A stretch of 64,000 nucleotides of DNA from Verrucomicrobiota bacterium (GTDB lineage: Bacteria > Verrucomicrobiota > Kiritimatiellia > CAIVKH01), in assembly GCA_024233345.1 (NCBI GenBank), contig JACKPT010000015.1:3386-67385 (forward strand). The letters run 5' to 3'. The translations under genes and the position numbers were made by a program. Under the pieces are notes generated by a model. It worked only from the letters and a program-made list of their open reading frames with translations, did no database searches and was not told the origin of the DNA. This document shows, one piece after another, positions 1 through 64,000 of this stretch. How positions within the stretch are numbered: the stretch's first letter is position 1; each line of letters begins with the position of its first letter.

Positions 1-480
1 CAACAGTTGACCGAGCCCCGGGAGGTCCTTGACCGCGACATACATCTCCGTCATTGCGGTTTTGTCTCCGGCAAAATCCAACTGCGCGATGAAGTACATC
101 CGCTCGTAGACCGTGCCGGACACGTCCAGCCTCACCCGGCGGAATTCCACCCCGCTGTCGATCCCGTCGATCGCTTCATCCAACGCATCATCGACCTGCA
201 CCACCTGGGCCCAATCCTGTTGCACCCGGCCGCCCAGCCTGACCTGAAGGGTTTTGTCCTGGCTTCGGAACAGCAGACCTTTATCCCACAAAATCTGAAG
301 TTCGCTCTCGGCAGGCGCTGAACGTTGCTGCTGTTCGATGGCTGCAAGCCGTTGGTTGAGGGCATCGATTTCCGCGCGCAGGGAATCCGCCTCTTGTTCG
401 CCATACAACGGGGAGGCGGGAAAAGACAGGACTAGGGCGGTGGCAAACAGGGCGGTGAGGGATCCTCGGTTCATGGTCAT
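1..480 (-). CDS. Phosphate-selective porin O/P family protein, N-terminal part (3' end runs off the window start)
   Basis: Absent from the ORF track because there is no stop in the window. My reverse-complement translation from the ATG at 480-478 gives MTMNRGSLTALFATALVLSFPASPLYGEQEADSLRAEIDALNQRLAAIEQQQ...LQILWDKGLLFRSQDKTLQVRLGGRVQQDW. This reads as a signal peptide, a short coiled coil, then a GGR-x-Q-x-D barrel start typical of Porin_O_P. The frame stays open to position 1. Confidence 0.6.
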   Translation of the reverse strand, partial: MTMNRGSLTALFATALVLSFPASPLYGEQEADSLRAEIDALNQRLAAIEQQQRSAPAESELQILWDKGLLFRSQDKTLQVRLGGRVQQDWAQVVQVDDALDEAIDGIDSGVEFRRVRLDVSGTVYERMYFIAQLDFAGDKTAMTEMYVAVKDLPGLGQLL

Positions 481-727
481 TCCTGATGATTTCATTCGTT
501 GGTCGGTTCGATGGTTTCTTGTTCAATGGATTTGCAGGCTGAATTATCGGGACCGATGGGAGAGATGCAATCCTCCCGCTTCCTGAATCAACCATCGGGC
601 ATACCATGATGTGAAACCCGAAGATTCCAATGTTTCTATGAATTTGCTGGTGCTTTCCGGGTACTTTGTGTGATGGGGCGAGTGAGGCTCGTGCGTGTGA
701 AAGCCACAGTCCGTTCTTGATCCTGCT

Positions 728-750
728 TGTCATATTTGATCAAATGTCAT
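728..750. promoter_or_regulatory. Candidate operator: AT-rich palindrome atttgatcaaat flanked by direct tgtcat hexamers
   Basis: The sequence tgtcatatttgatcaaatgtcat lies in the ~350-bp divergent intergenic region between the porin gene (start 480, minus) and the FGE-family gene (start 832, plus). There is a perfect 12-bp palindrome at 734-745, with tgtcat at 728-733 and 745-750. Confidence 0.3.
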
Positions 751-831
751 CGGAACGATCCCCGCTGGCCAATCCGGGGGGACGGCCTGGCCTGAAGGGT
801 TAAACGTTTCGATCAAGTTTTGTTGTCGGTC

Positions 832-1689
832 ATGAGTAAAAGGTTTCCATGGAAAAGAGCGAGCTGGGTGGGCTGGGTGGCCCTTGCGGTAGGCGCTCTG
901 CTTCTCGCCGGGTGTCTGCTTGGTGAAAATGGGATGAAGCGATTTCAGAAGCCTTCCGATGAGGTCTCGATCCGGGAGGACACCCATGCACCGGTTTGGC
1001 AGAATTCGCTGGGGATGGTGTTTCGTCCGGTACCTGAGCACCGCGCCCAGATGTGCATCTGGGAGGCCCGGATCATGGATTTTGCGGCATTTGTTGCCGA
1101 TACCGGGTACGACGCGACCCAGGGTGCATGGACTTATGTGGATGATCAGTGGGTGCAACAAGGCTACTGCTGGTCCAACACCGGCTATCGAGTGACCTCC
1201 CAACATCCGGTCTGCGCGATATCCTGGGATGATGCGATGGCCTTTTGCGCCTGGTTGACTGAGCGCGAACGGGCGGATGGCTCGATTACCGGGGGGCAGC
1301 GCTATCGATTACCCACCGAGCAGGAATGGGCGGCCGCTGCGGGGATTCCCCTCAACCATGTCCGGTCCGAACTGCCTCCGGACGTGAAGAAAAGTCTCTA
1401 TCTGGGCAATTTTCACTGGCTGTTGGGAGTGGACCCATTTGAGTTCACCGCTCCGGTGGGGAGCTTCATGCCGAATCCCTACGGCTTTCATGACATGGCG
1501 GGTAATGTCTGGGAGTATTGTTTGGATGATGCGGGCGACGGCACCCGGGTTATCCGGGGCGGGGCCTGGTTGAATCGGAGTGACTATTATGCCACCGCGT
1601 CCGCTCGAGGACGCAGCCGGGAGAACATCCGCTCGGTTCTCTATGGATTTCGCGTGGTCCTGGGGCAGGTAAACACCGAGTTCGAGTGA
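832..1689 (+). CDS. FGE-sulfatase (SUMF1/EgtB/PvdO) family protein, probable lipoprotein
   Basis: Motifs YRLPTEQEWAAAAG, NPYGFHDMAGNVWEYCLDD, RGGAWLN and LYGFRVVL. The N-terminus has an LLAGC lipobox. The track ORF starts at TTG 820; the in-frame ATG 832 (MSKRFPWKR) is more likely. Confidence 0.8.
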   Translation: MSKRFPWKRASWVGWVALAVGALLLAGCLLGENGMKRFQKPSDEVSIREDTHAPVWQNSLGMVFRPVPEHRAQMCIWEARIMDFAAFVADTGYDATQGAWTYVDDQWVQQGYCWSNTGYRVTSQHPVCAISWDDAMAFCAWLTERERADGSITGGQRYRLPTEQEWAAAAGIPLNHVRSELPPDVKKSLYLGNFHWLLGVDPFEFTAPVGSFMPNPYGFHDMAGNVWEYCLDDAGDGTRVIRGGAWLNRSDYYATASARGRSRENIRSVLYGFRVVLGQVNTEFE

Positions 1690-1833
1690 GGACTTTCCGC
1701 GGGTTCTGGCTCAGCAAATTTGAGGCTTTGATCCTCGTTCTCGCAAGGCTGTGAGGCCGTCTCTCTGATCCTGGCCATGGCTCTGCGGCTCTTCTAATCC
1801 ATCCGTCGAAGGTTGGCACGATGCCTGCTTTGA

Positions 1834-2778
1834 ATGGAATCCGTGAAGAGGAATCTGGATATCGTGGATAAGCACTCGCTGCGCCGGTTGAAGCGGCTCT
1901 CCCTGCCTGGCCATGTCGTCGGGGTGGGTATGTTTCTCCTGGTGGTTCTCGGTTCGTTCCTCGGCGTCTCCGCATATAACCGATCCGGCAATCCAGGGCC
2001 GTGGAAGGTTTTTTCGAACTACGGCACGGAGACCCTATCCGGTGCATGGGAGAACTCGATCGGGATGCGCTTCCGGCCCTTGCCCGGGCATGGTGCGGTG
2101 ATGAGCATTTGGGAAACCCGGATGTCGGACTTCGAGCGGTTCGTTGCGGAGACGGAATACGATGCGACGGGCGATGCCTGGGCCTATCAGGATAACCACT
2201 GGTACCAAAGCGTCTACTCTTGGTCCAATACCGGGTATGAGGTCACGATGGATCACCCGGTTTGTTCGATCTCATGGCGCGATGCCATGACCTTTTGCGC
2301 CTGGCTCACCCGGAAAGAGCGGGCCTCGGGAGCGATATCTCCAAACCAACACTACCGGCTCCCCACCGAAGAGGAGTGGTCGACGGCGGTTGGCGTTGAC
2401 GCTGGCCAGGGGACACCGGGGTTGAGTCCGAGCCTGCTGGAGCGGCTGAAGATCGGGAACTATCGCGATACCCTGCTGATTGATGACTATGCCTTCACCT
2501 CGCCAGTGGGAAGTTTCTCACCCAATGCCCTGGGGTTCTATGACCTGGGGGGGAATGTCTGGGAATATTGCCTGGATCAGGATGCCGCGCAGAATCGGGT
2601 CATTCGTGGTGGTTCATGGCTGAACCACGGGGTGAACTATTCTCGAGCCACGGCCCGGGCCCGGGTTCGTGAAACCGTGCGCTCGTGCCTGTACGGGTTC
2701 CGGGTGGTTCTGGATGAAAGCCCCGGCCTGTTGTCCCGCCACGATACCCCGGAGCGGGAACCAACCCCCGGGAGCTGA
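1834..2778 (+). CDS. FGE-sulfatase (SUMF1/EgtB/PvdO) family protein, paralog of the preceding gene
   Basis: Same motif set (YRLPTEEEWSTAVG, NALGFYDLGGNVWEYCLD, RGGSWLN, LYGFRVVL). It is collinear with 832-1689 and has an N-terminal membrane anchor, GMFLLVVLGSFLGV. Confidence 0.8.
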   Translation: MESVKRNLDIVDKHSLRRLKRLSLPGHVVGVGMFLLVVLGSFLGVSAYNRSGNPGPWKVFSNYGTETLSGAWENSIGMRFRPLPGHGAVMSIWETRMSDFERFVAETEYDATGDAWAYQDNHWYQSVYSWSNTGYEVTMDHPVCSISWRDAMTFCAWLTRKERASGAISPNQHYRLPTEEEWSTAVGVDAGQGTPGLSPSLLERLKIGNYRDTLLIDDYAFTSPVGSFSPNALGFYDLGGNVWEYCLDQDAAQNRVIRGGSWLNHGVNYSRATARARVRETVRSCLYGFRVVLDESPGLLSRHDTPEREPTPGS

Positions 2779-2793
2779 ACACTCCCGCCGGTC

Positions 2794-3897
2794 TCACCCA
2801 GTTGTTTTTTTGTTTCTCGCGGTGCCCTGCTTGTAGAAGGGAAGGGTGACCACAACACACGGCAATCGCTTGCCGCGCAGGTCAACCTCCAGCCGGGTAC
2901 CCGGTTCACAAAGCCCGGCATCCAGATAGGCGAGAGCGATGGCATGGCCCAGGCTGGGGGCAAGGGAACCGCTGGTGACGACACCGACTTCCCCGGCGTC
3001 GGTAAATAGTCGATCCCCATCGCGGGCGGCCCGTTTGCCGTCCAGAGCAATCGCCGCCAGATAGCGGGGTACGCCGTCCGAAAGCTCCCGCAGGACTGTG
3101 GCCTTGCCAATGAACGCCTTGTCGCGAGCGATAAAGTTTCCGCGGGCGGCCGCCACCGGTGACTGTGTTTCACGCAATTCGTGGCCGTATAGTGGATAGC
3201 CCACTTCCAGCCGCAGGGTGTCGCGGGCGCCCAGACCCGCAGGTTGAATGCCCGACTCCAGAAACAACCGCCAGAATGAAACCGCCTCGGCCGCGGGAAA
3301 GTACAACTCGTATCCCCACTCCCCGGTGTAGCCGGTGCGGCTCAACAGGCAGTCAATACCCATCACCCGGATGGGCTCGCTGTAAAAATAGGGGAGATCC
3401 GGCAGGGCGGCACCGATGGCCTTTTCGATGCCCTGCCGGGAGGTCGGACCCTGAATGTCCAGCTTGGCGATCCGGGAGGAGATGTCTTCGAATTCGGTTT
3501 CTTCGGAGAGGTGAACCCGGATCCAATCCGCATCCCGGCCGGCGGTGGCCGCATTGACCACCAGCCAGTAATGTTCATCATCAAACTTGTAGCAGGTCAG
3601 GTCGTCGAGCACGCCGCCATCATCGCGGAGGAGATAGCCATACCGGCATTGTCCCGGTTTCAGTGTGGAGACCGACAGTGTGAGCAGGCGTTCCAGATCC
3701 GCGGTTGCGGTGGGGCCTTTGACCTCCAGCTCGCCCATATGGCAGATGTCAAACATCGTGGAGGCGGTCCGGGTTGCCTCGTGTTCGGGCAGAATGCCCC
3801 GGTATTGAATGGGCATCTCCCATCCGCCAAAAGGCGCCATTTTGGCGCCCAACCTGACATGCTCTTCATAGAGTGGGGTTCGTTGAACAGGGATCAT
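2794..3897 (-). CDS. gcvT: Glycine cleavage system aminomethyltransferase T
   Basis: 367 aa. The N-terminus RTPLYEEHVRLGAKMAPFGGWEMPIQY...FDICHMGELEVKG is the classic GcvT signature. Confidence 0.92.
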   Translation of the reverse strand: MIPVQRTPLYEEHVRLGAKMAPFGGWEMPIQYRGILPEHEATRTASTMFDICHMGELEVKGPTATADLERLLTLSVSTLKPGQCRYGYLLRDDGGVLDDLTCYKFDDEHYWLVVNAATAGRDADWIRVHLSEETEFEDISSRIAKLDIQGPTSRQGIEKAIGAALPDLPYFYSEPIRVMGIDCLLSRTGYTGEWGYELYFPAAEAVSFWRLFLESGIQPAGLGARDTLRLEVGYPLYGHELRETQSPVAAARGNFIARDKAFIGKATVLRELSDGVPRYLAAIALDGKRAARDGDRLFTDAGEVGVVTSGSLAPSLGHAIALAYLDAGLCEPGTRLEVDLRGKRLPCVVVTLPFYKQGTARNKKTTG

Positions 3898-3992
3898 GGT
3901 ATGTTCTTTCTTCTTTTTTCGTCGCTGTGGAAATTGACCTTACCCGCTGATTCTGGTCCCATCAGCGTGATGGACAAGATGGTATTGATCCG

Positions 3993-4949
3993 ATGAAAAG
4001 TCTAGGCACAACTCAAGCCGTCGCGGCCCTTCGGTCCGGGTGGTGGCGTTGGCTGACCATTCCCGGTGATTTGCTGGTCGGGGCCCTGTGGGTCGGGATG
4101 CCACTGGCCAATCCGCGCAGTTTGGCCGCCTGTCTGATTGCTGCGACCCTCCTGCAAGTTGCCAGGGGATGGTTGCAATCCTGGGCTGGTCATTACATGG
4201 AGCGAACGCCGCAATCGCTGGACCGGCAAGGACGTGCAAGGGGGTATCGTGTCCAGTTGTGGTTGTCCGTGGTCTTGAGCCTGATCGCGCTGGGGATCCT
4301 CCATGAGTTTGCCACGGTGGCGGGCCGGGCAATGGGATTCATGCAACTCGGGGTGATCTTGGTTTTTATCGGGCTGTCCTTTCGATCGTCTGCGGGAGCG
4401 ATTGTCACCATGACCCTGTCGCGCATCGTCTCGGTGCTATGGGGGGCCGCTTCGCTTCTGGATCCGCTGCTCGCGATACCGGCGGGTGCGGTTTATGCCG
4501 CCTGCGCGGTGGGGATTTATGCGGGTGCGGTTTATGCGATGGAGATTCAGGAAGGCAAGCCGGTCCCGTTGCTGGGGTTGTGGATGCCTGCCCTCGGAGC
4601 GGGACTGTCGATGGCGGTGATGGGAAGAGCGGTGATCGATTCGCCGCACCTGGCCCGGTTTCTTGCGGTGATGGCGCTGGTGATCGGCTCTGCCCTGATG
4701 GTGATGCCGGCTGCCCGCATGCCCGGCCCCGGTAAACGGGGACCGGGGATATTGCGATGGATCCCTGTCTCTCGCCGGGAAGCACTGGCCTGGTGGTGGA
4801 GCCTGATCCTGCCATTGCAGGCCGCTCTGGCCATCGCCGCCGGACCAACCCCATGGAACCTGCTGGTCGGATTGGTGCTGCTCATCGCGTCTCCGGCCGT
4901 TTATGTCCTCGCCCGGCGAGGTTCGACGGATGTAGACTTCCCCACGTAA
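3993..4949 (+). CDS. Polytopic inner-membrane protein, function unknown
   Basis: 318 aa, with about 8 hydrophobic segments rich in A/L/G/V. I recognise no catalytic motif. Confidence 0.5.
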   Translation: MKSLGTTQAVAALRSGWWRWLTIPGDLLVGALWVGMPLANPRSLAACLIAATLLQVARGWLQSWAGHYMERTPQSLDRQGRARGYRVQLWLSVVLSLIALGILHEFATVAGRAMGFMQLGVILVFIGLSFRSSAGAIVTMTLSRIVSVLWGAASLLDPLLAIPAGAVYAACAVGIYAGAVYAMEIQEGKPVPLLGLWMPALGAGLSMAVMGRAVIDSPHLARFLAVMALVIGSALMVMPAARMPGPGKRGPGILRWIPVSRREALAWWWSLILPLQAALAIAAGPTPWNLLVGLVLLIASPAVYVLARRGSTDVDFPT

Positions 4950-4977
4950 TCCCCATCAACCCGAAAGGAGTCCGGAT

Positions 4978-5226
4978 ATGGAAGTGGAATCACTGCGGCA
5001 ATTTTTTCTCTGGTGCACCATCCTGAATGGCGGCCTCCTGATCCTGTACGCCCTGATCGGTGTGACTGGCGGCGGTTGGATTTACCGGGCACATCACCGG
5101 TGGTTTCCGATCTCCCGCGAGGCCTTCGATGTGATCCTCTATTCGTTCCTCGGGTTGTATAAGTTGCTGTTCATCATGTTCTGCCTGGTGCCATACCTTG
5201 CCCTGTCGCTTCTGTCGTCGCGCTGA
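4978..5226 (+). CDS. Small membrane protein (2-3 TM), function unknown
   Basis: 82 aa, with hydrophobic helices ILNGGLLILYALIGV and LYKLLFIMFCLVPYLALSLL. A GGAG motif lies upstream of the ATG. Confidence 0.45.
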   Translation: MEVESLRQFFLWCTILNGGLLILYALIGVTGGGWIYRAHHRWFPISREAFDVILYSFLGLYKLLFIMFCLVPYLALSLLSSR

Positions 5227-5310
5227 GCCGATCCCGCCACTTTCTCATGGACATTTCATAGCGGGGTGGGTACGACTACGCGCTCACAACTGATGGCAGG
5301 AGTCGTACCT

Positions 5311-6843
5311 ATGATGTTTCCACGAGAGAGCGGAATTCTATTGCACCCCACATCCCTTCCCGGTCCTTACGGCATCGGGGATATCGGGCCGAGCGCCTAC
5401 GCGTTTGTCGATCAACTCGTGGCCATGGGCCAGCGGCTGTGGCAAATCCTCCCCCATGGCCTGACCGGTTATGGCGACTCTCCCTACCAGTCCTTCTCAA
5501 CCTTTGCCGGCAATCCCATGCTGCTCAGTCCCGACAAATTGGTGGAGGACGGGTTGCTCAAACCGGGCCAGCTCGCCAAGTACCCCACCTTTCCCACCGC
5601 GTTTGTGGACTATGGTCCGGTGATCGATGCCAAGGAAGTCTTGTTCGACAAGGTGTGCCGCAATTTCGATGCCGCCGCCTCCGAGCAGATGAAAGGGGAC
5701 TTCGAGATCTTCTGCGCCAAGAATGCGGACTGGTTGGAGGAATTTTCGTTGTTTATGGCGCTCAAGAAGGCCCACGACCTCGAGCCGTGGCCGACCTGGG
5801 AGCCGGAGCTGGTCGAACGCGATCTCAAGGCCATCCGGGATGCCCGCCAGAAGTATCGCACCGCCATTCGAAACGCGAAAATTCTTCAGTATCTGTTCGA
5901 CCGTCAATGGAAGCAATTGCGGTCCTACTGTCACCAGCATGGGGTCAAGATCATCGGAGACATTCCGATTTTTGTTGCCCACGATAGCGCGGATGCCTGG
6001 GCCAGCCCGGAATTATTTTATCTGGAGGAAGATGGCCAGCCCACGGTGGTGGCGGGAGTGCCCCCGGATTATTTCAGTGCCACCGGCCAATTGTGGGGGA
6101 ACCCCCTGTACCGCTGGGACTATCACAAAAAGACCGGTTATGCCTGGTGGGCCCGACGGATGCGTAAAATCTTTGAGATGGTGGACATTGTCCGGATCGA
6201 CCATTTCCGGGGGTTTGAAGCCTATTGGGAAATTCCTGGTGGTGCGGAGACCGCCATTGATGGCCGTTGGGTCAAGGGACCCGGGCCGGACCTGTTTACG
6301 GTGTTGAAGGCCAAGCTGGGTGACCTGCCGGTGATTGCCGAGGATCTCGGGGTGATTACCGACGAGGTGGAGGCGCTGCGTGACCAATTTGAATTTCCGG
6401 GGATGCGCATCCTGCAGTTCGCATTCGGCAATGATGACAAGGCCGAGGATTACCGTCCCCACAATTATCCCCCGAACTGTGTGGTGTACACGGGAACGCA
6501 TGACAACGATACCACGGTGGGATGGTTCAACAGCACCCCCGGCAACACCACCCGTACGGCTGAGGATATCGAACAGGAACGCCGGACCGTGCTGGACTAC
6601 ACCCAGACGATTGGCGACCAGATTCAGTGGGATATGATGGGGTTGGCCACCCGATCCAAGGCGAATACGGTGGTCTTTCCGATGCAGGATGTCATGGGAT
6701 TGGGAACCGAGGCCCGTATGAATGTTCCCGGTACCAAGAGCGGCAACTGGCGGTGGCGCTATACCGAAGAGATGCTGACCCCGGAGCTGATTCAGCGTTT
6801 GCGCGAACTCACCGCCGACGGCGGGCGCCTTCACGCGGTCTGA
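5311..6843 (+). CDS. malQ: 4-alpha-glucanotransferase (amylomaltase, GH77)
   Basis: Contains GILLHPTSLPGPYGIGDIG, WGNPLYRW, RIDHFRGF and VYTGTHDNDT. The track ORF begins at 5266; ATG 5311 has an AGGAG 8 nt upstream. Confidence 0.92.
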   Translation: MMFPRESGILLHPTSLPGPYGIGDIGPSAYAFVDQLVAMGQRLWQILPHGLTGYGDSPYQSFSTFAGNPMLLSPDKLVEDGLLKPGQLAKYPTFPTAFVDYGPVIDAKEVLFDKVCRNFDAAASEQMKGDFEIFCAKNADWLEEFSLFMALKKAHDLEPWPTWEPELVERDLKAIRDARQKYRTAIRNAKILQYLFDRQWKQLRSYCHQHGVKIIGDIPIFVAHDSADAWASPELFYLEEDGQPTVVAGVPPDYFSATGQLWGNPLYRWDYHKKTGYAWWARRMRKIFEMVDIVRIDHFRGFEAYWEIPGGAETAIDGRWVKGPGPDLFTVLKAKLGDLPVIAEDLGVITDEVEALRDQFEFPGMRILQFAFGNDDKAEDYRPHNYPPNCVVYTGTHDNDTTVGWFNSTPGNTTRTAEDIEQERRTVLDYTQTIGDQIQWDMMGLATRSKANTVVFPMQDVMGLGTEARMNVPGTKSGNWRWRYTEEMLTPELIQRLRELTADGGRLHAV

Positions 6844-6850
6844 GGCCGGC

Positions 6851-7474
6851 CTAGCCCACCTGCCGATACGCCTGCAGGTCCTGATGCCCCTGGTAGATCA
6901 GGAGGATGGCGCCATCCACTGCGGTGGCCTCAAACAGATCCTCCACCATCTGGGCTTCTCCCGGCCAGGGGTAGACAAAGACCAGATCGAAATCAGAGAC
7001 CTCGATCCCTTCCCGGTCATACACCGGATTGGAGGAGCCATCCGCCACCAGTTGCCGTGAATCGCCCACTGAATCGTAGTAGAGTCCATACCCGGTAGGC
7101 AGATAACTGCCGGTGAGGAGCAGGCAATCGATTTCGAAGTCCTGGAGCAGGCCCTTTGATGCGGCAATCAAATCCGGCTCAATCTCGATACCGGTTGCCG
7201 TCAATCCCTCCATCACTGCCAGGCCGGTGACCACCCCGAATCCGCTGCCCCACTCACAAAAATTCGCCCCGGTGAGCAAGTCGCCGCCGGCCAGATACTG
7301 TAGGGCGGCATAGACCGCCCGGTAATCGCTGGGGATAAAATGGCGGATGGGACGGTTTGCCCGCGCGATGCGAAAGGCCTCAATACGGCTCTCCGCCTCC
7401 CGGATAAAGGTTTCGGCGGCGGTTCCGGTGACCGTTGGGTCCAAGTCCGGCAACAGGATGGGTTCGAGCGGCAT
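6851..7474 (-). CDS. Class I SAM-dependent methyltransferase-like protein
   Basis: 207 aa. FCEWGSGFGVVTG resembles methyltransferase motif I. It is convergent with malQ. Confidence 0.45.
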   Translation of the reverse strand: MPLEPILLPDLDPTVTGTAAETFIREAESRIEAFRIARANRPIRHFIPSDYRAVYAALQYLAGGDLLTGANFCEWGSGFGVVTGLAVMEGLTATGIEIEPDLIAASKGLLQDFEIDCLLLTGSYLPTGYGLYYDSVGDSRQLVADGSSNPVYDREGIEVSDFDLVFVYPWPGEAQMVEDLFEATAVDGAILLIYQGHQDLQAYRQVG

Positions 7475-7609
7475 GACGTTATCCTACACGCATCGGGGCG
7501 CAGAAAAAAGGCCGGAACGGAAAGGGATGCCGGGAAACGGGTCCGGGGTGGGCAGTGATGATGTGGAGAATCGGATTGTCCTTCCCCCGGCATCAAGGAA
7601 TAGTATCGC

Positions 7610-9199
7610 ATGATGAGCACCCAACATACGCAGGAGGCGTCGCCCGCCCCGGAAGCCCGCACACCCTTGCCCCGGGTATCCGCGGAAGCCCCCTTTACCG
7701 CGGTGATCTTCGGAGCTTCCGGAGACCTCACCCGTCGAAAACTGGTGCCGGGTTTGTACGCTTTGTATCGGGATGGTTTTTTGCCTGACCGATTCACCAT
7801 CGTGGGGGTGGCCCGTCGCGAGCTGGATGATCAGGCCTTTCGCAACCAGATGGCGGAGGCGATTCGCGAGCACAGCCGGATCGAGGTGACCGAGGATACC
7901 CTGGCGACATTTCTGGGGCGGATCCGCTACCATGTCAGTCATCTGGACGAACCGGAATCCTATCGTGCGCTCAATGAGAAGCTCAACGATACCAGCGTCT
8001 ATCCGGCCAACCGTTTGTTTTTCCTGGCCGTCAAGCCGGAGCTGATGAGTCCGGTGGTGCAGGGGCTGGAAACCGGTTCGCTGTTGTATCCGATTCGTGA
8101 CGCCCGGTGGAGCCGGGTGGTGGTGGAGAAACCGTTCGGCCGGGATCTGGCCAGTGCGGTGGCCCTGAATCGCCGCCTCCTTGCCCGGCTCGATGAGTCG
8201 CAGGTGTATCGTATCGACCATTACCTCGGCAAGGAAACCGTCCAGAACATGCTCAGTTTCCGATTTGCCAACACGATTTTTGAACCGCTGTTCAATCAGC
8301 ACTTTGTGGACCATGTCCAGATCACGGTCTCAGAGACGGTGGGGATGGAAAGCGGGCGGGGCGGATATTTTGATGATTCGGGGGTGGTGCGGGACATGGT
8401 CCAGAATCACCTGCTGCAACTGTTGTGCCTGGTGGGAATGGAGCCTCCCAGTGAGCTGACCGCGAGATCGATTCACGATCAGAAAGTGCAACTCCTGCGT
8501 TCGGTGGTTCCCTTCACCCCGGATCGGATTGTCCGGGATGCGGTCCGGGGTCAATACCAGTCAGGGTTGCTCGATGGCGAGCCCGTGCCCGGCTACCGGG
8601 AAGAGGACCGGGTGGATCCCGACTCCGACACCGCCGCTTATTGCGCGCTGCGGATGGAGATTGGCAACTGGCGCTGGAGCGGGGTGCCGTTCTATTTGCG
8701 CACCGGTAAACGGCTGGCCCGCCGGGTATCGGAAATCGCGGTCCAATTCAAAACGCCGCCCCTGCAATTGTTCCAGACCGTGGAATGCGATGGCGATGTC
8801 TGCGACCTGACCCGGGCCAAACCCAATGTCCTGGTATTCCGGCTTCAACCCGATGAAGGCATCTCGCTCCAGGTATCGGCCAAGCGCCCGGCCATGCAGT
8901 TGATGGTGGAAAATGTCCGTATGCATTTTGGCTATCAGGACACCTGGCATAAATCACTTCCCGAAGCCTATGAACGGCTGCTCCTCGATGTCATGCGGGG
9001 GGATGCGACTTTATTCACCCGGTCGGATGAAGTGGAGGCGATGTGGAGCATTGTCGATCCGATCCTGCATGCCTGGGAGGGCCATCGCAAGGCTTACCCC
9101 ATTGCCGGATACGCGCCGGGTAGCTGGGGTCCCGCAGAAGCGGATGCCCTGTTGCAACGGGATGGCAGGGCCTGGCGAAATCCGGGAGCGCCCGGATGA
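7610..9199 (+). CDS. zwf: Glucose-6-phosphate 1-dehydrogenase
   Basis: Contains IFGASGDLTRRKL, RIDHYLGKE and the EKPFG motif. 529 aa. Confidence 0.95.
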   Translation: MMSTQHTQEASPAPEARTPLPRVSAEAPFTAVIFGASGDLTRRKLVPGLYALYRDGFLPDRFTIVGVARRELDDQAFRNQMAEAIREHSRIEVTEDTLATFLGRIRYHVSHLDEPESYRALNEKLNDTSVYPANRLFFLAVKPELMSPVVQGLETGSLLYPIRDARWSRVVVEKPFGRDLASAVALNRRLLARLDESQVYRIDHYLGKETVQNMLSFRFANTIFEPLFNQHFVDHVQITVSETVGMESGRGGYFDDSGVVRDMVQNHLLQLLCLVGMEPPSELTARSIHDQKVQLLRSVVPFTPDRIVRDAVRGQYQSGLLDGEPVPGYREEDRVDPDSDTAAYCALRMEIGNWRWSGVPFYLRTGKRLARRVSEIAVQFKTPPLQLFQTVECDGDVCDLTRAKPNVLVFRLQPDEGISLQVSAKRPAMQLMVENVRMHFGYQDTWHKSLPEAYERLLLDVMRGDATLFTRSDEVEAMWSIVDPILHAWEGHRKAYPIAGYAPGSWGPAEADALLQRDGRAWRNPGAPG

Positions 9200-9972
9200 T
9201 GAACCGCGTGGTCACGGTACTTGCCGATCCCTCCGCAGTTGCGTCCGCCGCAGCAGACCGTTTGGTTGCAGTCGCGCAGCAGGCGGCCGGGGAGGGCCGG
9301 ATCGCTTCGATCGCCCTGGCCGGTGGGTCCACACCCACCGAGATGTTCGATGTGCTGGTCCGTCGAACCAACACCGGGGAAGCGATTCCCTGGCCTGCCC
9401 TGTCTTTTTATTGGGGGGATGAACGCGCGGTTCCGCCCGATCATCCGGATAGCAATTACCGGGTGGCCCGCGAGCATTTACTTGATCCGGTGGGGATCCC
9501 GGAACATCGGATTTTCCGCATGCCGGCGGAACGGCCGGATCAGGAGCAGGCCGCCCTCGCGTATGAGAACCTGCTTCGCCGTAACCTGCCGGCAAGCGAT
9601 CACCAACCATCCATGCCGGTCTTTGACCTGGTTTATCTGGGCATGGGAGCGGATGGACACACCGCATCGCTGTTCCCGGGAACCTCCGCGCTTGCCGTGC
9701 GGGATCGCGCGGTGGTCATGCATCCGGTGGATGCGGTGCAGATGGATCGAATGACCCTGACCTTTCCCGTCCTCAATGCCGCCCGCCAGGTGGTCATTGC
9801 AGTGACCGGCCCGGGCAAGGCTGACCGCGTGGCGGAGATCCTCGGTGCGGACGCGATCAGCGGGGGGTATCCCGTCCAGCAGGTCCAACCCGCATCCGGT
9901 CGATTGGAATGGCTGCTCGACCAGGCGGCTGCCGCTCATCTGGATTCGACAATCCGCGCGGGCCGGAAATGA
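9196..9972 (+). CDS. pgl: 6-phosphogluconolactonase
   Basis: Contains LAGGSTP, WGDERAVP and GMGADGHTASLFPG. There is a 4-nt start/stop overlap with zwf. Confidence 0.9.
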   Translation: MMNRVVTVLADPSAVASAAADRLVAVAQQAAGEGRIASIALAGGSTPTEMFDVLVRRTNTGEAIPWPALSFYWGDERAVPPDHPDSNYRVAREHLLDPVGIPEHRIFRMPAERPDQEQAALAYENLLRRNLPASDHQPSMPVFDLVYLGMGADGHTASLFPGTSALAVRDRAVVMHPVDAVQMDRMTLTFPVLNAARQVVIAVTGPGKADRVAEILGADAISGGYPVQQVQPASGRLEWLLDQAAAAHLDSTIRAGRK

Positions 9973-11135
9973 TCGAGATGTTTCTGGTGTTTCTGCGGCT
10001 CGGTCTTACCTCCTTTGGTGGTCCGGTGGCCCACTTGGGCTATCTCCGGGAGGAATGCGTGGCCCGCCGGAGATGGCTGACCGATCAAGCCTATGCGGAT
10101 CTGGTGGCCTTGTGCCAGTTCCTGCCTGGGCCGGCGAGCAGTCAGGCGGTCTTTGGGGTCGGCTTCCTTCGGTCTGGCTGGCGGGGTGGCCTTGCCGCAT
10201 GGTTGGGATTTGCCTTGCCGTCGATGATATTGATGATCGGATTGGGGATGGGGTTGAGCTGGTTGCCCACGATTCCAGGTGGCGTGCTGACCGGCCTGAA
10301 ACTGGCTGCGGTGGGGGTGGTGGCTCACGCCGTGCAGAAAATGGCCGAAGCCATCTGTCCGGACCTTCGCGGTAAAATAGTTGCGCTGGCCGCAGCGGGG
10401 ATCGCACTGGGGTGGGGTGGCTTTGTTGGTCAATTGGCCGCCCTGGCCGCGGGAGGCTGGGTGGGGTGGCTCTGGTTTCACCCTGGGCAACCACGGGAGG
10501 AATGGGTGACGTCCGCGTCACCGGTAGGGGCCCGGGTGTGGATACCATTAACCGGATTTTTGCTTCTGCTGCTGTTGCTGCCGGTGCTTGCCTTCAGGCT
10601 GCCCGACCTGCGGGTGGAGGCCTTTGATCGGTTGTACCGGGCCGGATCGTTGGTGCTGGGAGGCGGTCACGTGGTCCTGCCCTGGCTGAACTCATTGGTG
10701 GTGGGACAAGGGTGGGTTGAGCAGGATCTATTTCTTGCCGGTTATGGTGCAGCCCAAGCACTCCCTGGGCCATTGTTTACCTTTGCCGGTTTTCTGGGCG
10801 CTTCAATGCCTGCACCGATGGGAGGCCTGACCGGGGGGCTGCTCGCGGTGACCGCCATTTTTCTTCCCTCGTGGCTGTTGGTGGCGGGGACCCTGCCGAT
10901 CTGGGCCCGGATTCGCACCCTGGGCCGGATGGGAGCCGTCATGAAAGGGTTGAATACCGCTGTGGTCGGCCTGTTGCTGGCCGCTCTGGTCCATCCCATC
11001 GCATCCAGCACCGTGACCACCCTCGGTCATCTCGTCTTCGCCGGGTCGGTATGGCTGGTCCTGTCTTTTTTCCGCACGCCACCCTGGCTGGTGGTGGTCG
11101 CCTCTGCCGCCGCCGGATGGTTGGCCCTGTCATGA
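9969..11135 (+). CDS. chrA: Chromate transporter (two-domain CHR family)
   Basis: Contains FLRLGLTSFGGPVAHLGYLREE, with a second CHR half, LGGGHVVLPWL. I chose ATG 9969, which overlaps the pgl stop as ATGA, instead of the track start 9909. Confidence 0.85.
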   Translation: MIEMFLVFLRLGLTSFGGPVAHLGYLREECVARRRWLTDQAYADLVALCQFLPGPASSQAVFGVGFLRSGWRGGLAAWLGFALPSMILMIGLGMGLSWLPTIPGGVLTGLKLAAVGVVAHAVQKMAEAICPDLRGKIVALAAAGIALGWGGFVGQLAALAAGGWVGWLWFHPGQPREEWVTSASPVGARVWIPLTGFLLLLLLLPVLAFRLPDLRVEAFDRLYRAGSLVLGGGHVVLPWLNSLVVGQGWVEQDLFLAGYGAAQALPGPLFTFAGFLGASMPAPMGGLTGGLLAVTAIFLPSWLLVAGTLPIWARIRTLGRMGAVMKGLNTAVVGLLLAALVHPIASSTVTTLGHLVFAGSVWLVLSFFRTPPWLVVVASAAAGWLALS

Positions 11136-11197
11136 CATCCCACCCCCGGTCCCGCAATCCTGTTGACGGAAAAATCGTCTGCCAGTACGACTTAACC

Positions 11198-11965
11198 ATG
11201 TCAACCTTCAGACAAGTACAATCAACCTGGTCCATCTACTTCCGTGGGGCGATCCTGGTTTGTCTGGGTTTCCTTGTGTTGGGAAGCGGCTGCAGTCGTG
11301 ATCCCATTGATGAGCGGGATCCCAACCTGCGCCGGGCCCGGGTGTTAAAGAATGCCGAGGACTACGAGGGCGCGGTGGCGATGTATGAGAAAGCCCTGCG
11401 CCGCAAGCCCGGGTTGGCCCGTGCCCACTGGGAGCTTGCTACCTTGTATGACCAGGTGTTTGCCGATGACATTCGGGCCATCTACCACTACCAGAAATAT
11501 CTTGAGCTCGATCCGGAGGCGGAGCGGAGAGATCTGGTGGAGGATTTGATTTCCGTGGCCAAGGTATCCTTTGCGGCGTCCCTGCCCCAGAACTCCGACG
11601 AAGCAATCCGGGAGGTGCGCAGGTTGCAGCGGGAAAATGCCGCCCTCGCGGACCTGCTGAGCGGGGAGCGGGAGGTCATCCGGGATTTGCGTGCCCAGTT
11701 GGCTGGGGTTCCTGTGCAGGAGAGCGGCGATAACAAGCCCCCGCCGCCTGCGGTGTCGATCCAGGCCCCCAAGCCGATGCCGGCCCAGCCCAGTGAACAG
11801 ATCTATGTCGTCCAAGCGGGGGATACCCTTTCCCGCATTGCCACCCGGGTGTATAACAACCCCGCCCTGTGGGAACGGATTTACGAGGCCAACCGCGAGA
11901 CCTTGCGGAGCCCGGAAAGCATTCGGGTCGGACAGACCCTGCGCATACCCCAGAACGGTAACTGA
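11198..11965 (+). CDS. TPR + LysM domain lipoprotein
   Basis: The signal/lipobox is FLVLGSGC. It has a TPR-like segment (AMYEKALRRKPGLARAHWELATLY), a Pro-rich linker and a C-terminal LysM (YVVQAGDTLSRIA...VGQTLRIP). The track ORF extends upstream to 10871 inside chrA; ATG 11198 is the likely start. Confidence 0.75.
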   Translation: MSTFRQVQSTWSIYFRGAILVCLGFLVLGSGCSRDPIDERDPNLRRARVLKNAEDYEGAVAMYEKALRRKPGLARAHWELATLYDQVFADDIRAIYHYQKYLELDPEAERRDLVEDLISVAKVSFAASLPQNSDEAIREVRRLQRENAALADLLSGEREVIRDLRAQLAGVPVQESGDNKPPPPAVSIQAPKPMPAQPSEQIYVVQAGDTLSRIATRVYNNPALWERIYEANRETLRSPESIRVGQTLRIPQNGN

Positions 11966-11978
11966 TCGGAGGACCACC

Positions 11979-12734
11979 ATGGCCAATACGGACTTTTATG
12001 ATGACGACCTCAGCCAACCCCCCCGCACACCCCTTGGATCGCGCGGGCTGGGCGGGGAGGGCCGGGATAAAAAATCCATGAACTCCGATGATGCCATGGC
12101 CGGGCGGGCGTCTGATCTGAATTTGACCGGCATGAAACGGCATCAGAAGGATGTCACCGAGCAGGCGACCCAGGCCCTGCATGAGCTGGAACAGCTCCGC
12201 CAGCGTCAGGAGCAGCTTGAACGGGAAAAGAAGGTGCTGGAGCAGGCACAGCGCCAGCAGGAGACATTCACCCGGGGTCGGAAGGAAATGACCGGCTATC
12301 TGCGCAAGAGCCTGACTTCACTGGAACGGGATGAGGTGGAGACCCAGCGCTATCTTGAGCTGATCTCCAGCGCCCGCACCCGGTTCCGGGAGATGCTGGG
12401 CGAGGTGGATGCGCTCAATGAAGATGAATGGTCCGAGGAACAACTCTCGGATGAATTGAGCCGCGGCCTGACCGTACTGGAAGAAATCCGGGGCGAATAC
12501 AACCGGACCATGGCCCGATTGGAAGCGAGCAAGTCCCGCGAATCGGATACCCTCGCATCGACACGGGAGGTGGCGGCCTCCGCATACGATCCGGGGCCAT
12601 TGGAACCCGCGATGGGTGCGCGGTCCTTTGCAGACTGGATCAAGATCGGGGCGGCGGTGACCCTGCCCCTGATGGTGACCCTGTTCCTGCTGCTGCTGGT
12701 CTACACCTCGCTGGTCTATTACGGATTTCTGTAA
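11979..12734 (+). CDS. Tail-anchored coiled-coil protein, function unknown
   Basis: I chose the start at MANTDFYDDD (ATG 11979, in frame with track ORF 11691). It has a long E/Q/R-rich coiled coil and a single C-terminal TM, AAVTLPLMVTLFLLLLVYTSLVYY. Confidence 0.55.
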   Translation: MANTDFYDDDLSQPPRTPLGSRGLGGEGRDKKSMNSDDAMAGRASDLNLTGMKRHQKDVTEQATQALHELEQLRQRQEQLEREKKVLEQAQRQQETFTRGRKEMTGYLRKSLTSLERDEVETQRYLELISSARTRFREMLGEVDALNEDEWSEEQLSDELSRGLTVLEEIRGEYNRTMARLEASKSRESDTLASTREVAASAYDPGPLEPAMGARSFADWIKIGAAVTLPLMVTLFLLLLVYTSLVYYGFL

Positions 12735-12746
12735 AGGGAAGGGTCG

Positions 12747-13118
12747 ATGCATTGGGGTAAACCACAGAATCCCGTCGATCGCCGCCGCCGTGAACTGGAG
12801 GCGGAGGAGGCACAGATCCGGCGCCGCATGAAGGAGGTGCTGAAATCCACGCCCAAGGAAGTGCTGCAAAAGGCCGCGACCCTCGCCCAGGCTTCCGCGG
12901 AAATCCCACCCGATCCGTCCACCCCGGCGACCCGGGAGGAAACCGCCCGCGCTGCCCGAAGCGCCAATCTCGCCCATTATCTTTCCAGCGGTAGTTTCGG
13001 GGGTGGGTCTTCCGATGTTCCGATGAGTTACGACCGCAAGGTCCAACGCAACAAAATGATTTTCCTGGCGCTTCTGCTCTTGCTCGGACTTTTCATTCTG
13101 GTACAGATTTTTTCCTAG
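12747..13118 (+). CDS. Tail-anchored small protein, function unknown
   Basis: 123 aa, with a charged N-terminal helix and a C-terminal TM, MIFLALLLLLGLFILVQIF. Confidence 0.45.
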   Translation: MHWGKPQNPVDRRRRELEAEEAQIRRRMKEVLKSTPKEVLQKAATLAQASAEIPPDPSTPATREETARAARSANLAHYLSSGSFGGGSSDVPMSYDRKVQRNKMIFLALLLLLGLFILVQIFS

Positions 13119-13131
13119 GTACTGCCTCGCG

Positions 13132-13662
13132 ATGACTGGTGATTCCACCCTGACCTGCCATACCACCTGGGGCCCGATCCGGACCGTGCTGCGCGAGGGC
13201 CATGTGGTGTCCTGTGTTTTGCCTGCCGTCGATGATCGCGATGGGGTTCCCGAGTGGCGGGGGAGCAGTGTGGATCAGGCGGAGGATGCCAATCGCTCCG
13301 TGATGGACGCTGCCGAGCAGTGTATACGGGGATGGTTTGACCGTCGATTGCGCCCCACACCGCCACTGCGATTGCCGGATGCAACCCCCTTCACCCTCCG
13401 GGTCTGGGATGCGCTGCGAAAGGTGCCGTGGGGCCAGTACGTGACCTATGGCGAACTGGCGTCCCTGGCCGGTTCACCCCGGGCTTGCCGGGCTGCGGGG
13501 CAGGCCTGCGGGGCCAACCATATTCCATTATTTCTGCCCTGTCACCGGGTGCTGGCCTCCCAGGGCCGGGCCGGCGGGTTTGGTTCCGGACTCCCCTGGA
13601 AACGATTTTTGCTTGCGGCGGAAGGACTGGATGCCGATGCCATCACCGGGTGGCGTTCATGA
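13132..13662 (+). CDS. ogt: Methylated-DNA--protein-cysteine methyltransferase
   Basis: The active site is IPLFLPCHRV, preceded by VTYGELASLAGSPRACRAAGQA. Confidence 0.88.
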   Translation: MTGDSTLTCHTTWGPIRTVLREGHVVSCVLPAVDDRDGVPEWRGSSVDQAEDANRSVMDAAEQCIRGWFDRRLRPTPPLRLPDATPFTLRVWDALRKVPWGQYVTYGELASLAGSPRACRAAGQACGANHIPLFLPCHRVLASQGRAGGFGSGLPWKRFLLAAEGLDADAITGWRS

Positions 13663-14735
13663 AAATCGCGGTGGCGTGTGGAGGAACCGGCGGGCATATC
13701 TTTCCCGGATTAGCCACGGCCCAGGTTTTGGCCGACCGGGGTCACGAGGTGACGCTGTGGATGGCGGGCAAAGATGTGGAGGCGCAAGCCCTCGAAGGCT
13801 GGCCGGGGCGCACCATCCAGGTTCCGGCCCAGGGGTTCCCCACGCGCTTTTCCCTGCGCGGGGTCCAGTCGGCATGGAGTCTGGCCAAAGCAGTGCGAAC
13901 GGTACGGAGGTTGATGATCAAGGAACAACCCGAAGTTCTGCTCGCCATGGGCAGTTATGCTTCGGTGGGGCCGGTGGGAGCGGCCATCTCCCTTCGCATT
14001 CCCTATGTGTTGCATGAGGCCAATGTCGTCCCCGGGCGTGCGATCAAATTCTTTTCCCGGCGGGCCGGGGCAATCTGCGGCTGCTTCGAGGAAACCCGCT
14101 ATTATTTGCGGGGCCGGGATCTCATCATTACCGGGATGCCGCTGCGCCGTCCGGTGGTGGAAGCCGCCAGACGCCATGCCCCTCATGCCGGGGGAAAGCA
14201 TTTTCACCTTTTGGTCATGGGCGGCAGTCGCGGCGCGCACGCCCTGAATGAGTTGATTTCGGAAGCGCTGATCCATTTGCATCGGCGTGGGGTGGGGATC
14301 GAGGTCACCCACCTCACCGGTACCGAAGACGAGATGTGGGTGGAAAACCGCTATGATACGGCCGGTCTGCTCCATACCGTGCGGGCCTTTACCAACCGGA
14401 TCGAAGATCTCTACGCCCGGGCGGATTTTGCGATTTGCCGTTCCGGAGCTTCCACCTGCGCCGAACTGGCGGCCTTTGCCCTGCCGGCCCTGCTGGTGCC
14501 TTTCCCGTTTGCGGTGAAGAATCACCAGATGGCCAATGCCCGTGTACTGGAAAAAGCCGGAGCGGCGGATGTGGTCCCCGAATCCGATCTCACGGTGGAA
14601 TGGCTCACGACCTACATCGAGCGGATGTGCCGGGTGGAGGAGCGTCGGATCAGCATGGCGCGCGCGGCTGCGGAGTGGGCCTACACGGATGGCGCGGAGC
14701 GACTGGCCGACCAGGTGGAGCGACAGGCTCGATGA
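13659..14735 (+). CDS. murG: UDP-N-acetylglucosamine--N-acetylmuramyl-(pentapeptide) pyrophosphoryl-undecaprenol GlcNAc transferase
   Basis: Starts MKIAVACGGTGGHIFPGLA. ATG 13659 overlaps the ogt stop (ATGA). The track ORF begins further upstream at 13428. Confidence 0.9.
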   Translation: MKIAVACGGTGGHIFPGLATAQVLADRGHEVTLWMAGKDVEAQALEGWPGRTIQVPAQGFPTRFSLRGVQSAWSLAKAVRTVRRLMIKEQPEVLLAMGSYASVGPVGAAISLRIPYVLHEANVVPGRAIKFFSRRAGAICGCFEETRYYLRGRDLIITGMPLRRPVVEAARRHAPHAGGKHFHLLVMGGSRGAHALNELISEALIHLHRRGVGIEVTHLTGTEDEMWVENRYDTAGLLHTVRAFTNRIEDLYARADFAICRSGASTCAELAAFALPALLVPFPFAVKNHQMANARVLEKAGAADVVPESDLTVEWLTTYIERMCRVEERRISMARAAAEWAYTDGAERLADQVERQAR

Positions 14736-16165
14736 CCACAGCCATCCGGCACCGGAATTCGGAAGACTGGCGCCGCCAAACCGAGGCAGTACTCGGTTAT
14801 CTGGCTTCGCCTGCCTATCGGGCGGTCCATTTTGTCGGGATTGGCGGAGTGGGCATGGCCGGGCTGGCCCATCTCATGCACGAGGCTGGGTATGAGGTCA
14901 CCGGTTGCGATTTGCTGGAGGGGCCGACCATCCAGTGGCTGCGTGGCCAGGGCATCCCCATCCAGATCGGACATGAAGCAGATCATTTACAGGGGCCTGC
15001 GTCCTGGGTGGTGCGAAGTCCGGCGGTGCCGTTGCATCATCCGGAATTGGTCGAAGCGGCCGCACAGCAAATGCCGGTCATTGACCGGGGCGCTTTACTG
15101 CCCGCCTGGATGCACCGTTATGCCCGCTCGATCGCGGTGGGCGGAACCCATGGGAAGACCACCACCGCCTGCATGATTCTGCACATCCTCGAAACCCTGG
15201 GGGTGGCGTCCGCCTATGTTATTGGCGGCCTGCCTGCCGGTCATTCCGGAGTGGCCGGGGGAGGGGGGCTGGATGTCCTGGTCGCGGAAGCGGATGAAAG
15301 CGATGGCAGTCTCGCCCTGTACAAGCCTACCGTGGCCGTCATCACCCATACCGAACTGGATCATGTCGATTACTATCCCACCGAAGCCGACCTCCACCAC
15401 GTGTATCGCACCGTGATTGGCCAGGCCAGGGTTGCTTCGGTGATCCCGGTCGAGGCGGCCGAAGATCTGGCCACCCCGGGAGTGGATGTACGCACCTTTG
15501 GTCTTTCGGAAGCTGCGCACTACCGGGCGATGGCATTGGAACAAAATGGAGGGCAGGGCATGCACTTCTCCTTGATCCAGGATGGCGCACAACCTTTGCC
15601 CGTGTCGGTCTCGGCGGGAGGGAAACACAATGTGTTGAATGCCCTCGCCGCGCTGGCGGCGGTGGATGCGCTCGGTCTCGATCGGGTCGCGGCGGCGGCC
15701 GCGCTCGCCTCGTTCCGACTGCCCGGGCGCCGGTTTGATGTGGTGCTGGAAGCCAGGGGAATCACCGTGGTGTCGGACTACGCTCACCACCCCACCGAAA
15801 TCCATGCATTGCTCGAGCAGGCCCGGCAATGGGGGGCGAAAAGAATTCTCGGGGTCTTTCAACCTCATCGCTACAGCCGGACCCGCCAGTTTGCCCGCGA
15901 ATTTGCCGGGGCGCTGCGCGGTCTCGATGGTATTGGACTGGTACCGGTGTATAGCGCGTCGGAGCCGTTTGTCGATGGGGGCCGATCCGAGGATCTGTAT
16001 GCGACCATGCGATCCATGGGCATCCATCATGTCGTCTTATATGACTCCCTCCCCGACGCTTGGAAAGCGATCCGGGCGGACCTGATGGAAGGCGACCTCC
16101 TGTTGGTCATCGGGGCGGGGGATGTCGAAAAAATAGCCGTCTGGGCTGCGGATGAATTGGCATGA
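14732..16165 (+). CDS. murC: UDP-N-acetylmuramate--L-alanine ligase
   Basis: Contains HFVGIGGVGMAGLA, VGGTHGKTTT and the DYAHHPTE motif. ATG 14732 overlaps the murG stop. Confidence 0.9.
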   Translation: MTTAIRHRNSEDWRRQTEAVLGYLASPAYRAVHFVGIGGVGMAGLAHLMHEAGYEVTGCDLLEGPTIQWLRGQGIPIQIGHEADHLQGPASWVVRSPAVPLHHPELVEAAAQQMPVIDRGALLPAWMHRYARSIAVGGTHGKTTTACMILHILETLGVASAYVIGGLPAGHSGVAGGGGLDVLVAEADESDGSLALYKPTVAVITHTELDHVDYYPTEADLHHVYRTVIGQARVASVIPVEAAEDLATPGVDVRTFGLSEAAHYRAMALEQNGGQGMHFSLIQDGAQPLPVSVSAGGKHNVLNALAALAAVDALGLDRVAAAAALASFRLPGRRFDVVLEARGITVVSDYAHHPTEIHALLEQARQWGAKRILGVFQPHRYSRTRQFAREFAGALRGLDGIGLVPVYSASEPFVDGGRSEDLYATMRSMGIHHVVLYDSLPDAWKAIRADLMEGDLLLVIGAGDVEKIAVWAADELA

Positions 16166-16175
16166 GAGAAACACA

Positions 16176-17066
16176 ATGAACAAACGATTTCGGCGGATAG
16201 CGGTATTGATGGGGGGGCCTTCCAGCGAGCGGGAAATTTCTCTCGCTTCGGGTCGGGCGGTCGCCTCGGCATTGACCGGGTTGGGGTATGAAGTTACGCC
16301 GGTGACCCTCGCGGATGATCAGGTGGATCTGCCGGGGGACACCGAGGCGGTATTCATCGCCCTGCACGGCGCGTTTGGTGAAGATGGTCAGGTGCAATCG
16401 ATCCTGGAAGCGCGGGGTATACCGTTTACCGGGTCGGGTTCCGCTTCGAGCCGGCTGGCATTTGACAAACTGGAAACCAAGAAAGTGTTGGAGCGGTGCG
16501 GCATTCCCACCCCGCCTTATGAAATGCTGGGCGCCGGTCAACCTCCAACCTTGTCGCTCCCTCTGGTGATCAAGCCGCCCCGCCAGGGTTCCAGTATCGG
16601 TATCCATATCGTCAAGGAGTCGACGGCATGGACTGCGGCCTGCGAGCATGCCCTGTCTTTTGGACCTGATGTGATGGTGGAAGCCTTCATTTCTGGACGG
16701 GAGCTCACGGTGGGGGTGATCGACCGCCAAGTCCTGCCGATCGTGGAAATTCGCGCACCGGAGGGGAACTACGACTTTCAGGCCAAATACACCAAGGGGA
16801 TGACCGAGTACCTGTGCCCCGCGCCTTTGCCGGATGCGGTCACCCGGACCCTGCAGCAGATCGCGCTGGATACCTTTGACGCCCTCGGTTGCCGCGGGCT
16901 CGGACGTGTGGATTTCCGGCTGACCGAGGCGAATGAACCCTACGTGCTTGAGCTCAACAGCATTCCAGGTTTCACCGAGACCAGCCTCCTCCCCAAAGCG
17001 GCCAAAGCGGCCGGAATCGATTTTCCCGATCTGTGCGAGCTGGTGTTGAATCAGGCCCGATGCTGA
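16176..17066 (+). CDS. ddl: D-alanine--D-alanine ligase
   Basis: Contains IAVLMGGPSSEREISL, HGAFGEDGQVQ and the ATP-grasp C-terminus LELNSIPGFT. An alternative start at 16152 would overlap murC. Confidence 0.9.
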   Translation: MNKRFRRIAVLMGGPSSEREISLASGRAVASALTGLGYEVTPVTLADDQVDLPGDTEAVFIALHGAFGEDGQVQSILEARGIPFTGSGSASSRLAFDKLETKKVLERCGIPTPPYEMLGAGQPPTLSLPLVIKPPRQGSSIGIHIVKESTAWTAACEHALSFGPDVMVEAFISGRELTVGVIDRQVLPIVEIRAPEGNYDFQAKYTKGMTEYLCPAPLPDAVTRTLQQIALDTFDALGCRGLGRVDFRLTEANEPYVLELNSIPGFTETSLLPKAAKAAGIDFPDLCELVLNQARC

Positions 17067-17130
17067 CGCCGCCGGTTGCGCGGCCAAGGGCATCCTTGTC
17101 TTTCCGTGGGGAGACGGTTAGTCTCTCCGC

Positions 17131-17634
17131 ATGTCGCGCGTGGAAAAACTGGTTGAAGAACTGAATTTGGAGCCCCATCCGGAAGGCGGCTTTTATCGCG
17201 AAGTCTATCGTTCCGAGGCCACGATCCGCCGCGATGCCGCCGCCTTGGGGTTTGCCGGCGAGCGTGCCTGTTCAACCAGCATCTATTTCCTGCTTCCCGG
17301 CTTCACCTTCTCCGCCTTCCACCGTATCCGAAGCGATGAATTGTGGCACTTTTATGAGGGCAGTCCGCTGGTGCTTCATGTCATTACCGAAGCGGGGGCG
17401 TATCGTGAGATTCGGCTCGGACCACCTGACTCCGGCGGCTGCTACCAGATCATGGTGCCCAAAGGTCATTGGTTTGCCGCACGCTGTGTCGACCCCAACG
17501 GTTTTTCGTTGGTTGGGTGCACGGTGTCGCCGGGCTTTGATTTTGCCGATTTTGAACTGGCGGACCGAAAGGCTTTATCCGAACGGTATCCCGCCCATCA
17601 ACCGCGGATCACCGAATTGACGAGGAGTGCATGA
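17131..17634 (+). CDS. DUF985 cupin-fold protein
   Basis: LEPHPEGGFYREVYRS...FHRIRSDELWHFYEG is the DUF985 cupin pattern. Confidence 0.7.
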   Translation: MSRVEKLVEELNLEPHPEGGFYREVYRSEATIRRDAAALGFAGERACSTSIYFLLPGFTFSAFHRIRSDELWHFYEGSPLVLHVITEAGAYREIRLGPPDSGGCYQIMVPKGHWFAARCVDPNGFSLVGCTVSPGFDFADFELADRKALSERYPAHQPRITELTRSA

Positions 17635-18383
17635 CCCACCATCCCCCAAAAAAGAAGGATATCTTTGACGCGGTCATCGACTATGTGCAGTACCTGCAGA
17701 CCGAGGATACCGCCTCCGCCGAAGTGTCGGTGGAGCGGCTTACCGCCTTTCGCCAGGCCCTGTCCTCGAATCGGTCGGGAGGGGGCGGATCCGCTCCCGC
17801 TTCGGGGGGAGGATTGGCCGGGGTTGCCGCCCGGGTCGCGGCCTGCCGCAAGTGCCCCTTGGGTCAAACCCGGACCAATACGGTGCCGGGGCAGGGGAGC
17901 GCCACCCCGGAAATCATGTTTGTCGGGGAAGGTCCGGGGGCGGATGAAGACGCCCAGGGATTGGCATTTGTGGGCCGGGCCGGCCAGTTGCTGACCAAGA
18001 TCATCGCGGCGATGGGCATGACCCGTGACGAGGTGTTCATCGGGAATATTGTCAAATGCCGTCCTCCCGGAAACCGGGTGCCGTCTCCCGAGGAAATGGA
18101 GGCTTGTCTTCCCTACCTGCATGAACAGATTGATCTCCTCAAACCCAAAGTGATCATTTGCTTGGGGGCCACTGCGGTCAGAGGCCTGTTTGGTGGGGAT
18201 TTACCCGGCATCACCAAGATTCGCGGCCAATGGCGAAGTTATCAAGGCATCGATACCATGCCCACCTACCACCCGGCCTTCCTGTTGCGCAATCCCCCCG
18301 CCAAACGGGATGTCTGGAACGATATGAAAGAGGTGCTGCGCAAACTCGGTCGATCCGTCCCCGAACCCAAGGGGAAGGACTGA
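17631..18383 (+). CDS. Uracil-DNA glycosylase, family 4
   Basis: Contains GEGPGADEDAQGLAFVGRAGQLL and YHPAFLLRNP. There is an ATGA overlap with the cupin gene. Confidence 0.88.
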   Translation: MTHHPPKKKDIFDAVIDYVQYLQTEDTASAEVSVERLTAFRQALSSNRSGGGGSAPASGGGLAGVAARVAACRKCPLGQTRTNTVPGQGSATPEIMFVGEGPGADEDAQGLAFVGRAGQLLTKIIAAMGMTRDEVFIGNIVKCRPPGNRVPSPEEMEACLPYLHEQIDLLKPKVIICLGATAVRGLFGGDLPGITKIRGQWRSYQGIDTMPTYHPAFLLRNPPAKRDVWNDMKEVLRKLGRSVPEPKGKD

Positions 18384-18418
18384 AGCAGTGTCCCTCCCGA
18401 CACCCGACACCTTCTTCC

Positions 18419-19372
18419 ATGTCTTCCGAACTCCATGAATGGATTGTGCCGCCCGAGGAATATTCACCGGGCCGGTTGGATCGCTGGCTGGTGGCCCATG
18501 CTCCTGAACATTCCCGCGCCAAGTGGCAGGAGTTGATCCGTGGCGGACAGGTGACGGTCAATGGGCAGGCGGCCAAACCCAATCACACCTTGCGAACCGG
18601 GGACGGTATCCGTGCGGTCATTCCTCCACCGTTACCGACCGAGGTGGCGGCCGAGAACATACCGCTCAATGTGGTCTATGAAGATGAGGATCTGATTGTC
18701 ATTAACAAGCCCCCGGGTATGGTGGTGCATCCGGCACCGGGGCACGCGGGCGGGACCCTGGTCAATGCCCTGCTGCATCACGTCACCGATCTGCAGGGGA
18801 TCGGCAACGAGCTGCGACCGGGCATTGTCCACCGGCTCGACCGGGAAACTTCGGGCCTGTTGGTGGCCGCCAAGCACGAAAGGGCCTTGTTTCAACTGGC
18901 CCGCCAGTTCAAAGCCCGGGAAGTGCGCAAGGAATATGTGGCTCTCGTCTGGGGGCGGACTCGGGATATTCGCGGCACCATCGCCGAACCGATTGGCCGC
19001 GATCCGCGGAATCGGAAAAAGATGAGCACCCGCGCACCGGCAGGGCGGGCGGCTGTCTCTCACTTTACCGTCCTCAAGCGATACGAGTCCTGTACCCTGG
19101 TCCGGGTGACCATCGAAACCGGACGGACCCACCAGATCAGGGTCCACATGGCCCACCTAGGCCACCCGGTGGTCGGCGATACCCTCTACAGCCGCCGAAG
19201 CCATCCCATCCTGCCGGTACCGGCGACCCGCCAATTGCTGCATGCGGAAAAACTCAGTTTCACCCATCCGGTAACCGGAATGGAGATCGCCCTCACCGCC
19301 CCGATTCCCGAAGACTTCAAGCGGGTGCTGGACGCCCTCGATGCTTCAGGGGGTGGAAAAGGCACAACCTGA
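18419..19372 (+). CDS. rluD: RluA/RluD-family 23S rRNA pseudouridine synthase
   Basis: Has an S4-like N-terminus (RLDRWL), the catalytic motif HRLDRETSGLLV, and GRTHQIRVH. I chose ATG 18419 instead of the track start 18158. Confidence 0.88.
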   Translation: MSSELHEWIVPPEEYSPGRLDRWLVAHAPEHSRAKWQELIRGGQVTVNGQAAKPNHTLRTGDGIRAVIPPPLPTEVAAENIPLNVVYEDEDLIVINKPPGMVVHPAPGHAGGTLVNALLHHVTDLQGIGNELRPGIVHRLDRETSGLLVAAKHERALFQLARQFKAREVRKEYVALVWGRTRDIRGTIAEPIGRDPRNRKKMSTRAPAGRAAVSHFTVLKRYESCTLVRVTIETGRTHQIRVHMAHLGHPVVGDTLYSRRSHPILPVPATRQLLHAEKLSFTHPVTGMEIALTAPIPEDFKRVLDALDASGGGKGTT

Positions 19373-19397
19373 TCACGCAGATTTGATTCCTGACCAT

Positions 19398-19638
19398 CCG
19401 TGCCTTCAGCACGGATATTTTTTGTTTCGCCCTTTACCCAGGGCTGCGCCCTGGGCTATCGATTGTTGCCCCGTTGGGGCCAATGTTGGCTCCGGCAGTC
19501 GCACCGCGAGCCTGCGGCGGTGACCCGCCGTTGGGGCAAGCGGCGATCCCCACCGTGCCAAAGGCACGGCATTGGTCAGCCCGGTGCGAAGCGCCGGGGG
19601 GGCAGTCTCCCCTAATTCCCGCGTGCTGACGGCACGCC
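19398..19638. repeat. REP-like structured repeat unit A (~240 bp), downstream flank of the Y1 transposase gene
   Basis: A chain of short hairpins: ccgtgc-cttca-gcacgg, cccaggg-ctgcg-ccctggg, gcccc-gtt-ggggc, ccgtgcc-aaa-ggcacgg and gcgtgc-tgac-ggcacgc. It is collinear with 22155-22396, at roughly 85-90 percent identity by eye. Confidence 0.8.
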
Positions 19639-19661
19639 ACCCGCGGCCATCGCAACCAAGA

Positions 19662-20132
19662 TTAATCCCAAACATACCGCTCATCGTATGCGATCCGGTG
19701 TTTTTCCAGAAATTGTCGGTATTCCTCTTGAAAGGTCATTCGCCGATGATGCTCTTCCTGGTTCTCAATATAGGTCTTCACCCTGGAGATGTTTGACTCA
19801 CTTACCGAGAAGACCGCATATCCCTTTTGCCACTGAAACTTCGTCAAATTCGGATCCTTGGCTTCGGGTTGCTGTGATTTGATCCAGGCAGAAGATTCCT
19901 GCTTCAAAACTTGAACCACATGGGCAACGGATTCTGTCCGGGAAAGGAGAAACAGCACATGAACGTGATCGATCACCACGCGGGTGGTGAGGGATGGAGA
20001 TCCGAGCTTGGTGAGAATGCCGACCATATATCCCTCGGCAGCGATCCGGAGTTCAGGATACGCCAAGGCCCTTACCCGGTTCTTAGTACTGAAGGTTAGG
20101 TGCAGGGCAATGCTCGATAAAGATTGTGGCAT
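19662..20132 (-). CDS. IS200-like / REP-associated tyrosine (Y1, HUH) transposase
   Basis: 156 aa. Contains LHLTFSTKNR, the HUH motif DHVHVLF, and the catalytic Tyr context WQKGYAVFSV. The C-terminus is EEHHRRMTFQEEYRQFLEKHRIAYDERYVWD. Confidence 0.85.
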   Translation of the reverse strand: MPQSLSSIALHLTFSTKNRVRALAYPELRIAAEGYMVGILTKLGSPSLTTRVVIDHVHVLFLLSRTESVAHVVQVLKQESSAWIKSQQPEAKDPNLTKFQWQKGYAVFSVSESNISRVKTYIENQEEHHRRMTFQEEYRQFLEKHRIAYDERYVWD

Positions 20133-20154
20133 GATATGTTCCTTTGGGGTGGAA

Positions 20155-22148
20155 ACTAACCCGGATTCGACAGTTACCGCCTTAACCCGACAAATTTTCG
20201 GGTTGTTTTTGTGAAATCACTTGTAAATCGTCGCTTGAATTTCTGAAACGCGATGTAGTGGAGAATTGGGGGGTTGCGCGAATCGGCTGGCGGTTTGAAC
20301 ATGAGGTCATGTTTTTACGATCCAACCGCAAACGGACCAACGGCGAAACCTATGAATACTGGACGCTGGTGGAATCTGTGCGCACCTCACGCGGCCCGCG
20401 CCAGCGAACGGTTGCCACGCTGGGAAAGTTGCCGGGACTTGACGAGGACGAGCGGGCTGGATGGGAGGAGATCACTCGCCTGCTCGACGGAAGGGGTCGA
20501 CCGCAGGCCGACCTCTTTGAAGAGCCCTGCCCGCCTCCTCCGGAGTGGGCGCAGGTCGACCTGGCTGGAGTTCGCGTAGAACGGGTCCGTGATTTTGGGA
20601 GCGTGTATGTGGCCCTGGCCCTATGGCGGCGTCTCGGCCTTCACCGATTTTTTGAAGACCATGTCCGGTCCGGACGTGAACAGATCGACTGGGCAACGGT
20701 CGCGTGTATCCTGAGCATCGGGTCGTTTTGTTCACAGGGATCGGAGCTGGCGTTAAGCGATTGCTGGTATCGCAAAACCGCTTTGGACGACCTTCTGGGG
20801 GTCGATGCTGACGATGTATATGACAACCGTCTCTATCGGGGCCTTGATGAGCTGCTTCCGCTTCGTGAGGATCTGTTCACTCATCTTCGGGAACGCTACG
20901 AAAGTCTGTTTGGCGCCCGCTTCGAGTTCCTCCTCTACGACATCACCAGCACCTACTTTGAAGGCCAGTGTGAACGGAATCCTCAGGCGCAGCGGGGATA
21001 CAGCCGGGATAACCGCTCCGACTGTAAGCAGGTCTGTATCGGCCTGGTGGTCACCCCCGAAGGCCTTCCTCTGGCGTATGAAGTCTTCGCGGGCAACCGT
21101 GCCGATGTCACCACGGTCGAAGACATCGTGGATCTGATGGAAAGCAAGTATGGGCGTGCACAGCGGATCTGGGCGATGGACCGGGGCATGGTCAGCGAGG
21201 ACAACCTGGACTATCTCCGGGAGCGAGATGCTCTGTATATCGTCGGCACGCCGAAAGCCCGGCTGAGGAAGTTCGAGACAGAGTTGCTGCAAGCCGATGA
21301 CTGGCATGCCGTGGAAACCGGCGTGGAGGTTAAACTGGTCGACCATCCCGACAGACAGGGGCAGGAACGATACGTTCTGTGCCGAAGCCTTGCGCGTCAC
21401 GAAAAGGAAGCGGCGATGCTCAACCGCCAGCGCGATCGGCTGCGAACCAAGCTTCTGCAGATCGATGCCTCACTGAAGAAGCGTCCCCAAAAGCTTGAGG
21501 CGGTGGGCAGACGGATCGGCAAATGGATGGGGCGCAATACCGCAGCCGAGAAGGTCTTTGAGGTGGAGGTCATCGCCGAGTCCGGCCTGGCCGTTGGGTT
21601 GTGTATCGAAGAAGACGAAAGCAAGCTGGACTGGGCGCAGGCATCCCAGGGGGCGTATTTACTCAGAACGAACTGTCAGGAAGCCGATCCGGTAAAACTC
21701 TGGAAATGGTACATCCACCTGACCGAAGTGGAGGATGCCTTTCGAACGAGTAAATCTGATCTGGGCCTGCGCCCGGTGTACCACCAGCGCGAAGACCGGG
21801 TGCAGGCCCATATCCTGGTCTGCTTCCTCTCTTTGGTGCTGTGGCGGAGCCTGGAGATGTGGATGAAATCCAAAGGGTTGGGAACCTGTGCCCGTAAGGC
21901 CCTCAAGGAGCTCGAAACCATCCGCTCCATGGATGTAATCCTTCCGGTAAAAGACAAAGCAGAGGTCCGTCTGAGACTGGTCGCCAAGCCCGAAAAACTG
22001 GCGGCTGATCTGCTGGCTTATCTGGACCTGAAACTACCTTCCCGTCCAAAACAAATCGAAAATGTAGTGGAGAAAACAGGTGGGCAGAGGTCGAGTTGCT
22101 TAGGAAATATCGAATTTTAACCCCGTAACTGTCGAACTTGGGCTAAGC
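20155..22148 (+). mobile_element. IS1634-family (IS4-like) insertion sequence; boundaries approximate
   Basis: Imperfect terminal inverted repeats share the core ttcgacagttac (20166-20177), matched by gtaactgtcgaa (22126-22137). It carries a single long DDE-type transposase ORF. I could not identify a target-site duplication by eye. Confidence 0.65.
20309..22120 (+). CDS. IS1634-family transposase
   Basis: The N-terminus MFLRSNRKRTNGETYEYWTLVESVRTSRGPRQR is typical of IS1634-type transposases, and the ~600-aa length fits. The track ORF starts at GTG 20258. Confidence 0.75.
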   Translation: MFLRSNRKRTNGETYEYWTLVESVRTSRGPRQRTVATLGKLPGLDEDERAGWEEITRLLDGRGRPQADLFEEPCPPPPEWAQVDLAGVRVERVRDFGSVYVALALWRRLGLHRFFEDHVRSGREQIDWATVACILSIGSFCSQGSELALSDCWYRKTALDDLLGVDADDVYDNRLYRGLDELLPLREDLFTHLRERYESLFGARFEFLLYDITSTYFEGQCERNPQAQRGYSRDNRSDCKQVCIGLVVTPEGLPLAYEVFAGNRADVTTVEDIVDLMESKYGRAQRIWAMDRGMVSEDNLDYLRERDALYIVGTPKARLRKFETELLQADDWHAVETGVEVKLVDHPDRQGQERYVLCRSLARHEKEAAMLNRQRDRLRTKLLQIDASLKKRPQKLEAVGRRIGKWMGRNTAAEKVFEVEVIAESGLAVGLCIEEDESKLDWAQASQGAYLLRTNCQEADPVKLWKWYIHLTEVEDAFRTSKSDLGLRPVYHQREDRVQAHILVCFLSLVLWRSLEMWMKSKGLGTCARKALKELETIRSMDVILPVKDKAEVRLRLVAKPEKLAADLLAYLDLKLPSRPKQIENVVEKTGGQRSSCLGNIEF

Positions 22149-22154
22149 GAATGC

Positions 22155-22396
22155 CGTGCCTTCAGCACGGATATATTTTGTTTCGCCCTTTACCCAGGGC
22201 TGCGCCCTAGGCTATCGACTGTTGCCCCGTTGGGGCCAATGTTGGCCACGGCAGTTGCGCTGCGAACCTGCGAAGGTGACCCGCCGTTGGGCCACGCGGC
22301 GATCCCCACTGTGCCAAAGGCACGGCATTCGTTAGCCCGGTGCGAAGCGCCGGGTATTCATCGTGCCCAAGATTCCCGCGTGCTGAAGGCACGCCA
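22155..22396. repeat. REP-like structured repeat unit B (~240 bp), in direct orientation relative to unit A
   Basis: It starts with the same ccgtgccttcagcacgg and ends with gcgtgctgaaggcacgcc. It abuts the right end of the IS element. Confidence 0.8.
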
Positions 22397-22431
22397 TTCG
22401 CCTCGCGAGCATACGAGCGGTATCCTAACGG

Positions 22432-22566
22432 GGGCCAATGTTGACCACGGCAGTCGCACTGCGAGCCTGCGAAGGTGACCCGCCGTTGGGGCAAGCGGCG
22501 ATCCCATGGTCTGGACACGGCCAGGTTGGCCGTGTCACTTTTTTCCCTCGTGCTGAAGGCACGCCG
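22432..22566. repeat. Partial third REP-like unit plus an extra gtgctgaaggcacgcc hairpin
   Basis: 22432-22506 matches the central part of units A and B (ggggccaatgttg...ggtgacccgccgttggggcaagcggcgatccc). 22549-22566 repeats the terminal hairpin. Confidence 0.7.
22515..22546 (+). terminator. Intrinsic-terminator-like hairpin inside the REP array
   Basis: A 9-bp stem, gacacggcc-aggtt-ggccgtgtc, followed by ac + tttttt. Confidence 0.5.
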
Positions 22567-22641
22567 CCCGGCATTGTCATGGACGGAGAACATGGGTATG
22601 GTTTACAGTCGGAATGGTTTGATTGAACTGGAACGATACTC

Positions 22642-23913
22642 ATGTCGATACGGATCTTGGGAAGAAGTTTGGGATGGCTCCTGCTGGGCAGCCTGATCGC
22701 GGTCCAGTTTCTTTGGGTCGCCCGCCTGTACTCCAAGGAGTTGGATGCCCCGCCCACCCAGGATGATGCCTTCGAGGCGATGGAGCTGTTTACCCTCGCG
22801 ATGGAGCAGATCCGTCGCAACTTTGTTGATCCGGACCAGACTTCCTACTCCAACCTCGTTCACGGGGCGCTCCAGGGCATGTTGCAGTCATTGGATTCCC
22901 ATAGTTCGTTTCTCAATGTCGATGCCTATGAAGGCATGCGCGATGACACCAAGGGCCAATTTGGCGGGCTCGGTATAGTCATCACCATGCGGGACGATGT
23001 GCTGACGGTGGTTTCGGCCATGGAAGACACCCCTGGCTTTCGAGCCGGACTGTTGTCGGGAGACCGGATCGTCCAGGTGGATGGGGAATCCACCGAAGGT
23101 CTGGATTTACAGGATGCGGTGGACCGGTTGCGCGGCGAGCCGGGTACCAAGGTGGTCCTGACCATCGACCGGCCGGATCCCGAAGAAACCATCGAGGTGG
23201 AAATCATTCGGGCGGATATCCAGGTGCCGGTGGTCAAAGACACCCGGATGCTCGATGACCGTATCGGCTATACCCGGATTGTCACGTTCAATGAGCAGAC
23301 TGCCGCACTGCTGGAACGGGAGCTTTCCGAGTTGAGCGGCCAGGGGATGCAGGCGCTGATCCTTGATTTGCGAAATAACCCCGGGGGGCTCCTCAATGCC
23401 GCCATCGATGTCGCGGACATCTTTCTCGATCGTCGCGAAGTGATTGTTTCGACCCAGAGCCGGGAGGATGAACAGACATTCCGGGCCCGCTCCCGGGCGG
23501 CATACAAACTTCCCCTCGCCATTCTCGTGAATGGCGGGAGTGCCAGCGCATCCGAAATTGTCGCGGGGGCCCTGCAGGACCATCACCGGGCGGTCCTGGT
23601 CGGGGAGAAAACGTTTGGCAAGGGTTCGGTCCAGAGTGTGTTGCCGCTCAAGGACGGTTCCGCCCTGCGTTTGACCACCGCCCGCTATTACACACCCTCC
23701 AACCGGGCGATCCATGACAAGGGGATCGAACCGGATATCGTGGTCCCGATGCCGCCCACGGACTGGTATCTACTGATGATGCAGCGCGAGCGGGAAAAGA
23801 ATCCCGGTGCGTTACCCGATGCCGAACCGGCGGTGGAACCGCTGCGCGATCCCCACATGGATCGGGCACGGGAGATGCTCGATGGCATCCTGACCTTTAT
23901 GGCCCGGCAATGA
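22642..23913 (+). CDS. ctpA: Carboxyl-terminal processing protease (peptidase S41)
   Basis: Contains FGGLGIVI, a PDZ segment (GFRAGLLSGDRIVQVDG), GSASASEIVAGALQD and the GEKTFGKGSVQ catalytic region. Confidence 0.88.
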   Translation: MSIRILGRSLGWLLLGSLIAVQFLWVARLYSKELDAPPTQDDAFEAMELFTLAMEQIRRNFVDPDQTSYSNLVHGALQGMLQSLDSHSSFLNVDAYEGMRDDTKGQFGGLGIVITMRDDVLTVVSAMEDTPGFRAGLLSGDRIVQVDGESTEGLDLQDAVDRLRGEPGTKVVLTIDRPDPEETIEVEIIRADIQVPVVKDTRMLDDRIGYTRIVTFNEQTAALLERELSELSGQGMQALILDLRNNPGGLLNAAIDVADIFLDRREVIVSTQSREDEQTFRARSRAAYKLPLAILVNGGSASASEIVAGALQDHHRAVLVGEKTFGKGSVQSVLPLKDGSALRLTTARYYTPSNRAIHDKGIEPDIVVPMPPTDWYLLMMQREREKNPGALPDAEPAVEPLRDPHMDRAREMLDGILTFMARQ

Positions 23914-24989
23914 ATGATGGTCTTCCGGCCTCGGCCCCCCGCATCCTGCTCGCGATCGAAACTTCCTGCGATGAAACGGCGATTGCGGTCATGGATGAAA
24001 AGGGCCATGTCCCGGTTCACCGGATTTTCAGTCAGATCGATCAGCATCGCCCCTTTGGCGGGGTGGTGCCAGAGGTGGCATCGCGCTGCCATGTGGAAGC
24101 CCTGCCCCCAATGCTCGATGAAGTCATCGCGGCGGCGGGTCTCGACTGGTCGGCGATCGAGGGGGTCGCCTTTACCCGTGGTCCCGGTCTGGCCACTTCT
24201 CTGTTGACCGGTATGGCTTCCGCCCGGGCCCTCGCCTACCGGTTGCAGTGCCCGATCACCGGGGTTAACCATCTTCATGGCCATGCGGTCTCGATTCGGT
24301 TAACGCGCAATGGCGGCATGAAAGACATTGCCTTGCCGGCCCTGATCCTGCTGGTCTCGGGCGGCCATACCATGCTGCTGCTCGAAGAAACCCCTGCCCG
24401 CTACCGCTTGCTGGGTCAGACCCTCGATGATGCGGCCGGGGAGGCCCTCGACAAGGGAGCCAAACTGATGGGATTGGGCTATCCCGGTGGGCCGGAAATT
24501 GAAGCCCATGCCCGCACCGGCGACCCTGCCGCCTTCGCCTTTCCCCGCGGCCTTGCCCGGAACCAGGAGGCGTCCCACCGGTATTGCTTCAGCTTCAGTG
24601 GCCTGAAAACGTCCTTGATGGTTTTGTTGAAGCGGGAACCGTCCCTGAAAGAATCCCGGTTGGCTGATCTGGCCGCCAGCTACCAGGAAGCGGTGGTGGA
24701 TGCCCTGATGCTCCGGGTGGTCGATGCGCTCGACCACTTGCCCATCCGAACCCTTGCCTGCGCCGGGGGGGTGGCGCGAAATGCCCGGTTGCGTGAAAAA
24801 CTATCCGCCGCCGCTGATCATTCCGGGGTTGCCCTGGCCCTGACCGAACCTGAATTTTGCGCAGACAATGCCGCCATGATCGCCGCCTCGGCACGGTTGC
24901 TCAATACCTGGGCCGATCCGGTTGCTGCTGATCTGGATGTCCTGCCGGGGTGGGGGCTGGGGGAGGACACCGGGACGCCCCATCATTGA
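23910..24989 (+). CDS. tsaD: tRNA N6-adenosine threonylcarbamoyltransferase
   Basis: Contains ILLAIETSCDETAIAV, HLHGHA and LLVSGGHT. There is an ATGA overlap with ctpA. Confidence 0.92.
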   Translation: MNDGLPASAPRILLAIETSCDETAIAVMDEKGHVPVHRIFSQIDQHRPFGGVVPEVASRCHVEALPPMLDEVIAAAGLDWSAIEGVAFTRGPGLATSLLTGMASARALAYRLQCPITGVNHLHGHAVSIRLTRNGGMKDIALPALILLVSGGHTMLLLEETPARYRLLGQTLDDAAGEALDKGAKLMGLGYPGGPEIEAHARTGDPAAFAFPRGLARNQEASHRYCFSFSGLKTSLMVLLKREPSLKESRLADLAASYQEAVVDALMLRVVDALDHLPIRTLACAGGVARNARLREKLSAAADHSGVALALTEPEFCADNAAMIAASARLLNTWADPVAADLDVLPGWGLGEDTGTPHH

Positions 24990-25050
24990 CACACGGTATC
25001 AATCCCTTTAACCTGCACCCCCATAAGACTGTGCATACAGGAGACGATGT

Positions 25051-26748
25051 TTGACCGCAAACGACGAATATATTGTCGAAATCCTTGAGGGCGTTGGGCT
25101 GATTACCAGTGCGCAGGCACAGGAGGCGCTCCAGTGGGCCCAACAAAATGACAAGCCGGTGATCGATGTCCTGACCCTGCAGCAGGGAATCGAAAAATCC
25201 GACATCCTCAAAGCACTTGCCAATCAGTTTGGCATGGAGTTCATGAACTTGACCGGGGTCGATGTCGACCAGGAGATCATTGATCTGGTCCCTGCGGAAA
25301 TTGCCCGCCGGTACAAAGTGCTGCCGGTCTTTTCCGGTGACAATTCCATCACCGTGGCCATGAGTGATCCCCTCGATGTCGAGACCCTCGACTCCCTCCG
25401 GTACGTACTGCGCATGGGCGTGGAAGGGGTGGTTTCCCTGCCCGAGGAGATCGACGCGGGAATCAACCGCTATTATGGCGGTTCGGCGGTCGATCAGATG
25501 TGGGATGCGACGGAAAAGGAAGTGACCCGGGGACTCGATATTCCCAGCCTCGAAGGTGAGGATGAGGTCACGGATGCGGATGCCCCCATCATCAAGCTGG
25601 TCAGTTTGATCATTCTCGAAGCATTCCGCAGCCGGGCTTCGGACATCCATCTCGAACCCCAGGAGCGCAAGTTCCGGGTGCGCTACCGGATCGACGGTGT
25701 CCTCCACGAGGTGGAAAGCCCCCCCAAACGGCTGCAGGCCGCAGTGATCAGCCGAATCAAGATCATGGCGAATATGAGCATCGCGGAAAAACGGCTTCCC
25801 CAGGACGGACGCATCCAGATCAATGTCATGGGCCGCGACCTCGACCTGCGCGTTTCTTCGGTTCCCTCCAACCACGGGGAATCGATCGTCATGCGTATTC
25901 TCGACAAGGAAGGCCTGCAGCTCGGTCTGCCCAAACTTGGCTTCTTCTCCGATGACCAGCAAACTTTCGAGCGGATGATCGGTTTGTCCGACGGGATCCT
26001 GCTGGTGACCGGTCCCACCGGATCCGGTAAAACCACCACCCTCTACTCCTGTCTGAACTATATCAACAAGCCGGACCGCAAAATCATCACGGTCGAGGAT
26101 CCGGTTGAATACCAGATGAGTGGCATCAACCAGGTCCAGGTGCGCGCGGATATCGGAATGACCTTTGGCGCCGCTCTGCGGTCCATGCTTCGTCAGGCCC
26201 CGAACATCATCATGATCGGGGAAATCCGCGACCTGGAAACTGCGGAAATCGCGGTCAATGCCTCCCTGACCGGCCACCTTGTGTTCAGCACCCTTCACAC
26301 CAATGACGCCCCCAGCGCAGTCACCCGGTTGATCGATATCGGGGTCAAACCGTTTCTGGTCGCGTCATCGACCCGGGCGATTATGGCCCAACGGCTGGTG
26401 CGGAAAATTTGTGATAAATGCAAGGAGTCCCATAAAGCGAGCGATCGGGAACTGCGCCTGCTCGGTCCGATGGCCGAACAGTTCGCCAATGTCGAACTGG
26501 TGCGGGGCGCGGGCTGCGATGCCTGCAAGAACACGGGCTATAAAGGCCGGATCGGGTTGTTTGAAATCTTTGTCATCAACGATGAAGTCCGGCACATGAT
26601 CTTTGAGCAGTCCACCTCGGCAACCCTCCGCCGCCGGGCTCGCGAGCTGGGCATGCGCACCCTCCGCGAAGATGGCCTCCGCAAGGTCATGAGCGGGATG
26701 ACCACCCTTTCCGAAGTCTTTCGCGTCACCATGGGAGATGCCAACTGA
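25051..26748 (+). CDS. pilB: GspE/PilB-family secretion ATPase, copy 1
   Basis: Has a T2SSE_N (MshEN-like) N-domain, Walker [25 protein letters not shown], and a tetracysteine motif CDKC...CDAC. It uses a TTG start with AGGAG 7 nt upstream. Confidence 0.88.
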
Positions 26749-27841
26749 CATGACTATCAAATCGTCGGATATCAACATGATCGACCTGCTCAACCTGGTC
26801 GTGGACGAAGAGGCCTCCGACCTCCATCTCACCGTGGACAGCCCTCCGGTCATCCGCCTCAACGGGGCCATGCAGCCCATCGACACCGAACCGCTGACCC
26901 CCCAGGATACCGAGCGGTTGATGCTGGAAATCACCGACGAGGAGCACCAGGCCAAATTGCGGGAGGGCCGGGGCACCGATTTTGGATTCAGCCACGAAGA
27001 CAAGGCCCGGTTCCGGGTCAGTGCCTTCTACCAGAAACATGCCATCGGTCTGGTCCTCCGCCAGATTCCCAAGAAGCTGCTCACCCTCGAGGAGATCGGT
27101 CTGCCTCCCGCGATCAAGGAACTGCTGTATAAACCGCGCGGGCTGATCCTGGTGACCGGTCCCACCGGGTCGGGAAAAACCACCACCCTCGCCAGCATGT
27201 TGAACATCATCAATGAAACCCGGGATTGCCACGTGATCACCGTGGAAGACCCCATCGAATATTACCACCCCCACAAGAAAAGTGTGGTCACACAACGGGA
27301 AGTCGGGGTCGATGTCCCCAGTTTCAAGGAAGCGCTGCGCCGGGCCCTCCGTCAGGATCCGGATGTGATTCTCGTGGGGGAAATGCGGGATCTCGAAACG
27401 ATGGAAGCGGCGATTACCGCTGCCGAAACCGGCCACCTGGTGTTCGCCACCCTCCACACCACCGGGGCGGCCCGTACCGTGGACCGGATCGTCGATGCTT
27501 TCCCCACCAATCAGCAGGAACAAATCCGCACCCAGCTCGCATCCAGCATTGTTGCGGTGATCTCCCAGCTACTGCTGGTTCGTCAGGATAAACCGGGCCG
27601 GGTCGCGGCCTTTGAAATCATGCTCGCCACCCCGTCCATTCGGTCCCTCATCCGGGAAAATAAAACCTACCGGATCACCTCGGATATCCAGACCGGCGGC
27701 AAGTGGGGAATGGTCACCCTCGATTCCAATTTGATGCACCTGTACGAGGAAGGCAAAATCAGCTACGAGGCGCTGGTCACCAGCGCCCAGGATGTCGACA
27801 GCATCCTCCAGAAACTGCAATCGGACGCACGAAAGAAATAA
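26738..27841 (+). CDS. pilT: Type IV pilus retraction ATPase PilT
   Basis: 367 aa. Contains [37 protein letters not shown] and [11 protein letters not shown] (AIRNLIRE-like). An alternative start is ATG 26750. Confidence 0.88.
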
Positions 27842-27847
27842 CCCGCC

Positions 27848-29554
27848 ATGGCCGATCTCGAATACAAGGATCCACTGCTGCAGCAACTCTATGACGAGGA
27901 GATGCTGACTTCCGCCCAGGCGGAGGAGATTGTCGACGAACACGAGCGCACCGGTCGGTCGGTTCGTGAATTACTGGTGGACATGGATGTCCTCAGTGAG
28001 GATGCCCTGCTGGAAATTGTCGCCCAGCAACTCGGTTCGCGGGTGATCTCCCTGCATTCGGTATCCCTCCCCACGGATGTGATCCGTTCGATTCCCGCCA
28101 GTGTGGCCCGGATGTACAACGTAATCCCGGTCAGTGCGGATGCCCAATCGGTCGAACTGGCGACTTCGGAACTGCTCAGCCCGGAAGTCATTGATGAACT
28201 TCACTTTGTCCTGTCCCGCGATGTCACCTTTGTGGCTGCCCGGGAGGCGGAAATTCGGGCCGCCCTCGAGGAGAACTACGGGGATGATTCCGACTCGGTC
28301 ACCGAGATGCTGTCCGCGCTCGAATCGGAACTCGACAGTGTCGGCGAGCATATTGCTGCGGCCGGCGACAATGTCATCGAGCTGGAAAATGCCGCCAACC
28401 AGGCCCCGGTGGTCCGGTATGTCAACCTGATCCTGTACCAGGCGGTCAAGGACAAGGCCTCGGACGTTCACTTCGAGCCGTTCGAGACGGAGTTCAAAAT
28501 CCGGTACCGGGTCGATGGCGCCCTGTATGAAATGTCCCCGCCCCCCAAGCATCTGGCCCTTCCTGTAACCTCCCGCATCAAGGTGATCTCCGGATTGAAT
28601 ATCGCGGAACGGCGGCTGCCCCAGGATGGACGCATCCAGCTCCAGATCGCCGGCAAGCAGATCGATTTCCGTGTCTCCACCCTGCCCACACAATTCGGGG
28701 AAAGCGTGGTGATCCGGGTTCTTGACCGGAGTGTGGTCTCCCTCGACCTCGAAAACATCGGCATGCCCGACGATATCTACAATAATTTTGGCGAGGATAT
28801 TGCCAAACCCAATGGCATCGTGGTGGTCACCGGTCCCACCGGCTCCGGAAAAACCACCACCCTGTATTCCGCCCTGCGCCGCCTGAATACCGAGGAAAAC
28901 AAGCTTCTCACCGCCGAGGATCCGGTGGAGTATGATATTGATGGCATTGTCCAGATTCCCACCAACGAAGCCATCGGCCTGACCTTTGGCCGCACCCTTC
29001 GCGCATTCCTCCGGCAGGATCCGGACATTATCATGGTCGGGGAAATTCGCGACAAGGATACCGCGGAAATTGCCATTCAATCCTCGCTCACCGGGCATTT
29101 GGTCTTCAGTACCCTCCACACCAACGATGCTCCCGGGGCCATCACCCGCTTGATCGATATGGGGGTCGAACCCTTTCTGATCGCTTCCACCATGGAAGCG
29201 GTACTCGGCCAGCGGCTGGTGCGCACGATTTGTCCCAATTGCAAGACACCCTATGAGCCGGAAGACGATATGCTGCAAATGCTCGGGTTGAGCCGCAGTG
29301 ATGTCGGGGGGCGCCCGTTCTATTTTGGCAAGGGCTGCCTGCAGTGCAATGAGACCGGTTACAAGGGCCGCCGGGGTATCTACGAGTATCTTCGCATCAG
29401 CGACCCCATTCGCGAGCTCATCAACGAGCGCAAACCCACCATCGTGATCCGGGACAAGGCGATCGAACTGGGCATGCGCACCCTCCGCGAAGACGGTATT
29501 CGCTGCATCCTGGATGGCTCCACCACCGTCGAAGAAGTCCTGAAGTATACCTGA
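27848..29554 (+). CDS. pilB: GspE/PilB-family secretion ATPase, copy 2
   Basis: Same architecture as copy 1 (N-domain, [19 protein letters not shown]...CLQC). By eye it is about half identical to copy 1 in the catalytic region. Confidence 0.88.
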   Translation: MADLEYKDPLLQQLYDEEMLTSAQAEEIVDEHERTGRSVRELLVDMDVLSEDALLEIVAQQLGSRVISLHSVSLPTDVIRSIPASVARMYNVIPVSADAQSVELATSELLSPEVIDELHFVLSRDVTFVAAREAEIRAALEENYGDDSDSVTEMLSALESELDSVGEHIAAAGDNVIELENAANQAPVVRYVNLILYQAVKDKASDVHFEPFETEFKIRYRVDGALYEMSPPPKHLALPVTSRIKVISGLNIAERRLPQDGRIQLQIAGKQIDFRVSTLPTQFGESVVIRVLDRSVVSLDLENIGMPDDIYNNFGEDIAKPNGIVVVTGPTGSGKTTTLYSALRRLNTEENKLLTAEDPVEYDIDGIVQIPTNEAIGLTFGRTLRAFLRQDPDIIMVGEIRDKDTAEIAIQSSLTGHLVFSTLHTNDAPGAITRLIDMGVEPFLIASTMEAVLGQRLVRTICPNCKTPYEPEDDMLQMLGLSRSDVGGRPFYFGKGCLQCNETGYKGRRGIYEYLRISDPIRELINERKPTIVIRDKAIELGMRTLREDGIRCILDGSTTVEEVLKYT

Positions 29555-29627
29555 GCAAAAACTTTTATTTGCCATTGTAAACCGTTTTGATTACTGTGCG
29601 GTATCGGTTTAACGGCAGGACTTTTCC

Positions 29628-30911
29628 ATGGCGAAATATCACTTTGTAGCACTGGATTCCCGGGGTCAGGAGACCAAGGGAGAGATTGAGGCAAGCGACC
29701 AAACCTCGGCGCTATCCCGAATCCGTGAAAAAGGCCTGTTCCCAACCAACGTAACCGAAGTCACCCCCAAAGCCGCCACCACCAAAAAGTCCGGGGGCAG
29801 TAAAGGCAAGGGCAAGTCCGGGAGCAATGATCTGCTCAAAAAAGAGCTCAAGATGCCCAAGCTCTTTGTCAAGGTGAAGCCCAAGGAACTGATGGTATTC
29901 ACCCGCCAGCTCGCCACTTTGGTGGATGCCGGGCTTCCCCTGGTGCGTTGTCTGCAAGTGCTGGAACGACAGGAAAAAAATCCCCTGCTGAAGGAATCAC
30001 TCGGGACCATGGCCGAGGCGATTCAGACCGGCAGCACCTTCGCCGAATCCCTGGCCGCCCATCCCAAGCTGTTCAATAAACTATATGTCAACATGGCCAA
30101 GGCGGGTGAGGTCGGCGGGGTGCTCGATCAGGTACTGATCCGGCTCGCGGAATTCATGGAGAAGGCCCAGAAGATCAAGAACAAGGTGGTCAGTGCCATG
30201 GTCTACCCGATCGTGGTCATGTTCATGGCCGTGGGTATCCTGGTTTTCCTGATGGTGGTGATCATCCCCAAGTTCCAACAGATCTTTAACGACCTGCTCC
30301 AGGGCCAGCCTCTGCCGGGGTTGACCCAGTTCGTCATGGCGATCAGTGCGGGTATGACCGAGCACCTGCTCACCGTGATCCCGGTTATCTTCGGACTGTA
30401 TTTCGGTATCAAACTCCTCGCCAAAACCAAAAAAGGCGCGGGCATCGTGGACCGGATCAAACTGAATGTCCCCCTGTTCGGAAACCTGATCCGCAAGACG
30501 GTGATCGGCCGCTTCTGCCGCACCCTCGGCACCCTCATGTCCTCGGGCGTGCCGGTTCTCCAGGCCCTCAACATTGTCCGGGATACGTCCGGCAATGAGG
30601 TCATTGCCAAGGCGGTCAACTCCATCCATGACGCGGTCAAGGAGGGCGAAAACATGGCGCCCCCGATTGAGGCTACTGGCGTCTTCCCGCCCATGGTGGT
30701 CAGCATGGTCCAGGTCGGAGAAGAAACCGGTGAATTGCCGGAAATGCTCACCAAGATTGCCGACAACTATGACGACGAAGTCGACAACGCGGTCGCCGGC
30801 CTCACCTCGGTCATCGAACCGCTCCTCATCGTGTTCCTAGCGGTGGTCGTCGGCACCATCGTCATCGCTCTGTTCCTCCCCCTGATCTCGATCATCGGGA
30901 ACCTGAGCTAA
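29628..30911 (+). CDS. pilC: GspF/PilC-family inner-membrane platform protein
   Basis: 427 aa, with two T2SSF repeats (FTRQLATLVDAGLPL and FCRTLGTLMSSGVPV) and three TM segments. Confidence 0.88.
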   Translation: MAKYHFVALDSRGQETKGEIEASDQTSALSRIREKGLFPTNVTEVTPKAATTKKSGGSKGKGKSGSNDLLKKELKMPKLFVKVKPKELMVFTRQLATLVDAGLPLVRCLQVLERQEKNPLLKESLGTMAEAIQTGSTFAESLAAHPKLFNKLYVNMAKAGEVGGVLDQVLIRLAEFMEKAQKIKNKVVSAMVYPIVVMFMAVGILVFLMVVIIPKFQQIFNDLLQGQPLPGLTQFVMAISAGMTEHLLTVIPVIFGLYFGIKLLAKTKKGAGIVDRIKLNVPLFGNLIRKTVIGRFCRTLGTLMSSGVPVLQALNIVRDTSGNEVIAKAVNSIHDAVKEGENMAPPIEATGVFPPMVVSMVQVGEETGELPEMLTKIADNYDDEVDNAVAGLTSVIEPLLIVFLAVVVGTIVIALFLPLISIIGNLS

Positions 30912-30915
30912 ATAA

Positions 30916-31040
30916 GGTTTCAGGTTTCAGGTGTCAGGTTTCAGGTGTCAGGATATATGGTTTCCCTTGGTCGGGCAGGCAGGTGTCGGCGACGAGAAGC
31001 CTTCGTATTCCTGAAACCTGAACACTGACACCTGACACCT
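30916..31040. repeat. Inverted run of ggtttcaggtgtcagg / cctgaaacctgacacc modules (left flank of the four-helix-bundle cassette)
   Basis: 30916-30952 reads ggtttcaggtttcaggtgtcaggtttcaggtgtcagg. 31010-31040 reads cctgaaacctgaacactgacacctgacacc, an imperfect reverse complement. Confidence 0.75.
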
Positions 31041-31054
31041 TTAAATCCTGAAGT

Positions 31055-31513
31055 ATGACCGACAAAACCTGGCTTGCAGTTGAAGATCTCGAGGTCTACC
31101 AAAAGTTGTGTGCTCTCCACTTGAAGGTATGTGAACTCTCTCATCAATGGCCCGCAGAAGAACGGTATGAATTAGGCAGTCAAGTTAGGCGCTCCTCCAA
31201 TAGTTCACCCGCGCAGTTGGCTGAAAAGAATGACGATCGACACGTTCGAAATAAGATTGAAGGGGTCAATCGCGCCCGTGGTGAAGCGGCGGAAACGATT
31301 CATCACCTGTACATGGCGACATTGAAATCCTATGTTTCTCAAGAGGTATTTCATGACTACCGTGCCCGTTATCAGGAATGCATTCGGATGCTTAATGGCC
31401 TGGAGCGCACCCTCGAACGCAAACTGCCTGAAGAATCACGCCGTTGGCAGGCCAGAGAAACTAGTTCTGATTACGGAAGATCCCTGCGCGGTTGGCCAGA
31501 GAGCGCAGGATGA
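31055..31513 (+). CDS. Four-helix-bundle protein (23S rRNA intervening-sequence protein / Avd-like family)
   Basis: DLEVYQKLCALHLKVCELSHQWPAEERYELGSQVRRSSNSSPAQLAEK matches the family pattern (helix, fp..e.y.l..Q.rR...S...N.aE). 152 aa. Confidence 0.8.
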   Translation: MTDKTWLAVEDLEVYQKLCALHLKVCELSHQWPAEERYELGSQVRRSSNSSPAQLAEKNDDRHVRNKIEGVNRARGEAAETIHHLYMATLKSYVSQEVFHDYRARYQECIRMLNGLERTLERKLPEESRRWQARETSSDYGRSLRGWPESAG

Positions 31514-31514
31514 G

Positions 31515-31735
31515 GTGTCAGAGAGGTTTCAGGTTTCAGTGTTCAGGTGTCGGGGATGAGTTTTCAGGTTACAGTGTTCGGGTGTATGTTAACGATTCAC
31601 AATAGCCACCACCTGCCTGCCCGGTCAGGGATACTAGGCTACCCGTCCAGAGTAACCTCCTCTTTCCTAAAACCTGCCTGCCCGGCCAGGGAAACCCGAC
31701 ACCTGACACCTGAAACCCGACACCTGAAACCTCCT
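31515..31735. repeat. Mosaic repeat block (right flank of the four-helix-bundle cassette)
   Basis: Contains ggtgtcagagaggtttcaggtttcagtgttcaggtgtcgggg, then cctgcctgcccggtcaggg, then aacctgcctgcccggccagggaaacccgacacctgacacctgaaacccgacacctgaaacc. Confidence 0.75.
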
Positions 31736-31780
31736 CTTCCCGCCTCTGCGGGACGAAGCGGGATCACCCGTCCCGAAACC

Positions 31781-32308
31781 ATGATTCTGCTCTGCCTGCT
31801 TCTCGCCATGGCATCCATCGGGTTCGCGATCTGGGGGCAGGCCCGGAAGAACCAGCGGATTGCCCAGACCTACCATGAGCTGCGATCCATGCTGACTGCC
31901 TGTTCCCGCTATTACCGGGAATACGGGGTTTGGCCGGTGGAGGGCGAGCCGGTGGTGGGACGGGATGTCGTGGTCGGCATGGATGGAATCAATCGTTCGG
32001 TCTTTTTCCGGCTTGCTGCCCGGGAGGGGGAGGGGAATGAGGGTAACCGATACAATGCGCGCCAGATCGACTACCTGATCCCGCTCCCCGACGATCCCCG
32101 GCCCACGACCCTGACCTTCAATCGCCAGGGCGATGCCCTCGACCCTTGGGGGAATCCCTACCGTCTCTCCTTCGACGCCAACTTCGACGGCACCCTGGAA
32201 ATCCGCGGCGACTACGCCACTCGCATCCCTGGCGAAGGGGTCGCGATCTGGTCCGCCGGCCCCGATCAGCGATACGGTACCCGCCACGATATCCGGTCGT
32301 GGCGGTGA
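31781..32308 (+). CDS. GspG-like pseudopilin lacking a canonical prepilin leader
   Basis: Has an N-terminal hydrophobic helix MILLCLLLAMASIGFAIW and a C-terminal GspG-type core, DPWGNPYRLSFD...IWSAGPDQRYGT. The track ORF (from 31547) runs upstream through repeat DNA. Confidence 0.6.
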   Translation: MILLCLLLAMASIGFAIWGQARKNQRIAQTYHELRSMLTACSRYYREYGVWPVEGEPVVGRDVVVGMDGINRSVFFRLAAREGEGNEGNRYNARQIDYLIPLPDDPRPTTLTFNRQGDALDPWGNPYRLSFDANFDGTLEIRGDYATRIPGEGVAIWSAGPDQRYGTRHDIRSWR

Positions 32309-32312
32309 GGTT

Positions 32313-32597
32313 AATTTGAGATTTATGATTTAAGATTTAAGATTGAAGATTTGTGATCTGGGGATTTGAGATTGAGATTTGTGATTGGGGAAAATTCACC
32401 ACAGAGGTCATAGAGAATCACAGAGGGATAGGGTGATGGGTCACCTCGTAGCGTGGGTCTCCAGACCCGCGTATTTGTAGCCGGGCTGAACACAACCGAT
32501 TACGATTACGAGCATGATTACGCGTATAAGCCGACTGCCAGGGCCTGCCCGGCGAGGGACACCTGAAACCTAAAACCCGACACCTGCCTGCCCGGGC
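32313..32597. repeat. Composite mosaic repeat (modules A-B-C-D-E-F), including 117-bp core copy 1 (32387-32503)
   Basis: See the finding on mosaic repeats. Core copy 1 differs from copy 2 at 4 positions. Confidence 0.85.
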
Positions 32598-32770
32598 AAA
32601 GCGTGACATGCAGACGTTCGCTGGGTAGTATTTCCCTATGGAGCTAAGTAGCGTCAGTGGATTTCAGGAGGAGACAAGGCAAGATCGACAGCGCCACCGA
32701 TCAATGACCCCGGAACAGAGGCTTGATCTGGTCGAGCAATTGCGGATCCGCCATGAAAAGATGTTCGGCC

Positions 32771-33214
32771 ATGATTACCCATCCCGACTTCGAAGAGTTT
32801 TTGGCACTTCTGGCCAAACATCACGTTGAGTACATGCTGGTCGGGGGCTATGCCGTGGCATTTCATGGCTACCCCAGATTTACCAGGGATCTCGATGTTT
32901 TTTACCGGTGCACTGAGGAAAACATCACCAAACTCAGGAATTCTTTGATCGAATTTGGTTTTACCCGGAACCAGGTTCAGGAGCAGCCCTTTGAGAAGCC
33001 GGGTGAAATCATCCACTTCGGAGTGGAACCGATCCGGATCGACCTGCTCAACGAGGTGGACGGAATTACCTTTGAAGAGGCTCTCCCCCATGCCGTTCAA
33101 GGTTCATACGGACGCACCCCGGCAACCTTTATTGGTAGACGCCACCTGCTTCAAAACAAACGCGCAACCCCGAGGCTGAAAGACAAGGCCGATGTTGAGG
33201 AACTGGAGGGCTAA
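32771..33214 (+). CDS. Nucleotidyltransferase-fold protein (AbiEii/DUF6036-like), function unknown
   Basis: GGYAVAFHGYPRFTRDLDVF fits the pol-beta NTase G[GS]-x(9-13)-D-x-D pattern. The C-terminus is RRHLLQNKRATPRLKDKADVEELE. I chose ATG 32771 within track ORF 32723-33214. Confidence 0.55.
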   Translation: MITHPDFEEFLALLAKHHVEYMLVGGYAVAFHGYPRFTRDLDVFYRCTEENITKLRNSLIEFGFTRNQVQEQPFEKPGEIIHFGVEPIRIDLLNEVDGITFEEALPHAVQGSYGRTPATFIGRRHLLQNKRATPRLKDKADVEELEG

Positions 33215-33229
33215 CGTAGAAGACCGTTG

Positions 33230-33719
33230 AAGTTCACCGCGGAGGGATTGGGTGATTGAATACTGCGGATTGAAGATTGATGATTTGGGATTTGTGATTG
33301 GGGAAGATTCACCACAGAGGTCACAGAGAATCACAGAGGGATAGGGTGATGGGTCACCTCGTAGCGTGGGTCTCCAGACCCGCGTATTTGGAGTCGGGCT
33401 GAACACAACCGATTACAATTACGATTACGAGCATGAGCGCAGAGTAGGGATTTTAGATTCCAGATTGATGATTTGAGATTTGTGATTGGGGAAGATTCAC
33501 CACAGAGGACACAGAGAATCACAGAGGGATAGGGTGATGGGTAACCTCGTAGCGTGGGTCTCCAGACCCGCGTATTTGGAGTCGGGCTGAACACAACCGA
33601 TTACGATTACGAGCATGATTACGCGTAAGAGCCGACTGCCAGGGCCTGCCCGGCCAGGGACACCTGAAAACACCAAAACCCTGAAACCCGAAACCTGCCT
33701 GCCCGGCCAGGGAAACCTG
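33230..33719. repeat. Two tandem composite mosaic repeats (period 188 bp), with 117-bp core copies 2 (33300-33416) and 3 (33488-33604)
   Basis: Cores 2 and 3 differ at 2 of 117 positions (read directly from the sequence). They are followed by gccgactgccagggcctgcccggccagggacacctgaaa... modules. Confidence 0.9.
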
Positions 33720-33825
33720 GCCCCCCCGAAACCTTTTTCCACTCTTCTCTTTCCAAATAAAAGGCGTAGGTGTAGCCTTTTACCACGATTGATGTAGTAG
33801 ACATGAAACAGATGAAGGTGAGGAC

Positions 33826-34287
33826 ATGATAAACCGGGCTAGAAATGAACTTTCTTCCAGTGAACTTTCCCGGTGGCGCAGGCAGATGCAGCAGGGTTTC
33901 ACCCTGGTTGAACTGTTGGTGGTCATGTCGATCATCGGGATCCTGGTGGGTCTTACCATCGGTATCGCTGGGTTAGCTGGTCGTAAATCTGCCGATGCAC
34001 AAGCCATTGCCGAAATTCAGCGACTTTCCATGGCCCTCGATCAATATCGAGCTGAGTATGGTGCTTATCCGAATTTTGGGCCGGCACTGACAAATATGCC
34101 GAATTCTGTTTCAAACGACCTGACCAGGGCTGACGGAAAAATCAGGGCTCAGGAATTATCATTCATCGATCCCTGGGGTAACGGATACCGGTATACCTGG
34201 TCATCGAAATATCAAATCGAAATACGCTCACTCGGAGCAGATACTTCATTGGATGAGGATGATTTGATCAGCGGCCAGCAAAATTAG
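33826..34287 (+). CDS. GspG-like major pseudopilin (prepilin-type N-terminal cleavage/methylation domain)
   Basis: Contains QQGFTLVELLVVMSIIGILVGL and the GspG-type core DPWGNGYRY...SLGAD. AGGTGAGG lies upstream of the ATG. Confidence 0.8.
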   Translation: MINRARNELSSSELSRWRRQMQQGFTLVELLVVMSIIGILVGLTIGIAGLAGRKSADAQAIAEIQRLSMALDQYRAEYGAYPNFGPALTNMPNSVSNDLTRADGKIRAQELSFIDPWGNGYRYTWSSKYQIEIRSLGADTSLDEDDLISGQQN

Positions 34288-34377
34288 CCCATTTTCCGGC
34301 AAGGCCTACACAGTCCGTTTGCAACTCGGTATGATATAGACAGGTGCTGTAAAGCATTGAACATAAATAGGTAAATC

Positions 34378-35007
34378 ATGAATACTATGCTTTTGAAAAC
34401 TTGCAGGATAACGCATGAGAATCCGAGGCTCACCCCGGAAAATCATTGGTCTGACCGGATTCCAGCCGCCGCGATTCCTGCCCGGGATCGGCAGCGAGCA
34501 AGTGCAGCATTTACGCTGATTGAGCTGTTGGTGGTCATTGCGATCATTGCCATCCTTGCCGGGCTGCTGCTTCCAACCCTTTCTTCAGCATTTAAATCAG
34601 CGGATAAGTCCAAGGCAAATACCGAAGTTCGCGGACTCGAGACCGCAGTCAAACAGTATGTCAATGAGTACAGCAAGTTCCCATTGCAAACCGGGTCGGG
34701 CAGCGACACCGTCCTTACCACCGGGAATGCGGCGATCCTCGATGTTTTGCGGGGACTGAATACCACCGAAAACCCCCGCGGCATCGTTTTTCTTGAGGTA
34801 GCCGACAATGGCATGGATGCCCTGGGGAATATGGTGGATCCGTGGGGCAGTGCCTATCGCCTGGCTTTCGATACCGACTATGACAACATCGTTTCCGCAG
34901 GGGGGAGTGTGGGAGATGTTCGGGGCCGGAATGTCATTGTTTGGTCGATCGGTCAAAATGCATCTGATTCCGATGTCGAAAATTTCATCACTTCCTGGAG
35001 CGAGTGA
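34378..35007 (+). CDS. GspG-like pseudopilin paralog with a long leader
   Basis: Contains SAAFTLIELLVVIAIIAILAGLLLPTL and DPWGSAYRLAFDTDYD. The leader is about 45 aa as drawn, so the true start is uncertain. Confidence 0.75.
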   Translation: MNTMLLKTCRITHENPRLTPENHWSDRIPAAAIPARDRQRASAAFTLIELLVVIAIIAILAGLLLPTLSSAFKSADKSKANTEVRGLETAVKQYVNEYSKFPLQTGSGSDTVLTTGNAAILDVLRGLNTTENPRGIVFLEVADNGMDALGNMVDPWGSAYRLAFDTDYDNIVSAGGSVGDVRGRNVIVWSIGQNASDSDVENFITSWSE

Positions 35008-35032
35008 GTGATCTGTTGACAGGCTTTAATCG

Positions 35033-35728
35033 ATGAACGCGACCAAACAGAAGAACATGGCGGCTAGGTGGAATGGGTTCACCCTGGTAGAGCTGCTCGT
35101 GGTGATAGCCCTGATGGGTTTGTTGATCGGGTTGACGATTCCCGCGTTTCAGAGCATGGGGCGGGGGACCGCTGCCAAGTCGGCCGTCGCCCAAGTCCGC
35201 GCGGCTCTGACCCTGGCTCGTCAGCATGCGATCGTCAACGGAGAGCGGACCTATGTCGTCTTCCCCAGCCTTCCCTCCCAAGGCGAAAAATACCTTCGCA
35301 GCTTCAATATTTATGGCCAATCCAATGGCTACCTCCAGGCTTGGACATATCTGCCTGGCGGCGTGGTCTTCATCAAGGATCGATCCAGCTTTTTCAATGA
35401 GAACTTGATCGATGACGACAAGAATGTCTTTGCCAATGGGAGTCTGCTTCCAAAAATCCAGTATGCATTGCCCTTTCCCTCGAACAATAGTCCGGATGTG
35501 GTCATGCGGGTGATCGGCTTCATGCCGGATGGCAAGCCGTTTTCAGTCGATGGAAATCTGCGGGGACCGGATGCCGAACTCTACATTACGGAGGGGACGG
35601 TATCGGTAAATCCGGGCACGGGGGTGGGAACCTATGCGGTCCGCTCGAAGGAGAATTCATCCCTTTACAGCGTCTCCCTCAACCCCCTGACCGGTATGTC
35701 CAAAGTTGTCGACTACCGGGCATTTTAG
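35033..35728 (+). CDS. GspH/FimT-like minor pseudopilin
   Basis: Contains WNGFTLVELLVVIALMGLLIGLTIPAF, followed by AVAQVRAALTLARQHAI. Confidence 0.7.
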   Translation: MNATKQKNMAARWNGFTLVELLVVIALMGLLIGLTIPAFQSMGRGTAAKSAVAQVRAALTLARQHAIVNGERTYVVFPSLPSQGEKYLRSFNIYGQSNGYLQAWTYLPGGVVFIKDRSSFFNENLIDDDKNVFANGSLLPKIQYALPFPSNNSPDVVMRVIGFMPDGKPFSVDGNLRGPDAELYITEGTVSVNPGTGVGTYAVRSKENSSLYSVSLNPLTGMSKVVDYRAF

Positions 35729-36249
35729 TGATGACTATGAAGGAACAATCAGGTCGTAACGCGGGCTTTTCCCTGGTCGAAATTGCTTTGGCCCTGATGG
35801 TCACTGCGGTAGGAATGATGGGGATCATGTCCCTGATTCCTGCCTCTTTGGATCTCAACAAGCGGGCCATTGAGGATGGTCAACTCAGCCTATTTGCCGA
35901 CCAGGTGTTAAATGGCTACCGGGCTGAAGTATTGCGCAACCCCTGGGCCCAGCGCTTCAATCATACCTTGAGCCCGATGTCTCCCGAGGTCTGGATTATC
36001 AGCGCCGGCAATCCTCTTACCGTCGAACCGGAACCCGGCACTGGGCTCTCGACAAACTTTTATACCTACAAATCGGCAGGTGGCCGGTTTGTCGAGGATC
36101 TGGTGGTTCGCTACCGGTTGCGCGTTGAAAACTCGAATTTCGATCCAAATATTCTGGAATGCGAGCTCGAGGTTTGGCCGGGTCAATTTGGTTCGGAACT
36201 AAATCCGCTCACCTACTATACGGAAATCTATCGGGGGGATGGGTTGTAA
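35728..36249 (+). CDS. GspI/PilV-like minor pseudopilin
   Basis: Contains NAGFSLVEIALALMVTAVGMMGIMSLIP. Its start overlaps the preceding stop. Confidence 0.65.
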   Translation: MMTMKEQSGRNAGFSLVEIALALMVTAVGMMGIMSLIPASLDLNKRAIEDGQLSLFADQVLNGYRAEVLRNPWAQRFNHTLSPMSPEVWIISAGNPLTVEPEPGTGLSTNFYTYKSAGGRFVEDLVVRYRLRVENSNFDPNILECELEVWPGQFGSELNPLTYYTEIYRGDGL

Positions 36250-37052
36250 TGCATCGCCCCGATACACCATGCCCGTCCCGCTGGTTCCGGCAATCCCGCG
36301 AATCCTGCCAGGCGTTTACGTTAATCGAACTGTTGGCCGGGATGGCGCTGCTCCTGATTATTGTCCTCTTCTTGTCCCGGGTGTTTGCTGATACCACATC
36401 CGCATGGCAAAACAGCAATAAGCGGATGGAAGCCAACATCAGCGGCCGGACGGCTCTGGAATTTATGGCCCGGGAAATCAGCTCCGCCATCGCGGATGGC
36501 ACCCTGCATTTAAAGCTGGAGTCTGATGCGGTATCCGTCCTCGGTAAACAAGCGGACCGCCTCTATTTTCTTGCTTCAGATCAGGTCTCGCGAAAGAAAA
36601 ATTCCACCTATCGCCAAGTGAAACAGGTGGGCTTTTCCGTGGGCGCCATGACGCATCCGGTTACCGGGGCCGATATGCCGCATCGGTTTGCCATCCGGCG
36701 TACCGGGGTGGAATCTCTGGGTAGCCAGTACTATCTGGCCTATCAAAAAGATGATTGGTGGACAACCATGGATGCCATCGCCTTTACCGAGGTCATCGCC
36801 GAAAATGTCCGGGACCTCAATTTCTGGGTCTATGATGCCTCCGGCAACAGTCTTGCGAATTATGACTCCACGGTGGACGGCCCGCCCGCTTTCATTGACA
36901 TCGTGGTGGAGATGTTGAGCGAATCGGACGCGATCAAGATTGCCGCCGCCAGTAGTGCTGCGCAGCGGGAAGAACTGGCGGACCGTGCCGCACATCGATA
37001 TTTCACCCGGGTCTTTTTCAACAACTATCAAGGATATGTGATCGCACCATGA
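36249..37052 (+). CDS. GspJ/PilW-like minor pseudopilin
   Basis: Contains CQAFTLIELLAGMALLLIIVLFLSRVFADTTSAW. ATG 36249 overlaps the preceding stop (TAATG). The track ORF starts at 36159. Confidence 0.65.
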   Translation: MHRPDTPCPSRWFRQSRESCQAFTLIELLAGMALLLIIVLFLSRVFADTTSAWQNSNKRMEANISGRTALEFMAREISSAIADGTLHLKLESDAVSVLGKQADRLYFLASDQVSRKKNSTYRQVKQVGFSVGAMTHPVTGADMPHRFAIRRTGVESLGSQYYLAYQKDDWWTTMDAIAFTEVIAENVRDLNFWVYDASGNSLANYDSTVDGPPAFIDIVVEMLSESDAIKIAAASSAAQREELADRAAHRYFTRVFFNNYQGYVIAP

Positions 37053-39193
37053 GGGTTCTTCAGTCAACTGCCGCCACGGCGTATGCCGCACGTAAAACAG
37101 GGAGGGAGGGGATTGCCCTGGTCATCGTGCTTGGCATGTTGTCCCTGCTGGTCATTATCGGGGTCGGGTTCGCGATTTCCTCCCGTACCGAGCGGTTGGC
37201 CGCCAAGTCGTACGCGGACAGTGTGAGGGGTAAGCAGATGCTGCAAGCCGCCATTGCCAGAACCCTGAGCGATGTCGATGCCTACATGAACACCTTTAAT
37301 CTGATCTATCCCGATTTTGAGTTCCTTCCCAGTACGGGGGTGACCAATGCGTATGGCATGATCTCGGACGAGGCGACAAACTATTTTCCGGATTCGGCCC
37401 AGGTTTCGCTGCAATCGGAAAATCAGAAAGTGGAATGGATAGAGCTGCAAAATAATGACAACGATCTGGTCGGTCGCTATGCCTACCTCATCTACAACCA
37501 TTCCGGCATGATCGATGTCAACGCGGTCTTTCCCCATGTGGATCGCGATCAGGGGGAATCCCTGTTTGAGTTGGATGTGAATCAACTACCGGAGTTCGGA
37601 GGGAATGCCTCTCAATTCAGTGATAATATGTCCGCGAGTTGGACCCGGTTTGAATCCTTCCCAGAACTAAATGTCATCGCGATAAATAGCGGTATGGTCC
37701 AGAAAGCCGAGAATCTGTTCATCTATTCCCGATTTCCTCCGGACCGCAACGCGATCGATGGGGGGTATGCGGATAAGATTGATCTGGCCGGCGATACAAC
37801 CACATTGGAGGGACGGCAGACCGAAATCGTGCAGGGCTTTACGGATTGCAATATTCCTAATCCGGATATCGTCTTTTTGAATCTGCTGGATTATGTGGAT
37901 GATGATTTTATCCCACAGGATTTGAATACGTTTTGCACCGAACCGGTTCCCATGATCAATGAGATGTGGGTGACCAGCCGGATTGTGAAAGCGAACAGTA
38001 CCACGCCTGGCTTCTACACCTATACGCACACCATTTCCCTGAACGTTGAACTATGGCATCCGTTCCCCTCTACGGTAGACGCTGAAGCACCCGATCTACC
38101 CGATGTTGAATTTGCGATTGCAGGTGGCACGCCCCTGCCCATCGCCAATTTCCTGACGCCATTACTTCCACCACTTGGGGCTTCTCCTGGTACAGTCGCC
38201 GGAAATACCATCAATGCCGATGGGGACAACTTTTACATTGTGACTTACACCTGGGAGCTTTCAAACGATTCCACCATCAATGTTCCGCCGACTGCGATTA
38301 TCACCTATAATGTCCAGCTGGGTCCCTATGAAATCACCGTGGATGGACAACCAGCCGACCGGGTCGAGACTTTTCCAGTCGTCCAACTTCAGTTTCCAAT
38401 CAATGGGCAATACAGCGATCCCCGGGGTGTGGCCTGTGTGGATCCACGATTGAACTATGACCCGCTGCAATGGAGTATGCTTGCCGGTAGTTCTATCACG
38501 CCGGGCGCGATCAATAGCCTGTCGACCGGGGGGGAGGGCGTCAGTTCCATGTATGTCCGCAACCAACCCCTGGATAACAACAACCCCCCGGGACAAGTCG
38601 GCGAGCTTGGTTTCCTGTCCGTAGGTGAGCCCTGGCGCACGATTGCCCTTTACGAGACTCCGGTGTCCGGGGTGAATCCGGTGATCGACTATTTCCGAAT
38701 TGGAAATGCAGGGGGGACTGTGAGGGGCAAAATTAATCCCAACACACCTCTGGAAGATGTGCTCTCATGTGCTTTTTTCGCCGCGCCGATCGAGACATCC
38801 CCTGGCGCGGGCGGTCCAACCCTGATCTGGGACAAGGCCAATGATTGGGCCAGTGCCATCATCGATAAGGTGTGGAGTGGGGCCAGTGTGATACCGGTTA
38901 CCAATCTTTCGGAAATAGGCCGCTTTGACCAAAATACCTTCAAGGGCCTGGTGGGTGATCCAAACGCCACCGATGCGGAAATCGAATCCATCATCCGAAC
39001 CTCCTACCCTTTTCTCGGACTGCGGCAGAACCTGTTCACCGCGGTGATTGCGGCTCAGGTCTTCAGCGAAAGCGGCGAACCAATCAGTGAGAACAAGGCG
39101 CTGGTGGTCTTTTGGCGTGATCCGGTTGCCGATCCCAACGACCCGAATCACCACCCTGCGCTTGTTCGGTTCTTCAAGGGACTGGTGGAGTAA
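37049..39193 (+). CDS. Large GspK/PilX-like pseudopilin-associated protein (714 aa)
   Basis: Has the N-terminal anchor REGIALVIVLGMLSLLVIIGVGFAISS (the GspK-type G-x-A-L-x-x-V-L pattern). Its start overlaps the preceding gene, and the extracellular part is large. Confidence 0.6.
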   Translation: MRVLQSTAATAYAARKTGREGIALVIVLGMLSLLVIIGVGFAISSRTERLAAKSYADSVRGKQMLQAAIARTLSDVDAYMNTFNLIYPDFEFLPSTGVTNAYGMISDEATNYFPDSAQVSLQSENQKVEWIELQNNDNDLVGRYAYLIYNHSGMIDVNAVFPHVDRDQGESLFELDVNQLPEFGGNASQFSDNMSASWTRFESFPELNVIAINSGMVQKAENLFIYSRFPPDRNAIDGGYADKIDLAGDTTTLEGRQTEIVQGFTDCNIPNPDIVFLNLLDYVDDDFIPQDLNTFCTEPVPMINEMWVTSRIVKANSTTPGFYTYTHTISLNVELWHPFPSTVDAEAPDLPDVEFAIAGGTPLPIANFLTPLLPPLGASPGTVAGNTINADGDNFYIVTYTWELSNDSTINVPPTAIITYNVQLGPYEITVDGQPADRVETFPVVQLQFPINGQYSDPRGVACVDPRLNYDPLQWSMLAGSSITPGAINSLSTGGEGVSSMYVRNQPLDNNNPPGQVGELGFLSVGEPWRTIALYETPVSGVNPVIDYFRIGNAGGTVRGKINPNTPLEDVLSCAFFAAPIETSPGAGGPTLIWDKANDWASAIIDKVWSGASVIPVTNLSEIGRFDQNTFKGLVGDPNATDAEIESIIRTSYPFLGLRQNLFTAVIAAQVFSESGEPISENKALVVFWRDPVADPNDPNHHPALVRFFKGLVE

Positions 39194-39427
39194 CCAGTAA
39201 GCCGTGAAAAGGGTGGTTGTCGTAAATCGGGAATGCCTTCACTCCAAAGTATTACTCAGCTTTTCCGCTGGTTTTCCGTCGGATATCCATTTGCCGGGCA
39301 ATAGCCCGAAATACAGAAGGAAACGAAGGAAGCGAAGTTGGATCTGTTTCTGGGTCCGAGCCCTGAGAGGGACCTCTTCCTAAGCGGGCTCTTGATGATG
39401 TGCTGTCAATGCAGTAGCGATTGACAC

Positions 39428-39700
39428 CCACCACAGAGGCCACAGAGAATCACAGAGGGATTGGAGATTGGTCACCTCGTAGCGCGGGTCTCCTGCCCGT
39501 GTATCGGGAGCCGGACTGCGCCTGGGCGTCCAGGAAACACCGTCCAATCAATACGCTTCATTCACCAATCCCAAATCTTAAATCTTCAATCCCCCAATTC
39601 CTCTGCGCTCTCTGTGCCCACTGTGGTGAATCTTCCCTGACTTTCCGATCAACCAATCTTCAATCTAAAATCTTCAATCTAAAATCATAAATCTCAACTC
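39428..39700. repeat. Mosaic repeat block with modules in both orientations (long imperfect hairpin)
   Basis: 39428-39459 reads ccaccacagaggccacagagaatcacagaggg, and 39598-39632 reads ttcctctgcgctctctgtgcccactgtggtgaatcttcc. It also has aatcttcaatc-type runs (reverse-complement form of module A). Confidence 0.8.
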
Positions 39701-39707
39701 ATCATTC

Positions 39708-42700
39708 CTACGGTGCGGTCAGGCGGATGCTATAGATTGGGTTCGTGACTCCAGTCGGGAAATTGAACCAGACTTGATTGGTGCCGCCGGTCCATTGTTC
39801 ATTGAAGGGGGTGACCATGGTCCAGGCCACCGGATTGGCCATCAGGTTCGTGGTTATCATCGGCTGCACGGTCCAGTTGTCGGGATTGCCCACCACCGTG
39901 AACTGCACATTGGTCTTCATGATCAACGCGGTGATGTACGCTTCAGGCACGATTAGATCGCCAAAGATCTGGCCCATGTTGACCGCACCGGGCGTGGAGA
40001 AGACTATGTTCGTATCAAATGCCCAGGCAAAATCATCCCGGTTGGTGCCGGTACCGATCAGAGCGACACCGTTGGTACCTGCTGGTTCGATGTCAATCTT
40101 GCTGACCAGTTCAAATCCACTGGCCACGCCTCCGAACATAATGCTGTCTTCGACGCCTCCGACTTCATTGAGCAGTTGAATCCCGGTTGGAATGTCCCAG
40201 AGTAGATTGGTGAACATTTGATCAGAGGCATCGGGCAATAATTCGTTCCCGAGAACCCAGAAACCATATCCACCGCTTTCATTCAACAAGGTTGTGTTGT
40301 TGGTGATCGTATAGCGGGATATCAGGGTGATTTCGTGATAAATCGCAATGGACCAATCTGAAAGGTCAAAGCCGGCAATCCCTGCCAATTCAATGAAGGC
40401 AGGGGTAAATGCAAATCCCCAACTATTGAAAGCATCATTATAATCCACCTCATTGATCCAGACCTGACCTGGTTCCGAACGCGGGATCCCGTAGGAACCG
40501 GGGACGCCGGGGGCTGTGTCCGGATAGTAGGCGGGGGAGTTGAGTTCACTTCCGGGACCGGAGAATTCTACCTTGAAGTAGTACTGCACGATGGTACCGG
40601 CGGGTTGAGCCGGAATATTCGTCGCGGACCGATAGGTGATGTAGCCGGTATTGGTCATCGCGAGGGTGGTAAATCCGCCGCTGGTTCCGATTCGGTAGTA
40701 CGCGGTCACGTTGGTCGTTTCCGCGCCGTTGGCGGGTAAGACGATGGCATCGAGGTAGACGGCATCATTGGTAAAGGGGGCCGGGGGATCGATTTCCGCA
40801 TTGATCACCACATCCGCCGGAGGCTTGGGGGTATCAATGAGAATGTTGTCGAAAAGGACACGCCCGCCTCCATTTTTGTACAACCGGACATATACCCCAT
40901 TGGTGATGAAATTATATTTCGAGTAGTACAAATATCCACTATCATTGGTAATCGATAGCGTATCGATTGATGTCCAGGAAGATCCATTAATCGATGTCTG
41001 TATCTCGACTGCTGCGGTGTTATTCGTGTCGGTAGACCATAGCTTGTATTGGAACGAGATATTTCCTGCGCCATCTGGGAATAAGTGCGATTGTATAATG
41101 GACTGTGTGTTGCGGTTCATCCGCCCAACTTGTCCCTCGTATCCTTCCTCTGGGTCTACAATGACCTCCTGAACCGACCAACCCTCCCATTCATCGGTTC
41201 CTGAGGTGTAGGAGCCTTTGCGCGGCCAGGTTTCAAAGTTCTGGTTTCGGTAGGCCACTGGTTTGCTGATGCTGAAATCGTCGATCAATAGTTCCTGGGG
41301 ACCGGTTTCTCCGGTCGCAACCCCGACAATATAGACATCATCGAAGGCCAGGTTTCCTGAAACTTTGGTATAGGTAAACCGGATCTGGATGACATTGGTG
41401 GAAAGGGAGTAGGAGGGGCTGGACTCGGTATTGCTCAGCGAGGTGAGGTTGACCAGGGTGGTCCACAGGCTGCCGTCGGTGGTGGTTTCAATGAGGAATG
41501 AAGAACCGGAAATCCCATTGCCCTTCATCCAGAAGGTCAGGTTGGTTGGATGATTCAAAACCGGGGTGGTGATCGTATCGCCTGTGGTATCGAATTTCAC
41601 TGAGTTGGGAGACTCCCCGGAGCTGGAATCGCTGGTATATTCACCAACCCCATCAAAGAGCCAGCCGCCAGGGGCTTCACTACCTTCGGTAAATGGTTCC
41701 TGGATCAGGACATTGTCTATCGCTCCGGCATCGATCTGCTGGTTGACAATGCGAATATAGCGGGGGTTGGGTTCGTAAAAGAACTGATTATATTGGATGT
41801 AGGAACCACTGATGATCGGCTCAATCACTGCTAGGTCCGTCCAGGTATTGCTGCCATCGGGCGATTCCTGCAGCCGCAGCGATGCGGGTCCATAGCCATT
41901 GGTGCCCCTGGCGTACTGGAAGGAGATGGTCCCATATCCGTCACTGTAGTAGGGGGAGCGGAGTTGCCAGGTAAAGACATTGGTGGGAACGAGTGGATCA
42001 CCAATGACCCCGGAGGTTCCACTGTAGGCTTCATTGGTGGTGATGCGTCCGAGACTGAGCAGCCAGTCATTGATGGTGATGATGGTGTCTGATGTATTGG
42101 TCCATCCCGCTCCTTCGAAATCCTGCAACCGTGGATCATCGGTGGCATCCGCGAGCTGAATGTCATCGATGAGGAGGTTGTTGGTGCCGGATAAATGATC
42201 GACGCGTACATAGCGAACATCAGGGTCGGCAAGGTACAGAGAGTAGGACTGATAACTTTGGGCGACAATGTTGGATACCGTGCCTTTGGTGGTCCAAGAA
42301 CTGCCGTTGGGCGAAGTCTGGACGCGGAAGGTGATGGGCTCGAGGTTGTCCTCCGGATCTGTGGTGTTTTCATGCCGGTAGAAAAAATTGACCCGGCCCA
42401 CCCCGGAGGTGGTAAGCGGGGAAACAATCTGGCCCCCCTGGGGTAGACTCGCGGCCAGCCCGGTGCGGGCTTCATCGGTGACTGATCCCGTGGTCATCAA
42501 CCAGCCTGCATAGCTGTATCGCCCGGGAGTAAAGGCGAATGGCCAACTGAAGGATTGAGCCATGGGGGGAATCTCCCGGATCGATACATCATCGAACTGT
42601 AGGGAACCAAGATCGCCCGCCCCGCTGACACTGATTACGGAACGCGCGTACATGGTGCCCTCTGGGGCCTCTCCGATGACCTTGAACTCCGTCCAGTCAC

Positions 42701-43469
42701 TGGTCAAACCATCGAGCGGGGTTGCGTATACCGCGAGGGGACCGCTGAACCCGGACCCAAAAAATTCAATTTTCAGCTCTTTGTTGTCGGCAGTCCAGGG
42801 ACCATAGGGTGGTTCCGCATCGGCCCAGAAGTTTGCCGTCAACTCATAGGTAAAGCCGCGCCCGGCAGGAATATCCTGCCAGAATCCGCCATAATCCCAA
42901 TCACCCGCCCCGATGTAGGCAATCGATGAGCCGGTGAGTGCACGCCAATCGGCCCGGCCGACGTTTCCCCATAGATCCCCCATACCATCAGGAAACCCAT
43001 TTTCCCAGTGAAGGGGTTTGGTTTCTTCCGAACCTTCCAGCTCAAAGCTGCCATTGCGGGTGCGGTTGGTCCAGGGCAGAGAAACACTGTCCAAAATGAT
43101 CGAGTAGATCAGGGTCTGATCATTGAAGGTGAAACGGTAATAGCCATCCTGGGGGAAGGAGATTGCTATGTCCGCGGCTGTAAGGATTGCAACGTTGGTC
43201 ACTGGAGGCGAGAGGATCGCGGATTGGCCCCAGTTGATGTCCCAAGAGCGATTCGCAGCGAATTTGAAATACTCTTGGGCGCCCCGCTGCGCAAACAGGG
43301 TGGCCCGCCAGGTGTTGTTCGACACCAGGGTCATGTTGTTGGCCCCGGGGTTCCAGCCCTGGAAACTCCCGGCGAGGGTCATGCTGGAATAGACCGAGGT
43401 CTGGGCCAGCCCCACCACAGGGAGGGCGGTCACCAACAGGGTAATGGCAAATCGTCTCAACATCTTCAA
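39708..43469 (-). CDS. Large secreted protein: CBM-like N-domain, six repeated beta-sandwich modules, lamin-tail domain, shared C-terminal module
   Basis: The signal peptide is MKMLRRFAITLLVTALPVVGLAQT. GSFQGWNP...YFKFAANRSWDINWG is CBM20/48-like, and NGSFELEG is CBM4_9-like. Module ends recur as DDVSIREI, IDDIQLAD, DNVLIQE, FDDVYIVG, IDDFSISK and FDNILIDT. The LTD-like segment is GQVWINEVDYND...FIELAG...LSDWSIAIY (about nt 40100-40480). Confidence 0.7.
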   Translation of the reverse strand: MKMLRRFAITLLVTALPVVGLAQTSVYSSMTLAGSFQGWNPGANNMTLVSNNTWRATLFAQRGAQEYFKFAANRSWDINWGQSAILSPPVTNVAILTAADIAISFPQDGYYRFTFNDQTLIYSIILDSVSLPWTNRTRNGSFELEGSEETKPLHWENGFPDGMGDLWGNVGRADWRALTGSSIAYIGAGDWDYGGFWQDIPAGRGFTYELTANFWADAEPPYGPWTADNKELKIEFFGSGFSGPLAVYATPLDGLTSDWTEFKVIGEAPEGTMYARSVISVSGAGDLGSLQFDDVSIREIPPMAQSFSWPFAFTPGRYSYAGWLMTTGSVTDEARTGLAASLPQGGQIVSPLTTSGVGRVNFFYRHENTTDPEDNLEPITFRVQTSPNGSSWTTKGTVSNIVAQSYQSYSLYLADPDVRYVRVDHLSGTNNLLIDDIQLADATDDPRLQDFEGAGWTNTSDTIITINDWLLSLGRITTNEAYSGTSGVIGDPLVPTNVFTWQLRSPYYSDGYGTISFQYARGTNGYGPASLRLQESPDGSNTWTDLAVIEPIISGSYIQYNQFFYEPNPRYIRIVNQQIDAGAIDNVLIQEPFTEGSEAPGGWLFDGVGEYTSDSSSGESPNSVKFDTTGDTITTPVLNHPTNLTFWMKGNGISGSSFLIETTTDGSLWTTLVNLTSLSNTESSPSYSLSTNVIQIRFTYTKVSGNLAFDDVYIVGVATGETGPQELLIDDFSISKPVAYRNQNFETWPRKGSYTSGTDEWEGWSVQEVIVDPEEGYEGQVGRMNRNTQSIIQSHLFPDGAGNISFQYKLWSTDTNNTAAVEIQTSINGSSWTSIDTLSITNDSGYLYYSKYNFITNGVYVRLYKNGGGRVLFDNILIDTPKPPADVVINAEIDPPAPFTNDAVYLDAIVLPANGAETTNVTAYYRIGTSGGFTTLAMTNTGYITYRSATNIPAQPAGTIVQYYFKVEFSGPGSELNSPAYYPDTAPGVPGSYGIPRSEPGQVWINEVDYNDAFNSWGFAFTPAFIELAGIAGFDLSDWSIAIYHEITLISRYTITNNTTLLNESGGYGFWVLGNELLPDASDQMFTNLLWDIPTGIQLLNEVGGVEDSIMFGGVASGFELVSKIDIEPAGTNGVALIGTGTNRDDFAWAFDTNIVFSTPGAVNMGQIFGDLIVPEAYITALIMKTNVQFTVVGNPDNWTVQPMITTNLMANPVAWTMVTPFNEQWTGGTNQVWFNFPTGVTNPIYSIRLTAP
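39711..39947 (-). other. Shared C-terminal ~80-aa module, copy in the 1253-aa protein
   Basis: Sequence: VQFTVVGNPDNWTVQPMITTNLMANPVAWTMVTP...GVTNPIYSIRLTAP. Confidence 0.5.
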
Positions 43470-43544
43470 TCTCCTATCCTCTGGGGATAATTTACCCCCG
43501 AACCCTACGCCCGTTAAAGCGCTTTTGCCAAGTGAGGAGTTTGT

Positions 43545-44145
43545 TGGGGGATTGGTTGATTAAAGATTTGAGATTTGAGATTGAAGATTGGTGAATTGAG
43601 ATTGGGGAATGGTGAGTCGGGGGAAGGTTCACCACAAAGGACACAGAGAGCGCAGAGTAATTGGGGGTTGGATGATTGAAGAATGAAGATTGATGATTTG
43701 AGATTGGGGATTGGGGGTTAGGGACCTGGCCCTGAAGGGGCCGAAGTCGATAGCCCATGGCAGAGCCATGGGGGAGGACGATCCCCCAAACAAATTTGTG
43801 CTGAAGGCACGACATTCGGGTCCTGAAACCTGCCTGCCCGTCCAGGGCCTGCCCGGCCAGGGCCTGCCCGGCCAGGGACACCTACCACAGAGGACACAGA
43901 GAAACACAGAGGGAGATTGGGTGATTGGTAAACTCGTAGCGTGGGTCTCCAGACCCGCGTATCGGGAGCAGAACTGAACGCAACCGATTACGATTACGAT
44001 TAGGATTACGAGTAGGAGGAGGGTTACCCCCCCCCAATCTCTCTCTCTGCGCTCTCTGTGGTGGGTGCCCCTGGCCGTGCAGGCCCTGACCGGAAAGTCG
44101 GCTCATACTTCATAATCGTAATCCTAATCGTAATCGTAATCGAAA
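43545..44145. repeat. Largest mosaic repeat block, including an inverted REP-like unit (43722-43815), a 15-mer x3 tandem (about 43831-43876) and a 25-bp perfect inverted repeat
   Basis: Modules A, B, C, D and E are all present, several in both orientations. Details are in the findings. Confidence 0.85.
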
Positions 44146-44283
44146 CAGGGATGCTGGGTGCATGATGAATCAAGCATCAGGGCCCGAGGGTTAAGCCAGA
44201 GGTACTCTTTTCCGCTTCCTGTGGTTTATCTTTCCGGATAGTTTGACCTGACAGATGGGGCAAATCCGGTTAATGATCCTACC

Positions 44284-46707
44284 ATGACCCAAACACTGCT
44301 CCATCATGATGGTATTTCCTGCCGGTTCATCCTGATCCTCGCCGGATGGCTGGTCGCCATGCCCGCCCTCGCGACAATCCCGATTGTGGAGGATATCGAT
44401 GCGGATGATGATGTGTTGTCCGTCGACTGGGCGCCGGACGATACCCATGTGGGGGTGGGGACTGGTACAATCCTCGCCAAGGAACTCAAGGTCTACTCCT
44501 TTTCCGCGATCACAGAAGTGCTGACCCTTCGCTACCAAACCAACTATTCCGCGACGCCCCAGCCAGTGAATGCGGTCCGATGGCATCCTTCCCAGCATTA
44601 CCTCGCGGTGGGGAGTCAGGACAACTCCGCACATGAACTGACTGTCTATAATTTCAATGAAATCACCCACAAACCGACCGCAACCAACAGTGTTGATTTC
44701 GGTACCTTTGACAGTGTCAAGGCACTGGCCTGGAATCCGAATGGCAATACCCTTGCGGTGGGGACGGACATCTCAGATAAGGAAATCATTCTGTATTCCT
44801 ATGGCCCCGGCTCTCTATCCACATCGAGGGTGTTCAATGTGGATTCCAGTAACACACGACAGATCATGACCAATGCCATGGCCTGGCATCCGGGGGGTAC
44901 CAACCTTGCTGTCGGGTTCGCCTATAACTCGAGCTCACTGGCGGAAGAACTCAGAGTGTATTCATGGAATGGATCAATCTTGACGGAAAAGTTCGCCGCC
45001 AACATGACATCGCTGCATGACGTTTCGGCGGTTGGTTGGTCGGCGAATGGACGGGTGCTTGCAGTGGGGCTTCATCGGGCAACTGCGTCTGCTGCGCAAA
45101 AGCTCCTGTTGTACCGAGAAAGCGGGGGGGATTGGGATGTGGACATCGCTTATGTACCTCCAACCCTTAATAACATCGTTGGCCTTGAATGGTCGCCGGA
45201 GGGAAATCTTCTTGCTGTGGCCTATGATCGGTCTGCGCTCGGTGCTGATGTTGGACTTTATCGATATCGCGAAGATACCGATTCCCTTGAGTATTTGGAT
45301 GGAGCTCTAGCGTCTCTTAGTTCAACGGATGACGCCAACGACATCCGCTGGTCGGAGGATGGGCGGTATCTTGCGGTGGGGCATGAGAATGACAAGGTGT
45401 ACATTCTGGAGGTGAAGCAGGCGGACTTGCGGTTAACCAAGACGGTGTCGTCTTACCTGGTCTGCCCGGAGAGCAATCTGGTGTATTCCCTGAATGTGTT
45501 CAATGCCGGTCCGGATCCTGCGGTTTCGGTGGTGATTACCGATACACTTCCATCCCAGGTGACGTATGAAGGCAGTTCTTGGCCGACCGCACAGGTCTCG
45601 CAGGTGGGGCAGACGCTGACGTTTGATTTTGGTACGAACACCCTGCCCAGTTCATTTGGTGCGCTGATTTCGGTCACGGTCAGTGTGAATACCGCCGCTT
45701 CGGGGATCTTTACCAACTTCGCCGCCGTCTATAGCGAAACCACCGATCCGGAGTTCACCAACAATCTCGGGTTTGCCACCAATGCGGTGGATTTCGATTG
45801 CGACGGGATTGCCAATGAGCTGGACAACTGTCCGACCAATTTCAATCCCGATCAGGCCAACTCGGATGCCGACGGGTTTGGGGATGTCTGCGACAACTGC
45901 ATCAGCAATAGCAATCCCGACCAGCTTGATGTGGATTTCGATGGGCTGGGGAACGATTGTGATAACTGTCCAACCAATCCCAACCCAGGGCAGGTAAATT
46001 TCGATGGCGATCCGTTTGGCGATGATTGTGACGATTGCCCATTTGTCTACAATGAGACCAACGGCCTGCCAGATGTGGACGCAGATGGATTTGCCGACCT
46101 GTGTGATAACTGTCCGACCAACAGCAATGCTGGGCAAGAGGACGGGGATAGTGATGGGGTGGGGAATGTCTGTGATAACTGCCCCAGCGACGCCAACCCG
46201 GACCAGGCCAATCCGGACGGGGACAACCGGGGGAGTGCCTGCGATAACTGCCCGGACGTCGCCAATGATCAATCCGACAATGATGGCGATTTGATCGGCA
46301 ACGCCTGCGACCCGGATATCGACGGAGATGACCTGCCGAATGACTGGGAAAGTCTGTATGGCTTTAACCCAAACTTTTTTGAGGCCCCGGAAACCACCAA
46401 TGATCCGGATAACGACGGGTATTCGAACCTCGAGGAATACATTGGGAACACCAACCCCACCAACCCAGCCTCGTTCTTTGCTGTGCAAATGATCGGGAAC
46501 ACCACCGGGTTGTGGCTACAGGTACCCTCGGAAACCGGACGCCTGTTCGATGTCTGGACCTCCACCAACCGCCAGATGACCGACTGGACCCTGTATGCTA
46601 CCAATCTGCCCTCCACCTCCGGCACCACCCAGCTCCCGGAACCCGATCCCCAGCCGGGAGAAAAGAATTACCGGGTCAAGGTCCGACTGGAGCATCCCCT
46701 GCCGTAG
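44284..46707 (+). CDS. Secreted protein: 7-blade WD40-like propeller + DUF11 repeat domain + Cys-containing thrombospondin type-3 repeats + shared C-terminal module
   Basis: Blades are marked by W-x-P/A-x-G-x-x-LAVG (RWHPSQHYLAVG, AWNPNGNTLAVG, AWHPGGTNLAVG, GWSANGRVLAVG, EWSPEGNLLAVA, RWSEDGRYLAVG). The DUF11-like segment is LRLTKTV...VVITDTLPSQVTYEG. TSP3 repeats read DNCPTNFNPDQANSDADGFGDVCDNC, about 7 times. Confidence 0.75.
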   Translation: MTQTLLHHDGISCRFILILAGWLVAMPALATIPIVEDIDADDDVLSVDWAPDDTHVGVGTGTILAKELKVYSFSAITEVLTLRYQTNYSATPQPVNAVRWHPSQHYLAVGSQDNSAHELTVYNFNEITHKPTATNSVDFGTFDSVKALAWNPNGNTLAVGTDISDKEIILYSYGPGSLSTSRVFNVDSSNTRQIMTNAMAWHPGGTNLAVGFAYNSSSLAEELRVYSWNGSILTEKFAANMTSLHDVSAVGWSANGRVLAVGLHRATASAAQKLLLYRESGGDWDVDIAYVPPTLNNIVGLEWSPEGNLLAVAYDRSALGADVGLYRYREDTDSLEYLDGALASLSSTDDANDIRWSEDGRYLAVGHENDKVYILEVKQADLRLTKTVSSYLVCPESNLVYSLNVFNAGPDPAVSVVITDTLPSQVTYEGSSWPTAQVSQVGQTLTFDFGTNTLPSSFGALISVTVSVNTAASGIFTNFAAVYSETTDPEFTNNLGFATNAVDFDCDGIANELDNCPTNFNPDQANSDADGFGDVCDNCISNSNPDQLDVDFDGLGNDCDNCPTNPNPGQVNFDGDPFGDDCDDCPFVYNETNGLPDVDADGFADLCDNCPTNSNAGQEDGDSDGVGNVCDNCPSDANPDQANPDGDNRGSACDNCPDVANDQSDNDGDLIGNACDPDIDGDDLPNDWESLYGFNPNFFEAPETTNDPDNDGYSNLEEYIGNTNPTNPASFFAVQMIGNTTGLWLQVPSETGRLFDVWTSTNRQMTDWTLYATNLPSTSGTTQLPEPDPQPGEKNYRVKVRLEHPLP
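46462..46704 (+). other. Shared C-terminal ~80-aa module, copy in the 807-aa protein
   Basis: Sequence: FFAVQMIGNTTGLWLQVPSETGRLFDVWTSTNRQMTDWTLYATNL...GEKNYRVKVRLEHPLP. Confidence 0.5.
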
Positions 46708-46900
46708 GGATTTTGGATTGAAGATTGAAGATTGAGGATTTGAGATTTGGGGATTTGTGATTGTTCGGGGAAGTTCACCAGCGAAGTTTCACCACAGAGG
46801 ACACAGAGAGGGCAGAAGATTGAGGATTTGAGATTGAAGATTGGGGAATTGAGATTGTTGATTGGATAGGCCCTGGCCGGGCAGGGACACCTGAAACCCC
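46708..46900. repeat. Mosaic repeat block (modules A, B, A, E/F)
   Basis: Contains gattgaagattgaagattgaggatttgagatttgggg..., ttcaccacagaggacacagagaggg and ...ccctggccgggcagggacacctgaaacc. Confidence 0.8.
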
Positions 46901-46985
46901 TTTCCCCCGACACCTTCCTCGCCTCCGTTTCTTCATCGAAACTCACCGCTTGAACAAAGTTTCAATTTATGTGTCCATTTCCCAT

Positions 46986-47633
46986 ATGAATTCATTGTAC
47001 GCCTTCCGTTTGTTTGCCTTGTCGCTCGCGCTTGTTCTGTCTTTTTCGGCGTTCTGCCCGGCGGCGGAGATTCTGGTGGGCGGTTCGCCATCGGCGGAGT
47101 CGGCTCGGGTGGAATTGGAGCGAGTCAAACACCGGGCGATGTTTGACAATGCCGACATCATTCCCCTGCGGATCGAAGCGAGCAGGCTGGAGGGGGAGAT
47201 GATTGAGGCCCGACGGGTTTGGTTGGATTACTGTCGGACCCATTTCCCGAAGATTCGCGAGCTCGAATTGAAGCAAAAGGGGCTTTTTGAGCAGAAAAAG
47301 GAGCTTCAGGCTGTCATGGCCGCCATTCAGAACGAGGTGGAACAGGCCGCCCGGGACAGCGATCAGGGACGGGTGGCTTCACTCACCGGGGAAACCCGGG
47401 AAAAGGTCAAACAATTGGCCTTGCTCGACCAGGAGTTGGATGCCCTAGGCCCGCAACTCGACGCCCAGCGGGAAGAGGCGGCGGAGTCCAGTCCCGAAGC
47501 TGAAGCCCTGGCCGCCACCGCCGCAGAGCTGGAGGAGGCGTTCGGGGAGGCTCATCGGACTCTGAACGAGGCGGTCAATGCCCTCCCTGAGGTCATCGCG
47601 GCCGAGCAGGCCCGGCGGGCTGCCGTCCGATAA
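46986..47633 (+). CDS. Secreted coiled-coil protein, function unknown
   Basis: The signal peptide is MNSLYAFRLFALSLALVLSFSAFCPAAE, followed by about 190 aa of E/A/R/Q-rich coiled coil. The track ORF starts at TTG 46950. Confidence 0.55.
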   Translation: MNSLYAFRLFALSLALVLSFSAFCPAAEILVGGSPSAESARVELERVKHRAMFDNADIIPLRIEASRLEGEMIEARRVWLDYCRTHFPKIRELELKQKGLFEQKKELQAVMAAIQNEVEQAARDSDQGRVASLTGETREKVKQLALLDQELDALGPQLDAQREEAAESSPEAEALAATAAELEEAFGEAHRTLNEAVNALPEVIAAEQARRAAVR

Positions 47634-47915
47634 AGCGTGAGCAACGTGGCACGGGAAGCCTGCCCGTGTCCCCTTCATTAACCGGGGGAGAAACCCTTTC
47701 TGGGTTCAAACCGCCTTTTCGCTTTCCTGATCATCATCCTGCGCGAAATCCTCACCATTGTTCCGGTAAGGAAAAAACCGATTTCGCGAGCCCATTACCT
47801 TGACGGAGTTTTATTGGATCGATTAGGCTATACGGCACATGGTTAACCGCTTATATTGTCAACCTGTGATTTGCAAACCCGTACACCGTAGTCCTGATCC
47901 TTTAAGGGGGCTCCT

Positions 47916-50900
47916 ATGTTCTCAATGATTGCGCGAACCCGCTCTGTCCTGTCTTTTTCCCTGGTGCTGGTCGCCAGTCTGGCCTTGGCCATCCCCAGCT
48001 CCGAATCGCAATTCGAGGAACCTGGCAAAATTGTCATCCATGAAAATCAGGGTCAGTTTGATGTACGGATTGAACAGGCGCGGCTCGGGGATGTGGCGAA
48101 CGTGCTGGAACAGCAGTTGGGATTGCGGTTGTCGATTCCCGAAGAGTTGGCAGACCAAAAGGTTACTCTCCGCGGCCATGGCCTTTCGACCGAGGATATT
48201 CTCGCCAATCTCGGCGACAGTATGGCGATGGTGTTCGAGCAGGAGGGCGAGGGTCTGCGTCTGGTCTCGGCCCAACTGACCAGCCAGCAGGATGAGGTTG
48301 CCGGGGACGCCTATGAGGATGATCCCACCGCCGAAGTGATGCGACTCCAGGGACACCGGCTGACCAATGTACGCAAGGACCGGCCCATCGGTGCAGCGGC
48401 CCGGAACCCCCGGGCGCTCGCGCTGAAGAATGCCCTGATTGACACCGAACGGGCGGCCCGGAGCGGGATCTCGGTGCAGGTTCCGGAGGCACTGACGGCA
48501 AGCGAGGATTCCGAATGGAAGATTGTCCAGTTTGACCAGCCGGTGAGCCAGGCGGACCTGGATGCTCTGGCGGCGGCGGGATTTGTTCGCGGACATTATG
48601 TCCCCAACAATGCCTTTGCGGTCCGGGTCGCTCCGGGACAGGAGGATGATTTGGCCGCCCTGCCGAATGTGTATCACATTGAGCCCTATCACCCTTACTA
48701 CAAGCTCAGTGAGCCGGTATTGGCCCACTTGCTGGGCGATGCGAATCCGGAGCAGGAAGCCCTTGTCGATGAGGGCAGATTTAATGTGGTCACCTTTCAT
48801 GGGGAAACCGATCTCAAATCGTTGGGGCGCGGGGTGACCGTGGTTAAGGAAACCGTACTCGATGACCGGAAGGTGGTGGAGATCACCGCGCCGAAGGAGC
48901 AGTTGCTCGCGCTGGCCCGGAACGACGCGGTGCAGTGGCTGGAAACCACTGCGGTTCTAAAGCCGATGAATGACACCGGAAAGAAAAAGATTCGCGGTGT
49001 CGCGTTACAGGAGCGGTTGCCACAGTTTACCGGCAAGGGAGTGGTGATCGGGGTCACCGACAGCGGGATCGATGTCAACCATCAGGGCTTTGCCCTCCAG
49101 CCCGGCCTGCCGACCGGGTTGGGTCAAAACACCCGGGTCAGCTACTACATCAATGAAGCCAGTGTCACCACTGACGGGGTGATCGGGGACAACAACGGCC
49201 ATGGAACTCATGTCGCGGGAAGTATTCTGGGCAATGGTGCCTTATCCAGTACCGCCAATAGCGTCCCCGGATCGGATGGACCTCCCTATGCGGAAGGGCA
49301 ATTTGCCGGTATGGCACCTGACGCCCGGGCGGTGATCATCGAGGACTTCAATGCCTTCTCCTATTCGGAACAGGTTGCCATTGCCTACACCAACAAGGCC
49401 CGGCTTTCCAACAACAGTTGGGGGGCCAGTGTCTATGAATATACCTCGGACTCGCTGTCGTGGGATTTGCTGGTTCGGGACGCTCTGCCGGATGTCTCGG
49501 GCCGCCAGGAATTCATTGCCTTTTTTGCCGCGGGCAATGACGGGCAGGGTGGCGATGATGGCCTCAATGGCAGCCCGGAAACCGTGGGCACCCCCGGCAA
49601 TGCAAAAAATGTGATCACGGTGGGGGCGATGGAGCAACGCCGGTACGCGAACAACCTCAGTGGCATTTATGATTTGACCGACACCGATTGGCAAATTGCC
49701 TCCTTCAGCTCGCGGGGTCCGGTCGAACTGTATAACGAAGCGGGAAGCGACACCCGGATCAAGCCGGATATCGTCGCCCCCGGCGTTTATGTCCTGTCGA
49801 CCCAGTCCAAGGACACCAACCCCGACCAGTTGATCAATCCGATCAGTCTTTCCGATGATTACAAGTCCGGTAATGTCGATACCGGCACCAACTATGCCTT
49901 TTACAGCGGCACTTCGATGGCCACCCCGCTGACCACGGGAGCCGGGGCCTTGTTCTATGAGTACTACACCAACAAGTTTGGCACAGTACCCAGCCCGGCC
50001 ATGATGAAGGCGGCATTGATTGCGGGGGCCCGCATGGTCAACACCCTGGTTTATCAATATCCCCAGGCCACCCCGTTTGTGGAAGTGGTGGATCAGGGAT
50101 GGGGCCGGGTGGATGTCCTGCGGTCCGCCCAAGGGTCATTGATTCAGCCTTCCGACGATCTCATCATGATCGACCAATCTTCACCGATTCAGACCGAGCA
50201 GTTTTTCTCCCAGCAGATCACGGTGAACCCGGGGGATGGCGGTCTCAAGGTCGTACTGACCTGGACCGATCCGCCGGGCAACCCTGCGAATAGCATCCAA
50301 TTGGTCAATGACCTAGATCTGCTCGTGCTCGCCCCGGGCGGCGGCGGGTATATCGGAAACCGTTTTGATCTTGATGGCGTTTCCTCCCGCTTGTTCCCGG
50401 TGGCTGACCCGGTTCTGGGGGATGAACACAACAATGTCGAAGTGGTTCTCATTCCGGATCCGATTCCCGGGACCTACACCATCCGCGCCTATGGATACAG
50501 TGTGCCGGAAGGGCCGCAGGATTTTGCCATGGTGATCATGAAGGGGGTCGGAACCGAGCGGCGCTCCGAAGGCGATTCCCCAGCGATTACTGTGGATGAA
50601 ACCGGACAACCCTATGTGGCCTATTCCGGATTTGATGTGGGGGGCAACCGCAATATTTTCGTCAAGCAGTGGCGGGGGGATATGGGTGACCTCTCCGATT
50701 TTGGCGAGTGGAAGCGGTTGGATGACAATTGGTTTGGCCTCAAAAGCTCGGCCAGTGGCACCGGGGTGAGCCTGACTTTGGAGGACTCCCGCAAGCCGAC
50801 CATCGCCGTGCGGGATGGCAAGATTTATGTGGCCTGGCTGCAGGCGGGGTCGCACACCAATATTTACATGCGGATGTATGACGGTTCCAACTGGCAAGAG

Positions 50901-53900
50901 CTGGGCGGTTCGGCCAGCGGCGACGGGGTCAGCCAGCAGACCACCTATGCCCCGACCGATCCCAAGATTGCCGTCGGTGCGGATGGGCTGCCGGTCATAG
51001 CCTGGCGTCAACAATCCCTGACCAATATCAAGATTGTCGCGAAGAAGTGGAATGGGTCCTCCTGGGTGGGGCTGGGCGGTTCGGACGTTGGTATAGGCGA
51101 CAGCAACCAGTCGGTGGCGCCAACCTTGACCATCAACAGCTTTGGCAACCCGGTGGTGGCCTGGAGTGAATTGCTGACCCAGTTGATCCATGTCTGGCAG
51201 TGGAATGGGGCGGCCTGGGTCAATCTCGGCCAGCAGGGAAATCTACCCTTCACGGAAATGCCACATATTGATGCCGGTCCCAATGGCGACCTGTACCTGA
51301 CCTGGATCCAGACCACTGCGGTCCAGAACCCCAACCAGATTTTTGCCTCTCGTCGTACCGGAGGATCCTGGCAGGCGATGGGCAACTCCCTGACGTACCC
51401 GGGAATCAGTGCCTCGACCAGCACGGTGACCCGGCCTTTCAATCCGAACATTTCCTATAGCGCCCAGCCCTTTCCCCGGGTGTTTGTCTCGTACCTCTCG
51501 GGTACCGGAACCAACGCCATGGTGAATGTGAAGCAGTACGATTTTGCGACCTGGAGCGGGGTCGCAGGCGCGGGAACCAAGCCAGGTGTCGATGAATTCA
51601 ATGGCGGCGCCACCAATCTGGTCATGGATTCCACAGCGTTGGGAGTGCCGGTGGTCGCTTTCGATACGGATGGCGGCATCGGTATCCAGGAAACGGTCAC
51701 CTATGGTCTGGTCGCGGATATCATTGCGCCCACTTTTGAGGGTCTGACCAAAGCGGTGGGCGGAACGAATAACGAAGTGGTCCTGACCTGGCGGGCGGCT
51801 GGAGATAATCTGTCGACCGGTATTACCTACCGGATCTATATGGGAACCAACAAGTATGCCTGCTACGATGTGCCGATGTGCAATCCGGCGGATGTCTTCG
51901 CCAATCAGATCGCCACGGTGGCCAATCTCACCAACTTTACCGTCAATGGACTGGCCAACTACGAGAACCGTTGTTTCGGGGTGCGTTCGGTGGACGCTTC
52001 CGGCAATGCCGATACCAATACAGTGATCCTGTATGCCGGACCGGAGGCGAGCGGGGTGGACTGCTTCGATCTGGATACCGACAATGACGGTCTGCCGGAC
52101 TGGTGGGAGAACTCCTTCGGGCAGGGCAATCCTGCGGCCGATCCGGATGGGGATGGCCTTACCAACAGCAATGAATTCCAGTATGCGACCGATCCGCTGC
52201 GCAGTGACAGTGACAGTGATGGCATCAGCGATGCGGATGAAATCAACCTCATCGGCACCCTGCCGTCGGTGGCCGATTCCGATGGCGATGGTCTCGACGA
52301 TAATCATGAGTTCACCCTCGGCAGTGATCCGGTCGATGCCGATAGTAATGACAACGGGGTCAGCGACGGCGACCTGGTGCGGATGGGGTATCCGGATCCC
52401 ACCCTGGCTATCGAGGTATACAGCCGGTTGTATGTCGAGACATTCGAGGCCAATTCCCCGAGCCGGACCAACTGGAGCAAGGTGGTGCCCAACCAGCAAT
52501 ATCCGCTGAACTTCTGGCATTTGTCGGATGCCGAACCGTCGCCGAATACCACGGGCATCCAGCGGTTCAATGATCACTCCACCAATACGTCGTACCGGAT
52601 GGCGGTGGACATCACCCGCACCAATCCTGCCGCATCCTATCAGGTCGGCACCAACCTGTGGATCGCCGGGTTGGCCAGCCCGATGATCGATGCCAGCACC
52701 AACGACAATCTCTACGTCTGGTGGAAGGAATATTACGATCTCGAACCGAACAAGGACTTTGGGGAAGTCCAGGCCCGGGCTTCGGGGGATACGAATTGGA
52801 TCGTGGTCAGTGTCCCGGTGACCGGTAACAGCGGCGCCTGGGTCAACAACCGTGCTGACTTGTCGATGTTTGCCGGCCAGTCCAATGTCCAGATCCGCTT
52901 TGTGTTCACCGCCAACGGCGTGAATAACCAGCATCACGGCTGGTATGTCGATGATGTCCAATTCATCTCCGGAGCGAATAATCTCGTCGGTTGGGTCCGG
53001 GACATCTGGGGGCGTCCGGTGCTGGGGGCCAAGGTGGAGATCATCGGGATTGGCATTGTGACCAATGTAGCGGGTGGTCATGGCGTCGCTGCGGCCGGCA
53101 AGATTTTTGGCGAAGCCTTTACCGCCGCCGACGGCAGCTATCAGGTTCAGGGATTGCCGCGTGGGCAATTCTATGCGAAAGCCAGTCACGCAACCTACCA
53201 GGCAGAATTCTGGAATGGGGAACTGTTCAACCCGACCTACGATTTTGGCAATGAAGCCAATCCCGGGGTGTTCCGGATTGATGATGTGGGTCCGGGGGGG
53301 ATTGTCGACCTCACCGCCGGAGTGGGCCCGGAGGTGGACTTTGAGCTGGAGTTTGGAACCAGCCCCAGTTTCATCACCGCAGTGGCCACGCCAGCGCTGC
53401 CGGTATATCTCAACTTCAACCGGTCCCTGCAGTCCTGGAACGGAAGTACCAGTTCCCCGGCTCTGGTGGCTTTGCAGACCATCCCCGGGCCCCCGGTGGA
53501 TAACCAGGCGGATTGGGATACGAACCCGGTCGCCCCGAATTTCTATTCCAGCGCGTCTGCGGGTGAAACCTTCATGGGCCTTGGGGGAACTCTCTGGAAT
53601 ACCCCGCCAGTCCGGACGGATATCCGACAGGGAGAACTTGTCCATGCCTACATGGGAACCAATGGCGGACGCGGCGTTGTCTTTGTCGCGTCCCTGGATG
53701 GCATCTCCCGATCGATCTATATCAACGGTTCCGATACCGGTGCCGACACCCCGGCCCAGATTGCGGTGCAGGCTGGCGAGCATCTCATTCAGATTGCCGG
53801 TCCCGGTGAGGCGGACAATATCGTCAAGATTGTGCAGGTCCCGCTGGGCGTTCGTACCAACATTGCCTTCACGGCCGCAGATCTTTATGGCGATGCGGGC

Positions 53901-61979: not shown

Positions 61980-62131
61980 GGCCGCGCGGGTGGCCCGGGC
62001 CTGGGGCTCCTGCCCACGGAACCGCAGGTCGATCTTGTCGGCGCGGCTGCGCTGCCGCTTCATCCCGATGTGTGCCCGGGGGTGTTTCCTTTCTTGTTCA
62101 GAGCCATGCGGATGCATAGACTGGGTCCGCT

Positions 62132-63526
62132 ATGACAACCATGAGCTATATCAGTACCCGGGGCGGATCGGCGCCGATGGGCTTTCAGCAGGCGGTGATG
62201 ACCGGGTTGGCGGAGGACGGAGGACTGTTGGTCCCGTGCTCGCTTCCGGATGTTCGGGACCGGTTGGAGGTCTGGCGCAGCCTTGCCTATCCGGACTTGG
62301 CGTATGAAGTACTCCGGCTGTTCACGGACTTGCCCGATGCCGATCTGCGGGCGCTGGTGGACCGCAGTTACCGGGTTTTCCGGGTTCCCGAAGTGGTGCC
62401 GGTGGTCCCGGTTGGGAAAGTGCATGTGGTGGAGCTGTTTCATGGTCCGACCCTGGCCTTTAAGGACATTGCCCTTCAGTTTCTGAGCAACTGTTTTGAA
62501 TACATTCTCGAACGGGAGAACGGGGAGTTAAATATTCTGGGGGCAACCAGCGGTGATACCGGGAGTGCGGCCATTCACGGGGTCCGGGGCCGCGAACGGA
62601 TTCGCATCTTCATCATGCATCCCAAGGGACGAGTTTCCCCGTTGCAGGAGCGGCAGATGACTTCGGTGCTGGACGACAATGTCTTCAATCTTGCCGTCGA
62701 GGGCACATTCGATGATTGCCAGAGCATCATGAAGTCGTTGTTTGAGGATGTACCCTTCAAGCAGACTCATTCCCTCGGGGCGATCAACTCCGTGAACTGG
62801 GCCCGGGTGCTCGCGCAAATTGTGTATTTTTTCTATGCCGGCCTCCGGGTTCTGGAGCAAACCGGCGCGTCGAGGGTTCGCTTTTCGGTTCCGACCGGAA
62901 ATTTCGGGGATATTCTGGCCGGATACTATGCAGCTCGCATGGGACTGCCGGTGGGTAAGTTGATTCTTGCCACCAATGAAAATGATATACTGACCAGGTT
63001 TTTCACCACCGGGGTTTATGCCAAGGGGACGGTGGTGCCCACCATCAGTCCCTCGATGGATATTCAGGTAGCCAGCAATTTTGAGCGGTATCTTTTTGAC
63101 CGGGTGGGGAGGAATCCTGAAGTGCTGCGAGCGATGATGGCGGATTTCAAGATCTCAGGCCGGTTGTCGGTTCCGGTGGGGGAAGGAGGCGAGGTGGACC
63201 CTCTGTTTTTTGCCGGAACCGGCACGACCCGTGACACCCTGGACACCATCCGGCACACTTATCGCGAGTCAGGATATCTGCTGGATCCCCATACCGCGGT
63301 GGGCGTCTCGGTGGCCTCCCGGTGTTTCCGTGACGATGAGCCGATGTTATGTCTGGCAACTGCGCATCCGGCCAAATTCAATCAGGCCATTGAAGACGCC
63401 CTCGGCGAGGATCTGGCGCACCATCCGATACTGGATCAACTCAAAGAGGCCGAGACCCGGTGTGACTGCCTGCCTGCGGATGTCGATGCGGTCCGTGCCT
63501 ACGTACAGGAACACTGCACTCCCTGA
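62132..63526 (+). CDS. thrC: Threonine synthase (long form)
   Basis: Contains MSYISTRGG, the PLP-lysine context FHGPTLAFKDIALQ, and GATSGDTGSAA. 464 aa. Confidence 0.92.
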   Translation: MTTMSYISTRGGSAPMGFQQAVMTGLAEDGGLLVPCSLPDVRDRLEVWRSLAYPDLAYEVLRLFTDLPDADLRALVDRSYRVFRVPEVVPVVPVGKVHVVELFHGPTLAFKDIALQFLSNCFEYILERENGELNILGATSGDTGSAAIHGVRGRERIRIFIMHPKGRVSPLQERQMTSVLDDNVFNLAVEGTFDDCQSIMKSLFEDVPFKQTHSLGAINSVNWARVLAQIVYFFYAGLRVLEQTGASRVRFSVPTGNFGDILAGYYAARMGLPVGKLILATNENDILTRFFTTGVYAKGTVVPTISPSMDIQVASNFERYLFDRVGRNPEVLRAMMADFKISGRLSVPVGEGGEVDPLFFAGTGTTRDTLDTIRHTYRESGYLLDPHTAVGVSVASRCFRDDEPMLCLATAHPAKFNQAIEDALGEDLAHHPILDQLKEAETRCDCLPADVDAVRAYVQEHCTP

Positions 63527-63531
63527 ATGCC

Positions 63532-64000
63532 ATGTATCGTCTGACCATTCTTGAAGGCTCCCTGGCCGGCCACTCGTTTGCGATTGGGCAGGGGGACTTT
63601 GTCATCGGCAGCGCCGAGGGCAGCGACCTCAGACTGTCAGAGCCAGGGATCGCCACGCGCCATGCGTCGATTCTGGTCAAGGACGACGATGTCATTCTCC
63701 TCAACGAATCGGCGGAGCAACCGGTGCGGGTCCATGATCATCCGGTCAAGGTGCATCATCTGCATCATGGTGACATCCTGATCGTGGGCAGTTTACGCGT
63801 GTTGTTTCACCGGGTTGAGCCCCCGCCCGCGGCGACCGAGAAGCGGGTGATCAGCCTGGTCCAGGTCGGGGCCGTGTTGATGGCTCTGGTTGTTCTCGCG
63901 ATTCAGGTAGGTTTTCTGATCGGGTTCCCGCTCTGGCAGGGCGCGGTTTCCCATCGTCCCCCGGTGGTTGTCACGGAGGAGCCGGAGGTCGTGGCGGTGG
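63532..64000 (+). CDS. FHA-domain protein with a downstream TM segment (3' end runs off the window)
   Basis: Absent from the ORF track because there is no stop in the window. My translation from ATG 63532 gives MYRLTILEGSLAGHSFAIGQGDFVIGSAEGSDLRLSEPGIATRHASILVKDDDVILLNES...GDILIVGSLRVLF, then the hydrophobic stretch LVQVGAVLMALVVLAIQVGFLIGF. Confidence 0.7.
   Translation, partial: MYRLTILEGSLAGHSFAIGQGDFVIGSAEGSDLRLSEPGIATRHASILVKDDDVILLNESAEQPVRVHDHPVKVHHLHHGDILIVGSLRVLFHRVEPPPAATEKRVISLVQVGAVLMALVVLAIQVGFLIGFPLWQGAVSHRPPVVVTEEPEVVAV

Follow-up and report, generated by a model that had tools for sequence, protein, structure and literature searches.

Which type IV filament (T4F) machine is encoded by a locus that joins motors of one filament family to pilins resembling those of another? 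The question is raised by a 64,000-nucleotide stretch of DNA (hereafter the window) from a member of the Kiritimatiellia from activated sludge. Positions 25051-39193 carry on the forward strand, in this order, pilB1, pilT, pilB2, pilC, three GspG-like genes and four minor-pilin-like genes (Table 1). Pfam, TIGRFAM and motif searches bear out the gene content and positions given in a preliminary description of this DNA, as well as the mixed T4P/T2SS make-up noted there, in which PilT and PilB-type motors in a T4aP-typical order accompany GspG-like, cysteine-free pilins. The stretch is not a continuous run of pilus genes: two selfish cassettes, overlooked earlier, sit inside it.

Table 1. Filament genes, inserted cassettes and the conserved large neighbour in the window.
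Feature	Position	Strand	Description
pilB1	25051-26748	+	extension ATPase paralogue 1, 565 aa
pilT	26738-27841	+	retraction ATPase, 367 aa
pilB2	27848-29554	+	extension ATPase paralogue 2, 568 aa
pilC	29628-30911	+	inner-membrane platform, 427 aa
IVP cassette	30915-31733	+	hairpin, 23S-rRNA-IVP gene 31055-31513, hairpin; outside machine
G1	~31748-32308	+	GspG-like pilin, non-canonical signal; exact start uncertain
Nucleotidyltransferase cassette	32372-33709	+	197-nt direct repeats around gene 32723-33214; outside machine
G2	33826-34287	+	GspG-like pilin, 153 aa; possibly the major pilin
G3	34378-35007	+	larger GspG-like pilin, 209 aa
H	35033-35728	+	GspH/FimU-like minor pilin, 231 aa
I	35737-36249	+	GspI/PilV-like minor pilin, 170 aa by MAG gene calls
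J	36249-37052	+	GspJ/PilW-like minor pilin, 267 aa
K	37049-39193	+	714-aa tip pilin at the GspK/PilX position; enlarged, lacks Glu5
big1253	39708-43469	-	secreted multi-jelly-roll (CBM-like) protein, 1253 aa; conserved neighbour of the pilin set

Motors, pilins and inserted cassettes

Both PilB1 and PilB2 contain MshEN and T2SSE domains (Pfam T2SSE, 469 and 448 bits, respectively). PilB1 scores 650.7 bits with the PilB model (TIGR02538) and 632.7 bits with the GspE model (TIGR02533), and PilB2 606.8 and 633.6 bits; both narrowly exceed the GspE cut-off and neither reaches the PilB equivalog cut-off. The nearest solved structures are T4aP PilBs in both cases, with those of Geobacter and Myxococcus as the top PDB matches of PilB1. 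The two proteins are 51% identical over 386 columns, compared to ~71% between orthologues. A phylogeny, suggested earlier as a check, resolves each paralogue as a clade with 100% bootstrap that covers Kiritimatiellia and Verrucomicrobia, but leaves their deep position loose, the two being sisters at 69% and grouping with T4aP PilB at just 28%. Walker A, Asp box, Walker B, His box and Cys4 motif are retained in both, and the PilB1 clade has a specific change, APN replacing DPD ahead of the Walker B GEIRD. The duplication that gave rise to PilB1 and PilB2 is ancient, and each copy has been conserved separately with its catalytic motifs intact. The two extension ATPases described around pilT stand, both apparently intact as far as sequence can tell. 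PilT scores 463.5 bits with TIGR01420 (cut-off 319.1) and has the 10-residue motif, Walker A and Walker B. PilC is a T2SSF protein with two repeats that scores 402.8 bits with the PilC-Myxo model and 399 bits with the GspF model, each under its own cut-off, and its orthologues in 80 genomes are 57-78% identical.

A GspG-type DPWGxxY core is found in G1, G2 and G3, and class III signal motifs in G2, G3, H, I and J. Only G2 among the three GspG-like pilins reaches Pfam T2SSG (PF08334, 43 bits) in addition to N_methyl; it scores 63.2 bits with TIGR01710, under the cut-off of 88.85, has the signal G|FTLVE and no cysteine, and may be the major pilin. G3 combines N_methyl, the signal A|FTLIE and a DPWGSAY core with 44 bits for TIGR01710. 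G1 has a DPWGNPY core, a WSxGPD tail and the non-canonical signal G|ITRPE, and a relative at 77% identity begins MNHGPMIPNHRAG|ITRPE; its reading frame is open upstream in three strain variants, with an ATG at 31781, and its true start is uncertain. G1 is a conserved partner of pilC, lying directly 3' of it in 16 loci, some with pilC-G1 alone after gatAB.

The minor pilins H, I and J all match N_methyl. The other matches of H are a weak one to GspH (PF12019) and two under cut-off (TIGR01708, 40 bits; Verru_Chthon D, 32 bits), those of I are Verru_Chthon B (30.1 bits) and PilV (26.9 bits), and that of J is Verru_Chthon C (34.8 bits), again all under cut-off. Gene calls support the boundaries of I (in locus L082) and the extent of J. 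The designation of K as a GspK-like giant applies to its N-terminal 30 residues and its operon position, but not to its globular part, in which no GspK similarity is detectable. Its N-terminus, GIALVIVLG, is of the GspK/PilX type without Glu5, and only residues 3-32 align with E. coli GspK (hhalign probability 46%); searches of Pfam, PDB sequences and Foldseek with the globular part gave no match. An AF2 model (pLDDT 85) predicts an N-terminal helix of 64 residues with alpha/beta domains behind it, and the 58 homologues, which have no Pfam match, are all annotated as 'hypothetical'.

The first cassette encodes a four-helix-bundle 23S-rRNA-IVP protein (PF05635, 81.6 bits) bordered by hairpins of GGTKTCA heptads, whose arrays form inverted repeats (12 matches observed, 0 expected). 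It is absent from two contigs of the same species (L142 and L143), which have a different spacer of ~170 bp. The gene of the second, an AbiEii/MNT-like nucleotidyltransferase with weak PF08843 and PF10706 matches, is bracketed by 197-nt repeats at 32372-32568, 33285-33481 and 33473-33669, and G1 and G2 are adjacent in a close relative (L003). Both cassettes between pilC and the pilins are strain-variable and selfish, and are not machine parts.

Conservation among relatives, secretin and large neighbours

The pilB1-pilT-pilB2-pilC block recurs in 53 of the 66 informative loci of relatives, i.e. those with enough upstream sequence, in three PVC classes (Kiritimatiellia, Lentisphaerae and Verrucomicrobia), which confirms the neighbourhood conservation that the preliminary description proposed to look for. 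pilC is joined to pilins in three contexts: the window and four other Kiritimatiellia loci (L012, L018, L021 and L146), Verrucomicrobia type B, and Victivallales type C, where the pilins lie directly 3' of pilC. Elsewhere the machine parts are variously scattered, with motor and pilin blocks on different contigs or scaffolds (L006-L011 versus L113 and L114; L001 versus L116; L004 versus L127).

No secretin, PilMNOP, GspCLM or prepilin peptidase was found among the large ORFs of the window with Pfam, nor did phmmer searches with E. coli GspC/D/L/M/O and HofM/N/O/P/Q hit any of its six-frame ORFs of at least 60 aa, in agreement with the absence reported earlier. Nor could any prepilin peptidase, secretin, PilM/N/O or GspC/L/M be tied to the system in ~150 loci. 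As a sign of a secretin-less machine this absence fails: Kiritimatiellia MAGs carry an annotated GspD, the only secretin type seen among these relatives, in a separate gspD-gspE-gspF operon without adjoining pilin genes. In MAG JAQUPZ this operon is on contig 2 (L109) and pilC-pilins-K-big1253 on contig 7 (L062). The gene for the outer-membrane pore most likely lies at another site in the genome. Beyond the locus, relatives thus yield GspD. In Verrucomicrobia, however, the secretin is part of a full T2SS distinct from this system, which has a GspG-K set, a PilM-like protein and a GspC-like protein of its own, so that sharing of the secretin is an assumption.

Three very large genes were said to follow the locus directly, and the machine to be dedicated to giant proteins. 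The first, big1253, is encoded on the minus strand and runs towards K. It alone bears out the proposed synteny: at least 17 loci have an orthologue adjoining the pilin genes, six of them (L113, L114, L117, L119, L122 and L128) with both on one strand. Synteny of the 3876-aa subtilase was seen in a single relative (L118), and of the 807-aa WD40/TSP3 protein in none. The protein has a signal peptide and weak F5/8-type-C and NedA matches, with no similarity to any NCBIfam family. The model of its C-terminal 751 aa (pLDDT 84) has structural matches in reelin repeats, in CBM22 and CBM4 and in the CBMs of glycosidases; its last beta-strand is packed in its own terminal beta-sandwich and not free, and no PilY1 propeller was found by structural model comparison. 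big1253 would be functionally tied to the pilin set, as a lectin-like partner.

Likeness to described systems

The order pilB-pilT-pilC is typical of T4aP, for example in Myxococcus, Geobacter and cyanobacteria. The window locus shares this order, a bona fide PilT, the structural affinity of its PilBs, and four minor pilins of which the last lacks Glu5, as in fimU-pilVWXY1E of Pseudomonas; a non-pilin of ~1,200 aa is encoded with the minor pilins, as is PilY1 (PMC13533445). Unlike T4aP, it has a second PilB between pilT and pilC, GspG-like pilins without a C-terminal disulfide, a string of jelly-roll domains in place of the propeller, no pilMNOPQ found nearby, and proteins that miss the PilB and PilC equivalog cut-offs. 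The DPWGxxY core, the T2SSG match of G2, the H/I/J/K-like order, the GspE scores of both ATPases and GspD as sole secretin type in Kiritimatiellia relatives recall the T2SS, from which the locus differs by PilT inside the operon, GspC, GspL and GspM not being found, missed GspF and GspG equivalog cut-offs, a K of twice the size of GspK, and the complete T2SS beside it in Verrucomicrobia. The reduced T2SS of chlamydiae and other PVC bacteria (GspD, E, F and G only) resembles the Kiritimatiellia gspD-gspE-gspF in being minimal, whereas the window locus has a PilT, a pair of PilBs and a full complement of minor pilins.

The PVC-specific four-gene Verru_Chthon cassette, with families D, B, C and A (TIGR02596, TIGR02598, TIGR02599 and TIGR02600), also comprises three prepilin-type proteins and one very large protein; among the weak matches of H, I, J and K, these families rank, respectively, first or nearly first; orthologous loci in Verrucomicrobia encode a protein of 850-1315 aa at the K position. 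However, the scores (25-35 bits, against cut-offs of 51-332) concern N-terminal segments only, and K has 714 aa versus ~1300. The MSH pilus (mshDOPQ) has a large lectin-like non-pilin, MshQ (~1200 aa), directly 3' of the PilI/J/K homologues (PMC13533445) and no prepilin peptidase of its own in the locus (PMC6668835), and the window ATPases have an MshEN-type N-terminal domain; they do not reach the c-di-GMP motif model (17 and 20.7 bits versus 38), mshIJKLMN equivalents were not found, and big1253 falls outside all NCBIfam families. PVC bacteria offer a precedent for T4F systems whose components are few and chimeric and which standard models label 'generic' (PMC6668835).

A proposed filament system and its alternatives

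We consider it probable, though far from certain, that these genes specify a distinct PVC T4F system, namely its inner-membrane and filament parts, with its secretin elsewhere and a large lectin-like partner. PilB1 and PilB2, apparently active, would dock on the PilC platform, possibly with a division of labour, and polymerise GspG-like subunits (G2, G3 and possibly G1) on a priming tip complex in which H, I and J join the enlarged, Glu5-less K. PilT would depolymerise the fibre, which would make it dynamic. Genes at other sites would supply the prepilin peptidase, alignment proteins, if there are any, and the channel through the outer membrane, most likely the GspD seen in Kiritimatiellia relatives; big1253 may be a tip- or fibre-associated glycan-binding adhesin, in a PilY1/MshQ-like position, or a dedicated cargo. 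A search for expression data returned none.

Alternatively, G2-K could be the pseudopilins of the reduced gspD-gspE-gspF, with PilB1, PilT, PilB2 and PilC as extra motors of the same endopilus and with large glycan-binding and protease cargo such as big1253. The lack of pilin genes beside gspD-gspE-gspF, the GspG-like, cysteine-free pilins, the Sec-dependent CBM-like protein encoded alongside and the large S8 subtilases that recur close to the locus, here and in L118 and L146, agree with this; yet Verrucomicrobia that carry the pilB1-pilT-pilB2-pilC-pilin operon possess, besides it, a complete T2SS equipped with a separate GspG-K, so the two pilin sets are separate there, a retraction ATPase is absent from classical T2SS, and many other PVC prepilin-like genes could serve GspEF. 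We regard this single modified T2SS as unlikely. A competence pilus, in which a short retractile GspG/ComGC-like fibre and PilT draw in DNA by way of a secretin, like those of Thermus or Vibrio, would account for PilT together with pseudopilin-like pilins, weak ComGC/D/E/F-type N-terminal matches and a location among housekeeping genes, which would fit a core function; it is quite improbable, as comEA, comEC and dprA were not found in the window or the examined loci, the ComG matches are confined to the shared pilin N-terminus, and the conserved partner appears from its model lectin-like and not like a DNA binder. That pilB1-pilT-pilB2-pilC-G1 and G2-K-big1253 are unrelated modules, neighbours by chance, is equally doubtful despite their separation in many Kiritimatiellia and the 1.5 kb of repeats and selfish gene between them here, because their juxtaposition recurs independently in all three contexts named above and ATPases with a platform are useless without pilins.

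The distinct filament system thus remains our preferred reading, with its secretin probably encoded elsewhere. A literature search found no paper describing this architecture, and the locus is a conserved and apparently undescribed PVC type IV filament locus that, in our reading, unites T4aP-like motors and GspG-like pilins in one system.

A conserved locus in shuffled contexts

The type IV filament (T4F) locus of the window is real and conserved. Its host belongs to the Kiritimatiellia of activated sludge and wastewater. PilC orthologues 57-78% identical to the window protein occur in 80 species-level genomes, and the loci span Kiritimatiellia, metagenome-assembled genomes (MAGs) labelled Lentisphaerae, and Verrucomicrobia (Limisphaera, Chthoniobacter, Opitutia). 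Among 66 loci whose sequence reaches far enough upstream, 53 keep the order pilB1-pilT-pilB2-pilC. Three contexts recur. In context A, gatCAB precedes pilB1-pilT-pilB2-pilC-G1 and the remaining pilin genes are adjacent or on a separate contig; in context B, that of Verrucomicrobia, pilB1-pilT-pilB2-pilC is followed by a BrnT/CopG toxin-antitoxin pair, G-G-H-I-J and the gene for an 850-1315-aa protein; in context C, that of Victivallales, a ribosomal operon leads into pilC-G-G-G-H-I-K. In the closest relatives (loci L002, L004, and L005), pilC-G1 lies by itself directly behind gatAB. The system is thus a conserved unit with freely shuffled blocks. Most Kiritimatiellia relatives have gatCAB in front of pilB1, where the window has genes for an S41 peptidase and tsaD, and two transposase genes lie 3-5 kb upstream of the window pilB1 (see table), which suggests rearrangement in this region.

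The preliminary description passed over two insertions between pilC and G2. The first is the 23S-rRNA-IVP cassette, whose heptad hairpin pattern was matched 12 times where no match was expected. It is strain-variable, being missing from the same-species contigs L142 and L143, which carry another spacer of 170 bp between flanks that are 99.6% identical, and therefore has the look of a small element that is selfish or mobile. The second is the nucleotidyltransferase cassette, in which each copy of the 197-nt repeat is followed by a heptad/CCTGCCTGCCCGG motif; an Rfam scan of the window, this repeat included, gave no match. Homologues of the nucleotidyltransferase, 63% and 42% identical to it, lie in or beside the cluster of pilin genes and big1253 (the gene of a 1253-aa secreted protein, convergent with K in the window) in two other Kiritimatiellia, so that the association recurs. 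In the Verrucomicrobia loci L053, L060, L068, L070, L074, L077, and L078, pilC and the first pilin gene are separated by a conserved BrnT-toxin/CopG-antitoxin-like pair, which lies about 200-1100 bp past pilC, at the same junction as the putatively selfish insertions of the window. A promoter and terminator scan gave nothing above shuffles, and a search for RNA runs returned none.

Coordinates of features in the window and in compared contigs
Feature	Contig	Position	Strand	Remark
Two tandem FGE-sulfatase genes	window	820-2778		formylglycine-generating-enzyme-like
IS200-like Y1 transposase	window	19662-20132	-	
DDE_Tnp_1 transposase	window	20258-22120	+	
pilB1, pilT, pilB2, pilC	window	25051-30911	+	motor genes, tightly packed
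23S-rRNA-IVP cassette	window	30915-31733		Avd-like four-helix-bundle gene between two long GGTKTCA heptad-array hairpins
G1 upstream sequence	window	31514-31781		gene-caller ATG at 31781
G1 upstream sequence	L142	1120-1450		
197-nt direct repeats	window	32372-32568, 33285-33481, 33473-33669		75-95% identical; partial copy near 43884-44018
AbiEii/MNT-like nucleotidyltransferase	window	32723-33214		bracketed by the 197-nt repeats
Nucleotidyltransferase homologue	L127	6931-7410		63%
Nucleotidyltransferase homologue	L130	3313-3738		42%
Start of I	window	35737		from gene calls on same-species MAG contigs
Start of J	window	36249		from gene calls on same-species MAG contigs
big1253	window	39708-43469	-	signal peptide
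S8 subtilase	window	47916-59546		3876 aa
S8 protein	L118	3-8195		42% identical to window subtilase over 2546 residues
S8 protease	L146	13367-17191		1274 aa, near K, unrelated
GGDEF diguanylate-cyclase gene	L146	848-1453	-	divergent, upstream of pilB1
FHA/YscD-cytoplasmic-domain-like ORF	window	63532-64000		runs past window end

Motor proteins, pilins, and large neighbors

In the motor block, pilT is flanked by the two pilB genes and shares 11 bp with the end of pilB1. PilT passes its model (TIGR01420, 463.5 bits, cut-off 319.1) and carries an AIRNLIRE-type motif, and the pilC product is a T2SSF protein according to Pfam. Both PilB proteins contain MshEN and T2SSE domains (Pfam), and with NCBIfam models they score around the cut-offs of PilB and GspE: PilB1 and PilB2 reach 650.7 and 606.8 bits with TIGR02538 (PilB; cut-off 675.65), and 632.7 and 633.6 bits with TIGR02533 (GspE; cut-off 630.25). 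The best matches of both in PDB sequence searches are PilBs of type IVa pili (T4aP). A bootstrapped neighbor-joining tree, computed with our own code on 386 ATPase-domain columns, places PilB1 and PilB2 in separate clades, each with 100% bootstrap and each spanning Kiritimatiellia and Verrucomicrobia. They pair as sisters (69%), GspE of Lentisphaerota, E. coli, and Vibrio falls outside both, and their grouping with T4aP PilB of Geobacter and Myxococcus reaches only 28%. Identity is about 71% between orthologues and 51% between paralogues. Walker A, Asp box, Walker B, His box, and Cys4 motif are retained in both proteins, and the Walker B GEIRD is immediately preceded by [AS]PN in all 17 PilB1 orthologues examined, as against DPD in PilB2 and every reference. 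Judged from these sequences, the pilB duplication is old, and both copies are under selection. The Asp box reads EEP, not EDP, in many Kiritimatiellia PilB2. Binding of c-di-GMP by the PilB N-termini is not claimed, as the two proteins reach only 17 and 20.7 bits with the motif model, whose cut-off is 38. Though this MshEN model is not reached, the GGDEF gene found in one compact version of the locus (L146) hints at c-di-GMP control.

Seven pilin-like genes come after pilC. The DPWGxxY core of GspG type is present in G1, G2, and G3, and Pfam T2SSG is reached by G2 only. Mature G2 and G3 are cysteine-free, with a DPWG core and an acidic tail, and score 63.2 and 44.1 bits with the GspG model (cut-off 88.85). 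G1, the constant partner of pilC, carries a G|ITRPE-like signal (x-[ST]-[RK]-[PSA]-E), and only about one in two orthologues has Gly(-1). Within one species, the region upstream of the G|ITRPE site takes three different forms (window, L142, and L144), with the frame open in all; the leader appears to be hypervariable, or the true start may differ from the gene-caller ATG. No record of the 253-aa G1 product was found.

Class III signals of the form G/A|F[TS]L[IV]E are present in H, I, and J, and the N-terminus of K, GIALVIVLG without Glu5, shows the GspK/PilX signature. All 58 homologues of K are annotated as 'hypothetical' and none has a Pfam match. In the model of K (pLDDT 85), the N-terminus forms a helix of 64 residues, and there is a conserved strand at the C-terminus. 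K was not accepted as a GspK homologue, the hhalign match being limited to the N-terminal 30 residues; a sequence search of the PDB with K gave no match, and Foldseek returned nothing at E <= 1e-3, its top matches being GABA receptors and meaningless. [quoted passage not shown]

The proposed link between the locus and three giant proteins holds for big1253, and fails for the S8 subtilase and for an 807-aa WD40/TSP3 protein. The C-terminal 750 residues of big1253 align colinearly with its orthologues, and in a scan centered on big1253 at least 17 loci had an orthologue next to the pilin genes. It is close by and on the strand of the pilins in L113, L114, L117, L119, L122, and L128, divergent in L116, and convergent in the window as well as in eight or more other loci; in several genomes the pilin-big1253 block is on a contig other than that of pilB1-pilT-pilB2-pilC. 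The AF2 model of big1253 (pLDDT 84) is a chain of jelly rolls matching reelin repeats, CBM22, CBM4, and glycosidase CBMs, and contains no PilY1 propeller. As a PilY1-type strand donor big1253 is only a candidate, as the monomer model packs the last strand in its own domain and has no free C-terminal strand. The subtilase is syntenic in L118 only, and the 807-aa protein in none of the loci compared. Three genomes (window, L118, and L146) have very large S8 subtilases close to where the locus ends with K. At the other end of the window, the tandem FGE-sulfatase genes fit a lifestyle on sulfated polysaccharides.

Secretin, alignment proteins, and prepilin peptidase

The window encodes no secretin, alignment complex, or prepilin peptidase, as had been described. 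Pfam searches of the large ORFs of the 64 kb returned only housekeeping genes (among them murG, murC, ddl, tsaD, S41 peptidase, glgC, and thrC), transposases, and large secreted proteins, and phmmer searches of every six-frame ORF of at least 60 aa, with GspC/D/L/M/O and HofM/N/O/P/Q of E. coli as queries, gave no match in the window. PilMNOP and PilQ are absent from the window and from the PilC-centered loci, save for secretins of separate gsp operons. No Peptidase_A24 prepilin peptidase was found in the window or in any PVC locus fetched; since five pilins carry canonical G/A|FTLxE signals, such an enzyme is presumably encoded elsewhere.

A secretin regex and phmmer scan of the window and 80 loci gave two matches only, in L060 and L064, both of other systems. 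The L060 secretin lies directly upstream of pilB1, a position that at first suggested a partner of this system, but it belongs, as the final gene, to a complete and separate verrucomicrobial T2SS operon (gspE-F-G-H-I-J-K, a PilM/Amuc_1101-like gene, a GspC-like gene, and gspD), which adjoins the motor block in one contig only and whose GspG scores 143 bits, above the cut-off. The L064 secretin is part of a separate Lentisphaerota gspD-gspE-gspF operon, the GspF of which is only 23-25% identical to PilC of the window type. Searching with the Lentisphaerota GspD revealed annotated GspD in Kiritimatiellia MAGs: MAG JAQUPZ has a three-gene gspD-gspE-gspF operon behind fabZ-lpxA on contig 2, and a pilC-pilins-K-big1253 locus on contig 7 (L062). 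From this MAG and the separate T2SS of Verrucomicrobia it follows that a secretin encoded elsewhere is the rule in relatives. Judged from their genomes, scattered gene organization would account for the missing secretin.

Relation to described systems and possible function

The best description of the locus is that of a PVC variant within the T4F superfamily, in which the motors are T4aP-like and the pilins T2SS-like; it does not fully fit the definition of either system. Like a T4aP, it includes the retraction ATPase PilT. However, the PilMNOP subcomplex and PilQ secretin are absent from the window, and the cysteine-free mature G2 and G3 differ from a major pilin with a C-terminal disulfide-bonded region. 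There are four minor-pilin-like genes, the product of the last lacking Glu5, and a large syntenic partner without a PilY1 propeller in the monomer model. In contrast to the T2SS, which has no dedicated retraction ATPase, the locus contains pilT; the GspF score is 399 bits against a cut-off of 424, G2 and G3 are also below the GspG cut-off, and GspD with GspC/L/M is absent from the window, GspD being located elsewhere in related MAGs. From the Verru_Chthon cassette (TIGR02596, TIGR02598, TIGR02599, and TIGR02600) the locus differs in that all four candidates are below cut-off, namely H (32.1 vs. 70 bits), I (30.1 vs. 51.4), J (34.8 vs. 256.5), and K (24.9 vs. 332.3), with matches confined to the N-terminal segment. 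This architecture is undescribed in the literature searched.

In sludge, sediments, oceans, and guts, Kiritimatiellia, Lentisphaerae, and Verrucomicrobia play a major part in polysaccharide degradation, and to our knowledge their surface machines are almost unstudied. A speculative and rather improbable reading is that the locus encodes a PVC-specific retractile 'glycan-fishing' pilus, in which a GspG-like fiber tipped by K and the multi-CBM big1253 would be pushed out by two specialized extension motors and reeled in by PilT, capturing polysaccharide for degradation or uptake. If true, this would be a functional class undescribed for T4F. Several unusual features mark the conserved T4F variant that this locus defines: a duplicated PilB whose paralogues have clade-specific signatures, a PilT beside GspG-like pilins that blurs the boundary of T2SS and T4aP, a pilin coupled to pilC and carrying an unusual G|ITRPE signal, a tip pilin of 700-1300 aa, and a syntenic lectin-like partner protein. 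It provides concrete material for asking how a single platform serves two extension motors, and by what means filament tips are coupled to large proteins that are not pilins.

Follow-up and report, generated by a model that had tools for sequence, protein, structure and literature searches.

Intergenic repeat blocks in a Kiritimatiellia secretion-gene region look like accumulated selfish insertions

In a 64,000-nt stretch of a Verrucomicrobiota bacterium genome (GCA_024233345.1, JACKPT010000015.1:3386-67385; hereafter, the window), a Kiritimatiellia secretion-gene region was found with its intergenic gaps crowded by small hairpin-forming repeat elements. The original prediction, made from the sequence alone, had described seven blocks built from modules A to F, and the question raised by this locus is whether such blocks are conserved regulators or selfish insertions. 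Since one of the repeat types is an inverted 7-base array that brackets four-helix-bundle (4HB) genes in many bacteria, selfish insertion seems a better description of the blocks than conserved regulation.

Composition of the seven blocks

The seven blocks and their modules were located where they had been claimed to lie. When mapped by blastn-short, all six modules matched only 30.9-46.9 kb of the window, and the map agreed with a single mosaic family, shuffled in order and present in both orientations, that fills the intergenic gaps. The reported absence of the modules from the housekeeping parts held in this search, except for one isolated short array outside the reported range. A repeat search of the window returned direct-repeat families D1-D14 and inverted pairs I1-I25. 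The hairpin arms of most elements were inverted arrays of a short periodic unit: RGGTKTC/GAMACCY for F'/F, GATTKRR for A/A', CACAGAG with 9-nt spacing for B/B' and CGATTA for D/D'. Module E was a GC-rich quasi-palindrome. The features were as follows:

18392-18412, minus strand: isolated short F'-like array, 3 mismatches to RGGTKTC x3
30912-31054, plus strand: block 1, 5' composite arm of the 4HB cassette; F' (AGGTKTC)n 30915-30952, E' 30959-30985, F 31007-31040 (TRF; pairs I11, I13, I15, I16)
31055-31513, plus strand: 4HB gene, cargo of the bracket; PF05635, E=5.9e-23; TIGR02436, '23S rRNA intervening sequence protein'
31514-31780, plus strand: block 2, 3' composite arm; F' 31517-31582, E 31609-31630 and 31670-31691, F 31691-31733 (blastn-short, repeat pairs, TRF)
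32309-32600, plus strand: block 3; A 32314-32390, B 32395-32427, C 32428-32497 (GTAG hairpin 32448-32471), D 32497-32522, E 32530-32558, F 32559-32585 (blastn-short, TRF)
32723-33214, plus strand: small nucleotidyltransferase-like accessory gene; AbiEii/nucleotidyltransferase Pfam matches weak, all below cut-off
33215-33825, plus strand: block 4; tandem A-B-C-D units 33254-33431 and 33449-33623, E 33631-33659, F 33660-33696, E 33697-33712 (blastn-short, repeat search)
39194-39707, plus strand: block 5, convergent gap; B 39429-39459, diverged C 39460-39518, A' 39557-39592, B' 39609-39637, A' 39652-39707 (pairs I18, I19; blastn-short; folding)
43470-44283, plus strand: block 6, divergent gap; A 43551-43612, partial B 43628-43656, A 43667-43724, half G 43720-43820, E x3 43826-43877, B 43883-43913, C 43914-43985, D 43985-44017, B' 44040-44065, E' 44069-44088, D' 44110-44142 (repeat search, blastn-short, folding)
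46708-46900, plus strand: block 7; A 46709-46765, B 46783-46816, A 46815-46865, E' 46869-46885, F 46886-46900 (blastn-short, TRF, B- and A-array counts)

The modules greatly exceeded chance. Against dinucleotide shuffles, the B core gave 9 matches with at most 3 mismatches (0.01 expected), the F array 17 (0.10 expected) and the A array 34 (0.00 expected), and all period-7 tandem arrays of at least 3 copies detected by TRF in the whole window lay within the blocks. The three 117-bp cores were near-identical as described, although their mutual differences amounted to 2, 4 and 6 positions and not 2-4. The nucleotidyltransferase-like gene sits between 197-nt direct repeats (D2, 32372-32568 in block 3 and 33473-33669 in block 4) that are 95% identical. 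The statement that the blocks are neither CRISPR arrays nor canonical terminators was borne out, promoter-like and terminator-like sites in them occurring at shuffle level.

The order of the arms within 200 nt was constant for F (16/16 pairs), A (6/6) and B (5/5), and local folds were better on the plus strand in five of the seven blocks. Block 1 formed a local hairpin of -65 kcal/mol, block 5 a long hairpin through its B...B' pair, and the D/D' arms of block 6 (I9) were 94% complementary. The first account is corrected in one further respect, as blocks 1 and 2 were mutually complementary over their full length, beyond their shared modules.

Module F and the four-helix-bundle gene cassette

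The PF05635 4HB gene is the cargo of a cassette whose terminal inverted arrays are formed by module F, and this association extends across genomes. A total of 2566 homologues of the 4HB gene were retrieved, the best 120 of which were 66-78% identical and mostly on contigs shorter than 3 kb. In 7/7 independent PVC-type loci examined (the window and six others), (RGGTKTC)n was found upstream and (GAMACCY)n downstream of the gene. The host contexts of the six other loci were HisKA-RR (two orthologous loci), T6SS ClpV-VgrG, HAD-GH38, MacB-OEP and FUSC-DUF1656. The stop codon of the 4HB gene lay inside the array in three of these six (L040-L042), and that of the window was followed by the F' array instead. 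Furthermore, 36 of the best 120 homologues ended in ET or DT, that is, GAAACCTGA or GACACCTGA translated; in many others the reading frame continued deeper into the array, and some had spurious N-terminal extensions corresponding to the translated upstream array. On Nostoc plasmids, 7/8 4HB genes (32-38% identity) lay between (GCAGGGR)n-type arrays and their complements, which abut the start and stop codons of the gene. No published description of this array bracket around 4HB genes was found.

The 841-nt RNA comprising blocks 1 and 2 and the gene was predicted, in both the MFE and the centroid structure, to enclose the reading frame within an outer and an inner stem (z=-8.6). The outer arms (30922-30952 and 31702-31732, I11) are 97% complementary while standing 750 nt apart. 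Between two orthologous loci 4HB was 81% conserved, versus 61-67% for its neighbours, which suggests selection on the gene itself and weighs against the selfish reading.

The proposal that the modules accompany 4HB genes was strongly supported for F, but not as a general rule, since most blocks (counted as 6/7) touch no such gene. Period-7 arrays were about ten times denser around 4HB genes (27 in 92.8 kb) than in control loci (7 in 240.8 kb). "Empty" F'-loop-F hairpins without the gene were also observed, one of them present in L040 and absent from the orthologous spacer of L242. In addition, A-, B- and F-type arrays occurred in 190 IMG/VR loci without any 4HB ORF, and the arm sequences recurred in contigs whose GC content ranged from 42 to 71%, as well as in predicted viral contigs. 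From this wide range, the arm sequences could instead be selected functional motifs.

Modules C and G and the Y1 transposase gene

Judged from its sequence, module C is a REP-like palindrome with a GTAG tag, located within B...B' hairpins, GTAG REPs being defined by a GTAG tag and a palindrome (PMC3733652). Its hairpin consists of GTAG followed by an 8-bp GC-rich stem with one T:G pair, in four exact copies; the diverged copy (about 39479) still folds, as had been predicted. The T:G wobble had been read as a sign of plus-strand RNA. This argument carries no statistical weight: in the seven copies compared, no pair had changed on both sides, two had changed on one side and one was broken. A G:T pair would be equally acceptable in a single-stranded DNA hairpin. 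Five C copies were all in one orientation, whereas the REPs of BIMEs alternate. Only chance matches to the C core were obtained in 596 Gb of species-representative genomes, and in metagenomes the B-C unit was recovered at the orthologous locus only. In contrast with classical REPs, C hence seems confined to this locus or lineage.

A seventh module, G, was detected in block 6 (43720-43820) and, in the opposite orientation, at three positions outside the reported range (19398-19644, 22142-22406 and 22431-22571). The features concerned were:

19398-19644, unstranded: G element, inverted pair of Acido-Lenti-1-like hairpins adjoining the Y1 gene (direct repeats D6, D9, D17)
19662-20132, minus strand: IS200/IS605-type Y1 (HUH) transposase gene with G elements on its flanks; PF01797, E=5.8e-22; NF033573
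22142-22571, unstranded: G element 22142-22406 with 28-nt terminal inverted repeats (I25, 89% complementary) and partial copy 22431-22571

By these features, G resembles a REPIN, with two Acido-Lenti-1-type hairpins in inverted orientation. RF01687, with its gathering score of 37, scored 29.4 bits at 19437-19481(+), 35.5 at 19554-19598(-), 27.1 at 22193-22237(+) and 36.5 at 22310-22354(-); block 6 reached 26.8 bits at 43728-43772(-). The closest solved structures to the transposase were the ISDra2 and IS608 TnpA, and it is more like IS200/IS605 TnpA than like the RAYTs characterised so far; it is flanked by G and not by C. Strain L033 lacks this gene and the neighbouring IS1634 element. The original prediction could name no mobile element resembling the modules. 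Three likenesses speak against that: C has the form of a GTAG REP (PMC3733652), G comes close to the Acido-Lenti-1 threshold and borders a Y1 transposase gene, and the 4HB gene between its F arrays is organised like a 23S rRNA intervening sequence (PMC4990558).

Strain turnover, relatives and the origin of the blocks

Blocks 1 and 2 were 100% identical in L036 and 99.4-99.8% identical in L034 and L033, block 5 was identical in an independent MAG contig (L248), and blocks 3 and 4 were recovered in L039 at 97% identity with structural variants. In L039, the segment 32531-32585 of block 3 was swapped for A, G and E modules, and block 4 held one A-B-C-D unit versus two in the window. Block 1 of L035 lacked exactly two heptamers (30920-30933, 14 nt), and L248 showed indels inside the F array of block 4. 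The strain differences consisted of module gain, loss and swaps, and of heptamer copy number (slippage). In relatives with 78% GspF identity, gspF was followed by an ordinary 78-98-nt spacer and the orthologue of ORF 31781-32308, and this spacer contained neither the 4HB gene nor any module.

A conserved RNA found no support from covariation, which was seen neither in C nor in the register of the arms (score 19.1 within loci and 19.3 across loci), and no Rfam family reached its gathering score. The lack of conservation at the orthologous site and of covariation favours selfish or neutral DNA over a conserved functional RNA. It is rather unlikely that the blocks are host-selected cis-acting RNA elements of the operon, with a role in transcript processing or stability, in insulating cistrons from one another or in controlling translation. 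In such a scheme the purine-rich AGGTG/GAGG arrays would be Shine-Dalgarno-like and the CACCT/CCTC arrays anti-Shine-Dalgarno-like, and arm pairing would mask or expose ribosome-binding sites. The location of the blocks on the coding strand of a co-directional operon, the very stable predicted folds with their plus-strand preference, the constant hairpin polarity and the abutting Nostoc arrays all fit this scheme, as does the recurrence of arm sequences between genes of many unrelated contigs, often abutting start or stop codons. Module swaps and copy-number changes among strains, the shuffled order, the inversion of some modules and the lack of an excess of terminator-like sites do not.

A classical REP/RAYT system, in which the whole mosaic would be BIMEs and all modules would be moved by the Y1 transposase, is quite improbable. 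The tag and palindrome of C, the BIME-like composition and the placement of the Y1 gene between terminal-inverted-repeat elements, as for some RAYT genes (PMC3733652), are in its favour. Nevertheless, the C copies are few and unidirectional, the transposase is IS200/IS605-like, many contigs with F, A and B arrays have no such gene, and the transposase-less L033 retains blocks 1 and 2 unchanged.

Very unlikely as well is plain simple-sequence DNA, that is, heptamer microsatellites born and decaying by replication slippage, with neither element identity nor function. The two-unit strain difference, the F-array indels and the many heptamer types across related contigs agree with it, and heptanucleotides rank first among the long simple repeats of many bacteria (Mrazek 2007, as quoted in PMC4679880). 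However, slippage does not produce inverted partner arrays of constant polarity, and it leaves unexplained the bracketing of a specific gene family by one unit across genera and phyla, the distant complementary outer arms, and the non-periodic modules C and G, 82-100% identical between blocks. Finally, short-read contigs terminate within the blocks and the coverage of L039 is low, yet assembly artefacts (chimeric joins through repeats) can be virtually dismissed, because independent assemblies from different samples reproduced blocks 1-5.

The closest known parallel to the cassette is the 23S rRNA intervening sequence with an S23p/PF05635 ORF of Leptospira and Coxiella (PMC4990558), which has the same protein family in its loop, a long terminal-repeat stem (28 bp in Coxiella; here 31-bp outer and 34-bp inner), a place in the host transcript and a sporadic, selfish-looking distribution. 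Here and in the PVC loci, by contrast, the cassettes lie between operon protein genes instead of in helix 25/45 of 23S rRNA, periodic heptamer arrays make up the arms, hairpins without cargo coexist, and any cleavage by RNase III is putative. MITEs and modular repeats such as BOX of pneumococci, Correia of Neisseria and ERIC of enterobacteria (PMC3184786) are intergenic, 70-250 nt long and hairpin-forming, with terminal inverted repeats; they are co-transcribed with their neighbours and vary in presence among strains, and BOX is modular. The blocks share these traits of size, structure, location, strain variation and modularity. They differ in that neither target-site duplication nor cognate insertion sequence was found, and in that the terminal repeats are low-complexity periodic arrays common to phylum-level distances. 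Cyanobacterial STRR are comparable heptamer repeats. TAACTGA heptamer direct repeats, intergenic in Beggiatoaceae, Cyanobacteria and Bacteroidetes, are likewise tandem 7-nt units in 2-10 copies near start codons, with a patchy taxonomy that suggests horizontal spread (PMC4679880); these are described as direct only, in contrast with the inverted pairs of constant polarity that bracket one gene family here.

Resemblance to REP/REPIN/BIME and RAYT systems (PMC2817692, PMC3733652, PMC8266576) lies in the extragenic mosaic at which short-read assemblies break, in the GTAG tag of C, which is unpaired and precedes an imperfect, GC-rich palindrome, and in the inverted hairpin doublet of G beside a Y1 HUH transposase gene; the orientation of C and the G flanks differ, and A, B, D and F, most of the mosaic, are periodic arrays. 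The G hairpins fit the full 46-nt model of Acido-Lenti-1, with best scores just below the threshold, and the host, like Lentisphaerae, is a member of the PVC group. Their inverted pairs on both strands, their position at the transposase gene and the fragment in block 6 are more in keeping with a DNA repeat than with an sRNA gene. Integron cassettes are also small, promoter-less, co-oriented genes separated by structured imperfect inverted repeats, but here the repeat stands on both sides of the gene, no attC R/L-box pattern was apparent and the window yielded no integrase.

Neither a transposase nor a recombinase specific to the F, A or B hairpins was found. The blocks are probably piled-up families of small structured selfish or neutral elements, namely REP/BIME/MITE-like repeats and an IVS-like cassette, in an operon that also gained small accessory genes. 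Such elements would have inserted beside and within each other in and around the operon, with F as the terminal inverted repeat of a promoter-less 4HB cassette placed co-directionally inside host operons, and the empty hairpins may be derivatives without cargo. Spread may have occurred by recombination between arrays and/or, for C and G, by HUH-type single-strand transposition. If the cassette arms pair, the gene would lie inside a long stem, much as in those 23S rRNA intervening sequences that carry this gene and are cut by RNase III. Once transcribed, such long stems would be RNase III substrates, and the flanking cistrons would thereby remain usable.

Repeat blocks, their genes and their turnover

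Seven intergenic gaps between 30.9 and 46.9 kb (blocks 1-7) were filled with short repeat modules, six of them (A-F) named in the original prediction and a seventh designated G. Modules F (GAMACCY) and A (GATTKRR) are arrays of heptamers, and a prime marks the inverted arm (F', RGGTKTC). The names carried by GspF homologues place the organism in Kiritimatiellia. The blocks and genes are arranged as follows:

Start of the operon, upstream of block 1, plus strand: three gspE genes and gspF
30912-31054: block 1
31055-31513, plus strand: four-helix-bundle (4HB) gene, PF05635/TIGR02436
31514-31780: block 2
31781-32308, plus strand: pseudopilin-like ORF
32309-32600: block 3
Between blocks 3 and 4, plus strand: small nucleotidyltransferase-like gene
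33215-33825: block 4
Block 4 to block 5, plus strand: gspG, further pseudopilin genes and a 714-aa ORF
39194-39707: block 5
Between blocks 5 and 6, minus strand: 1253-aa gene
43470-44283: block 6
Between blocks 6 and 7: WD40/TSP3 gene
46708-46900: block 7, with more genes beyond it

The three consecutive GspE/PilB-type ATPase genes upstream of gspF (about 24900-29554) are paralogues, with Walker-box segments 70-76% identical to one another. A 63-aa ORF (32638-32829) overlaps, in another frame, the start of the nucleotidyltransferase-like ORF (32723-33214); this pair, which may be a toxin-antitoxin-like module, sits between 197-nt direct repeats of 95% identity. Additionally, a 3876-aa ORF (47916-59546) has seven or more repeats that are Asp-rich and thrombospondin-type-3-like (54303-55756), and no repeat modules were found within or downstream of it.

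In a blastn-short map of the window, every match of modules A-F fell within the seven blocks, as had been proposed. The enrichment over dinucleotide shuffles of the window was large for the B core (9 matches against 0.01 expected), the F array (17 against 0.10) and the A array (34 against 0.00), and all period-7 arrays with at least three copies lay inside blocks. A repeat search of the window regained the same families and added many inverted pairs. Three details of the original prediction had to be amended. The three 117-bp cores were indeed nearly identical, although they differ at 2, 4 and 6 bases and not at 2-4; the modules were absent from the housekeeping parts, except for one short F-like array at 18392-18412. 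Module G is present in block 6 but has further copies at 19.4 and 22.1-22.6 kb, beyond the range first described.

The alternative that the blocks are assembly artefacts was contradicted by contigs of the same locus from other samples, which reproduced blocks 1-5: blocks 1-2 were matched at 99.4-100% by three contigs (L033, L034 and L036), blocks 3-4 at about 97% by L039, and block 5 was identical in L248. For block 7, the protein encoded at 46950-47633 was looked up, with nothing on record. Short-read contigs repeatedly terminated within blocks, as is expected of multi-copy repeats.

Comparison of strains and relatives pointed to turnover of the blocks and not to their conservation. In strain L039, block 3 had A, G and E at the place where the window has E and F, and one A-B-C-D unit was found against two in the window. 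Contig L035 was shorter by exactly two heptamers, and L248 carried indels within an F array. In two Kiritimatiellia relatives (78% GspF identity), gspF was followed by an ordinary spacer of 78-98 nt and then by an orthologue of ORF 31781-32308 (34-35% identical), with neither a 4HB gene nor module matches at this site.

Inverted-repeat ends around a short non-coding core, the arrangement typical of MITEs, were observed in four forms:

F'...F inverted pairs: blocks 1 and 2
B...B' inverted pairs: blocks 5 and 6
D...D' inverted pair: 94% complementarity
G element: 28-nt terminal inverted repeats

The order of the arms was fixed in all 27 pairs compared, the same arm coming first in F (16/16), A (6/6) and B (5/5), and folding gave long imperfect hairpins with modules as arms in blocks 1, 2 and 5 and in the right half of block 6. 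No target-site duplication was evident by eye at the F or B hairpins, and no insertion sequence sharing their ends was found.

Module F as the bracket of four-helix-bundle genes

When region 30905-31745 was folded as one RNA (z=-8.6), the MFE and centroid structures agreed on two stems enclosing the 4HB ORF, an outer one pairing F'-E' with E-F and an inner one pairing F with F'. Complementarity between the outer arms reaches 97% in a stretch of 31 nt, despite the 750 nt that separate them. The 4HB protein had 2566 homologues at E<1e-5, the best 120 of which were 66-78% identical, carried Verrucomicrobiota or Lentisphaerae names and were encoded mostly on contigs shorter than 3 kb.

In six further independent loci the 4HB gene was found co-directional within unrelated operons, namely HisKA-RR (two orthologous loci), T6SS ClpV-VgrG, HAD-GH38, MacB-OEP and FUSC-DUF1656. 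The bracket was present in 6/6 of them, with (RGGTKTC)n upstream of the 4HB gene and (GAMACCY)n downstream. Module F is the conserved bracket of 4HB genes. In three of these loci (L040-L042) the 4HB stop codon lies within the array, whereas in the window it precedes the F' array. The translated array forms an ET or DT C-terminus in 36 of the 120 best homologues, and many others run deeper into it. The 4HB protein is better conserved than its neighbours between L040 and L242, which are orthologous (81% against 61-67% identity). Genes of the 23S_rRNA_IVP type wedged in cas operons have been described (PMC3936711), which fits this habit of operon insertion.

A bracket of a different unit was observed in Nostoc plasmids, where eight 4HB genes, 32-38% identical to that of the window, were compared. 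Seven of them (L235, L236, L252-L256) lie between purine-rich (GCAGGGR)n or (GCAGAGGA)n arrays and their complement, the former abutting the start codon and the latter immediately past the stop codon; the eighth has a partial upstream array only. Two of the plasmid genes adjoin tyrosine recombinase genes. No 4HB match was obtained in GenBank phages. In the literature searched, inverted periodic arrays on both sides of 4HB genes were not described, and this generalisation may be new.

Furthermore, arrays and hairpins also occurred without the gene. Empty F'-loop-F hairpins were present in other spacers of 4HB loci; one of 75 nt, between two response-regulator genes, is found in one species (L040, spacer 11109-11314) and missing from the orthologous spacer of another (L242, 6226-6423). 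The 4HB loci held period-7 arrays at about ten times the density of unrelated control loci, and relatives carried other heptamers (GGTGCTT, AATGTCC, GTTGGCA and ATGACCA). Among them, a relative of 86% identity has (GGTGCTT)n/(AAGCACC)n upstream of its gspF (L245, 1252-1460), and (AATGTCC)n/(TTGGACA)n lies within a T6SS operon (L041, 3972-4329 and 7028-7064). IMG/VR contigs were rich in additional F pairs and also carried arrays and hairpins of the A and B types. An HMM of the 120 homologues detected no 4HB ORF in 190 IMG/VR loci with F, A or B arrays. A six-frame translation search with the A-B-C-D-E-F unit, aimed at spurious ORFs called over repeats elsewhere, gave 7836 candidates that had words in common with it, none at E <= 0.001.

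Modules C and G, and tests for RNA and other functions

Module G comprises two inverted copies of a motif matching Rfam Acido-Lenti-1 (RF01687). The relevant features of the window are:

19437-19481, plus strand: RF01687 match, below gathering score
19554-19598, minus strand: RF01687 match, below gathering score
19662-20132, minus strand: IS200-like Y1 transposase gene (PF01797), flanked by G elements
20258-22120: IS1634 transposase gene
22193-22237, plus strand: RF01687 match, below gathering score
22310-22354, minus strand: RF01687 match, below gathering score
43728-43772, minus strand: RF01687 match, below gathering score

The matches scored 36.5, 35.5, 29.4, 27.1 and 26.8 bits and all span the whole model; the best in G (35.5-36.5 bits) are close to the gathering score of 37, and a weaker copy lies within block 6. 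A 2.76-kb segment with both transposase genes (19640-22153), edged by 201-nt direct G repeats of 92% identity, is missing from the 99.4%-identical L033. Near-threshold matches in inverted pairs on either side of a transposase gene raise the possibility that Acido-Lenti-1 is a DNA repeat of REPIN-like kind and not an sRNA.

Module C contains GTAGCGTGGGTCTCCAGACCCGCG in four exact copies, with an 8-bp stem including one G:T pair, and a diverged fifth copy. It has the palindrome-plus-GTAG form of GTAG-tagged REPs, which are 20-40-bp GC-rich imperfect palindromes carrying a terminal, unpaired GTAG (PMC3733652). Such REPs are spread through the genome in high copy number; five copies of C were counted in 64 kb. 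They also flank a cognate RAYT gene, whereas the only Y1 transposase gene of the window has G elements, not C, at its flanks and types as IS200/IS605. BIMEs combine REPs in alternating orientation and regular spacing with other conserved motifs; the motif mosaic is present here, but every copy of C has plus-strand orientation. In the genome contigs, 32 matches to the C core CTCGTAGCGYGGGTCTCC were obtained, about chance by estimate and none longer than 21 nt, and a metagenome scan anchored on B-C returned the orthologous locus L039 alone. In three GC-rich predicted viral contigs from IMG/VR (L113, L117 and L119), C-like GTAG-tagged GC-rich palindromes, e.g., ggtagggcggggcctccggacccgcc and tgtaggggcggacctatgtgtccgccc, adjoin GATTKRR arrays.

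The reading of the modules as conserved functional RNA was approached through Rfam, promoters and terminators, arm register and the C hairpin, and the outcomes were either negative or lacked power. In the window, none of the Rfam families reached its gathering score, and related loci yielded rRNA and tRNA only. Promoter-like sites showed no excess over shuffles, and in its K/M register the F' arm did not covary with the F arm within loci. The covariation sought in the C hairpin was not found either, its seven copies containing no double changes, two single wobble changes and one broken pair. The argument that its T:G wobble indicates a plus-strand RNA is compatible with these changes, but draws no support from them.

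As originally proposed, the blocks are not simple terminators: intrinsic terminators (a short GC-rich stem plus a T-run) numbered 17 against 17.2 in shuffles, and none coincided with module hairpins when coordinates were compared. An integron was set aside, as no attC pattern was evident and no integrase domain was found among the ORFs scanned around the blocks. A CRISPR array, also dismissed at the outset, is excluded by anatomy, the blocks having tandem 6-9-nt units or irregular modules in both orientations and no identical direct repeats with regular unique spacers.

Hairpin elements and a possible cassette class

On the best reading of the mosaic, hairpin elements that are selfish or neutral have piled up around an operon into which small accessory genes have also been taken. 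Recombination between arrays and HUH-type transposition may account for their spread. Among known elements, modules C and G come closest to REP/REPIN/BIME elements, the hairpins to MITE- and BOX-like modular repeats, and the 4HB cassette to 23S rRNA intervening sequences. Intergenic heptamer repeats are already known as direct repeats (PMC4679880). In 23S rRNA intervening sequences, an S23p ORF lies in the loop of a 28-bp closing stem cut by RNase III (PMC4990558). The 4HB cassette similarly carries a PF05635 ORF within terminal inverted repeats with a predicted stem of at least 20 bp; it differs in lying between gspF and a pseudopilin-like gene, not in a 23S rRNA helix, and no rRNA was found in the window.

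A broader and rather doubtful proposal is that array-bracketed PF05635 4HB genes are widespread, undescribed, promoter-less selfish cassettes. They would be the 'free-living' form of 23S rRNA intervening sequences and would insert co-directionally into operons, both in PVC bacteria and in cyanobacteria, the latter with another array unit. The Avd-like 4HB protein might recognise the nucleic acid of the arrays and help the element to be processed, maintained or spread, and cargo-less hairpin derivatives would be spawned and accumulate into mosaics like the one described here. The 4HB 'IVS' proteins are very common, and we know of no role for them outside diversity-generating retroelements.

For genomics, the hairpin stacks matter in that short-read assemblies of genomes from Kiritimatiellia and other PVC bacteria break at them, and in that they cause spurious ORFs and false start or stop extensions in annotation. 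Acido-Lenti-1 may be a misfiled Rfam motif, a DNA repeat and not an sRNA. The bracket, the operon insertion and the cargo-less relatives together give a testable picture of 4HB genes as cassette elements, which hint at where rRNA intervening sequences may originate.

Follow-up and report, generated by a model that had tools for sequence, protein, structure and literature searches.

A candidate surface-anchoring domain related to fibronectin type III closes thousands of exported proteins in PVC bacteria

The terminal domain described here can be set beside several known systems. The C-terminal domain (CTD) of the T9SS of Bacteroidota shares with it the form of a beta-sandwich of ~70-80 aa at the extreme C-terminus, found on many unrelated signal-peptide proteins of one lineage and in many copies per genome; to our knowledge T9SS CTDs do not form tandem arrays, and we know of no covalent or cleaved sorting signal arranged as a C-terminal tandem array and of no secretion signal with tandem repetition. 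Arrays of tandem copies at a protein terminus are characteristic of non-covalent wall and surface binders such as SLH, LysM and choline-binding repeats, which resemble our domain in their terminal, often tandem position on diverse catalytic domains, an analogy of working and not of ancestry; they differ from it in having known ligands and in folds and sequences that bear no relation to its own. For the PVC bacteria (Verrucomicrobiota, Kiritimatiellota, Lentisphaerae), major degraders of complex and sulfated polysaccharides with very many exported enzymes, we know of no described mechanism for keeping or displaying such enzymes at the cell surface. In bacterial proteins, ordinary FN3 linkers as a rule sit inside the chain, where they separate catalytic from binding modules. 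The Fn3 domain of Pel3 and PelI is N-terminal, complete and present in a single copy. In Pectobacterium and Dickeya, these T2SS-dependent exoenzymes carry an FN3-type domain whose loops are the recognition signal and key determinants of secretion (PMC7949064).

The window analysed here, a stretch of 64,000 nucleotides from a Kiritimatiellia bacterium (contig JACKPT010000015.1), encodes three large proteins whose reading frames and C-terminal sequences, as quoted in an earlier reading made without database searches (the sequence-only reading), proved to be real, letter for letter. Protein A (39708..43469, minus strand, 1253 aa) consists, according to Pfam, of a signal peptide, repeated F5/8-type-C/galactose-binding-like modules, a lamin-tail-like domain and a tail of ~71 aa (39711..39923, minus strand) that ends ...NPIYSIRLTAP. 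In protein B (44284..46707, plus strand, 807 aa), for which an exact look-up returned no record, Pfam and NCBIfam place a signal peptide, a WD40-type beta-propeller, DUF11, TSP3 repeats, a linker and the module (46462..46704, plus strand), whose HMM envelope covers residues 739-799 (46498-46680) and which ends ...GEKNYRVKVRLEHPLP. Protein C (47916..59546, plus strand, 3876 aa) begins, by the same two libraries, with a signal peptide, an S8 subtilase and TSP3_bac repeats and continues with MAM-like, PEGA and CarboxypepD_reg domains, a Kelch propeller and the module (59361..59543, plus strand); here the HMM envelope spans residues 3816-3871 (59361-59528), with 5 residues left to the end, and the module ends ...SGLRFYRVWLLNQP. 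That the three proteins are otherwise unrelated, as had been claimed, is mostly true, TSP3-type repeats being common to B and C.

The sequence-only reading had aligned the three tails by eye and taken them for one shared module. Because pairwise BLASTP of the last 100 aa found no significant similarity among them (E = 2.0, 0.55 and 0.30), the by-eye alignment alone would fail statistics. An external HMM of 283 domains, none taken from the window, gave tail C 51.1 bits and, with B excluded, tail B 35.2 bits; neither score was reached by any of 5000 shuffles, the top unrelated C-terminus among 503 ORFs obtained 3.2 bits, and true members scored at least 22 bits. Among 2018 ORFs, tail C was also found at E=0.002 by an HMM seeded with four Pontiellaceae copies only, and tail B at E=5e-5 by an HMM of external sequences. 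A word-indexed protein search gave nothing with tail C as the lone query and, with profiles, four short fragments and nothing else. Chance likeness between low-complexity, beta-rich termini, with no shared module at all, would agree with the pairwise comparisons and with the noise-level score of tail A (below), and is contradicted by the standing of B and C far above the noise ceiling of an independent external profile and by the thousands of homologs found. These scores and homologs rule it out for tails B and C, and as an account of the tails in general we consider it highly improbable.

Tail A obtained 1.7 bits from the same external HMM, a score equalled in 982 of 5000 shuffles, and hhalign gave it alone a probability of 0.14% against the module family; the HMM score lies at noise level, and sequence statistics alone thus place it outside the family. 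Protein A as a lone query found no relatives in genome or metagenome contigs, and its orthologs, at loci L093 (39% identity, residues 8-1251) and L094 (37%), surfaced only with a two-sequence alignment as the query. The tail of the L093 ortholog aligns to tail A and ends IYRLRFSE, and a profile of these two tails matches the family in register to the C-terminus (hhalign P=0.001, probability 21%). A module-like tail closes 9/9 A-family relatives, seven of them canonically (for example ...RFYRARLTP, compared with ...IYSIRLTAP in A). A regular expression derived from the family matched 70 of 157 members; among 3328 control C-termini it matched only three, each from an A-family protein, a match to be taken cautiously as the expression was composed after tail A had been seen. 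These comparisons suggest that tail A probably belongs to the module family as a copy that has diverged strongly. The idea of one shared module thus stands for B and C on the external profile and lacks such a score for A; with high confidence we take tails B and C, and probably tail A in diverged form, to be copies of one conserved terminal domain.

The module has a length of ~65-75 aa and the consensus v.l.W.S..G..Y.V..s.nL....W/F..l...i.at.....y.D......rFYRv.V, with 3-6 residues after the phi-Y-R-phi motif (FYRV strand) in 90% of members; the final residue of module proteins is E in 37% and P in 34%. Broad alignments of the module are too divergent for pattern scans. Structure prediction, a check that the sequence-only reading had proposed, yielded an AF2 model of the C module as a beta-sandwich (pLDDT 84) and one of the B module with six strands (pLDDT 79), in which the chain ends 6 aa past the last strand. 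Compared with PDB sequences, module profile A6 matched 3MPC, an 'Fn3-like protein' (E=6.9e-6, 29 bits), and 5G56 (E=8.7e-5), which we take to be CtXyl5A of Clostridium thermocellum; the alignment to 3MPC spans strands B to F and leaves 28 further 3MPC residues unmatched. The module and these bacterial Fn3-like domains are both small beta-sandwiches with the same strand order (ltW.s..G..Y.V.Rs...g.y..ia....ytD......YyY.V), whereas the module has no FG loop or G strand and ends 3-6 residues past the F-like strand, its labelled matches are confined to PVC bacteria, and it is nearly always the last domain, unlike the internal Fn3 of 5G56 (residues 622-687 of an 862-aa multidomain chain). As modelled, it would not be a seven-strand FN3 with a G strand, the predicted chain stopping after the F-like strand. 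Pfam fn3 (PF00041) matched none of 44 modules even at E<=1 and none of tails A, B and C, and no Pfam or NCBIfam model covers the module. For both models, the PDB entries that Foldseek put at the highest probability come largely from FN3 domains, among them neogenin, Ihog, Tencon and Pel3 (TM 0.5-0.68, probability 0.8-0.93), all weak at E>0.1, and for want of a significant match there the fold class stands on one profile-to-sequence match together with weak TM-scores. Remote homology at the sequence level indicates that the module is derived from bacterial fibronectin-III-like domains.

An exhaustive search of 1.84 billion proteins with a six-sequence module profile found at least 9576 cluster representatives carrying the module at E<=1e-3, and 749 at E<=1e-10. 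All organism-labelled matches belong to PVC bacteria, namely Kiritimatiellia, Lentisphaerae/Victivallales, Verrucomicrobiota and one Planctomycetaceae MAG; one subtype was met at 78 loci, all PVC, and a tandem subtype occurs in Verrucomicrobiota and Kiritimatiellia. The module is present as a single copy or as a C-terminal tandem array of 2-10. It lies within 12 aa of the ORF end in 117 of 118 module ORFs with a stop codon (92 loci, 1.24 Mb); in ORF L044, a GH16-like domain follows it. The last copy is within 6 aa of the C-terminus in 145 of the 151 best database matches, including all 69 single-copy proteins (69/69). An enrichment among large signal-peptide proteins, which the sequence-only reading had suggested testing, was borne out: by a heuristic, 57% of module carriers (median ~900 aa) have a signal-peptide-like N-terminus, as against 21% of controls. 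The carrier domains include S8 and C1A peptidases, GH16, alpha-amylase, pectate-lyase-like, FGE-sulfatase-like and LTD domains, and the carriers are large multidomain hydrolases and adhesins, usually with a signal-peptide-like N-terminus.

Directly upstream of the module, protein B carries a TSP3-like calcium-binding linker (46327..46476, plus strand; DGDDLPNDWE...DPDNDGYSNLEEYIGNTNPTNP), and a linker of this type precedes the module in 95 of 130 module ORFs. Pfam TSP3_bac matches that of B at residues 707-728, and the NCBIfam model Amuc_1099_fam matches residues 682-731 at 28.6 bits, below its curated cut-off of 50, leaving the module uncovered. The likeness to TSP3_bac (PF18884) and to the Amuc_1099 pilus-like family is therefore one of the linker before the module and not of the module itself, and the linker-bearing proteins fall outside the Amuc_1099 family, since their scores do not exceed 28.6 bits against a cut-off of 50. 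A search of the literature on the motif and on PVC C-terminal sorting domains yielded no description of the module, which, judging from the profile searches, is new to Pfam and NCBIfam and marks thousands of exported PVC proteins as their last domain.

None of the known terminal signals compared here matches these tails. The sequence-only reading had noted that they lack PEP-CTERM, LPXTG, a T9SS CTD and a terminal TM helix, and Pfam and NCBIfam agree: no sorting signal of the PEP-CTERM, LPXTG, MYXO-CTERM or GlyGly-CTERM type matched tails A, B and C, which end in a beta strand followed by 5-9 polar or proline residues and have no hydrophobic helix. T9SS CTD models (Por_Secre_tail, TIGR04183/PF18962; type A/B models) matched neither A, B and C nor canonical members, and no T9SS CTD structure is among the top 50 Foldseek matches of the module models. 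Membership of the tails in the T9SS CTD, PEP-CTERM and LPXTG classes was rejected on this absence of model matches. Like T9SS CTDs, the module occupies the extreme C-terminus of unrelated secreted proteins, in the proportions given above, whereas its tandem arrays of 2-10 copies, its PVC hosts and the lack of a conserved neighbour within 10 kb that could be a translocon or sortase distinguish it from them.

Since it closes thousands of secreted PVC proteins, the domain is a real candidate for a surface-anchoring or sorting module; equally, since FN3-like domains are common structural spacers, its regular place as the last domain could stem from gene assembly and not from function. The sequence-only reading had itself named as adverse to its proposal a generic Ig/FN3-like domain found in many proteins and taxa regardless of the locus, and this is largely what was found, because the module is FN3-related (3MPC), has at least 9576 clusters and occurs in several PVC taxa irrespective of that locus. 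A generic FN3/Ig-like spacer or stalk with no sorting or anchoring role, brought to the terminus as a by-product of the growth of PVC surface-protein genes (for example by accretion at the 3' end or by the shuffling of a cassette made of TSP3 linker and FN3), would fit this outcome, the homology to ordinary bacterial Fn3-like domains, the tandem arrays of up to 10 copies and the spread over unrelated catalytic domains with no linked machinery. It would not lead one to expect that the module is last almost without exception where ordinary FN3 linkers are usually internal, nor that the stretch between the FYRV strand and the stop codon has a tightly constrained length, with a terminal residue biased to E or P, nor the consistent absence of the G strand from model and alignment. 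We consider such a spacer somewhat unlikely.

The nature of the carriers raises another possibility, that of a small carbohydrate-binding or substrate-targeting module that sends enzymes to polysaccharides and not to the producer's own surface. Glycan-active proteins are numerous among the carriers (GH16, alpha-amylase, pectate-lyase-like, F5/8-type-C lectin-like repeats), the module profile weakly matches the chitosan-binding modules 2RV9 and 4ZXE (E=0.004), and one subtype has a conserved A-T-P-P-x-N loop. However, these matches are weaker than the Fn3-like match, the module is equally common on S8/C1A peptidases, WD40/Kelch propellers and FGE-sulfatase-like proteins, and CBMs are not limited to the extreme C-terminus, which together make substrate targeting a rather improbable role.

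The sequence-only reading had linked the module to the pilB-pilT-pilB'-pilC locus. This locus comprises pilB (with an MshEN domain), pilT, a second pilB and pilC/gspF (25051..30911, plus strand; Pfam T2SSE, MshEN, T2SSF); the window also encodes a pseudopilin operon (33826..39193, plus strand; Pfam T2SSG, N_methyl, GspH), and both lie outside the module. The operon contains a GspG-like gene, four N-methyl minor pseudopilin genes (one GspH-like) and a gene for a 714-aa protein that has no Pfam match and may be read as GspK-like from its N-terminal hydrophobic segment alone. The T2SS/T4P parts in the window are thus ATPases, a platform protein and pseudopilins, with no secretin or GspC visible. 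A-family genes adjoin the pseudopilin operon in three Kiritimatiellia genomes, the same gene set standing beside the L093 and L094 orthologs. Across ~130 loci, T2SS/T4P genes lie beside module genes only for these A orthologs; outside the A family there is no genomic association of the module with T2SS genes. A general link of the module to the pil locus was accordingly rejected, synteny with the pseudopilin operon being limited to the A family. Nor is there a conserved neighbour within 10 kb of module genes that could be a candidate sortase or receptor, the most frequent family occurring at 7 of 94 loci. Of the earlier idea of a recognition tag or attachment domain, the terminal position (117 of 118 ORFs) has stood and the tie to the pil locus has not.

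These neighbourhoods bear directly on the possibility that the module is a secretion or recognition determinant for the upstream T2SS/T4P-like machine or for a PVC-specific sorting machine, which might work on the model of the T9SS C-terminal domain or of the Fn3 loop of Pel3/PelI. In favour of such a role are the strict confinement of the module to the C-terminus of proteins that mostly carry a signal peptide, the A-family genes beside the pseudopilin operon and the precedent of Fn3 loops as key secretion determinants in Pel3/PelI (PMC7949064). Pel3 (PDB 4u49) is itself a weak Foldseek match to the module (probability 0.92, TM 0.54, E>0.1), a likeness seen in the comparison of structures only. 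The Pel3/PelI signal differs in being composite with the catalytic domain, and known T2SS signals in general are composite and untransferable. Further points against this role are the restriction of nearby T2SS/T4P genes to A orthologs, a tandem repetition foreign to known secretion signals, the lack of any T9SS-type or sortase-type model match, and a window with no visible secretin or GspC. We therefore think a secretion signal quite unlikely.

The reading that best covers the whole, and to which we would give about even chances, is that the module is a G-strand-less FN3-type end domain of PVC proteins that docks non-covalently to the envelope. It is proposed that the carrier protein would be exported by Sec and then pass the outer membrane, whereupon the terminal module would dock it and hold it non-covalently at the cell envelope; additional tandem copies could add avidity or reach, and the likely contact surface would be the exposed edge strand (FYRVxV) close to the free C-terminus. 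Anchoring or docking as the function, which we propose by analogy, is a tentative assignment that we put a little below even chances, and the surface location, the binding partner and any secretion role are likewise inferences. In a bolder version, PVC bacteria would have a protein-sorting pathway of their own, in which the module would serve for recognition or anchoring as the counterpart of the T9SS CTD. There, the last strand of the G-strand-less FN3 (FYRVxV and the few residues after it, with E or P at the end) would be exposed, and a dedicated envelope receptor, possibly a T2SS/T4P-like part, could capture it by strand augmentation; in this way each cell would route or tether hundreds of exoenzymes. 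This version appears unlikely to us, and the docking domain is the reading we prefer.

If the module should prove to be only a structural variant of FN3, its description would still supply a family definition missing from Pfam and NCBIfam and correct the idea that it belongs to the pilus locus. The module suggests a specific way in which these exported enzymes might be retained or sorted, one that can be checked by reporter fusion, and it is a candidate display tag. It may also help to predict which proteins make up the surface and secreted proteome in the mostly uncultured PVC lineages.

The three large proteins whose tails the sequence-only reading had aligned are A (39708-43469, minus strand; 1253 aa), with F5/8-type-C/galactose-binding-like repeats, B (44284-46707, plus strand; 807 aa), with a WD40-type propeller, DUF11 and TSP3 repeats, and C (47916-59546, plus strand; 3876 aa), with an S8 subtilase, TSP3_bac repeats, MAM-like, PEGA and CarboxypepD_reg domains and a Kelch propeller. 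Their ORFs and last 80 residues are exactly as first described, each N-terminus reads as a plausible Sec signal peptide, and the different Pfam and NCBIfam domains of each mostly bear out the unrelated architectures reported earlier, TSP3-type repeats being common to B and C; as also stated there, none carries a PEP-CTERM, LPXTG or T9SS signal (zero model matches in Pfam and NCBIfam), and no model in either collection covers the tails. Pairwise BLASTP of the last 100 residues gave E values of 2.0, 0.55 and 0.30, none significant, so the by-eye alignment alone is no evidence. Two small ORFs without a Pfam match accompany these genes: one between the B and C genes (46950-47633) encodes a coiled-coil protein with a signal peptide, and one just past the C gene (59706-60563) a Thr/Ser-rich protein with a lipoprotein-type signal (..MFSGC). 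Opposite the C gene runs an ORF of 846 aa (51243-53783, minus strand); like several further long antisense ORFs, it almost certainly arises as an artefact of coding sequence rich in G+C.

Comparison of B with species-representative genomes returned Pontiellaceae (Kiritimatiellota) and Akkermansiaceae loci matching residues 678-804. Three Pontiellaceae loci encode an FGE-sulfatase-like protein of ~730 aa with two copies of the module, a C-terminal FN3-like domain of ~65-75 aa, each behind a TSP3-like linker; the two peptidase-like genes upstream are also module-terminated, forming a conserved three-gene run (L001, 5530-10789; L002, 5114-10384; L004, 1188-6544), so local clusters of module genes exist in other genomes as well. 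An HMM built solely from four Pontiellaceae copies found the extreme C-terminus of C at E=0.002 among 2018 ORFs; on iteration, with B still outside the profile, it also picked up the C-terminus of B (E=0.058, then 0.0014). An HMM without window sequences scored B at 25 and C at 22 bits; a 283-domain HMM, with B's own database entry left out, gave C 51.1 and B 35.2 bits, scores that none of 5000 shuffles reached. When the last 93 residues of 503 ORFs were scored, true members reached at least 22 bits and nothing else exceeded 3.2 bits. Because these external-HMM scores clear shuffles and noise, B and C have a real homologous module in common.

The proposal that all three tails carry it thus holds for B and C and is no more than probable for A. 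Direct statistics do not place tail A in the family: the 283-domain HMM gives 1.7 bits, which is noise (982 of 5000 shuffles reach the score), and hhalign of the single sequence against the family gives a probability of 0.14%. When A aligned with its first ortholog served as the query, a scan identified an ortholog at the Kiritimatiellia locus L093 (39% identity, A residues 8-1251) and another at L094, on the same contig as locus L062 (37% identity, residues 11-1182). The latter is longer than A and has a canonical module at its end (...RSGFYRIELREP); the former has an A-type tail alignable with tail A, terminating in ...NVIYRLRFSE. The two-sequence tail profile of A and the L093 ortholog matched the family in hhalign with P=0.001 and a probability of 21%, in register from 'TNL..W' through the final residue. 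Distant A relatives in Verrucomicrobia all have the module at the end, several terminating in ...RFYRARLTP, versus ...IYSIRLTAP in A. A family-derived composite regular expression matched 70 of 157 members versus 3 of 3328 control C-termini, all three being A-family proteins; the match counts less for A because the pattern was composed after A had been seen. With these relatives taken into account, we judge tail A to be probably a strongly diverged copy.

Being the last domain is a near-absolute rule. Among the 151 best database matches, the module lies no more than 5 residues from the C-terminus in each of the 69 single-copy proteins, and the remaining 82 have 2-10 tandem copies, the final one terminal in 76, a ratio of copy numbers that is no population estimate because top full-length scores over-represent multi-copy proteins. 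Genomic DNA shows stop codons directly: of 119 module ORFs from 92 loci (1.24 Mb), 118 have a stop, and 117 of these end within 12 residues of the module; tandem arrays in Verrucomicrobiota loci are likewise terminal. The sole exception (L044, 3-1382) continues for ~280 aa, including a GH16-like domain with an EIDMMEF motif, and may have arisen by gene fusion or loss of a stop codon, or be a true internal copy. The C-terminus itself is constrained, with 3-6 residues after the phi-Y-R-phi motif in 90% of cases and E (37%) or P (34%) as final residue. A purely structural spacer, placed terminally by accretion of 3' cassettes, is a possible though less favored explanation of the module. In 95 of 130 ORFs the module follows a TSP3-like linker with a double calcium loop; this linker alone accounts for sub-threshold matches to the NCBIfam 'Amuc_1099 family pilus-like system protein' at 46327-46476 and in many database matches, which should not be taken for homology to a pilus protein.

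The carriers are diverse and exported: by a crude heuristic 57% have a signal peptide versus 21% of other ORFs, their median length is ~900 aa, and they include S8 and C1A peptidases, GH16, alpha-amylase, pectate-lyase-like, LTD, FGE-sulfatase-like and propeller proteins. A substrate-targeting carbohydrate-binding module is, in our estimate, improbable. All organism-labelled loci are PVC (Kiritimatiellia, Lentisphaerae/Victivallales, Verrucomicrobiota including Limisphaerales and Pedosphaera, and one Planctomycetaceae MAG), the subtype-specific patterns used being such that members outside PVC may be missed; one narrow pattern alone found up to 8 loci in a single MAG.

We searched 1.84 billion representative proteins exhaustively with HMMER and a six-sequence profile; 9576 matched at E<=1e-3, 749 of them at E<=1e-10. 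Canonical members have no Pfam or NCBIfam model, and 44 modules gave no match at E<=1 to fn3, Por_Secre_tail or any recurrent family. The profile matched the bacterial Fn3-like domains of 3MPC (E=6.9e-6) and 5G56 (Fn3 module, E=8.7e-5), which indicates homology; the alignment spans the 'ltW' to the 'YYYVV' strand and ends there, leaving 28 residues of 3MPC without a match. AF2 models tail C as a beta-sandwich (pLDDT 84) and tail B, from a 44-sequence alignment, as one of six strands (pLDDT 79), its chain stopping six residues past the last. Foldseek found no significant PDB match for either model; the highest-probability, non-significant matches are mostly FN3 domains (TM 0.5-0.68). From these predictions and alignments, the best description of the module is a sandwich derived from FN3 that appears to lack the FG loop and G strand. 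Its kind, an FN3-like beta-sandwich at the C-terminus of exported proteins, is already known, and we found no paper describing the module itself; it is a distinct variant, predicted to be G-strand-less, almost always the last domain and so far encountered only in PVC taxa.

Upstream of A, two PilB-type ATPases, both with an MshEN N-terminal domain, flank a PilT-type ATPase, followed by PilC/GspF (25051-30911), a GspG-like pseudopilin, four N-methyl minor pseudopilins and a 714-aa protein whose hydrophobic N-terminal segment led us to read it as GspK-like; genes for a secretin, GspC/L/M or PilM/N/O are absent from the window. What looks like an insertion separates pilC from gspG (31055-33214); it comprises three genes, encoding a 23S rRNA intervening-sequence protein, a further pseudopilin-like product (31547-32308) and a product weakly similar to AbiEii/nucleotidyltransferases (32723-33214). 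An IS4-type DDE transposase ORF (620 aa) lies at 20258-22120. The suggested link between module and pil locus is not supported, since in ~130 fetched loci no T2SS/T4P-type gene lies within 10 kb of a module gene, A orthologs excepted, and no neighbour family recurs (the commonest in 7 of 94 loci). In general, then, the module is not bound to that locus. What emerged is largely the outcome the sequence-only reading had set against itself, an FN3-like domain widespread whatever the locus. A secretion determinant for a T2SS-like machine, or for another sorter of unspecified kind, has a precedent in the Fn3 loops of Pel3/PelI that act as T2SS signals (PMC7949064), and we consider it improbable for the module. 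A separate matter is that in three Kiritimatiellia genomes the gene for A or its ortholog directly adjoins one and the same operon of gspG, four minor pseudopilins and the GspK-like gene (window, 33826-43469; L093, 4456-13822; L094, 3911-15424), the three arrangements being convergent, co-directional and divergent; A is therefore a candidate for a dedicated substrate or an accessory adhesin of the pseudopilin/pilus-like system. A PDZ-containing S41 C-terminal processing peptidase (22642-23913), encoded two genes upstream of pilB, is noteworthy because PDZ domains read free C-termini and that of the module is constrained; it may equally be a housekeeping Ctp.

The tag or anchor first suggested is a reasonable hypothesis. 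Terminal tandem repeats on diverse exoproteins are a hallmark of anchors such as SLH, LysM and choline-binding repeats, and by this analogy the most economical functional reading, which we favor tentatively, is that the module may be a non-covalent envelope-retention or docking domain. If the G strand is really missing, the FYRVxV strand would form a sheet edge beside the free C-terminus, and this edge would be a natural site for strand augmentation.
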